Positions 1 to 64,000 of a stretch of DNA of 64,000 bases are shown here, piece by piece (the stretch's first letter is position 1; the number at the start of each line of letters is the position of its first letter). The stretch lies in contig OZ004609.1 in assembly GCA_963924565.1 (NCBI GenBank), forward strand, positions 20,522,001 to 20,586,000, given 5' to 3'. The position numbers and the translations under genes were made by a program. This stretch comes from Ascidiella aspersa. Its lineage: Eukaryota. The notes beneath the pieces were generated by a model. It was not told the DNA's origin. It saw nothing but the letters and a program-made list of their open reading frames with translations, and made no database searches.

Positions 1-2406
1 TTCGAGGAGGTATTAATTACCGAAAGGATTTATATTTTTATGTTTGTGGTAAGCTTATTTACATAAACGCATACCAGATGGAGCACGAAAAGGCTAAACT
101 TTTGCAAGATTTCTTGTATTTAAATTAGTAGCCGAGTAGTGCAGCTTCACCGCTTCGCCCTACTCGTTGGCGAGGCGACCGCGATGCGTTTAGTGTCAAA
201 CGAAGGGCGTCCTAATTTGCATTCGTGTCCAAAATTTGAAGATAAAATTTTCGGTAGGCATATCCCTACGCAAACCCCTTCCCATACGCACCCCCTAACG
301 GTAAAAAACATCGTTTCCAGCATTAGCGCGCAACTCGCGGAGTTTTGTTACGAGCTGAACAAGACACGCCAAGCAAAGAGCGTTTGCTTGCGCTTAAACA
401 TATTTCGTGCTGATTAGATTTTCTGCCCAGAGGCTCGCTTGCCCTCGGGCTGTCTTTCCGCCGCGAAAACGTGATCGTGGCTTTGGCGCCTCTGTCCTTT
501 TAGCAGGCCGAGCAGATAGCGCTCTGCCATTGTTTTACCAAGGCGAATTACGCCCGGTAATCGGCTTACGGTCGTAAGACTCCGGTCAACGTTGTTGCGA
601 ATTTATGCTCCCGTACCGTTCTGTTGTTCGACGTCAACTGGAATGGCGCGCTATTTATGTTTTTTAATAATGCTATCGGTCGCAATTATTTCAACTGTGC
701 GCGTTTGCAAGGAATGAATCGCTTGATATTTTTTTTTCGCATTTTCAACAACATAACTAATAAATCGGCTTTGGATAAATTAAAAAAAGCATTTGATTTG
801 TTGCAAAGACACACAACCGTAGATTTGATGCTATAAATTAACTTGTAATTCTTCGACTTGGGAGGTCGTAAGACTTCCATTTTTTTGTCTTTCTCGTTGA
901 TATCGCCTGTCAGCTTTAATCAATATTGAGTTGATTGTCAAACTAAAAATAATGTAAGGTGCAGCTATCTACAAACGAATTGGCGCCTAAGCTAAGTGCA
1001 GCATAACGTACAAAAACACAGTTTGGTACGGCAGTAGACTTCTTATCGCTTGAACATCGCCAAAGCACCACGGTCGAAATGATTGCCCTTGGCGCCTCAC
1101 GGTTACCATTATAAAGTAAAGCAGGTATGTTGTACAACCGACTGTGGGAAACCGTTCGCCTTGACCGCTGTTTGCGTTCCATTGAGTATCGTTGACGAAC
1201 GAAATACACATAGCAATTTACATTGACGAATTTATTCTCGATGGCATTCCTTTCACACGTTTTCATTGCAAGTTGTCCAGCAAACCAAGTTACCAGCAAC
1301 GTCGAAGCTGGTTTCCACTTACTGGCGAAAAACAAGTGAAAAGCACCCGATTGTATCTTTCCATGAAAGGCGAATAATCGGCCGTTTCTGCGCCTCCGAC
1401 AAGTTCTTAGAAGGTTCTCTCAGACATGTTTTTGCAACCTTCGCGTTCCAACACCCTCGACAACGACAGAGTTAAGCAAACAGTGCACTCTTGTATATTA
1501 ATAAGGTTGTTGTTTTGTCCAGACAGCTATACTGTTTACTTACGATTTTAGTTTTGAGATTAAAAATATTTTCCGAAACTTCTGCCTTTGTTCGAATAGC
1601 GAAAAAGCGATTCTCTTTGAGTAGGATTAATGTACGTTCTGTCGTTCTATGCTTGGTATAATTAAAAGTTGCAAAAAAGGGTCTAAAACAGTTGTTCTAA
1701 AACTTGTTGAGCTTGCTGCACAGTAAAATGTCAAAACATTCGCGGCACACTTTCTACTAAACAACTTGACCATCTCCCTAAATAATCGCAAGGCAATATG
1801 TAAGTGTTATAATATTTTAATTTTCAAAATCGATAGTGTGCATTCAAGTCTAGCAGGCTTAGCTGTAAAGTAATACAAATAAGTTATAAGTAGAGGCACA
1901 CTTAAGAATCTCTCGACTAGTGTGCGTGGCGGCACACAGTTTAAAAATTAAACTGTATAAAATATTGTCTTTTTGCACGCCGTTTCGTTTTTTTTTTGCT
2001 AATAACAATCGAAATCACATTGCTTGCGCAGTAAGAGCGACCAATGCGTCACACCGGAAAGTTACTCCGCTTGTCTGACTTCTTCGCAGTAACCGTGTCT
2101 TCCTGCAGTAAACCAGCAACCGCAGTGGATTTGTTTGTTCAGCTACACTTAGGCTTGAATTTCACATAGATAAAACCGGGATTTATGATTTGCACGCGAT
2201 TTTCTGCAGTTGAGTAAGTGCACACAATGTTCGCTATTGCAGAATGCAGACTTTAAGACAGCTTTAGTACTATCTATAGCTTTATCGCTAAAAAACTTTT
2301 TGTTAGGAGTCAAACCTATGGTACAGCCGACAAGAAAATATTTCCTGTTTGATAAATGTGCGATGTTCCACTTTCCGTGCGTTTACACCTGTAACTGTTA
2401 ATTTAG

Positions 2407-5400
2407 CCGTGGCCTCAAGTCTCCCAGCCTGCCAAGGACTTCGTTGCCGGCTTCCTGACCTTTAACCCCGAGGAGCGACTTTCCCCCTCGAAGGCCCTTA
2501 AGCACCCCTGGATTGTCAACCACTCGGTACAGTCCAACAAGAACCTTCACAGGTGAGTGGTTAAAATGTGTTTAGACTTTCAGACACCGTCAAAATCTAT
2601 GCTTTACCCACTGGGGACAACTATACCATTTTTGAAAGTTGTGGTGCGCAAATTATTTGGTTAAAAAAATGATGAATTTTTGCTGCGTTTTTCAACGTTG
2701 GTTGAATTTGTGAACGAAAATGTTCTCTTTTTTCATGGAAAATTGTTCAAATACCACGGAGACCTTCTTTTTTTCTTACTTGTGTTCGCTGTATCGCTTC
2801 CACCTTTTGCTTTCCACAATGACAACGCATTTCGGCAACGGTATACTTTTCGCGCCGCAACTCATAAGCCTGCGGTTCGCATCCGACGCTTGGCACGATT
2901 TTAATTCGCGGCGTATGAATGACTCGTAAGCTTTCGCCAGCGCACATAATAATCATTGGACGACACAACCGGCGCTTTATTGTGCTGATAAAAATGCCTC
3001 GCTTTCCTGCGGGTAACGATCGGGCAGCGCTGGATTAAGCTCTGGACTGTAAAATCAGATTGTGGTTTGGTTCCCGGCCTACAGGCCTTCATTATATCGC
3101 TGCCGGCTACGCCAACGAATATTTATTTCAGTCTAGACAGAAATAAACCTATGCATCGTTCGCGCGACCAGTTTTAATGTCAACCCTAATTTTGTACGAC
3201 TTTTCCAACTCAAACTGGTGTGTGTTGGTTGGGAGACAATTTCTAAGCAAATATTCAATTCAAATTATTATAATAAATGATCCTTTCTACAATGTTTGGG
3301 AGGAGGCCTACTTTTTTACATATACTTACACTGCTACAGATATCAGAAAGTCGAAAACGATCCCTTTGTTGATCTTTGTGCAACAGTTTAGATTACCCTT
3401 CCAAAGTTTGTCTTGTGATGCTCTTGTTTCCGAAAATACATCACATTCACAAACAAACATATTTCTTCATAATCGAACCTCATGATTTTTATACTACATT
3501 GGACACCAATGTAAACCCTTTATAGACATTAAAAAATACTACTTCTGTCCTCGTTTATATGTTTAACTTGTTTTCATTGTTTATTCAATACTGATCCATT
3601 GCGCTTTTCGGAGTCTGAAATGGCACCAAAGTAGTCTGGGAAGCCGGCCAAAGTAAACCTTCGGCGCGAAGTTCCGTATTTTTACCGAGCTCTTGTCGCC
3701 GCCGCCTTTGATATTATGTGCATTTGCGTTCGTTTATTTTCTTTCCGAATGGCGAGACTGAATTTGTCCCGGTCGTTTTGTTCGGGTGCCGAAGATCAAC
3801 AATGTGCCACCTTTTGTCCGCGCTTTGATTCCACTGGTTTGCTGCCTTTCAGCTTGCGGCATGTTTTTCGTGTCTCGGCAAGTGCCGATCGTGTTGCGAT
3901 GTGCATTTTTGCGCACGGCCGTCTAATGCGAGTTTAAAGCAAAAACATAGTGACGTCCAAGTAAGCTCTGTTGACGCCGAGATGTCACAGATTTACCGCG
4001 AGCTTAAAATGTTTTTCGTGATTATGAAAAAAAAAATGAATAAAGAGTTATTCGAAACGTTCAAAATGATACCTACTTCGATACTCTTATTACGGCTTAC
4101 TACAACCTTCACCCATTATGCTCCAAAATTGTTTTATAGTTTTTAATCAACGCATTGAATTTAATGAGATAAATTCACTGAAGTCTAAGTACTAAAAACG
4201 CAAAATACACGTATTATAACCACGTTTAATATTAAACTTCCTTGGCGTTTATTATAGGGGCCGAAACCTTTTCTTCGGGGTTTATCTTATAACTTCAATG
4301 TTTTGCTTGTCTAACCAGCGCGTAAAAACATAAGAAAGTTTGCGTAACACGCTTATCCGCAGGTCAGTGCTGCTATGCTTGTGCGCCATATGACAAACAT
4401 AATCACATCCATTTAAAGTTTGGCGACTTGTGATCACCGTGTTCGCAAGCCTGCGATTTCCCTCTCAAGAACGCGATCCGAAAAAGTCGGTGCACCAAAA
4501 TATCCCGCAAAAAGTCCGCGATTTTAGCACGGTCAACGTTTGTCTGGTAAGGTGTTAAGGCATTTAATTGACCTTCGCAAAAAACAGACGGCCTTTTTTG
4601 CTTTTAGTGTGTTTTTGCGGTCCTTACTGATTTCTCAAGAATAAACGCGTTGATTTGTTTTCTTGGCCTTCCTGTATCTCAGCCTTTTCAAAGCACCCTG
4701 TCTTAGGTCTTTACCGATTTACTGAAAACACATTCCTCTCGTGGTTTTCTGTGCTGGCCAACGCGATCAACAGCCGTTGATTTGTAGCATAATTTACGGT
4801 TTTTCTTCGAACGCATTACCCAAATTTCGTGCATGATTTTTCAACGTCTCGTTAGCGTTGTACTTTGCTCCTTTAAGACGTGTGTACAACGAAAAAATAA
4901 CGCCCATTGTTTTCTCGGAAACTCTTTGCCACCTGCAACTTTTTAGACTTACTTTTCAGCTCTGACTTTCCAGTAGGCTGTGTTTAAAATTGGGGATTAT
5001 CATAGACATGCTGTACAGTGTATCGTGTATTTCATCGCTCTTAAGCATTTCCATTTGTCAAAAGCCAAGTCCCGTCCCGGCGCCCCCAGCGTTCCGTTGT
5101 ATAAACAACTCGCCGTCCGCAAACCGCCACGGCGTTAAGTTGCAACAACACCGGATTTACGTTCCACGGCGCTTCATGGAGCCCGTATAATCGTATAACC
5201 ATTGCTGCATCTCGCTACGTGTCTCTTTCACGGCTAATCGGCTTACCCTCTCGTCGTTAAACGATATACGGAGCGCTATTATGTGAATTTTTACGTTTTT
5301 GAAGGCTGTGTTATATACAATAGCAAATGAAAAGCGCATGGAAGAACCCCGTTTATTTTGATCGTTGGGTTCACTTGGGGTCTTATAAAGTTGTAAACAA

Positions 5401-8400
5401 CCTTGTCGGTCTCGTCATTTCGCAGAAGCGCCGTGCCTCGGTGCCTTGTTAATGTTGGCTGTGTCCAGCTGTCCATCATAGCGGTAACCTTGAGCAAAAA
5501 CACCAACGGAAGGTTAAATATTGTTCGATTCTAGTTTGCGTCACTTGCGCGCATTGTATATGGTTGGTGACAACAAAGTCTTCATTTTGAGTTTATCCAA
5601 AGCTGATGGCGTACTCCTCGTTTGCACCGCTTTCCTAAAACAGAAACGAGGATATTATCTAATTCGGCGATGCACAAGTTGTTTAAGCAGAAGAAATACG
5701 CATGAATAACTGTAGCGAAGTATGTTTGTTGAACCACTCATTTTAACAGGCTGATTTTATTTATTGAACGCTTTCTAATGGATGCATTGCGTAAAACGCT
5801 TCCCTTCCAGTAGGTTGTACCCATATTGTTTTAAATTACTTGTAAAAAGGCAACCGTTTAAGTAAAATAGTTATTTTTACTAAATAAACCCATCGTCACA
5901 CCTACACAAAATGTAATAATAGCACGAACGAGAAATCTTAGTAATTATCAGACTTACTTCATTTACATACAAAATTGGCGAATCTTTTTATCGCCCATTA
6001 CATAAAACACTTGGTACTTGTCGTCCGTTAGTGCCAATTTATTGTAAACCTACATTTACAAAGCACCGTTAAAATTATACCAACAAACATGACCCCATAT
6101 ATGTCTTTGTAAACGTTACGAACTAAATTAAAAAGCAAATATTTCCTTTGACGGTTAATAGCTTTTTGTCTCGAATCTCGGTCAGGCCTTGTCTAATCCG
6201 ATTGGATTGCCTTGGCATTTGACGTTGGAGTATGTTTTTCTTCCTGGTGGCGCCGTACCGGTCTACGACATGTCCTTCTTACGCGATATAAAACCGGCAA
6301 AGCCGTGCGGTCTTATTTTTGTCTTTCTCCTGGCAATTAGCGTCGGTCGGATCATGAGATCGACTTTGTTTATTTATTTGTTTGCTTGAATTTGTCTCTC
6401 CCGATGGTCTGACGGTGGACCTTCACTGGATTAAGGGCGGTTGGTTGATTGGTAAGCGGATACTTATGCAGCCGTTAAGTTATATGCACATATATCAAAA
6501 TAGACCGGACTTGTCAACGTTGAGAATTAGTGCAACTTTTTTACGATTTAAATTTTCAAAACAATATTGGGTAACATTTGCGATTGATAGTGATATCTAG
6601 AATTAATAGGTAATTTACCTCAAATGTTTTCAATAAACGCGCGAACAATGTTCCTGATATTTATACGAACGTTTATTGTAAAACATATATATGGCATATA
6701 CCGTATTATTTGATCACCACATATTGAAATGAGATTCGATTTTCCTTACATTTTGTGACGTCTAAAATTATTTACCCGTAATGACGCAATTCCTACTATT
6801 TTAAGTTAATTTATGAACGCCATTGTTCTCCGATAGTATAACTTTTGTTGGCAAAATATCGAAGTCCTTTCTCTCGCAACGCGATAAGTTTTTGCGTCAC
6901 TATTGCACGTCGATGCGTCATAGGTTCATTGCGGCGACGACTGGAGCTTGGTCGTGCGAAACTGGTGGGTGGGACCCCGTGTGTACATTCCCTTTATGTC
7001 GCAACCTGCCGTTATGTCCCGGGGTTTGCTGTTCACTGTTCACTGTTTGATGTTTCCCTTTCCGCCTTTGCTTGCCACTTACCTTGTTATTGGATGCGGT
7101 TGGACGACGGTGCCTTTTACTGACGGGTGCACCACTAACTGGTTGGTTAACTGATATCTAATGTGTTCTGTTTGACTTCCTGTGTTGAATTCATCATTAA
7201 GTGAGATGCGACTTGGGGGACACGAGAATATTTCTTTACTAGGAAACTATTGCAAAACCCTAATATCACGATCTTATTCACCCACCAGTTTAACTCAAAT
7301 TTGTGGTTTTCTCTATGACCTCACAGAACTCCCCTGTGACGTTGCGTGACGCACTTTTCTTGAACGTTCTAGAATTATTTCCCAGTTAAACATTCATAAA
7401 AACGCACTAACTTCGTTCATTTTAAGCAAATTGACTTTGATTTGTTTAATTGAGTGTTAGTGCATTTGCCTTTTTGAATAGCTTTGTAAAACAAAAAACA
7501 ATTATTCTTGCTGGTAAGCAGGGGGTCACGAGTGGTAAAGGCCTAAAACAGGGAGACCACAAACTATGAAATGAAATATTTCACGTCCATTCTGTAGATA
7601 TAGCTTTAAGCAATATTTCTCTGGTTCTTCCGTGCTTCGTGTTTTTGCTGGACCAATGTTTGTCCAACTCTTTAATTGGCAGCCAACTGGCGTTAGTCGC
7701 GCTAATTTTCTTGGAAGCTTTTAAGTTTTCTGTCGCAGCATTTACTCAACCCATTTGCCGATTAAGGTTGACTTAGAGTGGCAGAGTTGCACCTGTGTAG
7801 CCTTATAATAATAAAATGTCGTGCCAAAATCCTTTGTGACAAGTGAATGTTTCGCAGGTAAGTCGCGATTTAAACTTTCAAGTTTTGATGTGACAGCGAT
7901 CTCTGCGATTTGAGTTAATTCGCTTTTTAAGCGAGTTCGCCATTTTGCTATATTTCTTTTTTGCTATTCTTATTCGCCAGCTTGTTTTGAAGCTGCCGAA
8001 AATAGATTTTCATAACGTCGCATGGTTTCCGCTTTGTTGTCTCCTTTACGAAAACCTGGAATTATCTGGACGTTTTATAATTATATATATTTTTGGCTTG
8101 AGCAGCTTAGCATGAAAATAGATTTCTAAATAAAACTGTCTTTGACCTAACGTTTCCTTAGAGCGCATCGGTCTAATGTTATTGCAGATATATCCTAATC
8201 TTCTCTTAGTTGGACGTTTAAATATGTTTCCTTATATAAAGAAATTAACCCTACTTCTATGTCTGTGATTCCCAAACGGGGTGCCGCTGCACTCTATGTC
8301 GCCGTTTGCATAAGATATTTTTTATTGCATAAGGGTGCCGAGAGATATTTTAGATTCTTTAAGATTCTAATTTTTGCTATATTGATAATTACATCAAAAA

Positions 8401-10021
8401 AATGTCTTTTCAAAAAAGATAGTCAGGGTGCCAGTCTATTTATCATTACTGTATAGGGTTCCTCATGCCAAATATGTTTAAAACCGCCGTCAATGCCATG
8501 AAAAATAAGCGTTTTTGCTATCCCATGCGCTGTTTACGGTTTCGTTACAATTTTGTTAAGACGTGGATTGGAATGTTGAGCAGCTTTCGAGTTTTGAGAA
8601 AATGTGCGAGAATCAACACGATCGCCTTTAAATTTCGCTTGTTTTGTAAGCACCTGCGAAAACAAATCCCCAGCGCGAAGCACGAATTGTTCGTTCGCCT
8701 CCACTCGCAGTTAGCGGTCGCGAAATCGGCGCAACGCCACCCGCCAAGCAATTGAACCTAACTTGTCCGTGGGATAATTACGCTACAACCGTGGCAATCG
8801 ATAGGTTTTGGGCCAACTGGCTTTTTCTTCTGTCCTAAATATTCGACTTCTTTTATAAGCTTCACGTTGCTTGCGCTGTCCTAATTCCAGAAAGAGCGAA
8901 ATCTGTCATCCGCGTACCGCAAAACAATAAAGATCGTTGCGTGTCTCGCGCCTCTTAAAGAATCGAATATTGTCATTCCACTTATCGTCGGCAATAACCT
9001 AGCGAAAGCTGTCAGTTTGCGGGAAAGCGCACCAAACGCGGTTTCGTGCCTGTCCGAACCGGTTTGCGGTGGTTTCGTGCCTGCACATTATTGCACAACC
9101 TCAGGTAAACCAAGCCGTCGAGCCTGATTATAATTCCGCCCAGAAGCGAACTACCATTGTCGTTCATTTAAGGTTGCCTGAATCTGGGGCCACAATATTA
9201 ATTGCGTATTATTTGCGGACCATGCACAATACACAAGTTAAACAATGTTTCGGGCCAGGGTTTGTACCACTCAGGTTTGATTCGAGTAAGTTTGTGTCTG
9301 TCTTGAAATACATATGTCGGCGTAATTTGTATATAAATTACTCAAATTTCAAGTTAGGTGAAGGTAGAAAGTATCCTCTAAAGAATTAAGAAAATTCATT
9401 TATCAGTTAATTTTAACAGTACCCATTGTATTCGCAGGTCGATTTCACAGAATCTGTTGAAGCGGGCTTCGTCTCGGAACAGCAACAAGTCGGCGCAGTC
9501 GGGCAGGTCGTCAAAGTCCAACAGGTCGCTGCGATCTCAACACAGAAAGGTAAGCGTTCGAACAATTTGAAAATTTCCTTTACGGTTTTAACGTTGCGAC
9601 ATAATAATTTTAATGAATTAAATTTATTGTCATTTGGTATATTTTGGTGGTGGTACATGTTTTTGGCTAATGTGTAAACGTCTTATTTATTTCGTTAATC
9701 TGACGGTTTTAATGTATTTTTATATGTTTTTATAAACCATTTTAAACCATTTTATAGCATCTAAGACTGGTGGTACGAAGTCGTGAGACGTAGAAACACA
9801 AATCAAATCCCATAAAGAAGAATAGTGTGTAAATGTTTAGAACTCACCTTTTTATTCGTCAAATATCAAATAAAAATTCACTTTGCCAATATTATCGTGC
9901 TTTATTGTACTTTACAGCCGGTTTATTTAATCGTAAATTTGACGCCGTTTTCTGTTTTCCGTTCCAGGTTAAAGCCAAGGAGTTGGACGAACTGCTCAAG
10001 AAATACAACTACTACCAGTAA
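2407..10021 (+). CDS. PSKH1: Serine/threonine-protein kinase H1-like (CAMK group), last three coding exons; 5' exons lie upstream of the window
   Basis: Exons 2407-2552 (PWPQVSQPAKDFVAGFLTFNPEERLSPSKALKHPWIVNHSVQSNKNLHR, kinase subdomains X-XI), 9438-9549 (SISQNLLKRASSRNSNKSAQSGRSSKSNRSLRSQHRK) and 9968-10021 (VKAKELDELLKKYNYYQ*). All introns are GT-AG with matching phases. The KNLHRSISQNLLKRASSR tail is recognised as PSKH1-specific. Confidence 0.9.
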
Positions 10022-13000
10022 CGCATGAGAACTTATCCACATCCCCAATCACCACAACTATATTCAAACCGCCCGGCTCCAAACCAACAATGAAGCGGAT
10101 TCATCACTGGGTAGTGCTGACATACACAAACCCCGACACTTTCAGCCTCCTAATACGAGAAGCAATGACGTTGAAGTCGTTTAAGCGACACTGCTGCCCG
10201 CCAACGTAAACACCGTAGCATAGTGTGACGTCAACGCTACGTCACGAAGGCGCAAAAGGCGCGAGTCGAGTTTGTTTAGCGACCCAATAAAGTTTGCATA
10301 GCGACGATGTAAACCTTATTCGTGCCGATGTTGTTTTGCGATTAAGCCGTCGCTTCCGCTTTCCATTTGATTTATCCACCAGATGTGGTTGCGCAGTGAG
10401 TGACAATGACACAACTTTTTTGAGTTTTGCTTATTCCCTGTCGCATTCATTCGTAAAATAATCCGGTACTGCATAGTGCATAATACAGTTTTAAGGGTAA
10501 CCGCCGTCAAACTTCTTCTTGTTTTTTAAAGCCCGTGTTATTTCGAAGTTGCGCCAAATTACGTGCAATACGCCCTTTGGACCTCTTTAGCCGAATGCAC
10601 CTATTATTGCAAAACCGATACAAACGCAATCAGAATCGCCAAACACTTGTTAACGCCCAACAGAATTTGCACGGCCACAATAAAATACACGCACCCTACT
10701 TTGCCGACAATCATCCAACTTCGTACAGTTTCCGACTTCCATGCTTTAAAATAGACTTTTACCTTCGGACGCTTAGATTTGTGGCTTATTTGCGCCCTTA
10801 TGCCGCTAAAAGGTGGACTCTTTTTTCAGAAACAGGCATGACCTTGCCGCCATTCCGATGGAGCAATGCCGCTATTGTGACGTCAGTACATTTGGTCGCC
10901 ATTTTTCGAATTCTTCCCCTGACGTGCCTTGATCTATTATAGTTCGCGCGACCTTTTTACGTCCTTAGATTTGCGTTTTGGACTGTAAGCAACGATTTTT
11001 CTGTTGCTTTATTCTGCGATATTCGTCACCTTGACACTGCTTTTGACTTAGGACTCCATTATATACCAACGGCATAAAGATAAAATTGAAGTGCAATAGA
11101 AATTGATAAATTTATTATGTTGGGAATGCATGAACGTTCAACCCAACAGTACTACAGCCTCAAATAAATCCTTTGCGACTTAACCAAGTTCGTTAAGCGT
11201 TGTGGAGCCAATTTCTAAATCCGCCCAGCAAATGTCCACAGAAGCCACATTTTGTTGTGTTTCCGAAGGCTTTGTTGCTTAGAAGAAAACGTTCGACTGT
11301 TTGCTGCACCTGGACAAATGCCTGCTGTTTTCACTATTTGAGTCTTCGAAGGCGCAGCTGCATCTAGCCTAAGAATATTTACCGCGAAATTGGAGTGATT
11401 ATGCGTGGCTACCCGTAGCTCAAGTGCTATGTAACGGTTCAAGCCCAACACGTCGCTAACGCTTCAATCGATTTGAACCTATATACTGATATTATCGGCG
11501 AGCTTTAAAGATCAACCGGCAGTTCCGAATCAGGTCGTGTTGCTTGAGCTGTGCGTCTTTTTAAAGTTGATCTAAATCCGTTAGCAAACATCTCATAGGT
11601 AGATTGTCTTAGCGTGTCACTTTCGAAAAAAGGCAGACCTCGAAAAAGAGCGCCATCAAAAAGTGAGGCTTGTACTCTGGCTCGTCCACTTAACGCATTC
11701 CTAACAGCCAAATTGCACCGCGCACTTTTGGCGCCGAGCGATCCTTGCCCGATAAAACTGCATCAGAAAGACGACGAACGCCGGAAGGCTGGTATCGCAA
11801 AACAACGCGAACCCTATGGTGTTATTCTCGTCTGACGGCTGCTTTACTTTTCCGTCAGAGCTTACTTGTGTTTGACGCGCATTCCAATGTCGTCGAGGTT
11901 AATAGAGCTGCTACTAATTCGGCCAATCTCGTTACTGTGACAAGAAACTATAGCTCCTGCCAAAAGTCCAATTATCAAAACCCAACGGTAGAAACAAATG
12001 TCTGCCGCAGACCGCTTATTAAATTTCGATCGAAACATAAACACCCCTTTCAAAACCGCCCGGTTCAGTCAGATATCGCTAAAGTGAATATTATCAGTCG
12101 CTCTTTTTCTATTTATAATGCTTGTACGTCTTACTGCGAACGATTAAGGGTCGCATTTGATCTTTCCACCTTATTCAATCCAATACAACTCGGCGTAAAT
12201 ATTTCGTACAAGATACGCACTAGCTTATATGTCATGTTGCCAGCCAGGATTTATACCTGTGGTGTGGAGCAACGTTTGCCGGGCCATTCTATGTGGACTG
12301 CGAACGTGGGTTTTTACAAAATAATAATCTTGCTTATAAGCCTATTAATTTCGTTTTAATTGTAATGTTTGGTGGCGAGAATTTACGATACACGCAGCAC
12401 CTGTTTTATATTCGGTATTTTTTGTGCACTTATAGGTATTAAAATAAAGCCCCCTCCCACCAAAAAAAGTCGTAATACAAAACCGATTTTTGTGTCTGAT
12501 CTGAGTTTGCAAATTGAATTTTATTGTCATCAGCTGAGCAGACTTTTTGAAAAATGTCCGGTGGTAAACGACGTTTCATTCTTGGTCCCAATAGGAACTG
12601 TTTGTGCGTACTTTTTTTGCCTTGCTGTCGTGTGTCCTGCAAAAAGCATCGTGCGACTGCATTTTCGTTATTCGTCACTGTGATGTGCGGTTGTGTCGGC
12701 GGTTAATGTTTTTTTTTATTTAATTTTTGTGCCGCTTTTATGCTACACCTTAGGCAGAAGGTGTCAAGGCTTTCCACTAGTTTTGTCATTTTTTATTAAC
12801 TTATATACTTGTTTACAGCATTTTTTTGCATACTTACTCCTATATACACACATTCAGAAGTTGGTACTCTTGAAACCTATGGAAATGCTCATATTACTTT
12901 TTGTACTGCTTCTTATTACATACTTTCCGTAAGGCAGAACAGCCCAGTACCGTATCACCTCGGTGGCTTTAATCACTAATAATCCTATTTTGCTAATATT

Positions 13001-15290
13001 TTGCTTTCTTTTTTTTTGTAAAAATTAAACGAATAAGTTTTGCGTAATAGAAGTGCAATGGACTAGCATTTTTCTGCTGTGTCCACCTAATTTAAGACAA
13101 CCGAAAATATTTGCATTAATCGTGAGTTGCACATTCTTATTGCTGAACGTAGAATACTGGCGACTATCAAGACTTATCTTGCGTATCCTAATTCGTTTTA
13201 CAATTTTTTTTTCACTTTAAATTGCGTCATAAATAAGAAAAGTGTTTTACTTAAAATCGTACTTATATCGTCCTTTTATGTAAGTTCTGTACGTTACCGT
13301 GTATACTGGCCAGCTTGATTCCGTGCGATTGTATTTGCAACGTAAAATCTCCTTGTCCGCTTTACCGTTAGTTACTCGAAACTATACTTCTATTTGTTTT
13401 TCTTTCCTTTCGTGCCCGTGTCTCTACTTTTTGTTACTTTCTTGTAACATTTTGAGTATCATGCTTCTTGGATCTGTATGTGCTTTTTACCGTCGCGCGT
13501 TTATCGTTGTTCTCTTGTGCTTTATACGTTTAGCTTCATTTGCGACCAGCAGATCTCTGTACTGCAGGCTTGAAATAAATACGCGTTTACCCAATCCGCC
13601 CTTGTTTATCTTGTTTTATGATTTAATGTATTTAAATAGTGTGCGCTTTGCATACAAAATCAAAGCTATAGATGTTTCAATATTAACTAATAAGACCATG
13701 GCGATTAACCCGCGAAAATTGCATTCATTTGGTTTTAATTGGCAAAGTCTTCACTTTAGAAGACTGACTTGCCGCATTAGGCACATAAAAAAGCACACTT
13801 CTCGATTAAATGATGTTTATCACGAATATTTTGAAAACACAACATTAGGGTAATTGACTTCACAGCTGTAAGGCTGCATAGAAACCACGTCAATAGTAGC
13901 AAAACGCAAAATTGTTTATACGGTCCAGTCTATTACCATACAATGACCTTATTACAAATATGAAAGATTCGCAAAAACGGTAAAAATTTCGTAATGGATG
14001 GAAATTGCATTTTGAAGAAATCGATTTCACACGCTGCTGCCACTGTTATCACACATGAAAGGCGTAAGAAATAGTTTGACGAAGATTCGATTTTTATCTT
14101 TATCCGGGTCAAGTTGGCCAAAAAAAGAATAAAAAACAAGGATATTTACGGCACCTTTGAGCTGAATAGATTGTTACACGTGTGCGAAAGTTTACATAAT
14201 TACGTTGGAAAAACGTTTATTTTTTAAGGGAGCCGTGTCCGTGATCCCCCTTAACCCTGAATCATTTTTAATGTAGGCTATATTTTTTGGTATTTTCTGT
14301 AATCAATGGGACACGGACACTACCTTTCGAGCGAAATCGAGAAAGTTTGTCCATTTATTAAATTAAACAAAGTTCCGCGGGCCACAAATAATGATGTTTC
14401 TGTTTCTGGCCACAAATCGCCTGCGGGTCTGGGTGCGAACCACCCTGCACCACATGAATGGAAAATTAAAAAAGCTAATAAGCAAGAAAAAAACTAAAAT
14501 AAAACATCTCAATATTAGGTTTAAATTCATTGGGCTGCTACCAGATGTGCGTTTTTATTTCCTTGCGTTAATTATTGCAATTGTTACGTCACTGTAGCGG
14601 TAACTGGTCCGGTGGTTGGGTTGATGGCCTGCGCCTTAGCTAGTTTCGTAAAAGTATGGAAGTAGGAGATGCTGTGTCCCTGACGAGTATTATGCTACTT
14701 GTAAAATAAAAGATATGTAATTCCAATGTAGACATTGTTGCTTTATACGTCTTATTGTGTATTTTCAAAGTAATTCAGTGGGAGGAGGTATTATGTTTTG
14801 CAGTGTAGATTTAATTAAGATAACCGAGAGCTGTATGTATGAGCAATGTGCCGAAAATAGATAAAGGCGATTTTTCTCGCACGAATTATTAACTGACTTC
14901 CTAATTCGTTGTAAACAACGGAATACATTTAGTCCAATTTTTAATTACACATTCGCGCGAGAATTTGACTGGTAACAAAGGCCCTCTTCAACTACATGTT
15001 TTGTGACATCACGCTATGACGTATTTGGTGAACTCATACTTGATTGATCATAAAAATACTATATCTGGTGAGTGGTATCTGTTTGAAAGCGTCCCGATTG
15101 AAGCCAAAAAAAAACTACGGTACCACTAGAATAGATATAGATCCAACTTTTTTTTCTAAATAGTATTTTTTTATAGGATCACACTAAATTCAAGGTCTTC
15201 GATAGATCGATTAATCAGTAATGCAAACTGTTGCTACCAGGCATGGTAAAATAAATCAAAAACAGCTCCTCTGGTAATTGTAATTGTTAA

Positions 15291-15331
15291 CCAACGTTTC
15301 GGCAACCTATACAAGACGCCGTCGTCAGGCA
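15291..15331 (-). ncRNA. Minimal hammerhead ribozyme-like core in the PLE 3' pseudo-LTR (possibly degenerate)
   Basis: Minus strand reads CTGACGA-cggcgtc-ttgtatag-gttgcc-GAAAC-GTT, i.e. CUGANGA / stem II / GAAA / palindromic AACGTT. Stem I pairing is weak. Confidence 0.6.
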
Positions 15332-16770
15332 CTGAACGCTCGTACAATAAATGGAAAGCGAAAAAAGAAAAAAGCAGAAACAAACGCGAGCAACGAAACG
15401 ATAAGAAAATAATTAGCGACTGCCTCTAGTCCTTCAGCAGGTGCTTGTAGCATGCAAAGGAACATCACGTCAGTTTTGACGTCCATGGTGTTACCCTTCT
15501 TATGGATGTTCCACGATTCCAAAAATAATCTTTTCCTGTAGTCTGATTCTCGTGCTGTTATTGAAGCGCCACCAAAATCAATTTGGTGGCTTCGGGAAAC
15601 AGCATGGTATGAGAGTGCAGACTTCTTTGCGTCGTTATTTGCCACGTCCTTTTGGTGTTCTTTTCGGCGAGTCTTGAATGACCTTCCGGTCTCGCCGATA
15701 TAGACCAAATTACAATCCTCGCAGGGGATTGAATATACCACACCTCGTTGGTCAAAGAACTGATGGGATCTTTGGGGTGACTCAGAAGCTTTCGAAGAGT
15801 ATTGGCAGGTTGCACACCAACCGCTATACCGAAGTCTCCCAACATACGTCTTAACACATCGGTTGGTTTTGGTATGTAGGGCAGTGTAACAAACCCATAT
15901 TTTTTCACAAAACCAACCTGCGCAACAGAATTCGGCCGGTCGTGGAGCATCTTGTTCAGGTAACCGTTGGACTTCAGGGCTTCGTGTACCTTTTTAAGTT
16001 CCACCTCGCGCTCAATGCTGTTAGAACATAGGCGTCGGGCCTGGTCCTCAAGTGATAGCACGACACCTCTCATTTGGTAAATAGGGTGATGCGAACGAAA
16101 ATTAAGATACCTGCCGGTACTTGTTGGCTTGTGGTACACTCTTGAACATAAATCACCGACAGGTCCTTGTGACTTGGACATCTAAAAATGAAAGGAGGTT
16201 TCCCTGTTGCATTTCCATGGTGAATCGAATACCTTGCTGCGCCTGATTAAGATGGTGCAGAAATAGTTCCACCTGATCTTTATCAATGACGGCAAATATA
16301 TGTCGTCAACATAACGCCACCAGAACCTTGGTGGGTTGGCAAATGTTGTCAGGGCTTCTCCTTCCATGGTCATGTTGGCGACCACCATAGAAACTGGAGA
16401 ACCCATCGCTGTACCCTGTATTTGGTGGTAACATTTCCCCCTGAATGTTAGAAACGCTGGCAGTAAACAAATTTGCAACCCAGTCACAACATCCAACATC
16501 CGGGAGCCATGGCGTCCTGTCTTTGAGGCTGTAGTCGGCCAAAATTCTGGATGACGCGATATCCATTGCCAATTCCACTGGTACACTAGTGAAAAGTGAC
16601 ACGACGTCATATGAGACCATAACCTCTTCACTGGACAGGGGAGACAATTGTGTCAACAATTTAACAAAATGTGTAGGGTTCAGAACAGTCCACTCTGTGT
16701 TTCCCACTAGCGGAGAGATGACTTTCGCTACGTATTTCGCCAAATTATAGGTTGGCGTACCAACGAACGA
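15325..16770 (-). pseudogene. Frameshifted PLE reverse transcriptase + GIY-YIG endonuclease ORF
   Basis: Fragments lie in different frames: SYDVVSLFTSVP (16306-16743), QGTAMGSPVS...WWRYVDD (16182-16631), VYHKPTSTGRYLNFRSHHP (15558-16181) and VYSIPCEDCNLVYIGETGRSFKTRRKEH...LFLESWNI (15325-15741). Confidence 0.9.
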
Positions 16771-17086
16771 AATAACGACGCAAAGAAGTCTGCACTCTCA
16801 TACCATGCTGTTTCCCGAAGCCATCAAATTGATTTTGATGGCGCTTCAATAACAGCACGAGAATCAGACTACAGGAAAAGATTATTTTTGGAATCGTGGA
16901 ACATCCATAAGAAGGGTAACACCATGAACGTCAAAACTGACGTGATGCTTTCTGCATGCGACAAGCACCTGCTGTAGGACTAGAGGCAGTCGCTAATTAT
17001 TTTCTTATCGTTTCGTTGCTCACATTTGTTTCAGCTTTTTTCCTTTTTTCGCTTTCCATTTATTGTACGAGCGTTCAGTGTCATTC

Positions 17087-17128
17087 AGCCTGACGAAGGC
17101 GGCTTGCATAGGTTGCCGAAACGTTGTG
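17087..17128 (+). ncRNA. Minimal hammerhead ribozyme-like core in the inverted pseudo-LTR copy
   Basis: CTGACGA-a-ggcggc-ttgcatag-gttgcc-GAAAC-GTT. Stem II ggcggc/gttgcc pairs with G-U wobbles. Confidence 0.6.
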
Positions 17129-18579
17129 AAACAATTCCAATTACCAGAGGTGCTGTTTTTGATTTATATAATCAGTAATGTATTCCAAACGCTAGTACTG
17201 TCATCTTGGAGTTATTTTAGGTTAGACGTGTAGTGTACCAATGTTGTCTTCAGAAACCACTGTGGCTCATATAATGTGTGTAGGCCTATTGCCTCTGGCA
17301 ATATCCCATTTTAAATTCTTATATAATATTTTTGAGTACTATGCAAGCGATCTGTAATATATCTTTATCTGATGATGATAAAAGTATGCTGCATATCAAA
17401 AAGTCTTTCTAAAGATGCTGTCGATTTCGCTGCTCAATTCAGCCTTCCTATTCGTATTTAAATCTTTTCACTGTTGGCAAGTTTAGAATGAACTCGTTGC
17501 AGACTAAAACAAACCATATCCATCTTGCTTCAGCGCAAATGTATCGCCAAAAATTTGCAGGCTGGAAATCTTTAACCAGTGGTTCTTAAACTTTATTTTT
17601 TTTATTGCGTTATACAAAGGAATAAAAATCAATTCGCGGCATGCTACTAAAACGGAAAAATATTTTCTCCTGATAATCGTCCTTGATACACGGCAATAGA
17701 TGAATACCATAGCATTTTTATCAGTTTTCTTATAAAATGTGTGTACAAATCTCGCATGCCTACTTATAATGCGAATCGTTTTTTCTTAAATAGTCAAAGA
17801 TTTCGCGAAACACTAAAGATTATTTTAAAGGGGACAGGTCATTCAACAGTGCTTAATTCACATTCTTTATAGTCATATATTCAGATTTTGCATCCCCTTT
17901 TCTTAAGCATTACACCTTTGCTATTTTCAATTTTCATCCATGTCTGGTTGCTACATCTGTTAAAACATATTACGCAATGTATACTTTGTATCCAGTTTAA
18001 ATTTTGTAATTTAATTTTTAAAACAATTTTAAACAAAGAGTTAATAATCATTTTACTGTAGATTTTAGCATACTGTCTCGCATTTAACAAACCCAAAATT
18101 GTCTGTTTAGTAAAAGTACAGACAGCTCTTGTACGTTGTTTAATATAATATTTGCTGAGTAGGCTAATAACGAAAAAAAATACTTCATTGAAACTTACCC
18201 TCTAAGAAAAATTGCCTTATTCACCGCCGCGTAGGTCTATTTAACACAGCCTTTCTTAACCTGGGGTAAATTTGGGGGGTAAATTTCCTCACTTTTGGGG
18301 GTAAATTAGCTATCAATCAAAATATCCACATCAGCTGACGAGACAGAAAAATAGTGCCAGCTGTAGGTATTGGTAGCATAGTTTCCTAGAAATGCTTTTT
18401 TTAAGCTAGCCTAGTACCCTATTGATTTTTTATCGCCTTGTATCGATAACGTTATGCTTCGCTAATTGATAATTTTTTTAGTTTCTTGGCAATATCCTTT
18501 TTCTCTCAGTTACTTCATTAATACGTCATTTGCTGTTTGAATAAATCAGGTTATTCGGCAGTCACGGCATAGATTAAGG

Positions 18580-19229
18580 CAGTGGTCTCCAACCTGTGGG
18601 TCGCGACCCCAAGTGAGGTCGCCTAAAATTTTTGTGGGGTCGCCATAACTCATATTCGTAATGTTTTAGTACGATTTATGTATTTAGTTTTATTTACAAT
18701 GAGGTCCCACTAATAAACGTGACTGAGTGCATCTTCTACATAAAAATTGCTGTTTTTAGCTCTTTAGAGCTGCTATATCAGTTAACGTACATTTGACAAA
18801 ATTTGTGTTTTTTGATTTAGCGCAGCAAATGTCGCACTTTTTCTAAAACCACATCAAGCTACATGTACAAGTGTGTCAAACATAGACAGTAGACGGAGAT
18901 GTTTAAAATCGTCCCTCATTTGTAACATCATAACAAATGCTGTTGATTTCTAGTAAAACATTCGCGTTTTCTGAGGTTGCATTCCACAGGCCAAATTAGA
19001 AAGCATATCCACTTAAAAACACAAACAGGCGAAGAGGCTTATCTCTAAAAACATTTTTTACTTGTCATTATGAATACATTCCCCGGCGAAGTAGGTTCCC
19101 GTTCTGCTGCATTCTAGCACTTGTTTTAGCATTGCCTATACAATTGTCTCCAAAATGGGGTCGCAATGTAAATTCTGATTACATCTTATTAAAATTGGGG
19201 TCGCTTATTTAAAAGATTGGAGACCACTG
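18580..19229. mobile_element. hAT-type MITE nested in the outer element
   Basis: TIRs CAGTGGTCTCCAA / TTGGAGACCACTG, GGGTCGC subterminal repeats, 8-bp TSD GATTAAGG (18572-18579, 19230-19237). Confidence 0.9.
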
Positions 19230-19757
19230 GATTAAGGTAACGTGTCTGCGAGCAGTTTTGAAAGTTCCGATACACTTTTTGAAATTCCAGTGCTGGTTAT
19301 AGGCCTACATGTGATTGCCTAATTTTGTCACTGGGTACGGCCTAACTGGCCAAGTTAGTTTATTGTTAATCTATTTAGTCCAATGATTAAGGCTTTAAAC
19401 AACTCATTGACTGATTATGACGTGTAAAAGTAACTAAAAATGTGATCTTAAAAATGGCATGTCCCAAAAGAAGAGAAAGTACCAGAAAAATTATTTGAAT
19501 TTTGGATTTACATATCTTATTGAGAATGGTCTTTAAGTTCCTCAGTGTGTACGTGCGTGGAAACATTTTTAAACAGTACCATGAAACCGGCTCCTTTAAA
19601 AAGGCATCTAGCAAATTCTCATCCAATCATGATGAGCAAAAACTGGCGTTTTATAGTCAAAGCTGTCCAGTCTGAAATGAAAAAAATAGACAAAACTGGA
19701 ATGTTTTGACAACAACTCATTTCCAAAAGCGAGGGAACCCGTCGCATTGATTATACC

Positions 19758-20217
19758 CAGGGTTGCCATACCGTGCTTATTTCTAAGATTTTGTGCTTAT
19801 TTTTGGGTCCAGTGTCTTAGAAAACACAAATGTGCTTATTTCTAAGAAACGTGCTTATATTAGAAGTTTGTGCTTATTTGTATTTACCAGGTTCTTTGAT
19901 CCAGATTATAGCAAAAAATGCTTCAAAAGGTCTACATGTGCGCTCTGACGCAAGAAATTAACAAAGCTTGCATTAAATAAGGGTGGTAAAATTGCCAATT
20001 TCAAGCAAATAAATGCATTTTTTGTGTTTCGCGCGATTTAGCTACGTTTTTCGAATACAAAAGTAGGTGTTTTTAAATTTTTATTTTATTTTATGACGTT
20101 ATTCCTGAAAGCATGGATTTCACCCTCGCAATCCTAAATCTCGCCCTGGTCTTCAGTAACGTGCTTATTTTTTTAAGTAGCGTGCTTATTTTTTGGTCTG
20201 GGCAGATGGTAACCCTG
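19758..20217. mobile_element. hAT-type MITE nested in the outer element
   Basis: TIRs CAGGGTTGCCAT / ATGGTAACCCTG, GTGCTTATT subterminal repeats, 8-bp TSD ATTATACC (19750-19757, 20218-20225). Confidence 0.9.
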
Positions 20218-20471
20218 ATTATACCTGATGTAATTTGTTACTTTCCTTTTTTTAATAGATGAAGTTATTTTATATAATGGGGGGTAAATCTGATATTCAT
20301 CTTTGTTAAAGGGGTAAAACATACAAAAAAAGGTTGAGAACCCCTGATTTAACACGATGTTGAACATAAAGTTTTAATAACTAGATTTTGAAAGTGGTAT
20401 TGTTTATTTTAAAAACATTGCATTTACTCAAGACAAGAAAGCCACAATAATCATTGTGTTACTTTGTATTT

Positions 20472-23400
20472 CTATCGGTGATGTTCGGCTGTTGTTGCCC
20501 TTGCTGTTGCTGTATTAACCAATCTTGTTGCTGTTGATATTAGCGTTGCTTCCGTTACAATTGTGCTGACTGTAGTAACTGCGTCATTGTCGATGCTTCT
20601 AGTCTTGTCACCGATACGGACTGCGTACGTTGTAGACGGCTCTCTAGCGTTGCATAGCGCTGTGGTGCAGCACTTGTTGCGACAATTGCTGTGATTAGAA
20701 ATACAGGAAAATAAAATATGGGGTTTTGTTCAACTTGCTTGTGACTACTTTTTGTGGTCGCAAGTGAATTTAAAGATCATTTAACCTCTTATTTAGGAAG
20801 CTACCGGGTAAGGGTCGCCAAGAGTGAAGAGGAGAATATGTTTGCGGATAATACGCCAAACAAGTAATCATTATAATTCGCAACATATTTTTATACTTTG
20901 CATAATAGACAACCTGTAGGTGCCACTAACAATTTCTTTATACGTGACAATAAATAGGGAAATTATTGTAATACGTATTCGAACTGGCATTGCTGTACCA
21001 AAATGAGAGGCTCACAAACAGATTTCGATGCCATTAGCCAAACGTTCGTTCAGTATGTTTTTAATGATTAGGAAATGCCTTAAATTTTATTACTGTTAAC
21101 CAAAACATTGAACTTGTAAAAAAAAATTATAATACATGATTGTGAATTTCGGAAGTTTGTTCGTAAAGCAATTTGAACAGATGTATACCTAAGTTTATAA
21201 CGTCCTTTCAAAGTAAAGCTACTTTTTAAGAACGTGAATATAATACCAACCTAATACGGATGTTAGATCCTTCAAAACTAGAATATTTTAATCCATATAG
21301 TTGTTCATCACAAAACCGTTCATTGTTAGAGCAATCTTCAACAGTTTCGGCACACGCAAATGATGTTTGGTGATACGAAAACCACACCCCTACATTAATT
21401 TAAACTAATATTAGTTTATACATAACATCGCTACTCTTTTGCTGATTTTATTTTACTTAAATGTAAAAATATATAAATCCAATAGGCATATCTAATTTAT
21501 TGCTAATCTTAGGTAAAAACTGTAAAAGGTTAATACATAAGGCAGATGTAATACGTACATGGCTGAGATCGTTTCATGCTTACCGGTTGCTTGGGTGGTT
21601 ACATCCATTTCGTTGGTCAGGCAGGCGGTTGTGCAATAAATCTCAATTAGTGGCATTTCAAAAGAGAAGTTAACTTCTCCCATGTAGCAAGCGGTAGGTA
21701 TTCGAAGGTTGTAGTTTGCCGTCACGGCCATAATAGCTTGTGTAGGGGATGTAGTGGTCGTTATTAAATTTGGCGATATGAGGAATGTACTAGGTGTCGT
21801 TGTAAGAGTCTCCGTAGCATTGACACGAGCCGTGTGTGTGGTGATAACCGTGTAATTTCGGGTTGGATCCCTAGCATTGCATAAGGAAGTAGAGCAACAT
21901 CTGTTTCGACAGTTTCTAAGGAAAAGAGAAAAATTATACAAAAGACAAATATAGGTAAAATAAAAGCATTGCTATTTGTTTGGGATGTGATTTTAGAATA
22001 TCTCCGGCTGTATACGGCACAGAACCGGTGGACTTTTTCAAATCACTTATTTGAATATATATTTAGAATATTGAACATACAATTTGTGTTTACTTTTACG
22101 TAATTTAATTATTTTTGGTAACTTGTCTAGTGAATGTAACAATTTTAGACCAGTCATACGAACACAGTTTTCACGTCGGTTGCTTCCAAAATGTCATCTT
22201 GTATTTTATTTTGCAGGTCATCGCAAATCGGTTTGTTGTTTGAACAATCGTACAAAGTTTCGGAACAGCCAACCGAAGTTTGATGGAATGAAAATGGTTT
22301 ACCTGAATGGTTTATACGGATTGAATAGTATTTCGATATAGATGGTATTTTATACAATTCGTGTTACCCAACACTAAGGAGGATGCAAATGTCAAGCGAA
22401 TGTAGGGTAAAATAGTGACTTACCATCCACCATGAAGTTTACATCCATTTCGTTGGTCATGCAGGCAGTTGGGCAAAATACCTTGCTGAGTGGCAGTTTG
22501 TTGGCAAAATGAATTATTCCCATGAAACACGTTAAAGATGCTCCGTTTTTGTATTTGATCATAGTTGGTGCTTCTGGGGATTTTAGTGTTGTCATCGAAG
22601 GAGACAGTTCTACACTTTTTGATATTGTTGTTGGGGCTACAGCTGTTGCCGCTAAGGTTGTAGTGGTCACCTCAGCGCTTGTATCAACGGTGCCGGCTAT
22701 AGATTTATCCATGCCATTGCACAATGAATTTGTACAGCATTTATTCCGACAACTTCTGTTTGACGATACACGAAGTATAAAAAAAACAACTTAGACGGAG
22801 ACCCACAAGTATTAATTAAACAAAGTGTATACGAAAAAAAACCTATAGATTTACGGCAAGCCAAGGCATCATTTTGTTGTTAAACATATTTAACCGTTAT
22901 CATAATCGAGGCGTTTATAGCCATCAAACGAAAAAAAAGCTTCCACTAACGTGATATTGACGTCGGATGCAAAATCAGCTTGAAGGTTGAAAAAAAGGGA
23001 ATCGCAAAGGCGTTCATGGTTGTCACAGTCGTCAACATTTTCGGCGCACATTAGTGTAGTTCGATGAAATGAAAATGGTACGCCTACACGTATTTTTAGA
23101 CAAATAATAAATATATTGCATATTGATCCAGTTTATTACTTAAGCAATGCGTGTTTTTATGTACGCCTTACCAGCCGCTTGGGTGGTGACGCGAATTTCG
23201 TTGGTCAAGCAGGCGGTTGTGCAAAAAATCGTAACAAGTGGCAAATTATTGATAGAATCAATTTCACCCGTGTAGCAGGTTATAAGCTTTTCGTTGTTGT
23301 TTTGAAATATTGTTACAGATGGGGGTGTTTCTGTAGCTGTATTGCTTGTAGTTTCTGACGACGTTGTTGGCATTGCGGTTGCTTCAAATACCTTCGGTGT

Positions 23401-26400
23401 TAGAACAGCGCCGTTGTTTCGATCGGTATGGTTTGCAACAACCTCATAACTAATAGATTTATCTTTGCCGTTGCATAGCGATTTCGTACAGCATTTACTT
23501 CGACAATTTCTACCAAGATCAAATAAAAAAATGTTTGAAATGCATATAAAACATATACCTAAAACAGTGTAACAAAATATTTTTAAGAGCTGCCAAGGCG
23601 AATATATTTGCAAGAAAATGGTTGGACTTACATTAATTTCATCTCAGTATCTTCCAAAAAGATATCGTGTGTGTTATTTTGTAGATCCGCGCACGACGTA
23701 TGATTATTATTAGAGCAATCTTGCAAACTTTTGGCGCAGCCAACAAAGGTTTGGTGAAACGAAATTGGCATTCCTAGGGGCGATATACAATAATAACGAG
23801 TCAATAAGTTCTCGAACTGTTCATGATTTGAGCTAATTTTTACCAATATATGACAGCTTGTTAGTTTTTTTCTCTAGTAGCCATCTATTAGGTTGTAATG
23901 ACTTTTGTAGGTAAAGTGGAAACCGAATATTGCATGCTGTCGGCTGTAAACAGGGCACAATAACATGTTGGAAGAGCTTTATAACTTACCTACCACTTCA
24001 GAGTTCACGTCCATTTCATTGCTTAAACAAGCGGTTTTGCAATAAATCGTTCCCAAAGTTGAGTTAGTGAAAAAATTGATTTTTCCCTTATAACATAGCA
24101 TATTATGTTCTGGGTTGTTGTTGGATGTCGCTGTTACGTTGAGTGCTGAAATAGTTGATGTTACACTTGTTGCTTGTGTATTTGCATTTTCTGTTGTTAC
24201 TGTAGTTATAGCCTGTGTTGTTCGATTTAATAGTGGTGCTGTACTTTGTGTAGCGATACGTATTGTTGCTGAACTTGCGAGAAGTGTTGTTGTTGTAGTT
24301 CTTGTTGTAAGATGTGCTGTCCTTCTGGCTGTTGCTCCCGTCGATGCTGTTGTTTTTATTATTATTGTAGTAGTCAAATTCGAGTTTAATCTGGCATCTT
24401 GACCAAAGTGACTCATGGCATCGTACGATAGATTCGGATCTCTGTCATTGCATAGAGACGTAGCACAGCATCTATTTCGACAGTTTCTGAAAAAAATTGA
24501 TTCGTTTTGGCTTGTCTAATTAGATCTAAAACGCCTGAGAAAACAGGATAAGGTGATCAACAAGCCACATTTGGGACCTTCGTCTGTTGTGCACTACTAC
24601 TCATTCAACAAATTAGGTTGATTTTTTTTATTTTTAGCTCATGCATTGTTATTATGGCATTTTTTCCATAACATTTATATTAATGTAACCTGGACTTTCC
24701 TAAAAATCTGCCTGCTCGTTTTTCATGACATAATTTATTGTGATTGGTCTGTTGGTAATAAACTTACAAAATTTTGACTCTCGGATCGGCAGCTTGTGCT
24801 TCCTTATTAAGTCTGTCACATAATCGATCAGTGTTGTTGCAGTCGTCTATCATGGATGCACATGCAAATGATGTCTGGTGAAACGAAACTTTTGACTCTG
24901 AAAATAGAAATTTATAATAAACCATATACAAATTACTCGACGTTAGTCAGGTTAATTAGCGTATTTTCCAATCGTATTAATAACTATAATATTTCCAACG
25001 TGTACTGAATGCAACTTGTCAGCGTTGTCCCAGCTGTGTAAATAGTTACCGTTGCGACTCAAAATGAATTTTATTCAAGTAAAATGTAAGAAGGTGTTAC
25101 CTCTTGTTCAATATCACATATTATGCGGTGTACCATCCCGTGTGAGTTTGTAAAGCCGCGTGTTATAGCCGATGACATAAAAATGATTTTTTTCCAAAAC
25201 TATTCAACATTTAACCACACAGTACTTTACGTGTGTAGCTTGTTAAAAGTGCTAAATATTTCTTATGCCTTATGAAATCGTCATATCATTCATCAGGCCT
25301 GATATCAAACGCAAGCATTTTTGTTGGCCACTAAAAAAAATATTTTTGAAAATGCAATAATTTTTTATACGACGTACAAATAGCACTATATAGATAGAGT
25401 TATACACACCAAAAATGCAGCAATTTATGTCGTAAATTTTTTCATATTGTGTAATCGATTTTTGAAGTGACAGAAAATTTGTGGCGTACATTTTAAAATA
25501 GCAAAGGCGGTATTCGTCTGTAAAATTGCGATTTAAAATCTTTTATACCGCCTGGCCAAATATGTATCCCGATTAACGGGCCAAATGTGTAAAGCCGGAT
25601 TGAACCACAGGCTAAACGCCATTCATATTGCTGGAAACCTCCAGGTGTTAATAAGGAAAAAAAGGCTCACCGATGTAAGGCCATATACTGAAGCAATTTT
25701 TAATAAGCGCCACATTAAACGAAATTAGTGCACTTATTGCCTGTACCTTTGCAGACAAAAAGTATAACAATAATATTTAATCTCCGTTGGTGGCAGGAAC
25801 GGAACTCAGCGGGAGCACCAGACATGCAATAAGTTGGCGAAAAATTCTATGTCGCCTTAAAACATATAACAAAACTTGCTTGACCCACAGGGTTGTCTCG
25901 GCAATAACAATTAATTCAATAAACTTAATATTTAACTAATAATACTCCTATTTTGTCGTTTTTCTCTTTATGTATATCAAACCGTCTTTAATTAATCACT
26001 GTTTGAGTATAGTAAGAAACTCAGTAAATGCATATAGATTGAAGTCCGGTGGTCGGCAACCTATGGCCGCGGCCAGTCAATATATATCATCAGGCCCCCA
26101 CCTTTTACAAACTGGACACTAAAGTTTAAGGTTGCGCGGTAAAAAATTGCGTTTATTACAAATTGCGCAGTAAATTTTCGTTTTTGCGCACACCATTTCT
26201 ATTTTAAAATGCAAAAAAATATTTACACTTTTTATTATCGACTGTGACGTAATACTTTGTAAATTATTGTGCCTTATCGGTTTTTATCAATATTGCTATG
26301 TGTTTTATCTGAGGATAAAGTAAAATGGATCTTTACTGAAAAACTAGAAATATATAATAATAAATCAATAAAATAAATAATCGCGGACTTCCACGATCAC

Positions 26401-28186
26401 ACATAGTTGCTGAAATGATTGGTGAAAACAACATAGCGCATAGTTTAGTTATTCGTATAACAGTTGAATTGAATGTATTATCATTCAGTAAAACGACAAT
26501 CCAGTGACTATACTTACCGGCCGTTGTAATGGTCACGTCGATTTCATTGGTCAAACAGGCGGTTTTACAGGCAACTTGGGTGATAGCAGCACTGTCGAAG
26601 TTGATTGTTCCGCTAAAGCACATGGCAGGACCCGTTCGGTTGTCATGGTTACTGCTATTGGTGATGCTGGATCTTGTCAATGAACTTTTACTTGTGGCGA
26701 CCATGAGACGAGTGCTAAGTGCTGTTGGAACGGCTGTACTTGGACCACTGTCCACCGAGTAAGGGCCTCGCGGTGCATTGCAGTTATCGGTTGTGCAACA
26801 GGTTGCCGAACAAGCTCTAAGAGTATATATTCTGCCAGGGTTTGTCTGTTATACAACTCTTATTTAAAAATTCAGAAATGGTAAAAAAAACTTTCAAATA
26901 CAAAAGATGAGCCGTCGATTTTGTCATTTTAATAAACACTGCACCGATGAATTTCCCCATAGGGGGGAATTTTTAAGTTTAAGAGGGGATTTTGACTAAA
27001 TAAAGCACATTCTAGTTGGGGGTTATATTTACGTGCATATATGCATATTGATGAAAGGTATGAGCAGAGCCCAATTCAAAATTTTAACCATGCAGGCCTT
27101 TTTCGCAAGCAAGAAAAAAATTGGGTAAAGTGTACAGTTCCTTATTATTACGTTCAGCAGCATAAGGTGTACTTTACCCCAATCTGGCAGCAATGTTTGG
27201 AGTGCTGCTCTCGAGAAAAAAAAATCGTAATTCATTGCATTGTTTTGTAGAATTGCACATAGATTCCTCGTAGATGCAGTCAAAACTTGTTTCACGAAAA
27301 CTCGGGTAGGCTTAAATCATAAAAAAACCTTAGTTTGTCACGAGTTATTTCACTGAATTCGTAGCTATCTATGAACACCATATCAATTAAAAAGTGCCAC
27401 GGCCTGAAAAGTTTAGGAACCCCTGAGATGTTTCGTACTGAAGGCGCGAATCCAGGATTTTCGCCGATCCAAGATTTTTTTGAGGGTGGGGAGATTTTTT
27501 TAGATGTGGCGTCACAAAGGTTACATCTTTTAACGTAACTTCATAAAAGGTAACCATAAGAGCATACGGTTGGTTTATTTTGCTAAAATTACAGGTTTCA
27601 GATGTGTTCGATTAATACAAAAGCTACATTTTGAAAATGTTATCGATTTACGCAAAAACCGCCTTTATATCGTTTAAGTTGTCAAAACTTTCATTTTAGA
27701 GGGTGGGATGAGGCGCACGACTCCTTTTTTTTAACCATTTCACAAAACAAACATAGGTATACTAGAAACATAATGGAGGTGTGCGAAACAGTTTTACATT
27801 TCCGTGGTTAAAATAGACAAAAAAATGCAGTTTGAGTGGGTCATGGTCACGCGCCCCCCATGGATCCGCCCCTGTTAATAGACCACTAAGGCTATAGCAT
27901 ATTTAAAACTTGTCTTTAATCCTCAGGTTAAGGATTATGGTTAACAGTCTATACTAGAGTTTTCTTATATCAGCATCGGCATAAATGACATAGAATACAT
28001 AATATACGCACCTGTATCAGCTATACTCAGCGTGTATTCGACTCTCAAGCAGCGAAACGGACAGGAAGCAATGAATGTGCTGTCACTATTAAAATTTTTC
28101 ACTCCAATTGTGCAGGTCACGCTAAGCACGAAGTCAGCTGCCGACGATAGAGCAAGAACAGCGTACAACCAATTCTTCATGTTCAT
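20472..28186 (-). CDS. Gene A: secreted protein with 6 tandem 10-Cys Ly6/uPAR (three-finger)-like domains and Thr-rich mucin-like linkers, ~1001 aa
   Basis: 13 exons: 28186-28012, 27310-27178, 26816-26518, 24897-24768, 24486-23990, 23773-23632, 23509-23172, 23083-22951, 22755-22424, 22302-22164, 21915-21584, 21389-21251, 20688-20472. Sum is 3006 nt with alternating phase 1/2 GT-AG introns. Signal-peptide-like N-terminus (MKNWLYAVLALSSAADFVLS). Repeated motif C-[YF]-x-G-x-I-N-F...C-x-T-A-C-L-x-N-E-x-D-V / F-S-F-H-Q-T...C...C...C / N-C-x3-CC-x4-CN. AATAAA on the - strand near 20403-20408. Confidence 0.88.
27441..27873. mobile_element. Probable non-autonomous DNA transposon remnant (Harbinger-like termini) in intron 1 of gene A
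   Basis: Imperfect TIRs AGGCGCGAATCCA... / ...TGGATCCGCCCCT; TSD not clear. Confidence 0.45.
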
Positions 28187-30127
28187 ATTTTTTATAAAAT
28201 CTAATCAGAAAAATAATATCTACCGGTACGACATTCGTGCAGGTGGGGACCCAAAATGTATTCAAAACTTTGTTTTATTGTTATAAACTTATTCTGTTAA
28301 AAGGTGGCGTGAAAGGTATAGTCTGGTTGCTCAAAAGGAGCAAAACAGGTAAGCGACATAAATGAATAATCTTCATCGCAATGAAATGTAACAATGTTAA
28401 AGCTAGTATTCACCTTAGGGCACCGACATTTTCGAGCTAAATCTATATGTTATGCCTAGTGCGACTAAGCCTATTACCTGGCGTTTTCTTAGCTTTTACT
28501 AATTACTAAACTAAAACAATAAACCGGAAAATTAATTTGTAATGGTGAACTGCATATATTTATCTCAAGGCTCGTAGGTTATCTACGAAGTTTGCAGGAT
28601 AATCGTTGTTCATATTTCGCTGCCACCTTTTAATATTTATCAGGTTGCAGCAGTATAACTGCATTTATGACTGAAAAGAAAACCGCATACCGACATTCAC
28701 GAATCTCGAAAAGCGCTTTCAAATATTCTCTTAAATGCGTATTGATATAATTTCAAAACGCATTGCAACGATAATTTGACATTTTTGCGACACTCATTTA
28801 CACAAGGAGAGTTCTTAAAACTTTTTGCTAACACTTTTACTTTTCACTTTATATCACTTCTTGCTTTTTTGCCTTTACATCTTTTTCATTGTCATAAAAG
28901 AGTTTCAAGCAGTACCTCGTTATTACATTGTTAGTTTGAGCCCCTGAGGGACATTCTTTTGGACTCACGTGACTCTGTTAGTTGCTGCAATTTAAGCTTG
29001 GAGTTAAAGGCTGCTGTACTTTTTGCTGTTAAAGAGTTTGGAAAATTAAGTAAATTCGAAAACGGGGAAAATAATTAATTGTGATGTCCAAACAGAGTCC
29101 CAGCCAAAGTTTAAAATAATCGGCAAAATAATGTTTTACCACTACGTGGAGCTATACATCAAACATGTAGATTTGTTTAAAAAATAATACCGCAGTTAGT
29201 AAAAAAATCAGAATACCATACTACACTGGCAAAAAAGAATTTCGCAGCATATCGAGTTAAATGAGCCAGTCTTTAAAGTTACATCTGTGGCTTTTTAATT
29301 TGTGCTGCGTCTTTTTCTTTCGCCGTGTGACTTGTTATCGCGTAACAAAAAAATACCGAAGTGTAAACATCCCGGGGTTGGTTTAAAAGGGATTTTTTTA
29401 TGAAAAACATATTTGTGTATAATTTCACAGCCATAGGCCTTACGTCGTTCCTGCAAATATTTGAAAGCCGAAATTAAAAATGGATTTGACAGGCTTTATT
29501 TATGGTTCCACTTAACATAAGTGGCCTGAGGAGTATATACAAGGCTTCGAATGTTTGCGTCTTCGTCTTACGTCAGGTTTAAGAAACTTTCACCATCTTG
29601 GGCATCTTAGCAGCCTTTTGGATGTTTCAGTTCCCTTTAGCACATCTAGACCGTTCCTACACACAATTTCGCCTAACATTAGCATGGTATGATTTATCAC
29701 AATAACTATGTTGTCATTTTATGGCATGGTTTCCAGAGATGTTACGAATGGCGCACCAAACTAAAATGTCACTAGCAAGGGTATGCTTCTTCATTTTATG
29801 TTTTACCATAAACAACGTTAACCGCTTGGTGTAGATTTGAAAGCAGAACAATTTTCCTTGATTATTTGTATATGTTGTTGCGTCCGCTTTTATACATAAA
29901 AGTAAATTATGTAGGATTTTATAATTTTTTTCTAAAATACTTTAGAAAGATTCCTAAGCGATGAAATTGATTTGAAATTTGGATATATATATCCTGGCTT
30001 GTAATTACATAATGTTATAAGATTTATAAAATTATTTGTGGCAGAGTTTAATCTAGCCCGGTGTCGGACATAGTGTTAAAACACATTAATTACTTTTTTT
30101 TCCAGTTTTAAGAATTAAATATTTTAG

Positions 30128-30801
30128 TAGGGCGATTATTTTTTGACCAAAAATATGAGAAATTTTGACCTGAAAAATTGACATTTTGACAAATTTTGAC
30201 ATAAAAAAATATTTTTTTGGACAAAATTTTGACCTATTAGATATAAATTGATTAAAACGACATATTTTGTTTCAAGTATTGCATTGGTGTCTTGGCATCG
30301 TTAACCACACGTTTTTAATGCTTATCTGACTACTACTGGTCGAACACATCAGTTATATTTCGGGTTTATGGAAAACTCATGAAAATGCTTAGTTAGGCTC
30401 CAATTTTTGTCATTTCAAAAAGACCTGGTTATAATAAAATGCTGTGTAAATAGTTGAAATACAACGTGAACATAACTAATAACAAAAATCTAGTATATTA
30501 TTGGAATAGTAAATGGAACTTCATGAGGCCTGCGTGGTTATTTCTGCTGGCTCGCGTATGTCGCATATTATCATAGTGAAGATTTAATACACTTAAAATG
30601 TCATTGAATATAATTCAACACTAATTTATTTCTGATGGACAATTTTAAAAAGCTGCACATAGTTTTTTTTTTAATTTTATAAGTGATTTATATGTATTTT
30701 TAATCGATTTTCATATGAAATAATTTTGACAAATCTTGACCTAACGTGCAAATTTTGACAAAATTTTGAGTTTTTTTGACAAGTCAAAAATAATCGCCCT
30801 A
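30128..30801. mobile_element. MITE between genes A and B
   Basis: TIRs TAGGGCGATTATTTTT(T)GAC / GTCAAAAATAATCGCCCTA with repeated TTTTGAC subterminal motifs; TSD imperfect. Confidence 0.75.
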
Positions 30802-31719
30802 GTCATTAGTATATTTCTAGCAATAATGTACAGAAACTTATACATTCTTATCTACTCTGCCATGGATATATACAAAATACAGAGCCGATATGAAGGAAGC
30901 ATATGAGCTAATATTGGATGGTTTGTTGAGGCTTATCTCGTGCGGTATACGGAGGAAATTTCTGCACGTCTTTTTGCGCCTGGGGTGGTTTTGGTTCCCA
31001 GTTGCACAAATGGTTGTTTTCCAAAAGTCTCGCAAAACAAGTTGCTGCAAAACACTTTAGATTAAAAATATGAACGTGAATGTCTGACAGTATCAGCTTT
31101 TATGTAACATTAATATTTCTGTTATTAAGTGTACAGTTATAAGGGACAACCTTCTTAACACATTATAAAGGACGTTATTAGGGTACATACATCACAAACA
31201 TGAGGTTATTAAACATGAAATTATAGACTTAAATGTATCGCAACCCTAATATTATAACATCCTTGTAAAAGTTTTACTCACACTCTTTAGTTCGTGTTAA
31301 ACTTATAGGGACATCGTTCAACAGTCAACATTTTGACTAATCTTTTTGTTTGATTTAGGTTTTTACTTCCGTCATCACACTTGCGAAAACGTTCATTTTT
31401 TCCTGAACATATAAGCAGCTATAAGCGCACTCCCAAATTTGGTGATGATTGCAACGTTTATCACGTGCAGATTATTATCAATCGCATTTCTGCACTTTCT
31501 TAAAACGCCTGAGGTGGTTTTACTTCTTCATGGCAGCATAAGACTGATGGTTGATTTCAACAGGATTAAGTTGGCAGCATCGGCATGCGTCCGATCGTAA
31601 AAGGCGTAGCATAACCTTTGTTTGGAAACACACATAAAAAGCGACAATACCTAAAGCAGAAAAATCTATATAAACCATAGTATTAAGACTAACGACCTAA
31701 TTAAGCAAAATATGCAGTA

Positions 31720-32165
31720 ATATCCATTACAGAATAAGATCGAAAAGTTCTGAATAAGACTTAAATCTGTTGGAATACGTCCTAAATCCACTGGAATAAG
31801 GCTCAAATGGCCAAAATAACGTCTGAAACTGTAGGAAGAGGGTATGGATCGATCGGGGGCCGTAGGTCTGGCATCGGTTGGTTTGGTGTCGACGTTTGGA
31901 CGCCCTAGTTTGACCGGGGTTGTTAGGGTGCCGCTGCTTTAGCATTGATTTTTTGGCCCTGTTTGGGGTTATTGGTGGATAGTGTGTGGGGTTAGAAAAA
32001 GGGTTACGGTTAAAATAAGCAAAGGAGCTCGTTATGTACTTAGGGGTGGGGTTTGGGGTTAGATAAAATGTTGTTTAGCCTGATTCTGGCCATTTAAGTC
32101 TTTTTCCAACGGGATTATGATTTATTCCATTTTAGACGGTACTCAGACTTAGTCCTACTTATTAA
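31720..32165. repeat. Interspersed repeat with inverted subterminal GAATAAGAC/CTAAAT arrays and a GGGTTA-rich core; related copy in opposite orientation at ~37115-37530, fragment at ~44040-44180
   Basis: The shared motif AAATGGCCAAAATA and the GGGGTT/AACCC-rich cores recur in these locations. Confidence 0.55.
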
Positions 32166-33087
32166 AAACAGCAGCACTGTCCCATTTTTAGGCCATCCCA
32201 ATAAAGACAAAAACTATAGTCCTTAAGACTCCACAATAGAGATAAACTATCTAGCGTTGTGTAGGTGCAAAATAACTAAAAGGCACCTGTGACGCACGGC
32301 CAACGTGGCAATATGCGAAAAACTGTGATAATGCCTTTTTTGCGCCATGAAAGGAAAAAATCAAAGTCCTCATAAGTCTTGAATAATTTCGTTGTGTTGC
32401 AGACTATGCATTTTCGGGCAAAAAGTTTAAAGCTTTCGTGGTAGTGGGCTGTACAATTCCCCACAGAAAGGTGTGGTAGTTTGGGCAGATAGCGTTATGC
32501 GAAAAACACCGCATTTGACCAATCATGAAAGTTGTATGTTGGATCGTTCTGATAAGAAATTTATTCTACTTTATCTCCTGGCTAATAGCAAACCCATTTC
32601 GTTTAACTGAGAAGTTTAATTGAGTAAATCAGATTTGAGATCGCATCTATTTAGGTCATAATTTTTTCTAATCATGTCATTTATTTTTTAAGGGTTAAAC
32701 ATATTAGAGAAGAACGTAGGGCGACGGTAAAACAAAAGCTTAAGGTATTGTCATAGACGTTCGAGTCACAATTGTTGAGGAATTATTCCAGGATCCAGGG
32801 GTCACGTGATAATTCCCCTAAACTATAAACGCAATTCTTGTTTGAATACTAAATATGTTTCACCCAACTTTGAGAAAATATTTTCCAGCCCAAAGACGCC
32901 GTGTGTACCAAGGCGCTCTGCAAAAATGTTTAACTCACATATCTGTATTTAAATGTACTTTTTTGCGCTTCGCGCAGATGTATCTATGGTCTATTAAACT
33001 TAAATATAATATTAAAGTACGAATGGTAAACTAGTTGGATGTATTGGTATACCAAATAATCGTTTTCCTTAGGTTAATAAGACCAAA

Positions 33088-36000
33088 ATGCACTACTTCC
33101 TGTACGTAGTCGCTCTCTTGTTGTCCTCGATCGAATGTTCGCTCGCAATAATTTGTAGATCGGGAGTACAAAACTTCAACTCTGGCGAAGTTAATTCTGT
33201 AACATGTAGTTCTGTGACCCAACGCTGTTATAGGACGGAGTATATTGTGGATGTTACAAATACAGGTACGTGCTATCATTCCTACCAATGCAAAATATAG
33301 GACAACTATATACAAAGCCCACCGTTAGCCCGAGTTAATTTTCTTTTACCACGAAATACCGTAAATTATTGTATTTGTATCGAAGTTGTAGTTTTTTTTT
33401 AGTATAAGCGTGTCTCGCTTTAATAACCAGATTTTTATATTAAAGCCAATCCCACAAACTTTCGGCAAACCAGTTACGGCTGCGTGTTATCGCCACAGAC
33501 TTGCAATTCTGCAATAAGGTGCGACAGTTTGAGTAAGGCCTTTCGTGAAAACAACACGCCCGGTTTAACTTTGAGCATAAGGTATGTTTACTTTGATTTA
33601 AGTTCGGTTTGACTTTATAGTTATTTAAAGGAAATGCTTTATGTTTTTATTTAAAAATGAAGCTGATGTTTAAAAGGTTTTAGATATAATTTAAATTTTT
33701 TCCATGTGTTTAATTCGTTTTTAAAGTAACCCAAAAACACTGCTATCAAAATACATGCCCTCTTTTTTAAACTCTTTAGAGATTGTTCGACAAGCTGTTG
33801 CAACACCGATAACTGCAATGCACAACGTGGTCTTTATGCGGTGAACAGTGGCTCACGCACAACTGTTCCGCCAACAATCAGCACTTTGATGGTCGCCACA
33901 ACAACCAGCACTTTGGCAAGATCCAGCGCCACCATAAGCAGCAATCCTGTCAACCAACCAGGCTCAAATATGTGCTATAGCGGAGTGATTAACTTTGCCA
34001 CAAAAAAAATAACTCAAGTAGCTTGCAAAACCAAATGCTTGACCAATGATATTGACGTTAACGCAGCGACGAACGGCAAGTGCAATAAAACTATTGATCA
34101 GTTAAATTTAAATTACAAGTACATGTAAAAAAATTGTATTGCGTGTTTTCATTATCGTACTTTTTAAAGCCGGTGGATAATAATGCTATACGAATTTCTA
34201 AACTTTTTCAAAAGAAAGTTAATCAATATACTTGGGTACACTATGCACGGATCTGTAATGTAGCTTGATAATGAATTGCAAAGAACGAACTGAACGTTGA
34301 CACCTTATTAACACCGCTGTACCTGTTCAACACCTGAAGGTGCTAAATAATGCCCCTACTTTTGAAACTCAGATTGATAACAATTGCGTCCCATCTCCTA
34401 TAAGTGATGCTTGAAATGCTTTTCAGTCGCATTAACTAAAGATTATACAAGCTCGTGTCAAAACGTCTTAATCAAGATGCTGTTGATTTACTCGACCTTT
34501 TTGGCTTTGCAATTTATTATAAAGTTAATCAGATGTGTAGAATATCACATCCTGTCTCACGATATGTTGGAAAGGTAGAAATAATGTGTAAATAAGTATT
34601 AGCTATCAAGCTATGCATCACTGTCACCAGCGGGGGGTTTATCGCCATGTTGATAGACCAGGCGTAAGCTTGGGCTATTTGTTAAGAAGAACTTTTCTGT
34701 TGCAGGAATATCATTTTCCTTCCATCAGACTTCTTTTTCATGCGCATCCAATTTAGACGATTGCGACAACCAACGTCGCTTTTGCAACACAGTTCGAAGA
34801 GAACTACAAAAAGCCCTTCCGATATCAATAGACGTCTCTGTTATGTAAGTGCATTTAAAATAAAAACAAATTGTATCACATGAAAATCACTTATTCGGTA
34901 ATGTTTGATAAAATTAAACATGTCAGAATACGTTATTTTGTTTTTTAAAAGAAACTGTCGAAACAAGTGCTGTACCAAGTCGCTGTGTAACGCCAGAGAT
35001 CCTTCTCTTACGTACAAACGCTTAGATGGCCACATTCTTCCAAACGCTGACTTCAATGTCGCTGCAACTACTGCCAGAACAGTAGAAACTATCACGACTA
35101 CAACAATAGCACCAACTACAACGAACACTAATGTCGTTAGAAGACCTTTGTCCTGTTACTCGGGAGCAATCAATTTTGCCGTAAACAGGCCGCTAACCAA
35201 AGTTTCATGCTCAACCGCCTGCTTGACAAACGAAATAGACGTCAACTCCGAAGTAAATGGTAAGTAAAAGGTTAACATATTGTGATGCTATTTTGTGATT
35301 TTCGTTCATAAAATTAAAGAAAGAAGGCCTTCGTAAGCTTTTAATTTCAAGTTAATAAGGTGAACAAATACTTCTATGCCAAAGAATATATCCAAATAAC
35401 GCAGCCGATGATATGTTTGTGAATGTAAATAGTAGTCCTATATTTAAACGAAACTTTCTCGTATTTTTTTTTTCGATGTCGTAATTATTGCGTATTGAGA
35501 TCGTTTTTTCAAAAGTTGGCAAAACATTGTTGTAAACCAAACATTTTAAAATACTTAAGTTCCAGTCAAGCCACTTTTAAAACAACTTAAGATCAATTTA
35601 TTTGCAAAAAGTAGTATGTCAAGTCTACGCCAGTTAAGTCAAAGTCAAATCCTGGACATCGGTAATAAAGTTCGTATAAACTCGCCCAATCCAGATCAAT
35701 CATTCAATTAGCAAACAACAACAAAAACAGAGCAAGGAAAACATGATTATTCTTCAACAAACATATTAAAATTATTGTGTTGAAGTCAAGTTATGCTATA
35801 AAGACAAATCTCAAAGTCAGTCATTTCTACAAAAAACTCCACAAGTTAAGTCACGTTGCACAGAAGACATAGTCAATTTAAGTACTTTGTTTGGTTTAAT
35901 TATTGTCCTAAAACCCCTTAAATTTTCTTATGCATTTGAAACAAGAAGTGACGGAAATCTACCTTTTTTCTCAGGGTTCAAGTATTCTTTTCATCAAACC

Positions 36001-39000
36001 GTTTTTTCATGCGTATCCGATGTGGCCGAATGCAACGATCACAAACGCTATTGTGACGGAGTTCGCAGTGACCTAGAAAAAGCCGGTTTGAAAGTCTCAG
36101 TGGTGTGAGTATAAAACGTGTTCTATCAAATTCGATTGAAAAAGATGTGCAACCTTTTATGCCGACGAGCCAAATACGCGTATTCGGATTAGACCGCAGA
36201 CCAAACGGATTTCTTATCGTTTATATCAGATTACCTTACCACAGGGGTTCTTTAACTTTTTCTAACGCGGACCCCTAACACTTTTTTTGGCCTCGCGTGG
36301 ACCACAATAGGCAATTTTTTTTTTAAATGACGTCATGAATTTACGTCACAATACAAATAGACTTTTTAAGTCTGCTGATTTCGGTCCAAAAATGTGAAAG
36401 GGTGACGGAGTTTAATGCATTCAGTGCAATACCGGTTTATTTTTGATTAAACTGTTGTGTTTGTAAAATTGATTACTTCTTAACTATACACTAATATTTC
36501 AATTAGGCCTTCATAGACCCCTAAAACTAGGTGACGGATCCCTAAGGGGTCCATGGACCCCAGTTTAAGAACCCCTGCCTTACCAGAAAGGCTGTCAAAA
36601 ATATTCTTTATTGGTGTCTGCAAAAAATGCTCACCCACGAATGTTTTTTTTTATTTTAAAATCTAACGTAGATCGTACTTGGCTTAGCTATACGTTGGCA
36701 ACAGTGTGTTGGAAAACTAATTCATTGTTTTACTTGTTATTTCATTTTATAGTAACTGCAAAATCAAATGCTGTTCCACGCCATTGTGCAACACCAGAAA
36801 TCCTTCTCTTGCGTACAAACGCCTGGATGGCCACATTTCTCAAAACGCCGACTTGTTTGTCGCTACAACCACTGCTATTAGAATCCCAACAACAGTTACA
36901 CCGGCAATACCCTCATTGACGACAATATCGCGCAGCAGTCCTACTTTTTGTTACCAAGGAGCGATCAATTTTGCTGTGAAAGGTCCACTTAAAAAGGTTT
37001 TTTGCCAGACCTCCTGCTTGACCAACGAATTAGACATAAACTCCGAAGCAGGTGGTAAGTAAAGCAGGGACTTCGACCGTAAGACCAAAACTAAAACGAC
37101 ATCAACATCAAAATAAAACACAATTCGGGATAAGACCAAAATCGGACTAATATACCTCGTCTAATCAGAATATGACCTAAAACGGTCGGAATTAGACCTA
37201 AATGGCCAAAATATGACCTATACAACCTTTTTTCTAACCCAAAATCATACCTATAGCTTCATCACCAACTCCAATAATGCCAACCCTTACCTAATGTCTA
37301 ACCCCACCCAGTTTTCGTCCCAAACCCAAAACAGGGGCAAACAATCCGCAGCTCAAAAAGCGGTGCCTCATCACGTCGTTTAAATTATCGTCCAACGCCG
37401 ACACCAAAATGCCCCAATGGTCACACACCCGCTCCCCACAGTTTATGGCGTTACTTAGTCCATTTAGGCGTTATCTGATGATTTAGGACTTATTCAGACA
37501 GGTTTAGGTCGTATTTCAAACTAGTTTAGTTCAAATCTTTTTCACTACAAGTTTATTTAAAGGCCACCGGAAAAAAGTACGCCTTTAAATTTCATGTTAT
37601 ATAACAGAATTCTGCGTACGACCTTTCTTTGAAAATTATTATGTAAGATTTCAACGACACTTTTTACACATCATTTTTTCAGTGTAAAGCTTTTTATAAA
37701 CTGTTTTATTCCGTGCTAAAATCTTAATTGGCTTATGTCAATAATTTTTGAATAGCGATTTATTTAGAATCGAGCAACTTTTGTCAGTGTTTTTATGTTT
37801 TACCTTTCCTCAAGGACTCCTATGACGTATACAGCCTATGGGGGCATTTCATAGAAAATTATACCTATATCTGTCTGAAATATAGAAGTGTGAGTCAATT
37901 CATAATATAAATATGCTTTTAGGGACTAAGTTTTCATTCCACCAAACTTCGTTTTCATGCGCATCCACTGCGGACGAATGTGACAATACCGATCGCACTT
38001 GTAATGCAGTTCGCAGTGAACTACGGAGAAGCGGACTTGACGCCACAGTTTTGTAAGATACACACATGTGCTAAAAAAACTAAACTTTTTGTATTTAATG
38101 CTAAAAAGACAACTTTATGTCAACTTTCTGTGTACGGTTTATAAGCCTTAACCTATTAATGATGATTGATTACTATAGAACAGAAAAATGTATGAACAAA
38201 AAAAACATATAAGGAAATAACAAATTATTGTTTGTATATTAATACTATAGCGTTCGACAGAATTCATGTATCGTCTCCTACCTTCATTTGTACCAACGAC
38301 TTAAAAGAGAAATCAATTTTATATTATAATTCTGCAGAATAAAAAGGTCGTGAACAGTACTTATCTACGAAAGATAGACTAGAACCTAATCAAATTATCG
38401 TGTTGTTGTTATTTTACAGAAATTGTCAGATCCAATGCTGTAGTACGTCGTTATGTAACGCAAGAGATCCTTCTATGATTTACAAACAATTACCCGGACA
38501 CATTGCTCCGAATAATATGGGTCCTGAACGGGCTACGACTACGGTTAAAAGTACCACATCAACGACCACCACGACCCAAAGACCCGCAGTCACAACGACA
38601 GTGTCGGCACAAAACAACCAATTGAGTTCAATTTCTTGTTACAAAGGAGAGATCATGTTTTCCAAACAATTGCCACTAAAAAAAGTTTTCTGCACAACCG
38701 CCTGCTTGAACAACGAGTTGGACGTAAATGCTGATGCGACTGGTAAGCACTGCTACATTTTTTGTATTGTCGCTATTGTTAAAAATCCGTGGCTTGCGTT
38801 ATGTTATTTTTATTTAAAAATATTTAAGCAATAATGTTATTTATAGTTGTTTGTAAAAGTGTCACTGTGATAACTTAAACCGCCGTGCTCACCATTTGTG
38901 TTAATTATATTGTAGGGGTGAAATTATCTTTCCATCATAGCACATTTGGCTGCGCTGAAACTTTGAGCGATTGCTACGACAATGATCGATTTTGCAATGA

Positions 39001-42000
39001 ACAACTAATCAATTTAAAAGATGAAATTTTGCTTGCGACCAACATCAGTATCATGTTAGTACAAGTTTTGTAAAAATATATCACCCCGTGTTTAGTATTT
39101 TTTCCGGGCTACCCCCTTAAAAAACACGCCAATCGTAGGCTTGGCTCACATAATGTAAATCCGAACTTTCGCCAAATTTACAGAACATTTCGAAACCGCG
39201 ATGTTTTGTCAGAAAAGATGCGCGTACAACTGTGCCATAACGTAACGCAATAATCTGGCATACGTCAGACATAGCTGTAAAGGTGGAAATTATCTTAAGA
39301 AGAATTACCATTATATAGCACTACAGAAAAAAATATGAGCCTGTAAAAACATGTTTACTAAAAGGTAAAAAGGAGCAATTACATGTTTTCTTCATTCCAT
39401 TGTGTTTGTTCAGCAAAAAACAGCTATTTTTCTTATGCTTAAATATGCCTGGTAAATTAACGCCCAAAGAGTTAAAGAATCTAAAAGTATCTTTTGTAAC
39501 TGTCTAATGCGCCATACGTGGTTAATCTACTATATATGCATAAAGGCACGAAGTAAATGTAGCTAACCGCAACCTAATTTACATTGATAGTCATTTTTCA
39601 AGGCAAATTTAAACGCAAAATTAAATAGTAAAAGCACTTTTATGTTGCAACTTAAAATAATCTGGAACAACACCGAAAGCCATTGCAGACTCACCGAATC
39701 TGTCGATCAATGATGCAAACAGAGCAGGCTATAAAAACAACTAGCCTGCAGTGAGGTTCGAACTCACGACCTCCGGTCAAGCCGGGACCGTCGCTCCACC
39801 AACTGTGCTATGCAGGCCCAGAGAGGAGAGAGTCGAGAAACAACAAACCCGGAACAAGTACGAAAATATTTGTTTAACTATTTCCTGTTTTATCACAGAA
39901 ACTGTCGAAACAAATGCTGCCAAACATCCCTATGTAATGTAAGAGATCCCACCCTGACGTATAAACTTAGCACAAGTCACGCTAAACCCAACGGTGAGCC
40001 AGGTGAAATTACTACCGCTGCTGCCAGAGTTATTGTTGCGGTAACAACGACTCCAATGCCAGCAGCAACAACAGAGACCACAACAAAATCAGCGCTGATC
40101 ACAACCGTCGGAAATACAAACGTCGTAAACTACCAGAACCCGAAAACTTGTTATAGTGGATCGATTAGCTTTTTAGGGGAAACAATATCCGAGGTTCCCT
40201 GCAGGACGGCATGTTTAAGTAGCGAAGTAGACCTCAAAGGTTCTTCGTTTGGTAAGTTGGAAAAGTTATGTTTTCAAAAGAGTTTGATTTGTATAGGAGT
40301 ATGTTTTTGTCTGTCTTTGTAAAGTTCTTTGGTTAAATATTTAGACGTATGGGCTTATATCCGATATATTTGTAAACCATGACAAAACATCACTTTGCTC
40401 CAAGCAGGAAATTTATGTTTGTTGTTTGAGGCAACAAAACGTTATTGAGCAATTCTCAAACTTTTCGACCTGTTTATTTGCCTCCTTTGAATCCATGCTT
40501 AATATAGAACCCTTTAAAATTTAACAAAAAAAATATCAACAATTATAACCTTTCAAATGATTTATAAATTATCATTTTGAGAACCATGTTTTAGAGCAGT
40601 TTTCGTTTATTTATTTTGCTTTACTTGGTGCTAAAAAAAACATTTTAGAGTTATACACTGAAAATGTAAATACCTTTACATGCAGGAAACCCATTTTCGT
40701 TACACATGACGGTATTTGCGTGTGCCGATAACACGCAACAATGTGCAGATGACGACCAAATCTTCTGCAAATCTGTAAAACCTTTGTTGAAACAATTGGA
40801 CACGGGGATGTCCATAACAAACATTACTCTACAGTAAGAAATATGCATTAAGCAATACGGTTACTTTAGGCGTATTTTTTAGAGAGACATTAATGCAACA
40901 ATGTCAGGCCTGTGATAGACTATATTGTTTTCAGCCTTACGTCGGCGAGTTGTGAACTTAGAGGTTAAATCAGGAATACTAGTAATGTGGTCCATCAGTA
41001 AACGCAACAAAAATTGTATATGTAGTAATTAAATTACTATCGTATCGTGTTACACACGTGGTGTTTTTACAAAGGTTGTTTTGTTAAGAAACGATACAAA
41101 AGCCATTTTTGGTCGCTGAACGTGTAGCGCTTTAATCGGCACAGTCCTATTCGACAAAACTAATCAGAATTAAGTTTGGCGTTCGCGGGTTGGACAGTTT
41201 TCAGAGATTAAATCGCTCAAATTTAGATGTTTTTTAAATATTTTAGCTTTAAAATTTATTGCAAGCCTAAAACGAGATGCATAAGTTTTTTTTTACAAAT
41301 TCTCCCACAGAAAGATTGTAAAAATGTTTTTCTTGTAAAAATTTGTTTTAACAGAAATTGCAAAATATCATGCTGTTCCACGTCCCTGTGCAACGTAAAA
41401 GACCCCTTTACTAGCTATCAATTGTATTTCGACGTGAGTGGTGTAAACAGCGGCAGTGTTAACTCAGTAACAAGTACTGTCAGTTCAAGAGCAATAACTG
41501 CAACGAGTGCAGGAAGTTCGGGAAAATCATTAACCAGGTGTTACAGTGGTGCGGTAAATTTTGCCACAGAAAAAATTCAATCGGTCAAATGCACCACGGC
41601 CTGTCTGACAAGCGAACAAGACGTACATTTCAACACTGGGTCAGGTATAAGGCCTATTCTTGTGTCACTAATTCGCCAGTGCAAAACCGTTTTTTACTGT
41701 ATACTTGAATAAAAATCTTTTACATTTTTTGTTTGACCATTTCATAGAAATTTACCTGATAAAATCACACCAAATTGCACCTTGTTTTTAATGTTTTTAA
41801 TGCATTATTGTTATTTTTAAACAGGAACACCGATTTCCTTTAAACAGATGACTTTTGCTTGCGCCCCAAGTCTCAGTGTTTGTATTGGTCAATCATTTTG
41901 TAGATTATTTGGAAATTCTTTACAAAATTTGGATATCTCTTCTTCTGTTCGTGACTTAGAAATTCGGTAAGTTAACTCTCGGTAAATCCCATTTCATTGT

Positions 42001-43585
42001 GAGAATAAAGGTCTGTAACAAACAAAATATTTTCGTAAAAAAATAAATATTTGGTTTTATAAACAAGGATAGACATTTTTATTGCAATGAACAAACGGTA
42101 AATCAAAACTTACAGTTGTCAATAATTTTAACTTCGTACGTGCGCACTCCACCAGTGAACAGTGTGTGACTGCTAGTTTTGGCATGAAAATGTCATTAAA
42201 TAACACATTCTAAGTACACCAAACTGATCTTTGTTGGTTGGAACATCAATTACCGTATTTTTGCAACCAAAACTGTTTGTTTCCTATAGAAATTGCAGGA
42301 CCAAATGTTGTACCACCACTCACTGCAATGCCAAGGACCCATCCGCAAAGTTTGAATTAAATTCTATACCGTCTTCTGGAGGCGTTGACACTGGTCTCGA
42401 TTTTTCTACAACAACTTCGCTTGCCATGAAAACAACTACAGCTGCGACAACTGTGACAACAACTGTGACAACACCTGTGGCAACAACTTTGGCAACTAGA
42501 TACAACAATAACGCTAAACCGATAGTATGTTACAGTGGAATAGCCAATTTCGACACAATAACGCGAAAGCCGGTCAATTGTACCACTGCCTGTTTGACCA
42601 ACGAGGTGGATGTGGATGTTGTCGCACAGGGTAAATCTCTGCCACCTGATTTTGACATTACGTTACATTATAATATTATGTTACTTTTTTGTTTTAGCTT
42701 TTTAGAGAAACACGTAATTTAATTACTAATATGAACTATAAATTAAATTCATTTCAGAAGCATCCTTTTCCTTCCACCAGTCTACATACTCTTGCGCGAC
42801 AAGCCTTGCAGATTGTTATGTCAGCCGTTTGTGCGATGCAGTTGCAAGTGATGTAAGAGGAATGGACCTTGGATTGACTGTGTCTAGCATTAAAACTCAG
42901 TAAGCTGTTTATAAATTATATTATTTGAGAAAATTAGGTGTCAACAAACCCAATATACTAAATTTGATCACTGTGGAATATGGGCACCGAAATTTACAAT
43001 TGCCACTTTGTCACTTATTTATCACTTTCATAACCAATGTTTTTAGAAAAAGTAACAAAATAAACTTTTCAATACCAATTTTGTTATCTCAGAGGAAAAC
43101 GACATTGGCCATCCCACATATAACAATCATTGTTTCGGCCGTTGGCCTTTGGTAATTTGCCTATATTTATTAAGTTACAATGTCAATGATATCTGTCTTT
43201 ATACGGGGCTCAAATGGAACCTTCTGAATTAGCGACTCACATACTGAGCTTTTTCGTGAGCAGCATCATAACTTGCTCCGCTTATAGTTTGAACCTAATT
43301 GTTCGTTATAACTACTGTAAAACTGGGACGCGCTTCAACCGAACAAACACTGTACGGTAGGCCTACTAACAAACTAACTCGAGCCCCTCAGTAGACTCAA
43401 AAAAGAAAAGGCAACCAATAGATAAAACGCTTATAATTCTCTGCACCAGTTTTCCCAATGCCAGTGCGCAGTGCCAATAAACTATATACTATTTTTACAG
43501 AAATTGCAATACCAAGTGTTGCAACTCTTCCTACTGCAACAGTAAATCATCAACAAATGACTATGAACTGGTAATGAACCCTTAA
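33088..43585 (+). CDS. Gene B: secreted protein with 8 tandem 10-Cys Ly6/uPAR (three-finger)-like domains and Thr-rich mucin-like linkers, ~1193 aa
   Basis: 17 exons: 33088-33265, 33446-33581, 33780-34075, 34706-34844, 34952-35259, 35975-36104, 36753-37054, 37923-38052, 38420-38742, 38916-39054, 39899-40251, 40686-40833, 41355-41644, 41825-41966, 42290-42630, 42758-42899, 43501-43585. Sum is 3582 nt with alternating phase 1/2 introns, one with a GC donor. Signal peptide MHYFLYVVALLLSSIECSLA. Ends NCNTKCCNSSYCNSKSSTNDYELVMNP* with no hydrophobic tail. AATAAA at 43792-43797. Confidence 0.9.
36242..36577. mobile_element. hAT-type MITE in intron 6 of gene B
   Basis: TIRs CAGGGGTTCTT / AAGAACCCCTG; 8-bp TSD CCTTACCA (36234-36241, 36578-36585). 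Confidence 0.9.
39665..39817 (-). mobile_element. tRNA-derived SINE-like element (tRNA-like head 39744-39817)
   Basis: Minus strand GCCTGCA-TAGCACAGTTGG (A box)...GTGAG-TTCGAAC-CTCAC (B box/T arm)-TGCAGGC with a perfect acceptor stem but an aberrant anticodon loop. The adjacent body is shared with a second copy at ~56665-56765. Confidence 0.75.
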
Positions 43586-46341
43586 ACGGATGACACCAGC
43601 GTCAAAAACTTCATTTCAATCTCTTCGCTAAAACAAAAATAGTTAAAATGAAAAATTCTGTACATTACATTCATGAAGTTCATGCAGTTTACGTGATTGC
43701 TATTGTAAATTGCTTGTTATTTTTGTCAAACACGATATACATAAATACGTTTGTGTCCTTATAAAAAGTTCGGTTATTTCTTAGAGAATGAAATAAAGTA
43801 AACTCTTTGCTGCTTTAAGGTTTTCCGGAAGTGGTTGTGGTTTTATAGAACACTGAACAACTTTTTTCGACCTAAATATGGAATACCGATACCACCATAA
43901 AAATGATTTGACGCAAAATCCAATCAGGCCGCTGTAAATCATCAAAAAATATTGGTTATTTGGTACCGGACAGTTATATTTGGTACCGGACAGTTATAAA
44001 AAATGTGGCTTCGTTGCAAATCCTTTTGGAGGGGAATCAAATATTTGTGTTACCTTGTTTGGGGTTATTGATGTTAAAATTATTAGGGAAGTTGGTAATG
44101 TACTTAGGGTTGGGGTTCGGCTTTAGGTGAAGTGTTGTATAGGCCAGATTCTGGTCATTCGGTGACAAAAGAACCATGAAGACCACGACACACTCACGCA
44201 TTTCTTTGCGTGTCCTACACATTTTTACCTGAAATAAATTTTTCGATTATATTCAATGATCAACTCCTAAAGATTTTAGTTTAACAAAATCGCACAATAT
44301 TTACTGAGGAAAAGTTACTAAGTAAGGTAATCAACCAAACACAACAAATCATGCGTGCGTCTTGATTGCGTAATTAGCTGTTTGATGATGTGCTTAACTA
44401 AGTCACATATCCGTATCCCACTTTAACGGTATTGCATTACACCAGCTCCCGCAAAATTATACGATCATTTGAAAAGTCTTTTTGTGCAACTTTGTAGGAA
44501 AAAACACATAGTTTGAGAAAGGTGTGGCCTCGTGCTACACTCGATCCGCCTCTCATGGTTATTGACAAAAACAATGTTTTAAACCTTTGGCATTTTTTAT
44601 TAATTCAGTCGCTCTTTGTGTGCCACCTTAAAACTGGCTTAAGGAACCGAAACCACCTAAAGGCAATTCAAATTCTCACTTTCCGGTTTAGTACCGCGAA
44701 ATTTGCTGCAGGGTATTATTGCTACAAATTTTACTTCAGTGTCGTAACTTGGGTGTTTCCTACATGTGCTTATCATGGGGTCTATTGCACTATTGCCTGG
44801 AAGATAAAGCTTTGCCAAAATAACAGTGGTTATCATCATAAGACCCTCCCAGAAGGCAATATGGTCAACGGCGGATTTTTATATTATTATTTAATCAAAG
44901 TTTTAGTTTATGTGATCCATTCGCCGTAACATTCAATACATAAAAATGAGTAATTTGTTTTTAGTCCTGCATTGCACTTTTACACTGGGTTAGGCTATTT
45001 GTTAAGTAAAGTATTTCACAAAGTTATTTTGTTGGTATTCCCAACATTTGGTTTATTTTGTGTTAATTGCAATAAACCAGCATTTGTTTAGCCCTTATGA
45101 TATCTGTTAGGAATGGATCTGTTTACTTGAACGATAAAATAGCCAACCGTAAATATTGACCTATTTTGGCATGTATGCCGGTATGTACAAAGATTTTTTT
45201 GTCCTGTGCGCAAATTTTGTTTGACTTTCGATTGATTTTACACCAGCCCTGTTCAACTTAAAATGATAGCAGGGCCGAAACAAGCAAAATCAATTACGCG
45301 GGCGGCATACTAAAATTGAATGACAATTTTTATGGGATGACGATACAAAGTAACATGACATCATAAAACATTAATCTTAAAAACAACAGTTATTGTCGAG
45401 CGACCTCGTGCGTGAGTTTGCAAGTGAAATGCAGTCTAATCGCGCGAAGAGGGAAAGAAACTGCGTTTATTAGGTTTAAACTACTCGTACCTTGTGCAAG
45501 TCTGATTTAGACCAGTGTTTGGCGTAATGAAACATTTTGATGATTTGGCTAAAAGCTGAGGACCACCTAACCAAGCCAAATCATAAAATAGATTAAGTTT
45601 AGGGTAAGTCGTCGTTTTAATAAACAGCAGGTAAAGTCACACCAATCAAACAAAAATAAATTCTTAAAGGATACCATTTTCCCTTGGCAGAGCAAGCGTA
45701 ATTTAACTAAACACATGCTAGAGAAACTGTTCTTCGTGTAAAAAGCTGAAAGAAACGAGACACCTTGGCAATTTTTTTTAAATCCAACAATATCTTGTAG
45801 CGCAGTTTTTGGAAATTACAATAAATTAAGCGTCGAAGCTACGTATGTGGGTAATTTATTTTTCATTAAAGCGTTAATCTTGCGCATGGAAAGTTCATAG
45901 ACCACTCTGTTGATTCCCGGTCGAGAAACACTGATTTAGGCCGTTAAGAATAATTTGTATTCTATGTATATCGGAGATACTTTCATCAATTTACTGCTTT
46001 TTTTGTTTGCAAGATCGAAACATTTTGTTCTTTGGTAAAATTGGTTTTAGCAAATCACATATTTGTATAAATCACATATTTGTATAATTCTTGTACTTTT
46101 GTATTCAAGACGCCGGTGACAACATATTCGACAAAAAACAGAAAACCTTACGACCAACAAAACTGTCGACAGTGTGACGCTAAAGGGCATAAATAAAAAA
46201 GGGAAGAAAATATAAAGGATAGAGAGTTAGAGTTTAGACAAAGACAGGCGAGGAATAAAATTATTTGCGTCTTCCTAATTCCCAGTTTGCGACAAAAAAA
46301 CACCCAGACATGCATTAGAACGAAAACACACTTAATCCGTC

Positions 46342-54191
<7,850 letters not shown>

Positions 54192-55953
54192 CAGGTTGTA
54201 GATGCTTGCTTCTCAGATGTAAATCTGTTCTTACTTAGGACACTTAGGTTTTTCGAGCATTACATACGGTAGTTATTTATTTAAACAAACAGTACCAAAA
54301 CAACAGTACACAAAACACACAAACTGTGGCTAATCTGCAACGATATATTATTTATATACCAAGACCATAAATAGAACAACAATAGGCAGTAAGTTGGATA
54401 AATGATTTGCTTTAAAGTAGAGCCTGCCAAATATGACATTTATAATTCGAGCATTCTACAGGCTACACCAAACAACTTGTAACAATTCTGGAGAATTTTC
54501 GGCGTTGGTCTAAAATCCTACCACAGATAACAAACCAATGGTGAAGTTACCTCAAAAATCTAAACTTACCTTGCTTTTATTGTTTCGTTTAAAATTAAAA
54601 TTGTGGTAATTATTACTGCCAAAGGGCCAGATGAACCAGTAAGTGTCCGGCAACATATTGCAAACTATACTAACATAAGCACTTCTTCAAATAAATAAAA
54701 GGTTGAGGATTTGAGGTTCACATACTTGTCTTTAAGCGACAAGGAGGTTTTTAGCCTCCTACAATTAGTGGAACATCAAGGTGGGATTATTAGCAGCTAG
54801 TAGCCGATTTACCATTTAATATACTTTAAACAAGCGACAAAAGCACAATCTGCTAGCACAACACAACAACATTCTAAAACCTATGCTTGTGACAACAGGT
54901 TCAGAGTTTACAAGGCATTTTGTAACTGAGAGCGAGCAACGAAGAAAGAGAAAGTAATGATGCTGATGCAACGCCAAACGATTTTTATCAAAACGTGACG
55001 TAAGTGGTCAAATTTAAATTTGTGTTCTTGACTCTTGCAGCAATAGGCTTCTAGCAAATATTTTCGAAGTTGCGCCACAGACTCTCATTCACTATGGTGT
55101 TCAATCAAGCGTAACTGACTAAATACGTCACCGGTATACATAGAAAACTCAATTTATTGGTATTAGATGAATCAAAGAGAATCTCTTTGCATTGTTAGAT
55201 CATATTATTATTATGGAAAGGGTCGGATTCAAGGAGGCCAGTCCATGGCCCCTTCCAAACCATTTTTTCGTGAAATTTTGTCCATTTTTATGTGTTATTG
55301 TCTGTTTCAAGAACTTCATTCCGCCCAAAGGTGCTAACCATACTGCGACAGGTTGCGCCTTTTTCTTGCGCCTTGTAGCAATTTATTTTTAAATCAGAGC
55401 CGAGCTTCACAATTGCTGTGACAAAAAAGGTTGCCAAGTGTGCCACGGACTCAAGAAAACAAAATATTAAAAATTTAAAACATGTTTTTGTTTTACTTTT
55501 AAATAGATGTTAGCTCCTTGAGTACCGGTAAATAAATGTGTGCAACTATGAAGACTGTGTATTAAAACCTATTAAGAAGTCCAAGAAAAATAACTGTACA
55601 CTGCAAAAACATGCCACCACGTTTTTAGAGGAATACAAGTGCGCCCTGAGGTTAAAATGTTAAGGAGCACCAAAAACTCGAAACGCCTTTAATATCGAGC
55701 AATATGCAAATGTACTGAAGGCGTCACGTTTATCTTAAATTAAAGCTTTAATATAAATTTACTGTCCGATTTAACCACAATTAACATGTCCTTCCGATTT
55801 AGGTTAAATCGTACAGTTTCGTATTTAAATCGGAAAGTAATGTTGTCTTATTTACGTTAAATCAGAAAATAACTTTGCTCCTTTAAATTAAATCGGAAAG
55901 TTTATTTGTCCCTCTAAATTAAACCGAAAAGTATATTCCGACAAAAAAGAACG

Positions 55954-56270
55954 CAGGGGTTCTTAAACTTTTTTTCAACGCGGACCACTTAAACAATTTT
56001 TTAGTTCGGGTTGAACCAGGGTCGTCATAGCATTTCTAGTGATGACGTAACAAATATACGTCATAAAACGAGTAGACTTAAGAAACCTGCTGTTTTTAGT
56101 CTAACAAGTATAAAACTTAACGAACGTCTAAGTACATTTAAGGAGAAGGCGCCAAAGCAATTTTTTCAATATATAATTTTCTATCATAAAATTCACTTCT
56201 TTTTCAAGTTATAGGCCTACTCCAAGATTTTAATCAGGCCTTCATTGACCCCCCTTAAACTAGTCCAACA
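55954..56270. mobile_element. Truncated copy of the CAGGGGTTCTT hAT-MITE family
   Basis: Begins CAGGGGTTCTTAAACTTTTTTTCAACGCGGACC like 36242, and ends with AGGCCTTCAT..GACCCC..AAACTAG; right TIR missing. Confidence 0.6.
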
Positions 56271-56404
56271 GGTCAGAAACTAGACAAAACAAATCATCTT
56301 CTAAATTTATTACTATATAAGCAATTTTATAATATTTTTTAGGGGTCCTCATAAAAGTATTTCCAAACTAAAATTCCTAATCATACACTAACCTAAATTG
56401 GATA

Positions 56405-57505
56405 ACGTCTAATTCGAAATGTAATGCTGTCTGATTTAGGTTACAAGAAAATTATTTGCTTCTTTAATTTAAATGTGAAAGTTTATTTGTTTTCCTAAAA
56501 AAAATTAAATCGAAAAGAATTACATTTCTGTATAACTTTAACGCAAGTGGTATAGGGCGTATCACAATTAGTCAATTTTAATTTCTGTCTTAAGTTGAAA
56601 CAAACTAAACCCGGTTTGTGTTTAGGCGTGTGTTCCTTATTCAATGGAAGATTGGATTTAGTACACCGAAAAGCCATCGCAGACTCGCCGAATCTGTCGA
56701 TCTACGATGCAAGCAGAGCAAGCCAGAAAAACAACTGGCCTGCAGTGAGGTTCGAACTCACGACCAGATTCGGCGAGTCTGCGATGGCTTTTCGGTGTAC
56801 TATTGATACGGAAGCCGTAATCGTTGGTCATAAAGCAACTTCCGAGGGGCTAAATCACAGATGCTATTAAACACATATGTTTGTGTGTGTCTTTCAAAGA
56901 TTGGATTTATTACGCATTTTTTTAGCAATCTGCATTTTTAGGTTGTTAAAAATACACTGTTATTCGATCTGGAAGCCCTAACATTTTTGATAAATAGTGT
57001 TCTTATAATTTCTCAGACTTCAGGTGAGCACAGTGAGAAAAAGTTGAGATATGTTTCAATATATTGTATTTGTGTTTTTTTGGTTTGCTTTTACTGGTTA
57101 CAGGTTTGCATTTCTCAGTGTTAAGAAGCTCTAACCTGAAGTCTGAAAAATTACAAGAACACTATTTATCAAAAAAGTTAGGGCCTCCAGATCGAATAAC
57201 AGTATGTATTTTAACAGCTTAAAAAAGGCAGATAGCTAAAAAATTGCGTAACAAAGCCAATCTTGAAATGAATGAGGAAGACATGCCTAAACACAAACCA
57301 GGTGTATTTCAATTAAGACAGAAATTAAATTTGACTAATTTTGATACGCCCTATACCACTTGCGTTAAAGTTATACAGAAATGTAATTCTTTTCGATTTA
57401 ATTTTTTTAGGAAAACAAATAAATTTTCACATTTAAATTAAAGGAACAAATCATTTTCTTGTAAACTACATCAGACAACATTACATTTCGAATTAGATGT
57501 TGTCC
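56405..57505. repeat. Long inverted repeat (foldback) with an insertion in the left arm
   Basis: ~56405-56650 plus ~56895-57025 pair with ~57135-57505; the ORF track shows the same peptide DTPYTTCVKVIQKCNSFRFNFF on opposite strands. Flanked by TCCGATTT/AAATCGGA short repeat arrays (~55765-55930, ~57500-57605). Confidence 0.85.
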
Positions 57506-58083
57506 GATTTAGGTTAAATCAGACAGTTAGTTTGTTTGATTTAACTGTTGTCCTATATTTACCTCAAATCGGACAAAATTACACTCCGATTTGAGCTAAG
57601 TCGGACAAAAAAGCTGTTCGTACAAACGAATTAGTTTTTTGTTTTGCGAATGGCGCTCCACACTTGAATGTATTTAAACAAGGATTTGCAGCATATTTGT
57701 GCAACTGTTTTATTACGATATTTATGGAGTTTGTCGAACGAAAACTACAGATTTTTTATTTTCAAGTTATTTTTATTTAAAGGGACCGAGAAATTATAAA
57801 CTGGGTTAGAAAAGCAACGCTCAAAAAGCATCAACTTATCAACGACGTATGAGTCGTAGTATAGCCTGATGTTATCCCGATCGACACCGTAAAGTTTAAC
57901 AATAAAAAAAAAGATTAACTTAGTTGTACTCCAATTGAAATTATTTTTAAACATCAGTTAAATAACGTCATTTTTGATACATTTTCTTCGCGCTTTTATC
58001 GAGGGCATTTTTCGTGTTTTGGCGTCATTGGAACCTTGATCCTTACAGCGAATTTATTTTTATGCATTTAAATCCTCTTACAG

Positions 58084-58289
58084 CAGGGTTCTTAAACTGT
58101 TTTTAACACGAACCTCTTTTTTTGCTTCGAGTGGACTACGGTAGGCAAGAAAATTGCAAAAATAAAAATAGAGTTTAAATACAGTCAGCGCAAGACCGCT
58201 TTATGTTGATTAAACTGTATTCTTTGAAAAATGGATTACTTCTTCATATACACTAATATTTCAATTAGGCCCGAGTTTAAGAACCCCTG
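58084..58289. mobile_element. Internally deleted hAT-type MITE (same family as 36242-36577)
   Basis: CAGGGTTCTTAAACT...AGTTTAAGAACCCCTG; 8-bp TSD TCTTACAG (58076-58083, 58290-58297). Confidence 0.85.
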
Positions 58290-59031
58290 TCTTACAGCAT
58301 AATAGTTGCCTGTTTTATGACATCACGGTATATGATGTGAATCAATTTGGTAGCGCTCTTTCCAGACTTACACGCCCCCTAAAACCTTATATTCGCCGAT
58401 GACATCAGCAGGAATAAAACATTTTTCATATTGCGTTGGCAATTTTTTTGAGTTTTATTGCTTTTAAAAGCGCCAAGAATCCGTCATTTGCTGAATCATC
58501 TTTGTTTAAATACTATCTACCTTTAGTAATAGGTATCACGAGTGTATTAGGTTATTTTAGTAAATTTAGTTCGTTTATTTCAAGCTATTTAGAAATATTA
58601 AAACACAAGTGGCCATTGATGTTTTGTTTAAAAAATGCATGCCCCAGGCAGGTAATGCTGTCCGAGAAAGTAGCCTAGTGATTTTAGAGTGTTTCTTGTT
58701 TGGTCATTCTTAAAACGCGGTATCAAGTCAAGCAATGTCATTTAAGTGGGATCAGCGAGATCTATAGGCTACGAAGCACTTGCAGTGTAAACAAATAGTC
58801 AACAACCTTTAGCACCAGACAGCTGTTCTACGCTAAATGCATCTGCTGAAATTGCGAGGTTAGCTGGCAATAACGTCAAAGCGCCCAATTCAAAACGAAT
58901 AAGTATGCTTTGTATTATAAAACGGAGAATATAGTTTAAAAAGAGGTCAAAATAGGTCAAAGGCGTGATTATCTGACTGTTGTGGATTTGTGGAGCTATA
59001 CTAAAATTGTTTTGAAAGTTTGCTAACAGTA

Positions 59032-60711
59032 ATGTCAAAATGGAGCAAGATCTTTGTCGTTGTTTGGGCCATTCTGGTAAACGTACTCATTATGGGACCT
59101 ATCAAATCAATGGGAATATACTTTCTTCCGTTTCAAGTGGATTTAGAATCCAGTGCTAAACAAGTGTCGATGGTATTGTCACTTATTTACGGCACCTACT
59201 TTCTAACTGGTAAGTTTTGTGTTGTCCTAGCGCTTATTTGTGAATTAACTTGCTGGTAAACTGTCCCCCGAAACTAACTAGTAACTAGAAGGAATTTTAT
59301 TTACTGCAACAGATAGACTCAATCAATGCTGATATGGGCGTTTGTCATATTTAAAAACACATTGTACTATATGACCAGCAATATTATAAGTAGTCCAACC
59401 ATGGAGAATTGCTGCAGGGCCACTGGCAACGATCTCTTGTAACCTTATTGGTTATAAGAAGACCTCTTTGCTGGGTACGATGGTGGCTGGTTTAGGCACT
59501 TGCGTGTCATGCCTTGCACCATCGATAGAAGTCGTGTACGTCACACTTGGATTATGTATAGGTATGTTGTTTGCTTTACGAAACAGCGTGTTAATATTTT
59601 ATTAAAGGGTGTGCATTTCACTAGTAAAAGTAGCCTGCTACAGGTCGACTAAGAAATATTTTAGCTAGTTTAACGTGTAAGCCCCTTTGATAATAACTTG
59701 TCTAAAATGGAGCTATTTTGACATTTTACTGAGGTGTTTTTTTATTGTTACATTATAGGATCGGGCGGATGTCTGGCAATAACGCCAACCTACGCTGTCG
59801 TCGGGCAACTTTTCACTGACAAGCGACCGTTAGTAAACAACCTGGTGACGATGGGCAGCGCGTTATCCAGCATTCCTCTCGGCTTGCTTGGGCAGGTTTG
59901 GATCGATGCGTATGGCTGGCGCGGCTCAGTTCTGTTGATGGGCGGATTGCTGCTGAACGCCTTGCCTTGTTCGCTAGCTATGATGAACGTTGCTGCTCGA
60001 TGCGACGCTACAATGTTTGCCAGTAAGCGGAAGCTGTTTGACACCGAGTTGATCAAGTCACCACGCTTTATATTGTATTGCGTGGCATGCGGTTTTCACG
60101 TGGCTAGCATGGTGATTATTTCTACTTACTTGATTCGATATGCGCAGTCGCGCGACATTAACGATTTAGCGGCGGCCGGACTGTCCTCTATTATTGGCGC
60201 CGTTGATATCACTCTGAAACCGATATTTGGTTATTTAATGAGCCTGCCGAAAATATGTCGGATTTCTGTCAACCGCTCGTACTTTTTTGCTTCCAGCGTT
60301 TTGGTACAGTCTGTAATTACACTAATGCTCCCTTTTACAATAGAATACGTTCACATAGCTGTTGTGGTGGTCGGCTACGCAACCTGTATTGGTGTATGTG
60401 GAGCCTTGCCGATCACTGTGCTTTCTGACTTGTTTGGTCCCGAAAAACTGCCTACGTCACTTGGCGTGCGAGCACTTATAGTGGGCACTTTTGCTCTGTC
60501 TTCACCCCCGCTAGTTGGCTTTGCAGTGGATGCAAGTGGTAGATATTCGACCCCATTTTACGTGAGCTCCGGAGCCGCGGCGTGCTGCGGAATCCTTTTA
60601 TTATACGTTGTTTGTATCATGACAAAAAAAGAACACAATGAAAATAGTTCAGATCGCGTTATAGAAATTAGGGAAAGTCCAATAAAAAGGGACTCGCCGA
60701 GTACACAATAG
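59032..60711 (+). CDS. Major facilitator superfamily transporter, monocarboxylate transporter (SLC16/MCT)-like, ~424 aa
   Basis: Exons 59032-59209, 59418-59561, 59759-60711 (1275 nt, in frame). About 12 hydrophobic segments. MCT-like motifs GQLFTDKRPLVN, YGWRGSVLLMGGLLLN, DLFGPEKL and PPLVGFAVD. Confidence 0.88.
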
Positions 60712-61481
60712 AATTCCTAGAAAACAAAATTTAAATTGTTAATTTAATATTGATTGTGTTACGAACTTGGATTTACCTGCTTTTCGTCATTTGAAGTCGT
60801 TTTTTCGCTCAGTGTTTGTTTTGGAATAATCGCAATGCGGGCCAATAGTCGTTTATCGGCCAAATTGTATCAAGATGTTCGTGACATTTTGGTTGTTATT
60901 AACGTAATAATTACTCTATTTTTTGCAAATACGAAAGTGAAATGATCCTGAAATAATTCCACGTGAGACTAAAATTCCGCTGAACAAAGGATTGTGTAGT
61001 GACCACAGACAAAATGTTTAAAATCGACTTATCTTCAACAACTAGAAATGCACAGTTAAAGTGATTAGTGTTCATATTTTAGGACCAAAAACAACAAACA
61101 ATAGTGTCGGAGAAGAATATATAGCCAACTTTCAGTAACCTTGAATGTAACGAACATACTTTTATAGTGGTGGCACTATCTGCGCTGACATGCCTACGAT
61201 AGATAGACTTGAGATTTGGCACAGTTTTAAATTTTGTCCAACTTGATTGCTGTGTACTTCCCCCCGTATATTTTTCTTTAATTTTAAGACGTATAATTTT
61301 AAAATTATTGCTATTTACGTTTAGAATGTGCTCTTCAACCAGTGAGTCGTGAAGCTATTTCAGGTGGTCGCGAAGCCTTTTCAAATGTTACAGTTTTCTA
61401 TTAGATCGGGAAATTATTGCATCATCATTACGTAACATTTATGCAACAGTATTACAAATACGTAACAATTAGATGTGTTGT

Positions 61482-61672
61482 CAATTATAAAGAGGGTTCT
61501 TTCGGCAATTATTTATTCTGTGCCGACGTTTCAAAAATTAACCTATCCAGGTAATCTTCATCAGGGCATATGCCTGGATATAAATAGGTTATCGAAACGC
61601 CGCACAGAATAAATAATTGTCGGAAGAACCCTCCTTATAATTGATATTATGCCTGGCAGCAACAGTATATTT
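61482..61672 (+). mobile_element. Non-coding Penelope-derived hairpin mini-element
   Basis: 14-bp TSD ATTAGATGTGTTGT (61468-61481, 61673-61686). Internal inverted repeat ~61482-61550 / ~61572-61643. 3' tail ATGCCTGGCAGCAACAGT is shared with the PLE at 15 kb. Confidence 0.8.
61521..61568 (-). ncRNA. Minimal type I hammerhead ribozyme
   Basis: Minus strand: TGCC-CTGATGA-a-gattacct-ggat-aggttaattttt-GAAAC-GTC-GGCA. Stem I TGCC/GGCA is perfect, the core CUGAUGA/GAAA is canonical and the cleavage triplet is GUC. Confidence 0.8.
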
Positions 61673-63458
61673 ATTAGATGTGTTGTGGCGCATTACCTAT
61701 TTCAGTACGTACGCCAGTAATAAAGATGCAGGTTTTACGTAACTTTATTTGTTTGGTCAGATCTCATTTAGGGTCGCACAACAAAAAACATTAAAAGTGA
61801 GTCGCGAACTGAAAAAGGTTGGGAAGGACTACCTTGGATGACGACATGGTTAGAAGTCCTAAATACGCCGAATTTGTTACTTAACATCCATTTTAGATTA
61901 TCGTATTCACTTTTTAATTAATTTCAAAAAGGACTTTTGTTTTTAGAATTAGCCAAATATTCCACTTGAGCTATGACGTCACAACTTTTTTCGTATTTCC
62001 CAATATAGAAAGTAAAAAGCAATAAAATGCAGTATAATGACTTTAATGACGTAACAAATCCACCGATTTCGAAACGATTAAAAATGAATTTAAAAGTAGA
62101 ACTCAAATTGAAAAAAAATTTAAATGTCTTTTTAGAAAGTTTTAAAGTTATTATTAACAACAAGTTAAAGTGAGGATTATATATTTAATATTAGACAAGA
62201 TCAACTTAATTTTAAGTCGGTATTTTAAATACTGTGTCACCTATTGTACGAGCATCTTGCAAAATCTAATACAAATCTCAACGTTGGCGAGTTGAGGCAA
62301 AAGATTAAACACTTAAATAATGCAAGTGACTCACTCAAAACTTTACTTAAATGTAACGAAAGGTAACACCCGTCCTGCTATAGTAAGTTTAATAAAGAAA
62401 AGTTGAACCGAATGCAACAAAAAAATAAAAATGGGCTAGTAAGAGGTTTGGCGACAGTGGAATCTTATTCAAAGAAAACAAGAAAGAATTTTAAAAATAT
62501 TGTTGCAAGTTTACAATGTGTTTTCTTTGAAATGGAAAACTCTCTAAAAGAAATAAAGATGCATGTTCTCAAGTGACAAAATTATCAAACACAAAAAATG
62601 ATTTTTAACATTTGCAAACAACCAACGCAGAAAAAATGGCAACCAGTGTCAGTAATCGTACAGACGTACACTTATATCTTAGTTAGGTAAAACATCTATG
62701 CCGTTGTCTGCAGATCTCGGTTCATTAGAAGTCATATATAATAATAAATGCTATAATGAATTCAAACAAAAGTATGAAAAAAATTCGGCTTATACAACTA
62801 AGAATGAATCAGATTAGAACTTCTACTGTTTCTTAGCACTAAAAAAGGTTTCTGAGAAAAAAATCAAGATACACGCCATAATGAACACCTGTGCCAAAAA
62901 TGCCACGTCTACCTATCGTATGCATGCCAGAAGGATTTTTTGACACATACAGTAGCTTCCCCACTAGTTATGGGGCTTCAATACACATAACTGTTTTGGC
63001 CAACTCAAATATATAAGTTGAAAGATTTCGGCGAGTTGTGGCAATAACGATGTCGCTATAGCGTTTTTAATTTAAATAAGGGCATTTAACATTTTTTTAA
63101 GGTTTCTTGTGTAATAAACATTGCGGGGTCAGTATTTACCGCTTACCTTGTGGATGGAGGCTTAAACGTTTTATTAACACACTGGGATAAATTAGCGACC
63201 TTCTTTAACTAACAAGAAATTCGTAAAGGGAAAAAATTATGGTGATTTTTTAGTAAAAAAATGTTTAAAACAGAACAAAACGACTTGTTTTTTTATACAT
63301 CAAAAAATTAGCAACTAACAAAAGTCATGCTGCATTCTTTCAACGGAACATCCAAGGAGCCCCTTCACTTTCCTATTCTCGTTTTTCTCCAAGGAGCCCC
63401 TTCACTTTCCGATTCAAGCACAAAAAAATGACTACGCGAATACACATGTGAAGCGGAG

Positions 63459-63607
63459 TTAGTCCTCGTTTTTCTCCTGATCGGAGTCGTTCCACCATTG
63501 GTCGAATCCAGTCGATAAAGTCACGCGGCGTTCACGGTCCGCCGCCGTCGACTGGTCGTCGCTGCTCTCGCCCAGTATTTGTGAGAGTCGCCCTGTGCTT
63601 GCTGCGC
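63459..63607 (-). CDS. Probable terminal coding exon of an unidentified gene extending beyond the window
   Basis: Acceptor TTTTCTGACAG, then a GC-rich open frame (G)AASTGRLSQILGESSDDQSTAADRERRVTLSTGFDQWWNDSDQEKNED* within AT-rich flanks. The reading frame is a best guess. Confidence 0.45.
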
Positions 63608-64000
63608 CTGTCAGAAAAGCAGGGTCATTTTACACAAAAATAGAGAATAACCGCATTGCTAAGAAGTTATTTACACCAACCAAACTCCCCAAATCGTCAA
63701 ACCAGGAATAGACGGCCGGCTTCTGATATTTTGTCGAGTTTGTTACTTTATCAAAGTAAAATAAGTAAATTGTGCTTTTTTGGTTGGGCCTTTTATCGCG
63801 GTTACGTTTCGACAGTTAAATGTTAGGATTTATGGAAACATTTATTATCTCTTTACCCACTAATTAAAAAATACAAAACCACACACAAAAATAGATAGAA
63901 CTATTTGAACGAATTCTGCTCCGTCCTGTACAGGCTGTGGTATTTATTACATGCTCTACCATGAACTTTAACCGTACATCATGCGACAAAACAGTTAGGT

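Follow-up and report, generated by a model that had tools for sequence, protein, structure and literature searches.

Domains of the LU (Ly6/uPAR/three-finger) type adopt a three-finger fold, in which a disulfide core is combined with three beta-hairpin loops (Leth et al. 2019, PMC6600238). The consensus comprises 60-90 residues with 8-10 cysteines bonded 1-5, 2-3, 4-6, 7-8 and 9-10, and variants occur in which the 2-3 bond is lost or extra bonds are gained; ACVR2/BMPR2 and LYPD6 have lost the plesiotypic 2-3 bond and possess an additional one in loop 3 (PMC6600238). The signature of the domain consists of the adjacent cysteines 8 and 9, four residues, cysteine 10 and a subsequent non-glycosylated asparagine. 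In the corresponding genes, the exon set is divided by an intron at the tip of loop 2, the exon sets are symmetric and mostly of phase 1, and the proteins are either secreted or GPI-anchored via a signal in the last exon (PMC6600238). More than one LU domain is found in the GPI-anchored proteins uPAR (three), CD177 (four) and C4.4A/LYPD3 and Haldisin (two each), and multi-LU genes are also known from Drosophila (PMC6600238, PMC6337849). LYPD8, a heavily glycosylated LU protein, is freed at the mucosal surface and binds flagella (PMC5725809).

The window analysed here, a stretch of 64,000 nucleotides from the ascidian Ascidiella aspersa, contains two divergent paralogues, gene A (20472-28186, minus strand) and gene B (33088-43585, plus strand), both of which are intact. 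A preliminary description had listed the exons of such a pair, about 4.9 kb apart, and splicing them gave two continuous open reading frames, one encoding 1001 aa in 13 exons (gene A) and the other 1193 aa in 17 exons (gene B). The positions of the start codons, 28186 and 33088, likewise agree with the arrangement. All splice sites are canonical GT-AG sites with consistent phases, except for one GC-AG donor at 34076. The numbers of modules, described as six and eight, were recovered as well, since all 14 CCxxxxCN motifs lie at the claimed positions, six on the minus strand (20649-26800) and eight on the plus strand (33796-43540). Each module is divided over three exons into an N-part, an X exon and a C-part. 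The features are as follows:

28012-28186, minus strand: gene A exon 1, ATG, signal peptide and N-part (Cys 1-3) of module A1; open reading frame with a phase-1 GT donor at 28011
27178-27310, minus strand: gene A X exon 1, Cys 4-6 of A1
26518-26816, minus strand: gene A Y exon 1, Cys 7-10 of A1, linker 1 and Cys 1-3 of A2
24768-24897, minus strand: gene A X exon 2
23990-24486, minus strand: gene A Y exon 2, with the longest linker (117 aa)
23632-23773, minus strand: gene A X exon 3
23172-23509, minus strand: gene A Y exon 3
22951-23083, minus strand: gene A X exon 4
22424-22755, minus strand: gene A Y exon 4
22164-22302, minus strand: gene A X exon 5
21584-21915, minus strand: gene A Y exon 5
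21251-21389, minus strand: gene A X exon 6
20472-20688, minus strand: gene A last exon, Cys 7-10 of A6, Thr/Ala-rich tail of 58 aa, stop codon at 20472-20474
28187-33087, no strand: 4.9-kb spacer between both start codons, free of exons of the family
33088-33265, plus strand: gene B exon 1, ATG, signal peptide and N-part of module B1
33446-33581, plus strand: gene B X exon 1
33780-34075, plus strand: gene B Y exon 1, GC donor (GC-AG intron) at a position homologous to the other donors
34706-34844, plus strand: gene B X exon 2
34952-35259, plus strand: gene B Y exon 2
35975-36104, plus strand: gene B X exon 3
36753-37054, plus strand: gene B Y exon 3
37923-38052, plus strand: gene B X exon 4
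38420-38742, plus strand: gene B Y exon 4, RNA depth about 5
38916-39054, plus strand: gene B X exon 5, joint 39054>39899 with 9 reads
39899-40251, plus strand: gene B Y exon 5, joints 39054>39899 and 40251>40686
40686-40833, plus strand: gene B X exon 6, joints 40251>40686 and 40833>41355
41355-41644, plus strand: gene B Y exon 6, joints 40833>41355 and 41644>41825
41825-41966, plus strand: gene B X exon 7, joints 41644>41825 and 41966>42290
42290-42630, plus strand: gene B Y exon 7, joints 41966>42290 and 42630>42758
42758-42899, plus strand: gene B X exon 8, joints 42630>42758 and 42899>43501
43501-43585, plus strand: gene B last coding exon, Cys 7-10 of B8, 14-aa tail, stop codon at 43583-43585, joint 42899>43501
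43586-43800 (end approximate), plus strand: gene B 3' UTR, from RNA depth and AATAAA at 43792

Transcription was evaluated for the 3' portion of gene B (38300-44299). In this interval, stranded RNA-seq reads matched seven of the eight junctions to the base and showed transcription from the modelled strand, so that the spliced transcripts asked for in the preliminary description were found for this part of gene B. The reads also placed the donor of X exon 5 at 39054 and not at 39069. The depth at the 3' end dropped from 16 (43500-43699) to 0.6 (43700-43899) and then to 0; accordingly, the coverage ends about 100-300 nt past the stop codon, and no joint to an additional exon was observed in 38300-44299. 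From the depth table, an expression of about 12 RPKM was roughly estimated. For gene A, an AATAAA lies 64 nt downstream of the last exon. The lack of RNA evidence for gene A and the position of the 5' half of gene B outside the read coverage would be compatible with artefactual gene models or decaying pseudogenes, i.e. exon-like debris without function. However, frame and splice phase are kept through 30 exons and 140 of 140 module cysteines are intact at a module identity of 19-59%. For gene B this explanation is largely refuted by splicing as modelled on the correct strand, and altogether we regard it as highly improbable.

Each of the 14 modules comprises 97-102 aa. Exactly ten cysteines and a C-terminal CCxxxxCN are present in each of them, as had been described. 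The cysteines sum up to 60 in gene A and to 80 in gene B plus one within the signal peptide; no unpaired cysteine was found in the mature proteins, and exon-wise Pfam searches revealed neither VWD nor CK nor other polymerisation domains. Compared over 32 modules from the window and its paralogues, all ten cysteine columns are conserved, with pairwise identities of 19-59%. Since hydrophobic windows of 19 residues are limited to the N-terminal signal peptides of both proteins (residues 7-29 in exon 1 of gene A), a transmembrane segment and a C-terminal hydrophobic tail are absent, and the scan of the spliced models confirmed the claim of a signal peptide without TM or GPI tail.

The linkers between the modules have a length of 48-117 aa and contain 12-29% Thr, 28-37% Thr + Ser and 42-54% Thr + Ser + Pro + Ala. 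While their Thr/Ser-rich character stood, the mucin PTS design attributed to them did not, as the amount of Pro is only 2-10% and no tandem repeats were found in the linkers of gene A and gene B. The linkers thus resemble mucins in character but do not represent genuine PTS repeat domains. The sequons for N-glycosylation, previously noted as frequent, turned out not to be so: compared to composition shuffles, gene A is at chance level with 16 sequons (19.8 +/- 3.6 expected), and gene B with 5 sequons (21.7 +/- 3.9 expected) is strongly and significantly depleted, none of 2000 shuffles being equally low.

Since the cysteine pattern, the invariant non-sequon Asn, the predicted intron at the loop-2 tip and the GPI-type paralogues with one or two modules all point in this direction, an LU-like domain is the best available reading of the module. 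CC-x4-C-N was found in 14 of 14 window modules and 18 of 18 paralogue modules, in none of which the Asn belongs to an N-x-S/T sequon. As in LU domains of the ACVR2/BMPR2/LYPD6 type, there are ten cysteines and a CC-x4-CN with non-glycosylated Asn; the missing 2-3 pair, the extra loop-3 pair and the loop-2-tip intron of this type are predicted for the window modules. The cysteine spacing can be mapped co-linearly onto this variant. In every module, a phase-1 intron lies between the strand-like segments 'CLTNExDV' and 'FSFHQT', which corresponds to the predicted loop-2 tip; three of these junctions in gene B were confirmed by RNA-seq reads, the loop assignment itself being a prediction. The alternative of secretion or GPI anchorage known for LU proteins is also seen, as the window genes encode a signal peptide without anchor and the paralogues are of GPI type, both according to rule-of-thumb readings. 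Most likely, the module would adopt the three-finger (LU) fold in the cysteine configuration of ACVR2/BMPR2/LYPD6, with predicted pairs 1-3, 2-4, 5-8, 6-7 and 9-10 in module numbering.

Several properties differ from the known LU domains. At about 100 aa the module is longer than the 60-90 aa of the consensus, the N-terminal CxxC is absent and just 3 residues separate Cys 2 and Cys 3. Unlike LU genes, the window genes contain an extra phase-2 intron ahead of Cys 7, encode the signal peptide on the same exon as the predicted finger 1 and have no introns between modules. Outside the C-terminal motif, no similarity to the ACVR2/BMPR2/LYPD6 type was detectable by sequence or profile.

The sequence-based tests against LU families, in contrast to the features above, were all negative. 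Pfam gave no consistent match for single exons or for any member of the exon alignments, the Y-exon profile had 0 matches among 1.84 billion protein representatives, and a six-frame search of the genome with PF00021, PF00087, PF16975, PF01064 and PF08917 gave matches at other loci and none on the window. These family-profile tests are low in power because only exons served as queries. When compared by hhalign with canonical LU domains of the same genome, the module N-parts (against the N-halves) and, globally, the 32 spliced modules (against three domains) each reached a probability of 0.1%; the local alignment of the 32 modules was confined to the C-terminal motif of 12 columns (E 0.025), while in the global one the cysteines fall in the expected LU register at a non-significant score. 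In the PDB, X-exon and N-part profiles found chance-level matches only, among them a TGF-beta receptor type-2 chain for the X exon (E 1.1). In the protein atlas, the nearest named cluster for a Y exon was the TGF-beta receptor II ectodomain (0.75), and nothing was found for an X exon. Both hits are weak leads. The word-indexed protein searches returned nothing, whether the query was an open stretch of 195 aa from gene B, a canonical LU exon or an alignment of canonical LU exons. One metagenome locus (L038) was rejected, since it is a ThiI gene from a bacterium that matches over 11 residues by chance. AlphaFold modelling of one Y exon alone, which encodes two half-modules and a linker, yielded an uninformative pLDDT of 38, and neither a retrocopy nor a family member in which a single exon encodes the complete module was found in the genome. 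Judged by its sequence, the module is an orphan that shares no more than the C-terminal motif with the canonical LU genes of the genome.

These results could be explained by a separate disulfide-rich fold that reached CCxxxxCN by convergence and represents a new, tunicate-specific domain family. Besides the negative tests and the lack of homologues for the Y-exon profile, the excess over the LU consensus length and the missing CxxC start speak for it. On the other hand, LU domains are notoriously divergent, the cysteine spacing follows a published variant, and the Asn after the last cysteine, the predicted loop-2-tip intron and the small GPI-type paralogues are typical traits of Ly6 genes; even the non-significant global alignment has the cysteines in the register expected. 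We therefore regard a non-LU fold as rather unlikely. With such a hitherto unrecognised fold, the family would comprise tunicate-restricted GPI-anchored surface proteins and anchorless poly-module filaments with a ligand class of their own, a reading that we regard as equally unlikely.

The LU-like reading gains from the paralogues, which are located in the same genome at C3:7.17-7.30 Mb, C2:30.38 Mb and C2:27.79 Mb. Each encodes a signal peptide followed by one or two modules. Most of them end in a GPI-type tail, in which small residues are followed by a short polar spacer and then by about 19 hydrophobic residues; signal peptide and tail were called by rule of thumb. With the window genes they share the ten-Cys module, its division into N-part, X exon and C-part, the intron phases and a Thr/Ser-rich spacer between modules, whereas the window genes differ by their six and eight modules and the absence of an anchor signal. 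In a tree of the modules, D1-type and D2-type clades, both represented among the paralogues, were supported by 100/99 each; A1 and B1 belong to the D1 clade and all remaining window modules to the D2 clade. Each protein would accordingly be composed of a signal peptide, one D1-type module and five (A) or seven (B) D2-type modules, without membrane anchor. The ancestor of both genes was probably a two-module gene, in which a symmetric cassette of X and Y exon, with phase 1 at both ends and spanning the interval between consecutive predicted loop-2 tips, would have been duplicated repeatedly and the GPI signal would have been lost. A separate comparison of N, X and C parts for the one-step shift in similarity expected from cassette duplication gave no clean signal due to the high divergence.

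Tandem LU-type modules in one chain, formed by duplication of exon sets, would connect genes A and B with the known multi-LU proteins. In the latter, a generic two-exon set accounts for each added domain, whereas the borders of the window cassette do not coincide with those of the module. Furthermore, the N-terminal domain of the GPI-anchored multi-LU proteins lacks the 7-8 bond, while the window modules all contain ten cysteines, and genes A and B have no anchor. The modules of uPAR, CD177, C4.4A and Haldisin abut and pack; those of the window are spaced by long linkers. C4.4A possesses a Ser/Thr/Pro-rich O-glycosylated stalk. The view that the architecture is an unrecognised one can be kept only in part: the exon-wise searches revealed no characterised family that matches over the full length or in part, but the multi-LU proteins uPAR, CD177 and C4.4A and the glycosylated LYPD8 are known.

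Altogether, we consider it probable that genes A and B belong to a lineage-restricted Ly6-like family and that amplification of the cassette and loss of the GPI signal gave rise to soluble multivalent glycoproteins. With their Thr/Ser-rich spacers presumably O-glycosylated, such proteins might present six to eight binding modules on a stiff filament of about 100 nm. The ligands could be of the same kind as those of the GPI-anchored paralogues, and a role as agglutinin, decoy or surface- or mucus-associated recognition protein would be conceivable, instead of a covalently polymerised structural material. LYPD8 is a precedent for an LU module acting as extracellular binder in mucus, although it has a single LU domain, is N-glycosylated and is GPI-anchored before being shed.

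Gel-forming mucins are likewise secreted and alternate Thr/Ser-rich stretches with Cys-rich modules. It had been proposed that proteins A and B are co-expressed subunits of one mucin-built extracellular material, e.g. a mucus feeding net, the tunic or an adhesive, and the long, modular, secreted-type proteins with their Thr/Ser-rich spacers, the adjacent, divergent genes and the moderate expression of gene B would suit this idea. Mucins, however, contain VWD, CysD and CK domains and tandem PTS repeats, none of which was seen in exon-wise Pfam and linker repeat searches, and compared to them the window proteins are low in Pro at 28-37% Thr + Ser and offer no free cysteine for multimerisation. 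In addition, the spacers are short and non-repetitive, the distance of 4.9 kb that separates both start codons does not argue for a shared promoter, and the closest relatives are of the GPI-anchored cell-surface type, not matrix proteins. Nothing was found that supports two subunits of one material, and we consider this proposal improbable.

The family is invisible to Pfam-based annotation. Its proposed origin describes a route in which exon phase rather than domain boundaries would dictate the expansion of repeats, with a cassette offset by half a domain. The architecture of long arrays of a repeated module is unusual, and the fold of this module is probably Ly6-like, as far as sequence features indicate. 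A recent survey of invertebrate LU proteins did not include tunicates (PMC13719153), and the present family therefore adds a chordate outgroup. If the fold is not LU, the modules would represent a new extracellular domain family; if they are three-finger domains, genes A and B would encode some of the longest LU arrays described and the first one with mucin-like spacers between the modules of an anchorless protein.

In a six-frame scan of the 64-kb window, the minus strand showed six copies of the motif CCxxxxCN (20649-26800) and the plus strand eight (33796-43540), with none elsewhere in the window. Two further conserved pieces, 'C.TACLTNE.DV' and 'FSFHQT.F.C', were found either side of every motif. 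When open stretches between canonical acceptors (polypyrimidine tract and AG) and G|GTAAG-type donors were taken as exon pieces with fixed phases, two divergent genes with uninterrupted frames resulted after joining:

28186 to 20472, minus strand: gene A, 13 exons, 1001 aa
33088 to 43585, plus strand: gene B, 17 exons, 1193 aa

The donor of exon 3 in gene B is G|GCAAGT, giving a GC-AG intron at 34076, while all paralogous exons carry G|GTAAG at the same position. The models were joined and analysed by script; single exons served as queries in the database searches and as input for folding. In genes A and B, a whole ten-Cys module is never contained in a single exon. The X exon carries Cys 4-6, and the Y exon comprises Cys 7-10 of one module, the entire spacer and Cys 1-3 of the following module. 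Since the intron downstream of the Y exon is in phase 1 and that downstream of the X exon in phase 2, an X+Y pair begins and ends in phase 1, so that its duplication leaves the frame intact.

Both proteins start with a signal-peptide-like hydrophobic segment, the only stretch with a Kyte-Doolittle 19-residue mean above 1.6. Gene A encodes six and gene B eight modules of 97-102 aa with exactly ten Cys apiece, so that none is spare for intermolecular bonds. The spacers between the modules (48-117 aa) showed amounts of 12-29% for Thr, 28-37% for T+S and 42-54% for T+S+P+A, and no tandem repeats were found in them. The C-terminal tails comprise 58 aa in gene A (Thr/Ala-rich) and 14 aa in gene B, and a hydrophobic C-terminus is absent in both. 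Motif scan and joined models bear out the preliminary description as regards the six and eight ten-Cys copies ending in CCxxxxCN, the Thr/Ser-rich linkers and the lack of a TM or GPI tail. Its statement that N-glycosylation sequons are frequent had to be dropped: compared to composition shuffles, gene A does not differ from chance (16 vs 19.8 expected), and the whole coding sequence of gene B is strongly depleted in N-x-S/T (5 vs 21.7 +/- 3.9 expected, 0/2000 shuffles as low).

For expression, reads from one stranded paired-end RNA-seq experiment on the same species were aligned to 38300-44299, the 3' half of gene B. Reads were found on the gene B strand only, with exons covered at a depth of 4-22 and introns at about 0, and seven junctions agreed base for base with the model (39054>39899, 40251>40686, 40833>41355, 41644>41825, 41966>42290, 42630>42758, 42899>43501), the first of which resolves an ambiguous donor. 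Spliced transcripts, proposed as a check on the gene pair, were accordingly confirmed for the part of gene B covered by the alignment. Coverage stops within a few hundred bases past the stop codon and no read in this region links the last exon to downstream sequence; therefore, the anchorless C-terminus of gene B is real. Expression was estimated from the depth table at about 12 RPKM. The seven coding differences between reads and reference (five non-synonymous, two synonymous) are too few for interpretation.

The gene B intron 39055-39898 comprises a tRNA-derived SINE-like repeat (39500-39900; tRNA-Ala-like 39742-39818, minus strand) with a summed depth of about 10^5 compared to about 78 in the flanks in the contigs of the DNA run, and with RNA reads on both strands and many loose ends. 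Elsewhere in the window, ORFs at 15325-16743 on the minus strand showed a weak GIY-YIG match below the cut-off (E 5.5e-4), beside reverse-transcriptase-like stretches seen by eye (no Pfam match), and are possibly the remnant of a Penelope-like retroelement. A 325-aa open frame at 59734-60711 on the plus strand matches the MFS_1 transporter domain (E 7e-20) and is probably a single large exon belonging to a solute carrier gene.

Judged by the defining features of the LU (Ly6/uPAR/three-finger) domain compiled by Leth et al. 2019 (PMC6600238), the sequence features of the module suggest that it is probably such a domain. Adjacent Cys 8-9, four residues, Cys 10 and a non-glycosylated Asn follow each other in 32/32 modules. 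LU domains have an intron with phase-1 symmetry at the tip of loop 2 (PMC6600238); in the module, a phase-1 intron sits between 'CLTNExDV' and 'FSFHQTxFxC', segments of alternating hydrophobic and polar residues, and would occupy this very position if these were the two strands of loop 2. Predicted GPI-anchored and secreted forms, a further LU feature, both occur within the gene family. The module lacks the N-terminal CxxC pair, and a further Cys pair is present between Cys 5 and Cys 8; in the cysteine order this would correspond exactly to the lost 2-3 bond and the added bond in loop 3 described for ACVR2/BMPR2 and LYPD6 (PMC6600238).

Another explanation would be a separate fold, which we consider rather unlikely, although every sequence test for LU came out negative. 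Pfam gave no match on the exons of genes A and B, five LU-clan Pfam models matched other loci of the genome and none in the window, and PDB sequence searches found nothing for the module exons. Compared by hhalign with canonical LU genes from elsewhere in this genome, the module sequences reached a probability of 0.1%, and the local alignment covered only the 12-column C-terminal motif. This comparison set, starting with CxxC and recognised by PF00021/PF00087, lies at C9:8.33-8.38 Mb, C1:12.05 Mb, C4:11.93 Mb and C5:22.62 Mb, and some of its genes have 12-13 Cys (LYPD6-like). The TGF-beta receptor II ectodomain gave two weak pointers, which are leads rather than evidence. Predicted by itself, a Y exon yields no fold (pLDDT 38), and no family member with the entire module in one exon was found. 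A tandem array at C3:10.49-10.69 Mb (period about 1 kb) comprises units weakly matching the C-terminal half of Activin_recp (16-19 bits), all interrupted by stop codons.

Outside the genome, the Y-exon profile had 0 matches among 1.84 billion protein representatives, and a word-indexed protein search gave no match. The lone metagenome match, a bacterial ThiI gene, was rejected as a chance match. Neither whole nor partial matches to a characterised family turned up in these sources. Within the 308.6-Mb genome, the X-exon profile detected the 14 window exons and about 22 others, at the following paralogue loci (L001-L019):

C3:7.17-7.30 Mb: cluster of paralogues
C2:30.378-30.385 Mb: paralogue locus
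C2:27.794-27.797 Mb: paralogue locus

These dozen or so genes, near-identical to diverged and including inverted and tandem copies, show the same three-piece module and intron phases with only one or two modules. In most of them, CN is followed after a few residues by a small-residue run, a brief polar spacer and, up to the stop, a hydrophobic stretch of about 19 residues, which by eye has the form typical of a GPI-attachment signal; a few have a charged tail instead. One paralogue, with signal peptide, one module and GPI-type tail, is laid out like a classical Ly6 gene.

A maximum-likelihood tree of the 32 modules showed two clades with 100/99 support, D1 with the first module of A, of B and of the two-module paralogues, and D2 with every other module. 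In the window, the pairings are A1-B1 (41% identity) and A2-B2 (57%); B2, B3 and B4 are mutually 53-59% alike, and A3-A6 cluster with B5. The proposed order of events is a D1-D2 ancestor, some amplification of D2, an inverted duplication yielding A and B, and more amplification in each. Module identity is only 19-59% while every Cys is conserved, which argues for long-standing purifying selection.

Known multi-LU proteins comprise uPAR with three LU domains, CD177 with four, C4.4A and Haldisin with two, two-LU GPI proteins of zebrafish and Drosophila genes with several (PMC6600238, PMC6337849). All of these are anchored proteins with abutting domains, each of which keeps the generic pair of exons, whereas in A and B the anchor is lacking, mucin-like spacers intervene and the cassette is offset relative to the domain. 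A 2026 survey of invertebrates, in which tunicates were not included, describes sponge proteins with one to three LU domains and, for some other phyla, mosaics in which LU is combined with different domains (PMC13719153). Since such a layout occurs in neither, the combination of 6-8 modules, mucin-like spacers, no anchor and an out-of-register cassette is a new variation on the known multi-LU design, provided that the fold is LU.

Regarding function, A and B are anchorless proteins of the secreted type without free Cys and with Thr/Ser-rich segments between the modules, and they are related to proteins of the GPI-anchored type. Mucin-like segments usually extend by about 0.25 nm per residue. 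With its spacers, presumably O-glycosylated and stiff, the gene B protein would present eight binding modules along a length of roughly 100 nm. As a soluble multivalent counterpart of a cell-surface binder, it could act on the ligands that the anchored paralogues recognise, by agglutination, sequestration or bridging. LU proteins provide precedents for pairs of soluble and anchored forms, and LYPD8 provides one for the binding of bacteria at a mucosal surface by a glycosylated LU protein (PMC5725809). That A and B are two subunits of one structural material is less likely, since polymerisation domains and spare Cys are lacking and the 4.9 kb between the start codons say little on co-regulation. 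Altogether, the A/B pair is a further case in which a Cys-rich extracellular family has undergone lineage-specific expansion.

Follow-up and report, generated by a model that had tools for sequence, protein, structure and literature searches.

Ascidiella aspersa carries, on the plus strand at 33088..43585 of the window (the whole 64,000-nucleotide stretch of DNA analysed here), a gene whose repeated exons are out of step with the protein domains that they encode. How did such an array grow, and do its exon pairs still generate diversity, as a preliminary description suggested? The reading that we prefer, to which we assign a probability of about two in three, is that this gene (A) and its neighbour (B) encode likely secreted strings of probable three-finger domains resembling those of the Ly6/uPAR (LU) family, that both arrays grew by ordinary unequal recombination in more than one register, and that gene A, in the RNA examined, is spliced in one way.

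Exon and domain architecture of genes A and B

Gene A is modelled with 17 exons and 16 introns in an open frame of 1193 aa, comprising a signal peptide and eight ten-cysteine, LU-like domains with S/T-rich linkers. In the gene model, exon 1 (33088..33265) encodes the signal peptide and the N-third of domain 1, uninterrupted by an intron, and exon 2 (33446..33581) the middle of that domain. Exon 3 (33780..34075; model and spliced contig of RNA run X3) joins the C-third of domain 1 to a linker and the N-third of domain 2 and is followed by a GC-AG intron, the only GC donor noted. Pairs of a short and a long exon follow: exons 4 to 9, discussed below, then 10+11 (38916-39054, 39899-40251), 12+13 (40686-40833, 41355-41644) and 14+15 (41825-41966, 42290-42630), supported by model and RNA, as is exon 16 (42758..42899), the middle of domain 8. 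Exon 17 (43501..43822, from the X3 contig) holds the C-third of domain 8, the stop at 43585 and a 3' UTR reaching at least 43822.

Gene B (20472..28186, minus strand) lies head to head with gene A and is a prediction: a signal peptide and six domains on 13 exons, in an open frame of 1001 aa, with 12 introns placed by that frame and by GT-AG ends, three donors (exons 8, 10 and 12) being weak as judged by eye. It ends in a C-third, a linker and a stop, resembling a truncated long exon. The top hydropathy window of both products is the N-terminal hydrophobic stretch (the putative signal peptide) and their C-ends are polar; hydropathy windows revealed no membrane or GPI tail at the C-end of A. Most paralogues, judged by eye, have hydrophobic, GPI-like C-terminal tails.

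The gene models bear out the architecture first described, in which each domain is split by a phase-1 and then a phase-2 intron: the alternation holds for 28/28 introns, all of them interior to ten-cysteine domains, and every domain comprises three exons in both genes. Short exons (130-148 nt) encode domain middles, and long exons the end of one domain, an S/T-rich linker (28-38% S+T, 48-117 aa) and the start of the next, again as described. Across the whole window, nhmmer (E < 1e-5) recovered exactly 14 pieces of each kind (N, middle and C) and no spare exon of either gene; on this survey a candidate stray middle exon within B intron 3 was dismissed. All exon borders inside domains, with the exon block repeating with the domain, is the out-of-register arrangement of the nebulin type, and it extends to all 28 introns. 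Nebulin and cadherin repeats likewise have exon borders within repeated domains and a repeating exon block, and the authors of a survey of them point out that the break of each duplication could lie inside an exon or inside a domain (PMC1553488). The domains and unit sizes are different there; in the A/B family, breakpoints of either kind can be seen directly in recent paralogues.

Resemblance to Ly6/uPAR domains

In motif and intron position the A/B domain likely resembles the LU domain. All 14 domains end in CCx4CN, with an Asn right after the last cysteine, and the phase-1 acceptor lies 29-32 nt upstream of an S/G-C motif; in tandem LU genes that Pfam recognises in this genome (G000 C9, L022-L029) an internal phase-1 intron lies 29-44 nt before this motif, if the cysteines correspond as we suppose. 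Those genes too encode tandem ten-cysteine domains ending in CN. Unlike A and B, they spread each domain over two exons, in register and with every intron in phase 1 by predicted splice sites, and hhalign found nothing alike past the CN end. The multi-LU proteins uPAR, C4.4A, Haldisin and CD177 (PMC6600238, PMC6337849) share with the A/B family tandem domains of about ten cysteines ending in CN, a signal peptide, organisation in gene clusters, forms that are GPI-like or secreted and, if the cysteines do correspond, a phase-1 intron at a matching place within the domain.

The departures are considerable. The standard LU domain has ten cysteines bonded 1-5, 2-3, 4-6, 7-8 and 9-10 in 60-90 residues (PMC6600238); the A/B domain has ten cysteines in another spacing, without the 2-3 pair and with two extra cysteines later, over about 95 residues, and its arrays hold 6-8 domains versus 2-4 in the vertebrate proteins named above. 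The standard gene plan is a signal exon and two exons per domain, with phase-1 flanks kept for each added domain (PMC6600238), whereas A and B use three exons per domain and have neither a boundary nor a signal intron. All profile comparisons came out negative. Pfam gave no LU match on the exon pieces, which are low-power queries; scans of the genome with PF00021, PF17064 and PF01064 did not match the A/B family loci; and hhalign of spliced domains against the genome's own LU domains returned a probability of 0.56%, within shuffles. The middle exon folded alone, one domain third only, gave two helices at pTM 0.37 and no PDB match, and so did not inform on the fold. PF01064 matches elsewhere in the genome fell mostly on a tRNA array.

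The domain might instead be a cysteine-rich module unrelated to LU whose CCx4CN end arose by convergence, as the missing LU-family and PDB profile matches, a start without a CxxC pair, a predicted 14-residue helix in the middle exon and the deviating gene structure would suggest. We consider this doubtful: the terminal CN, the signal peptide directly before the first cysteine, the GPI-like tail and the clustering all fit LU genes, the first intron seems to do so in both phase and position, and LU variants are described that lack the 2-3 bond or carry an extra bond on strand E (PMC6600238).

Homologues outside the genome were not found by word-based searches that used exon alignments and covered longer proteins only (weak queries, given the exon pieces and the S/T-rich linkers), by a full HMMER search with a long-exon profile, a query weakened by its S/T-rich linker, or by PDB sequence searches with family pieces; the Atlas offered leads at 0.80 or lower only and no homologue. 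Within the literature covered (main texts, few subscription journals), no ascidian description of the family was found, and none on hybrid domains by exon pairs covering it.

Growth of the arrays and hybrid domains

Under the preferred reading, a one-domain ancestor would have consisted of signal plus N-third, middle, and C-third plus GPI-like tail, retaining at the loop 2 tip the phase-1 intron of LU genes together with a second, phase-2 intron and lacking the LU boundary intron; exon borders probably fall within domains because introns are absent from the domain edge in this family. Junctions inside exons, seen in paralogues and presumed for A and B, would then have fused the end of a domain with a linker and the N-third that follows, creating long exons and whole, non-hybrid domains. 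Once tandem arrays existed, crossing over at the N/middle border or close to it likely copied short+long pairs and left hybrid domains. The A and B copies have diverged since, with dS about 0.7-0.9 and introns that no longer align, and the array has therefore likely become fixed.

In-exon junctions are visible in a paralogue cluster on C3. At G000 C3:7181920 (copy at 7205861), terminal-exon sequence is fused to a linker and N-third across three shared bases, and two further in-exon junctions in paralogues run from the signal to domain 2; each of the three changes in domain number that could be traced there came about through an in-exon, in-register junction. The C3 gene bearing the new long exon may be a pseudogene, since it has an in-frame stop at codon 25. 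In A and B, the 12 non-first C-thirds all score higher against terminal-type than against first-domain C-thirds, and a terminal-type end on an internal long exon requires a junction inside an exon, though the first long exon could alternatively have been made by loss of a boundary intron. Near-identical pairs of C3 paralogues could be uncollapsed haplotypes, and 55 pairs of C3 paralogue domains gave no overall positive selection (dN/dS 0.20-0.96).

Pair duplication is best seen in gene A, where exons 4+5 (34706-34844, 34952-35259), 6+7 (35975-36104, 36753-37054) and 8+9 (37923-38052, 38420-38742), supported by model, RNA and segment comparison, look like a triplet of which triplication of the pair is the likely best explanation. 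Domains 3 and 4 (A3 and A4) are therefore likely hybrids, apparently with an N-third of A5 type and a middle and C-third of A2 type. Sites of A4 matching only A2 or only A5 number 7/22 in the N-third and 37/11 in the middle (Fisher 1.1e-5, the best of 1320 tests, on an A2/A4/A5 triplet chosen post hoc with the data already seen), and those of A3 number 9/17 and 31/10. Simulation on a single tree with linked branch lengths reproduced the A4 and A3 signals in 0 and 1 of 300 runs, and 41 triplets had p < 0.01 against a median of 7 under this null. Third codon positions are consistent with the hybrid reading, and a one-codon insertion in the N-third is common to A3-5 and B3-6 and missing from A2 and B2. 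Long exons 5 and 7 are similar from end to end and across the linker (70.7% over 341 nt), and linkers 2, 3 and 4 group together, so similarity runs from middle exon 2 to the N-third of domain 5.

Segment-wise phylogenies, proposed earlier as a way to detect chimerism, did so in part: the middle-exon tree rejects a grouping of A3+A4+A5 (AU p 0.0025), but the N tree does not reject A2+A3+A4 (AU p 0.18), and most branches are weakly supported. The N-tree result suits an alternative in which domains were duplicated whole and in register only, and apparent hybrids in A and B reflect rate differences between segments or later single-exon gene conversion. So does a single tree with branch lengths free per segment, a null that is not rejected (A3/A4 signal in 10-13% of 143 simulations, smallest p in 60%), and so do the in-register changes traced on C3; B3, which resembles B5 in the middle exon only and switches on both flanks, is as expected from conversion. 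Mantel tests between segments favoured neither register (r 0.32-0.46, full sets). We nevertheless judge this alternative unlikely, given the rejection of the linked-rate null, the third positions and the indel, and the similarity of exons 5 and 7 and of the linkers.

Growth by short+long pairs, as originally proposed, thus survives as the best account of exons 4-9 and fails as the general mechanism, since long exons need in-exon junctions, the traced changes were in register, and gene B is a mosaic at both intron classes in segment comparison. The accompanying idea of chimeric domains has held up: A3 and A4 are likely hybrids, and elsewhere two paralogues became hybrid recently, one switching within 7193650-7193693 (26/0 then 3/82 sites) and the other within 7254376-7254354 (38/4 then 8/67 sites).

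Both routes of repeat growth, in-exon addition of whole domains and out-of-register crossovers making hybrids, can thus be read in one family, a question left open for nebulin by the published survey (PMC1553488). Should the fold prove to be three-finger, the arrays would be longer than is usual for LU-like proteins and their genes would depart from the standard LU plan; natural hybrids would then reveal exchangeable halves of the fold. The products might be multivalent, O-glycosylated extracellular binders, soluble counterparts of the GPI-tailed one- and two-domain paralogues. LYPD8 bears an S/T-rich stalk, and by analogy with it our best guess at a role is surface or mucus recognition. LYPD8 is a glycosylated mucosal protein of the LU family (PMC5725809), a possible functional analogue, although it is a single-domain, GPI-anchored protein of the vertebrate gut that is compared here by analogy and not by sequence. 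More speculatively, and probably too far-reaching, the genes could belong to an undescribed, lineage-restricted three-finger-like recognition family where the lack of a boundary intron would allow recombination to exchange finger 1 against the remainder of the domain, so that paralogue clusters keep producing new binding surfaces, as the recent hybrids on C3 would illustrate; A and B would then be frozen multivalent arrays of such hybrids, with tissue-specific pair skipping allowed.

Splicing and allelic variation of gene A

Gene A follows one splice path in the RNA examined. Two runs were used, X4 (chosen by species label) and X3 (taken as RNA from its spliced contigs, no listed run carrying these sequences being annotated as RNA), at low depth (about 6% of one run), with joints listed from at least three reads and rare forms lost in contigs. 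Among the joints listed, at least 13 of the 16 in gene A were seen directly; that of intron 6 was deduced solely from the size of a spliced contig, and introns 1 and 2 fall outside the list, where read depth is low. All nine junctions between exons 8 and 17 are supported (87 X4 reads, plus nine carrying an allele), and X3 yielded a single continuous spliced contig of 2359 nt.

Skipping of any adjacent exon pair would keep the frame, as the preliminary description stated: 24/24 adjacent internal pairs are multiples of three, and 0/26 single internal exons are in frame. This is the arithmetic of any repeat of a whole number of codons with conserved introns and no sign of design; because each single internal exon is out of frame, skipping would require two coupled events. 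The short+long pair might still be the unit of both growth and regulated skipping, producing combinatorial hybrid isoforms or copy-number variants, and the frame-keeping pairs, the exon 4-9 triplet and the hybrid domains of paralogues would accord with that. We hold it to be highly improbable. The complete joint table for exons 8-17 (87 reads, nine junctions, two runs, low depth) contains no exon-pair skip; its sole odd joint, 37967 -> 39899 (three reads, CT..AG, frame not kept), is accounted for by exon 4-5 reads misplaced onto their paralogues; there are no spare exons; and growth demanded in-exon junctions, which are observed. The same eight domains, in the same order, occur in two DNA runs, X1 and X2, and the repeats are too diverged, with unalignable introns, for the copy-number polymorphism once envisaged; the isoform diversity envisaged with it found no support either. 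With a single splice path and no skipping in the gene A RNA examined, the arrangement is likely to be a side effect of ordinary gene recombination, not a device for making diversity.

Dscam is an exon-modular alternative splicing system; the A/B genes give no evidence for a splicing-based receptor repertoire. Leucine-rich repeats of the NLRP3 or ribonuclease-inhibitor type resemble A and B in carrying repeats on frame-preserving, potentially skippable exon units, but there each 171-nt exon preserves the frame on its own and skipped forms are observed (PMC6642158), whereas in A and B only pairs do so and none was seen to be skipped. Hypervariability of gene A was not visible, with at least 20 coding differences in 3582 nt, those listed being eight silent and 12 replacing. 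The joint at 42897-43501 reflects an allele at the exon end.

Gene architecture and splicing

Splice-site scanning and translation place two head-to-head genes in the window: gene A (33088-43585, plus strand; 17 exons, an open frame of 1193 aa and eight domains, A1-A8) and gene B (28186-20472, minus strand; 13 predicted exons, 1001 aa and six domains, B1-B6). Each predicted product begins with a signal peptide followed by domains of ten cysteines, joined by linkers of 48-117 aa (Ser+Thr 28-38%). Every domain is cut first by a phase-1 and then by a phase-2 intron, giving a short middle exon (130-148 nt) and a long exon carrying one C-third, the linker and the next N-third; the linkers themselves are free of introns (0 of 28). 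The layout in the preliminary description is thus correct, and to it we add a GC donor in intron 3 of gene A (GC-AG, 34075-34706), backed solely by a spliced contig of run X3. A search with DNA profiles recovered each third precisely 14 times across the window, with no copy left over. The end of gene B (20472-20688) comprises a C-third, linker and stop, resembling an internal long exon minus its N-third, and downstream domains may have been lost. Intron 10 of gene A holds a high-copy tRNA-derived repeat (39670-39844; ARAGORN calls tRNA-Ala at 39742-39818), and further high-copy repeats lie in introns 3, 6 and 7. Elsewhere in the window, judged by eye, are reverse-transcriptase-like retroelement fragments (15328-16797, minus strand) and a long open frame (59722-60708) that we take to resemble an exon of a monocarboxylate-transporter-type membrane protein.

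RNA evidence for gene A came from the raw run X4, about 6% of which was read, and from spliced contigs of X3. At least 13 of 16 predicted joints are supported among the joints listed for the whole gene, where introns 1 and 2 are absent and intron 6 was deduced from how long one contig is (987 nt). For exons 8-17 the joint table is complete and contains all nine expected joints, backed by 87 reads and by another 9 that carry an allele at the final joint, and one unbroken 2359-nt contig runs from the end of exon 7 into the 3' UTR; transcripts here match the predicted junctions, and neither X3 nor X4 shows an exon-pair skip over these exons. Since depth was 1-24 reads per joint and joints with fewer than 3 reads were left off, minor or tissue-specific skipping may occur. 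The sole additional long joint, which has CT..AG ends, breaks the frame and rests on 3 reads, is explained by exon 4-5 reads placed on their paralogues.

It had been argued that skipping an exon pair keeps the frame, opening the way to isoform diversity. All 24 adjacent internal pairs do sum to a multiple of three, but this follows for any whole-codon repeat with conserved introns, and the single internal exons (0 of 26 in frame) work against simple skipping. Skipping of modular repeat exons is reported for NLRP3 (PMC6642158); in gene A, with no pair skips in exons 8-17 and no spare exon copies, isoform diversity finds no support.

Probable hybrid domains and the growth of the arrays

Middle exons 2, 3 and 4 of gene A are 66-68% alike and N-thirds 3, 4 and 5 are 69-74% alike, against 58-62% for N2 versus N3/N4 and 48-49% for middle 5 versus middles 3/4. 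This pattern delimits a block of alike sequence from middle exon 2 to N5, that is, three short+long units; linkers 2, 3 and 4 also form a group. Sites matching A2 only or A5 only number 7 and 22 in the N-third of A4 and 37 and 11 in its middle (A3: 9 and 17, then 31 and 10). Third codon positions concur, and a one-codon insertion in the N-third is common to A3-A5 and B3-B6 and missing from A2 and B2. Under a single tree with linked branch lengths, such values arose in 0 (A4) and 1 (A3) of 300 simulations and the 41 discordant triplets were never reached (median 7), but once each segment was given its own branch lengths, in a null model fitted to this very signal, 10-13% of 143 runs reproduced the values. 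In separate phylogenies, A2+A3+A4 goes unrejected for the N-thirds (p = 0.18), although A3+A4+A5 is rejected for the middle exons (p = 0.0025); Mantel tests favoured no register. We put the chance that A3 and A4 are of hybrid origin between three in four and four in five.

In gene B, mosaicism is seen at introns of both phases (the B3 middle resembles B5, the B3 end B4), so a single cassette is insufficient there. The proposal that arrays grow by short+long pairs, making chimeric domains, therefore likely holds in part: the exon pattern is real and hybrid domains are likely for part of gene A, but gene B, and in-exon junctions in paralogues, go beyond it. Exon borders within repeated domains are already described for nebulin and cadherin (PMC1553488); our literature search turned up no description of this family, nor of exon-pair hybrids among Ly6/uPAR (LU) genes.

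The repeats are old. The best whole-exon DNA match inside gene A is 70.7% over 341 nt, dS between the closest units is 0.74-0.88, and introns of the same class align no better than shuffled sequence, apart from a single borderline pair, which makes present-day unequal crossover within gene A unlikely. Contigs from X1, which may be the source sample, and from X2, both DNA-like runs, carry all eight domains in order, breaking mostly at intronic repeats, and depth over the gene, which is not copy number, has no twofold step; the suggested copy-number polymorphism is thus without support.

Paralogues and in-exon junctions

Other family members in the genome (G000) comprise a cluster of more than ten one- or two-domain paralogues on C3 (7.17-7.30 Mb; loci L001-L014, L020) and a three-domain and a two-domain gene of the same exon layout on C2 (27.794-27.800 Mb, L016-L017; 30.378-30.385 Mb, L018-L019). 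Most paralogues carry one or two domains in the identical three-exon arrangement and end in a hydrophobic stretch; the gene with three domains appears to have expanded independently. The C3 cluster contains recent duplications, hybrids and premature stops, with both GPI-like and polar tails.

Hybrid domains are visible here: two recent ones between paralogues were found in 2 of the 12 second-domain units examined. One switches within the final 40 phase-1 intron bases or at the start of the middle exon, the other 18-40 bases inside the middle exon, which indicates that breakpoints track sequence likeness and are not bound to introns. An orphan middle+terminal pair begins within a phase-1 intron.

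The long exon of two-domain genes begins with a first-domain-type end, and for all 12 non-first ends of genes A and B, scores are higher against the terminal type. If the two-domain form is ancestral, pair copying in such a gene could not give this, and a terminal exon must have been joined within an exon to a linker and N-third. At C3:7181920 (copy at 7205861), a recent junction of exactly this kind joins a 143-base terminal-exon match to long-exon sequence with 3 bases shared, in a gene that stops at codon 25. In two more cases a signal peptide is fused, within an exon, to domain 2 or to the domain-2 linker. These three traced changes in domain number are thus all in register.

Domain identity and function

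Features that point towards the LU group are the CCx4CN domain end, a signal peptide, GPI-like tails and gene clustering. LU domains are defined by ten Cys, the final one followed by Asn, and by two exons per domain with phase-1 flanks, the internal intron sitting at the loop 2 tip; variants lose the 2-3 bond or gain one on strand E (PMC6600238). Tandem multi-domain genes on C9 (8.34-8.38, 23.95-23.99 and 4.0 Mb; L022-L029), matched by Pfam UPAR_LY6, conform to this standard at predicted splice sites, with two phase-1 exons per domain. Their phase-1 intron lies 29-44 nt from the S/G-C motif, compared with 29-32 nt in the A/B family, and this matching distance suggests that the latter's phase-1 intron may be the old LU intron, in a layout that gained a phase-2 intron and lacks the one at the domain boundary. 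LU profile tests of the family all came out negative, the hhalign comparison with the C9 domains among them, and weak searches outside this genome returned no homologue; we describe the domain as LU-like and stop short of assigning it to the LU family.

Genes A and B encode no membrane or GPI tail, and their products are likely secreted, O-glycosylated, multivalent binders; starfish LU proteins are described with two domains at most (PMC11595613). A surface or mucus recognition role would be a guess by analogy. Neither dN/dS, below 1 in 55 of 55 pairs of paralogue domains (0.20-0.96), nor allelic variation in gene A, low among the differences listed, suggests an allorecognition-type locus.

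Activin_recp matches at C3:10.49-10.69 Mb (L034-L036) were false, arising from a tandem tRNA-Val array whose repeat unit measures about 200 bases; 15 tRNA genes were called in the 3120 bases of L035.
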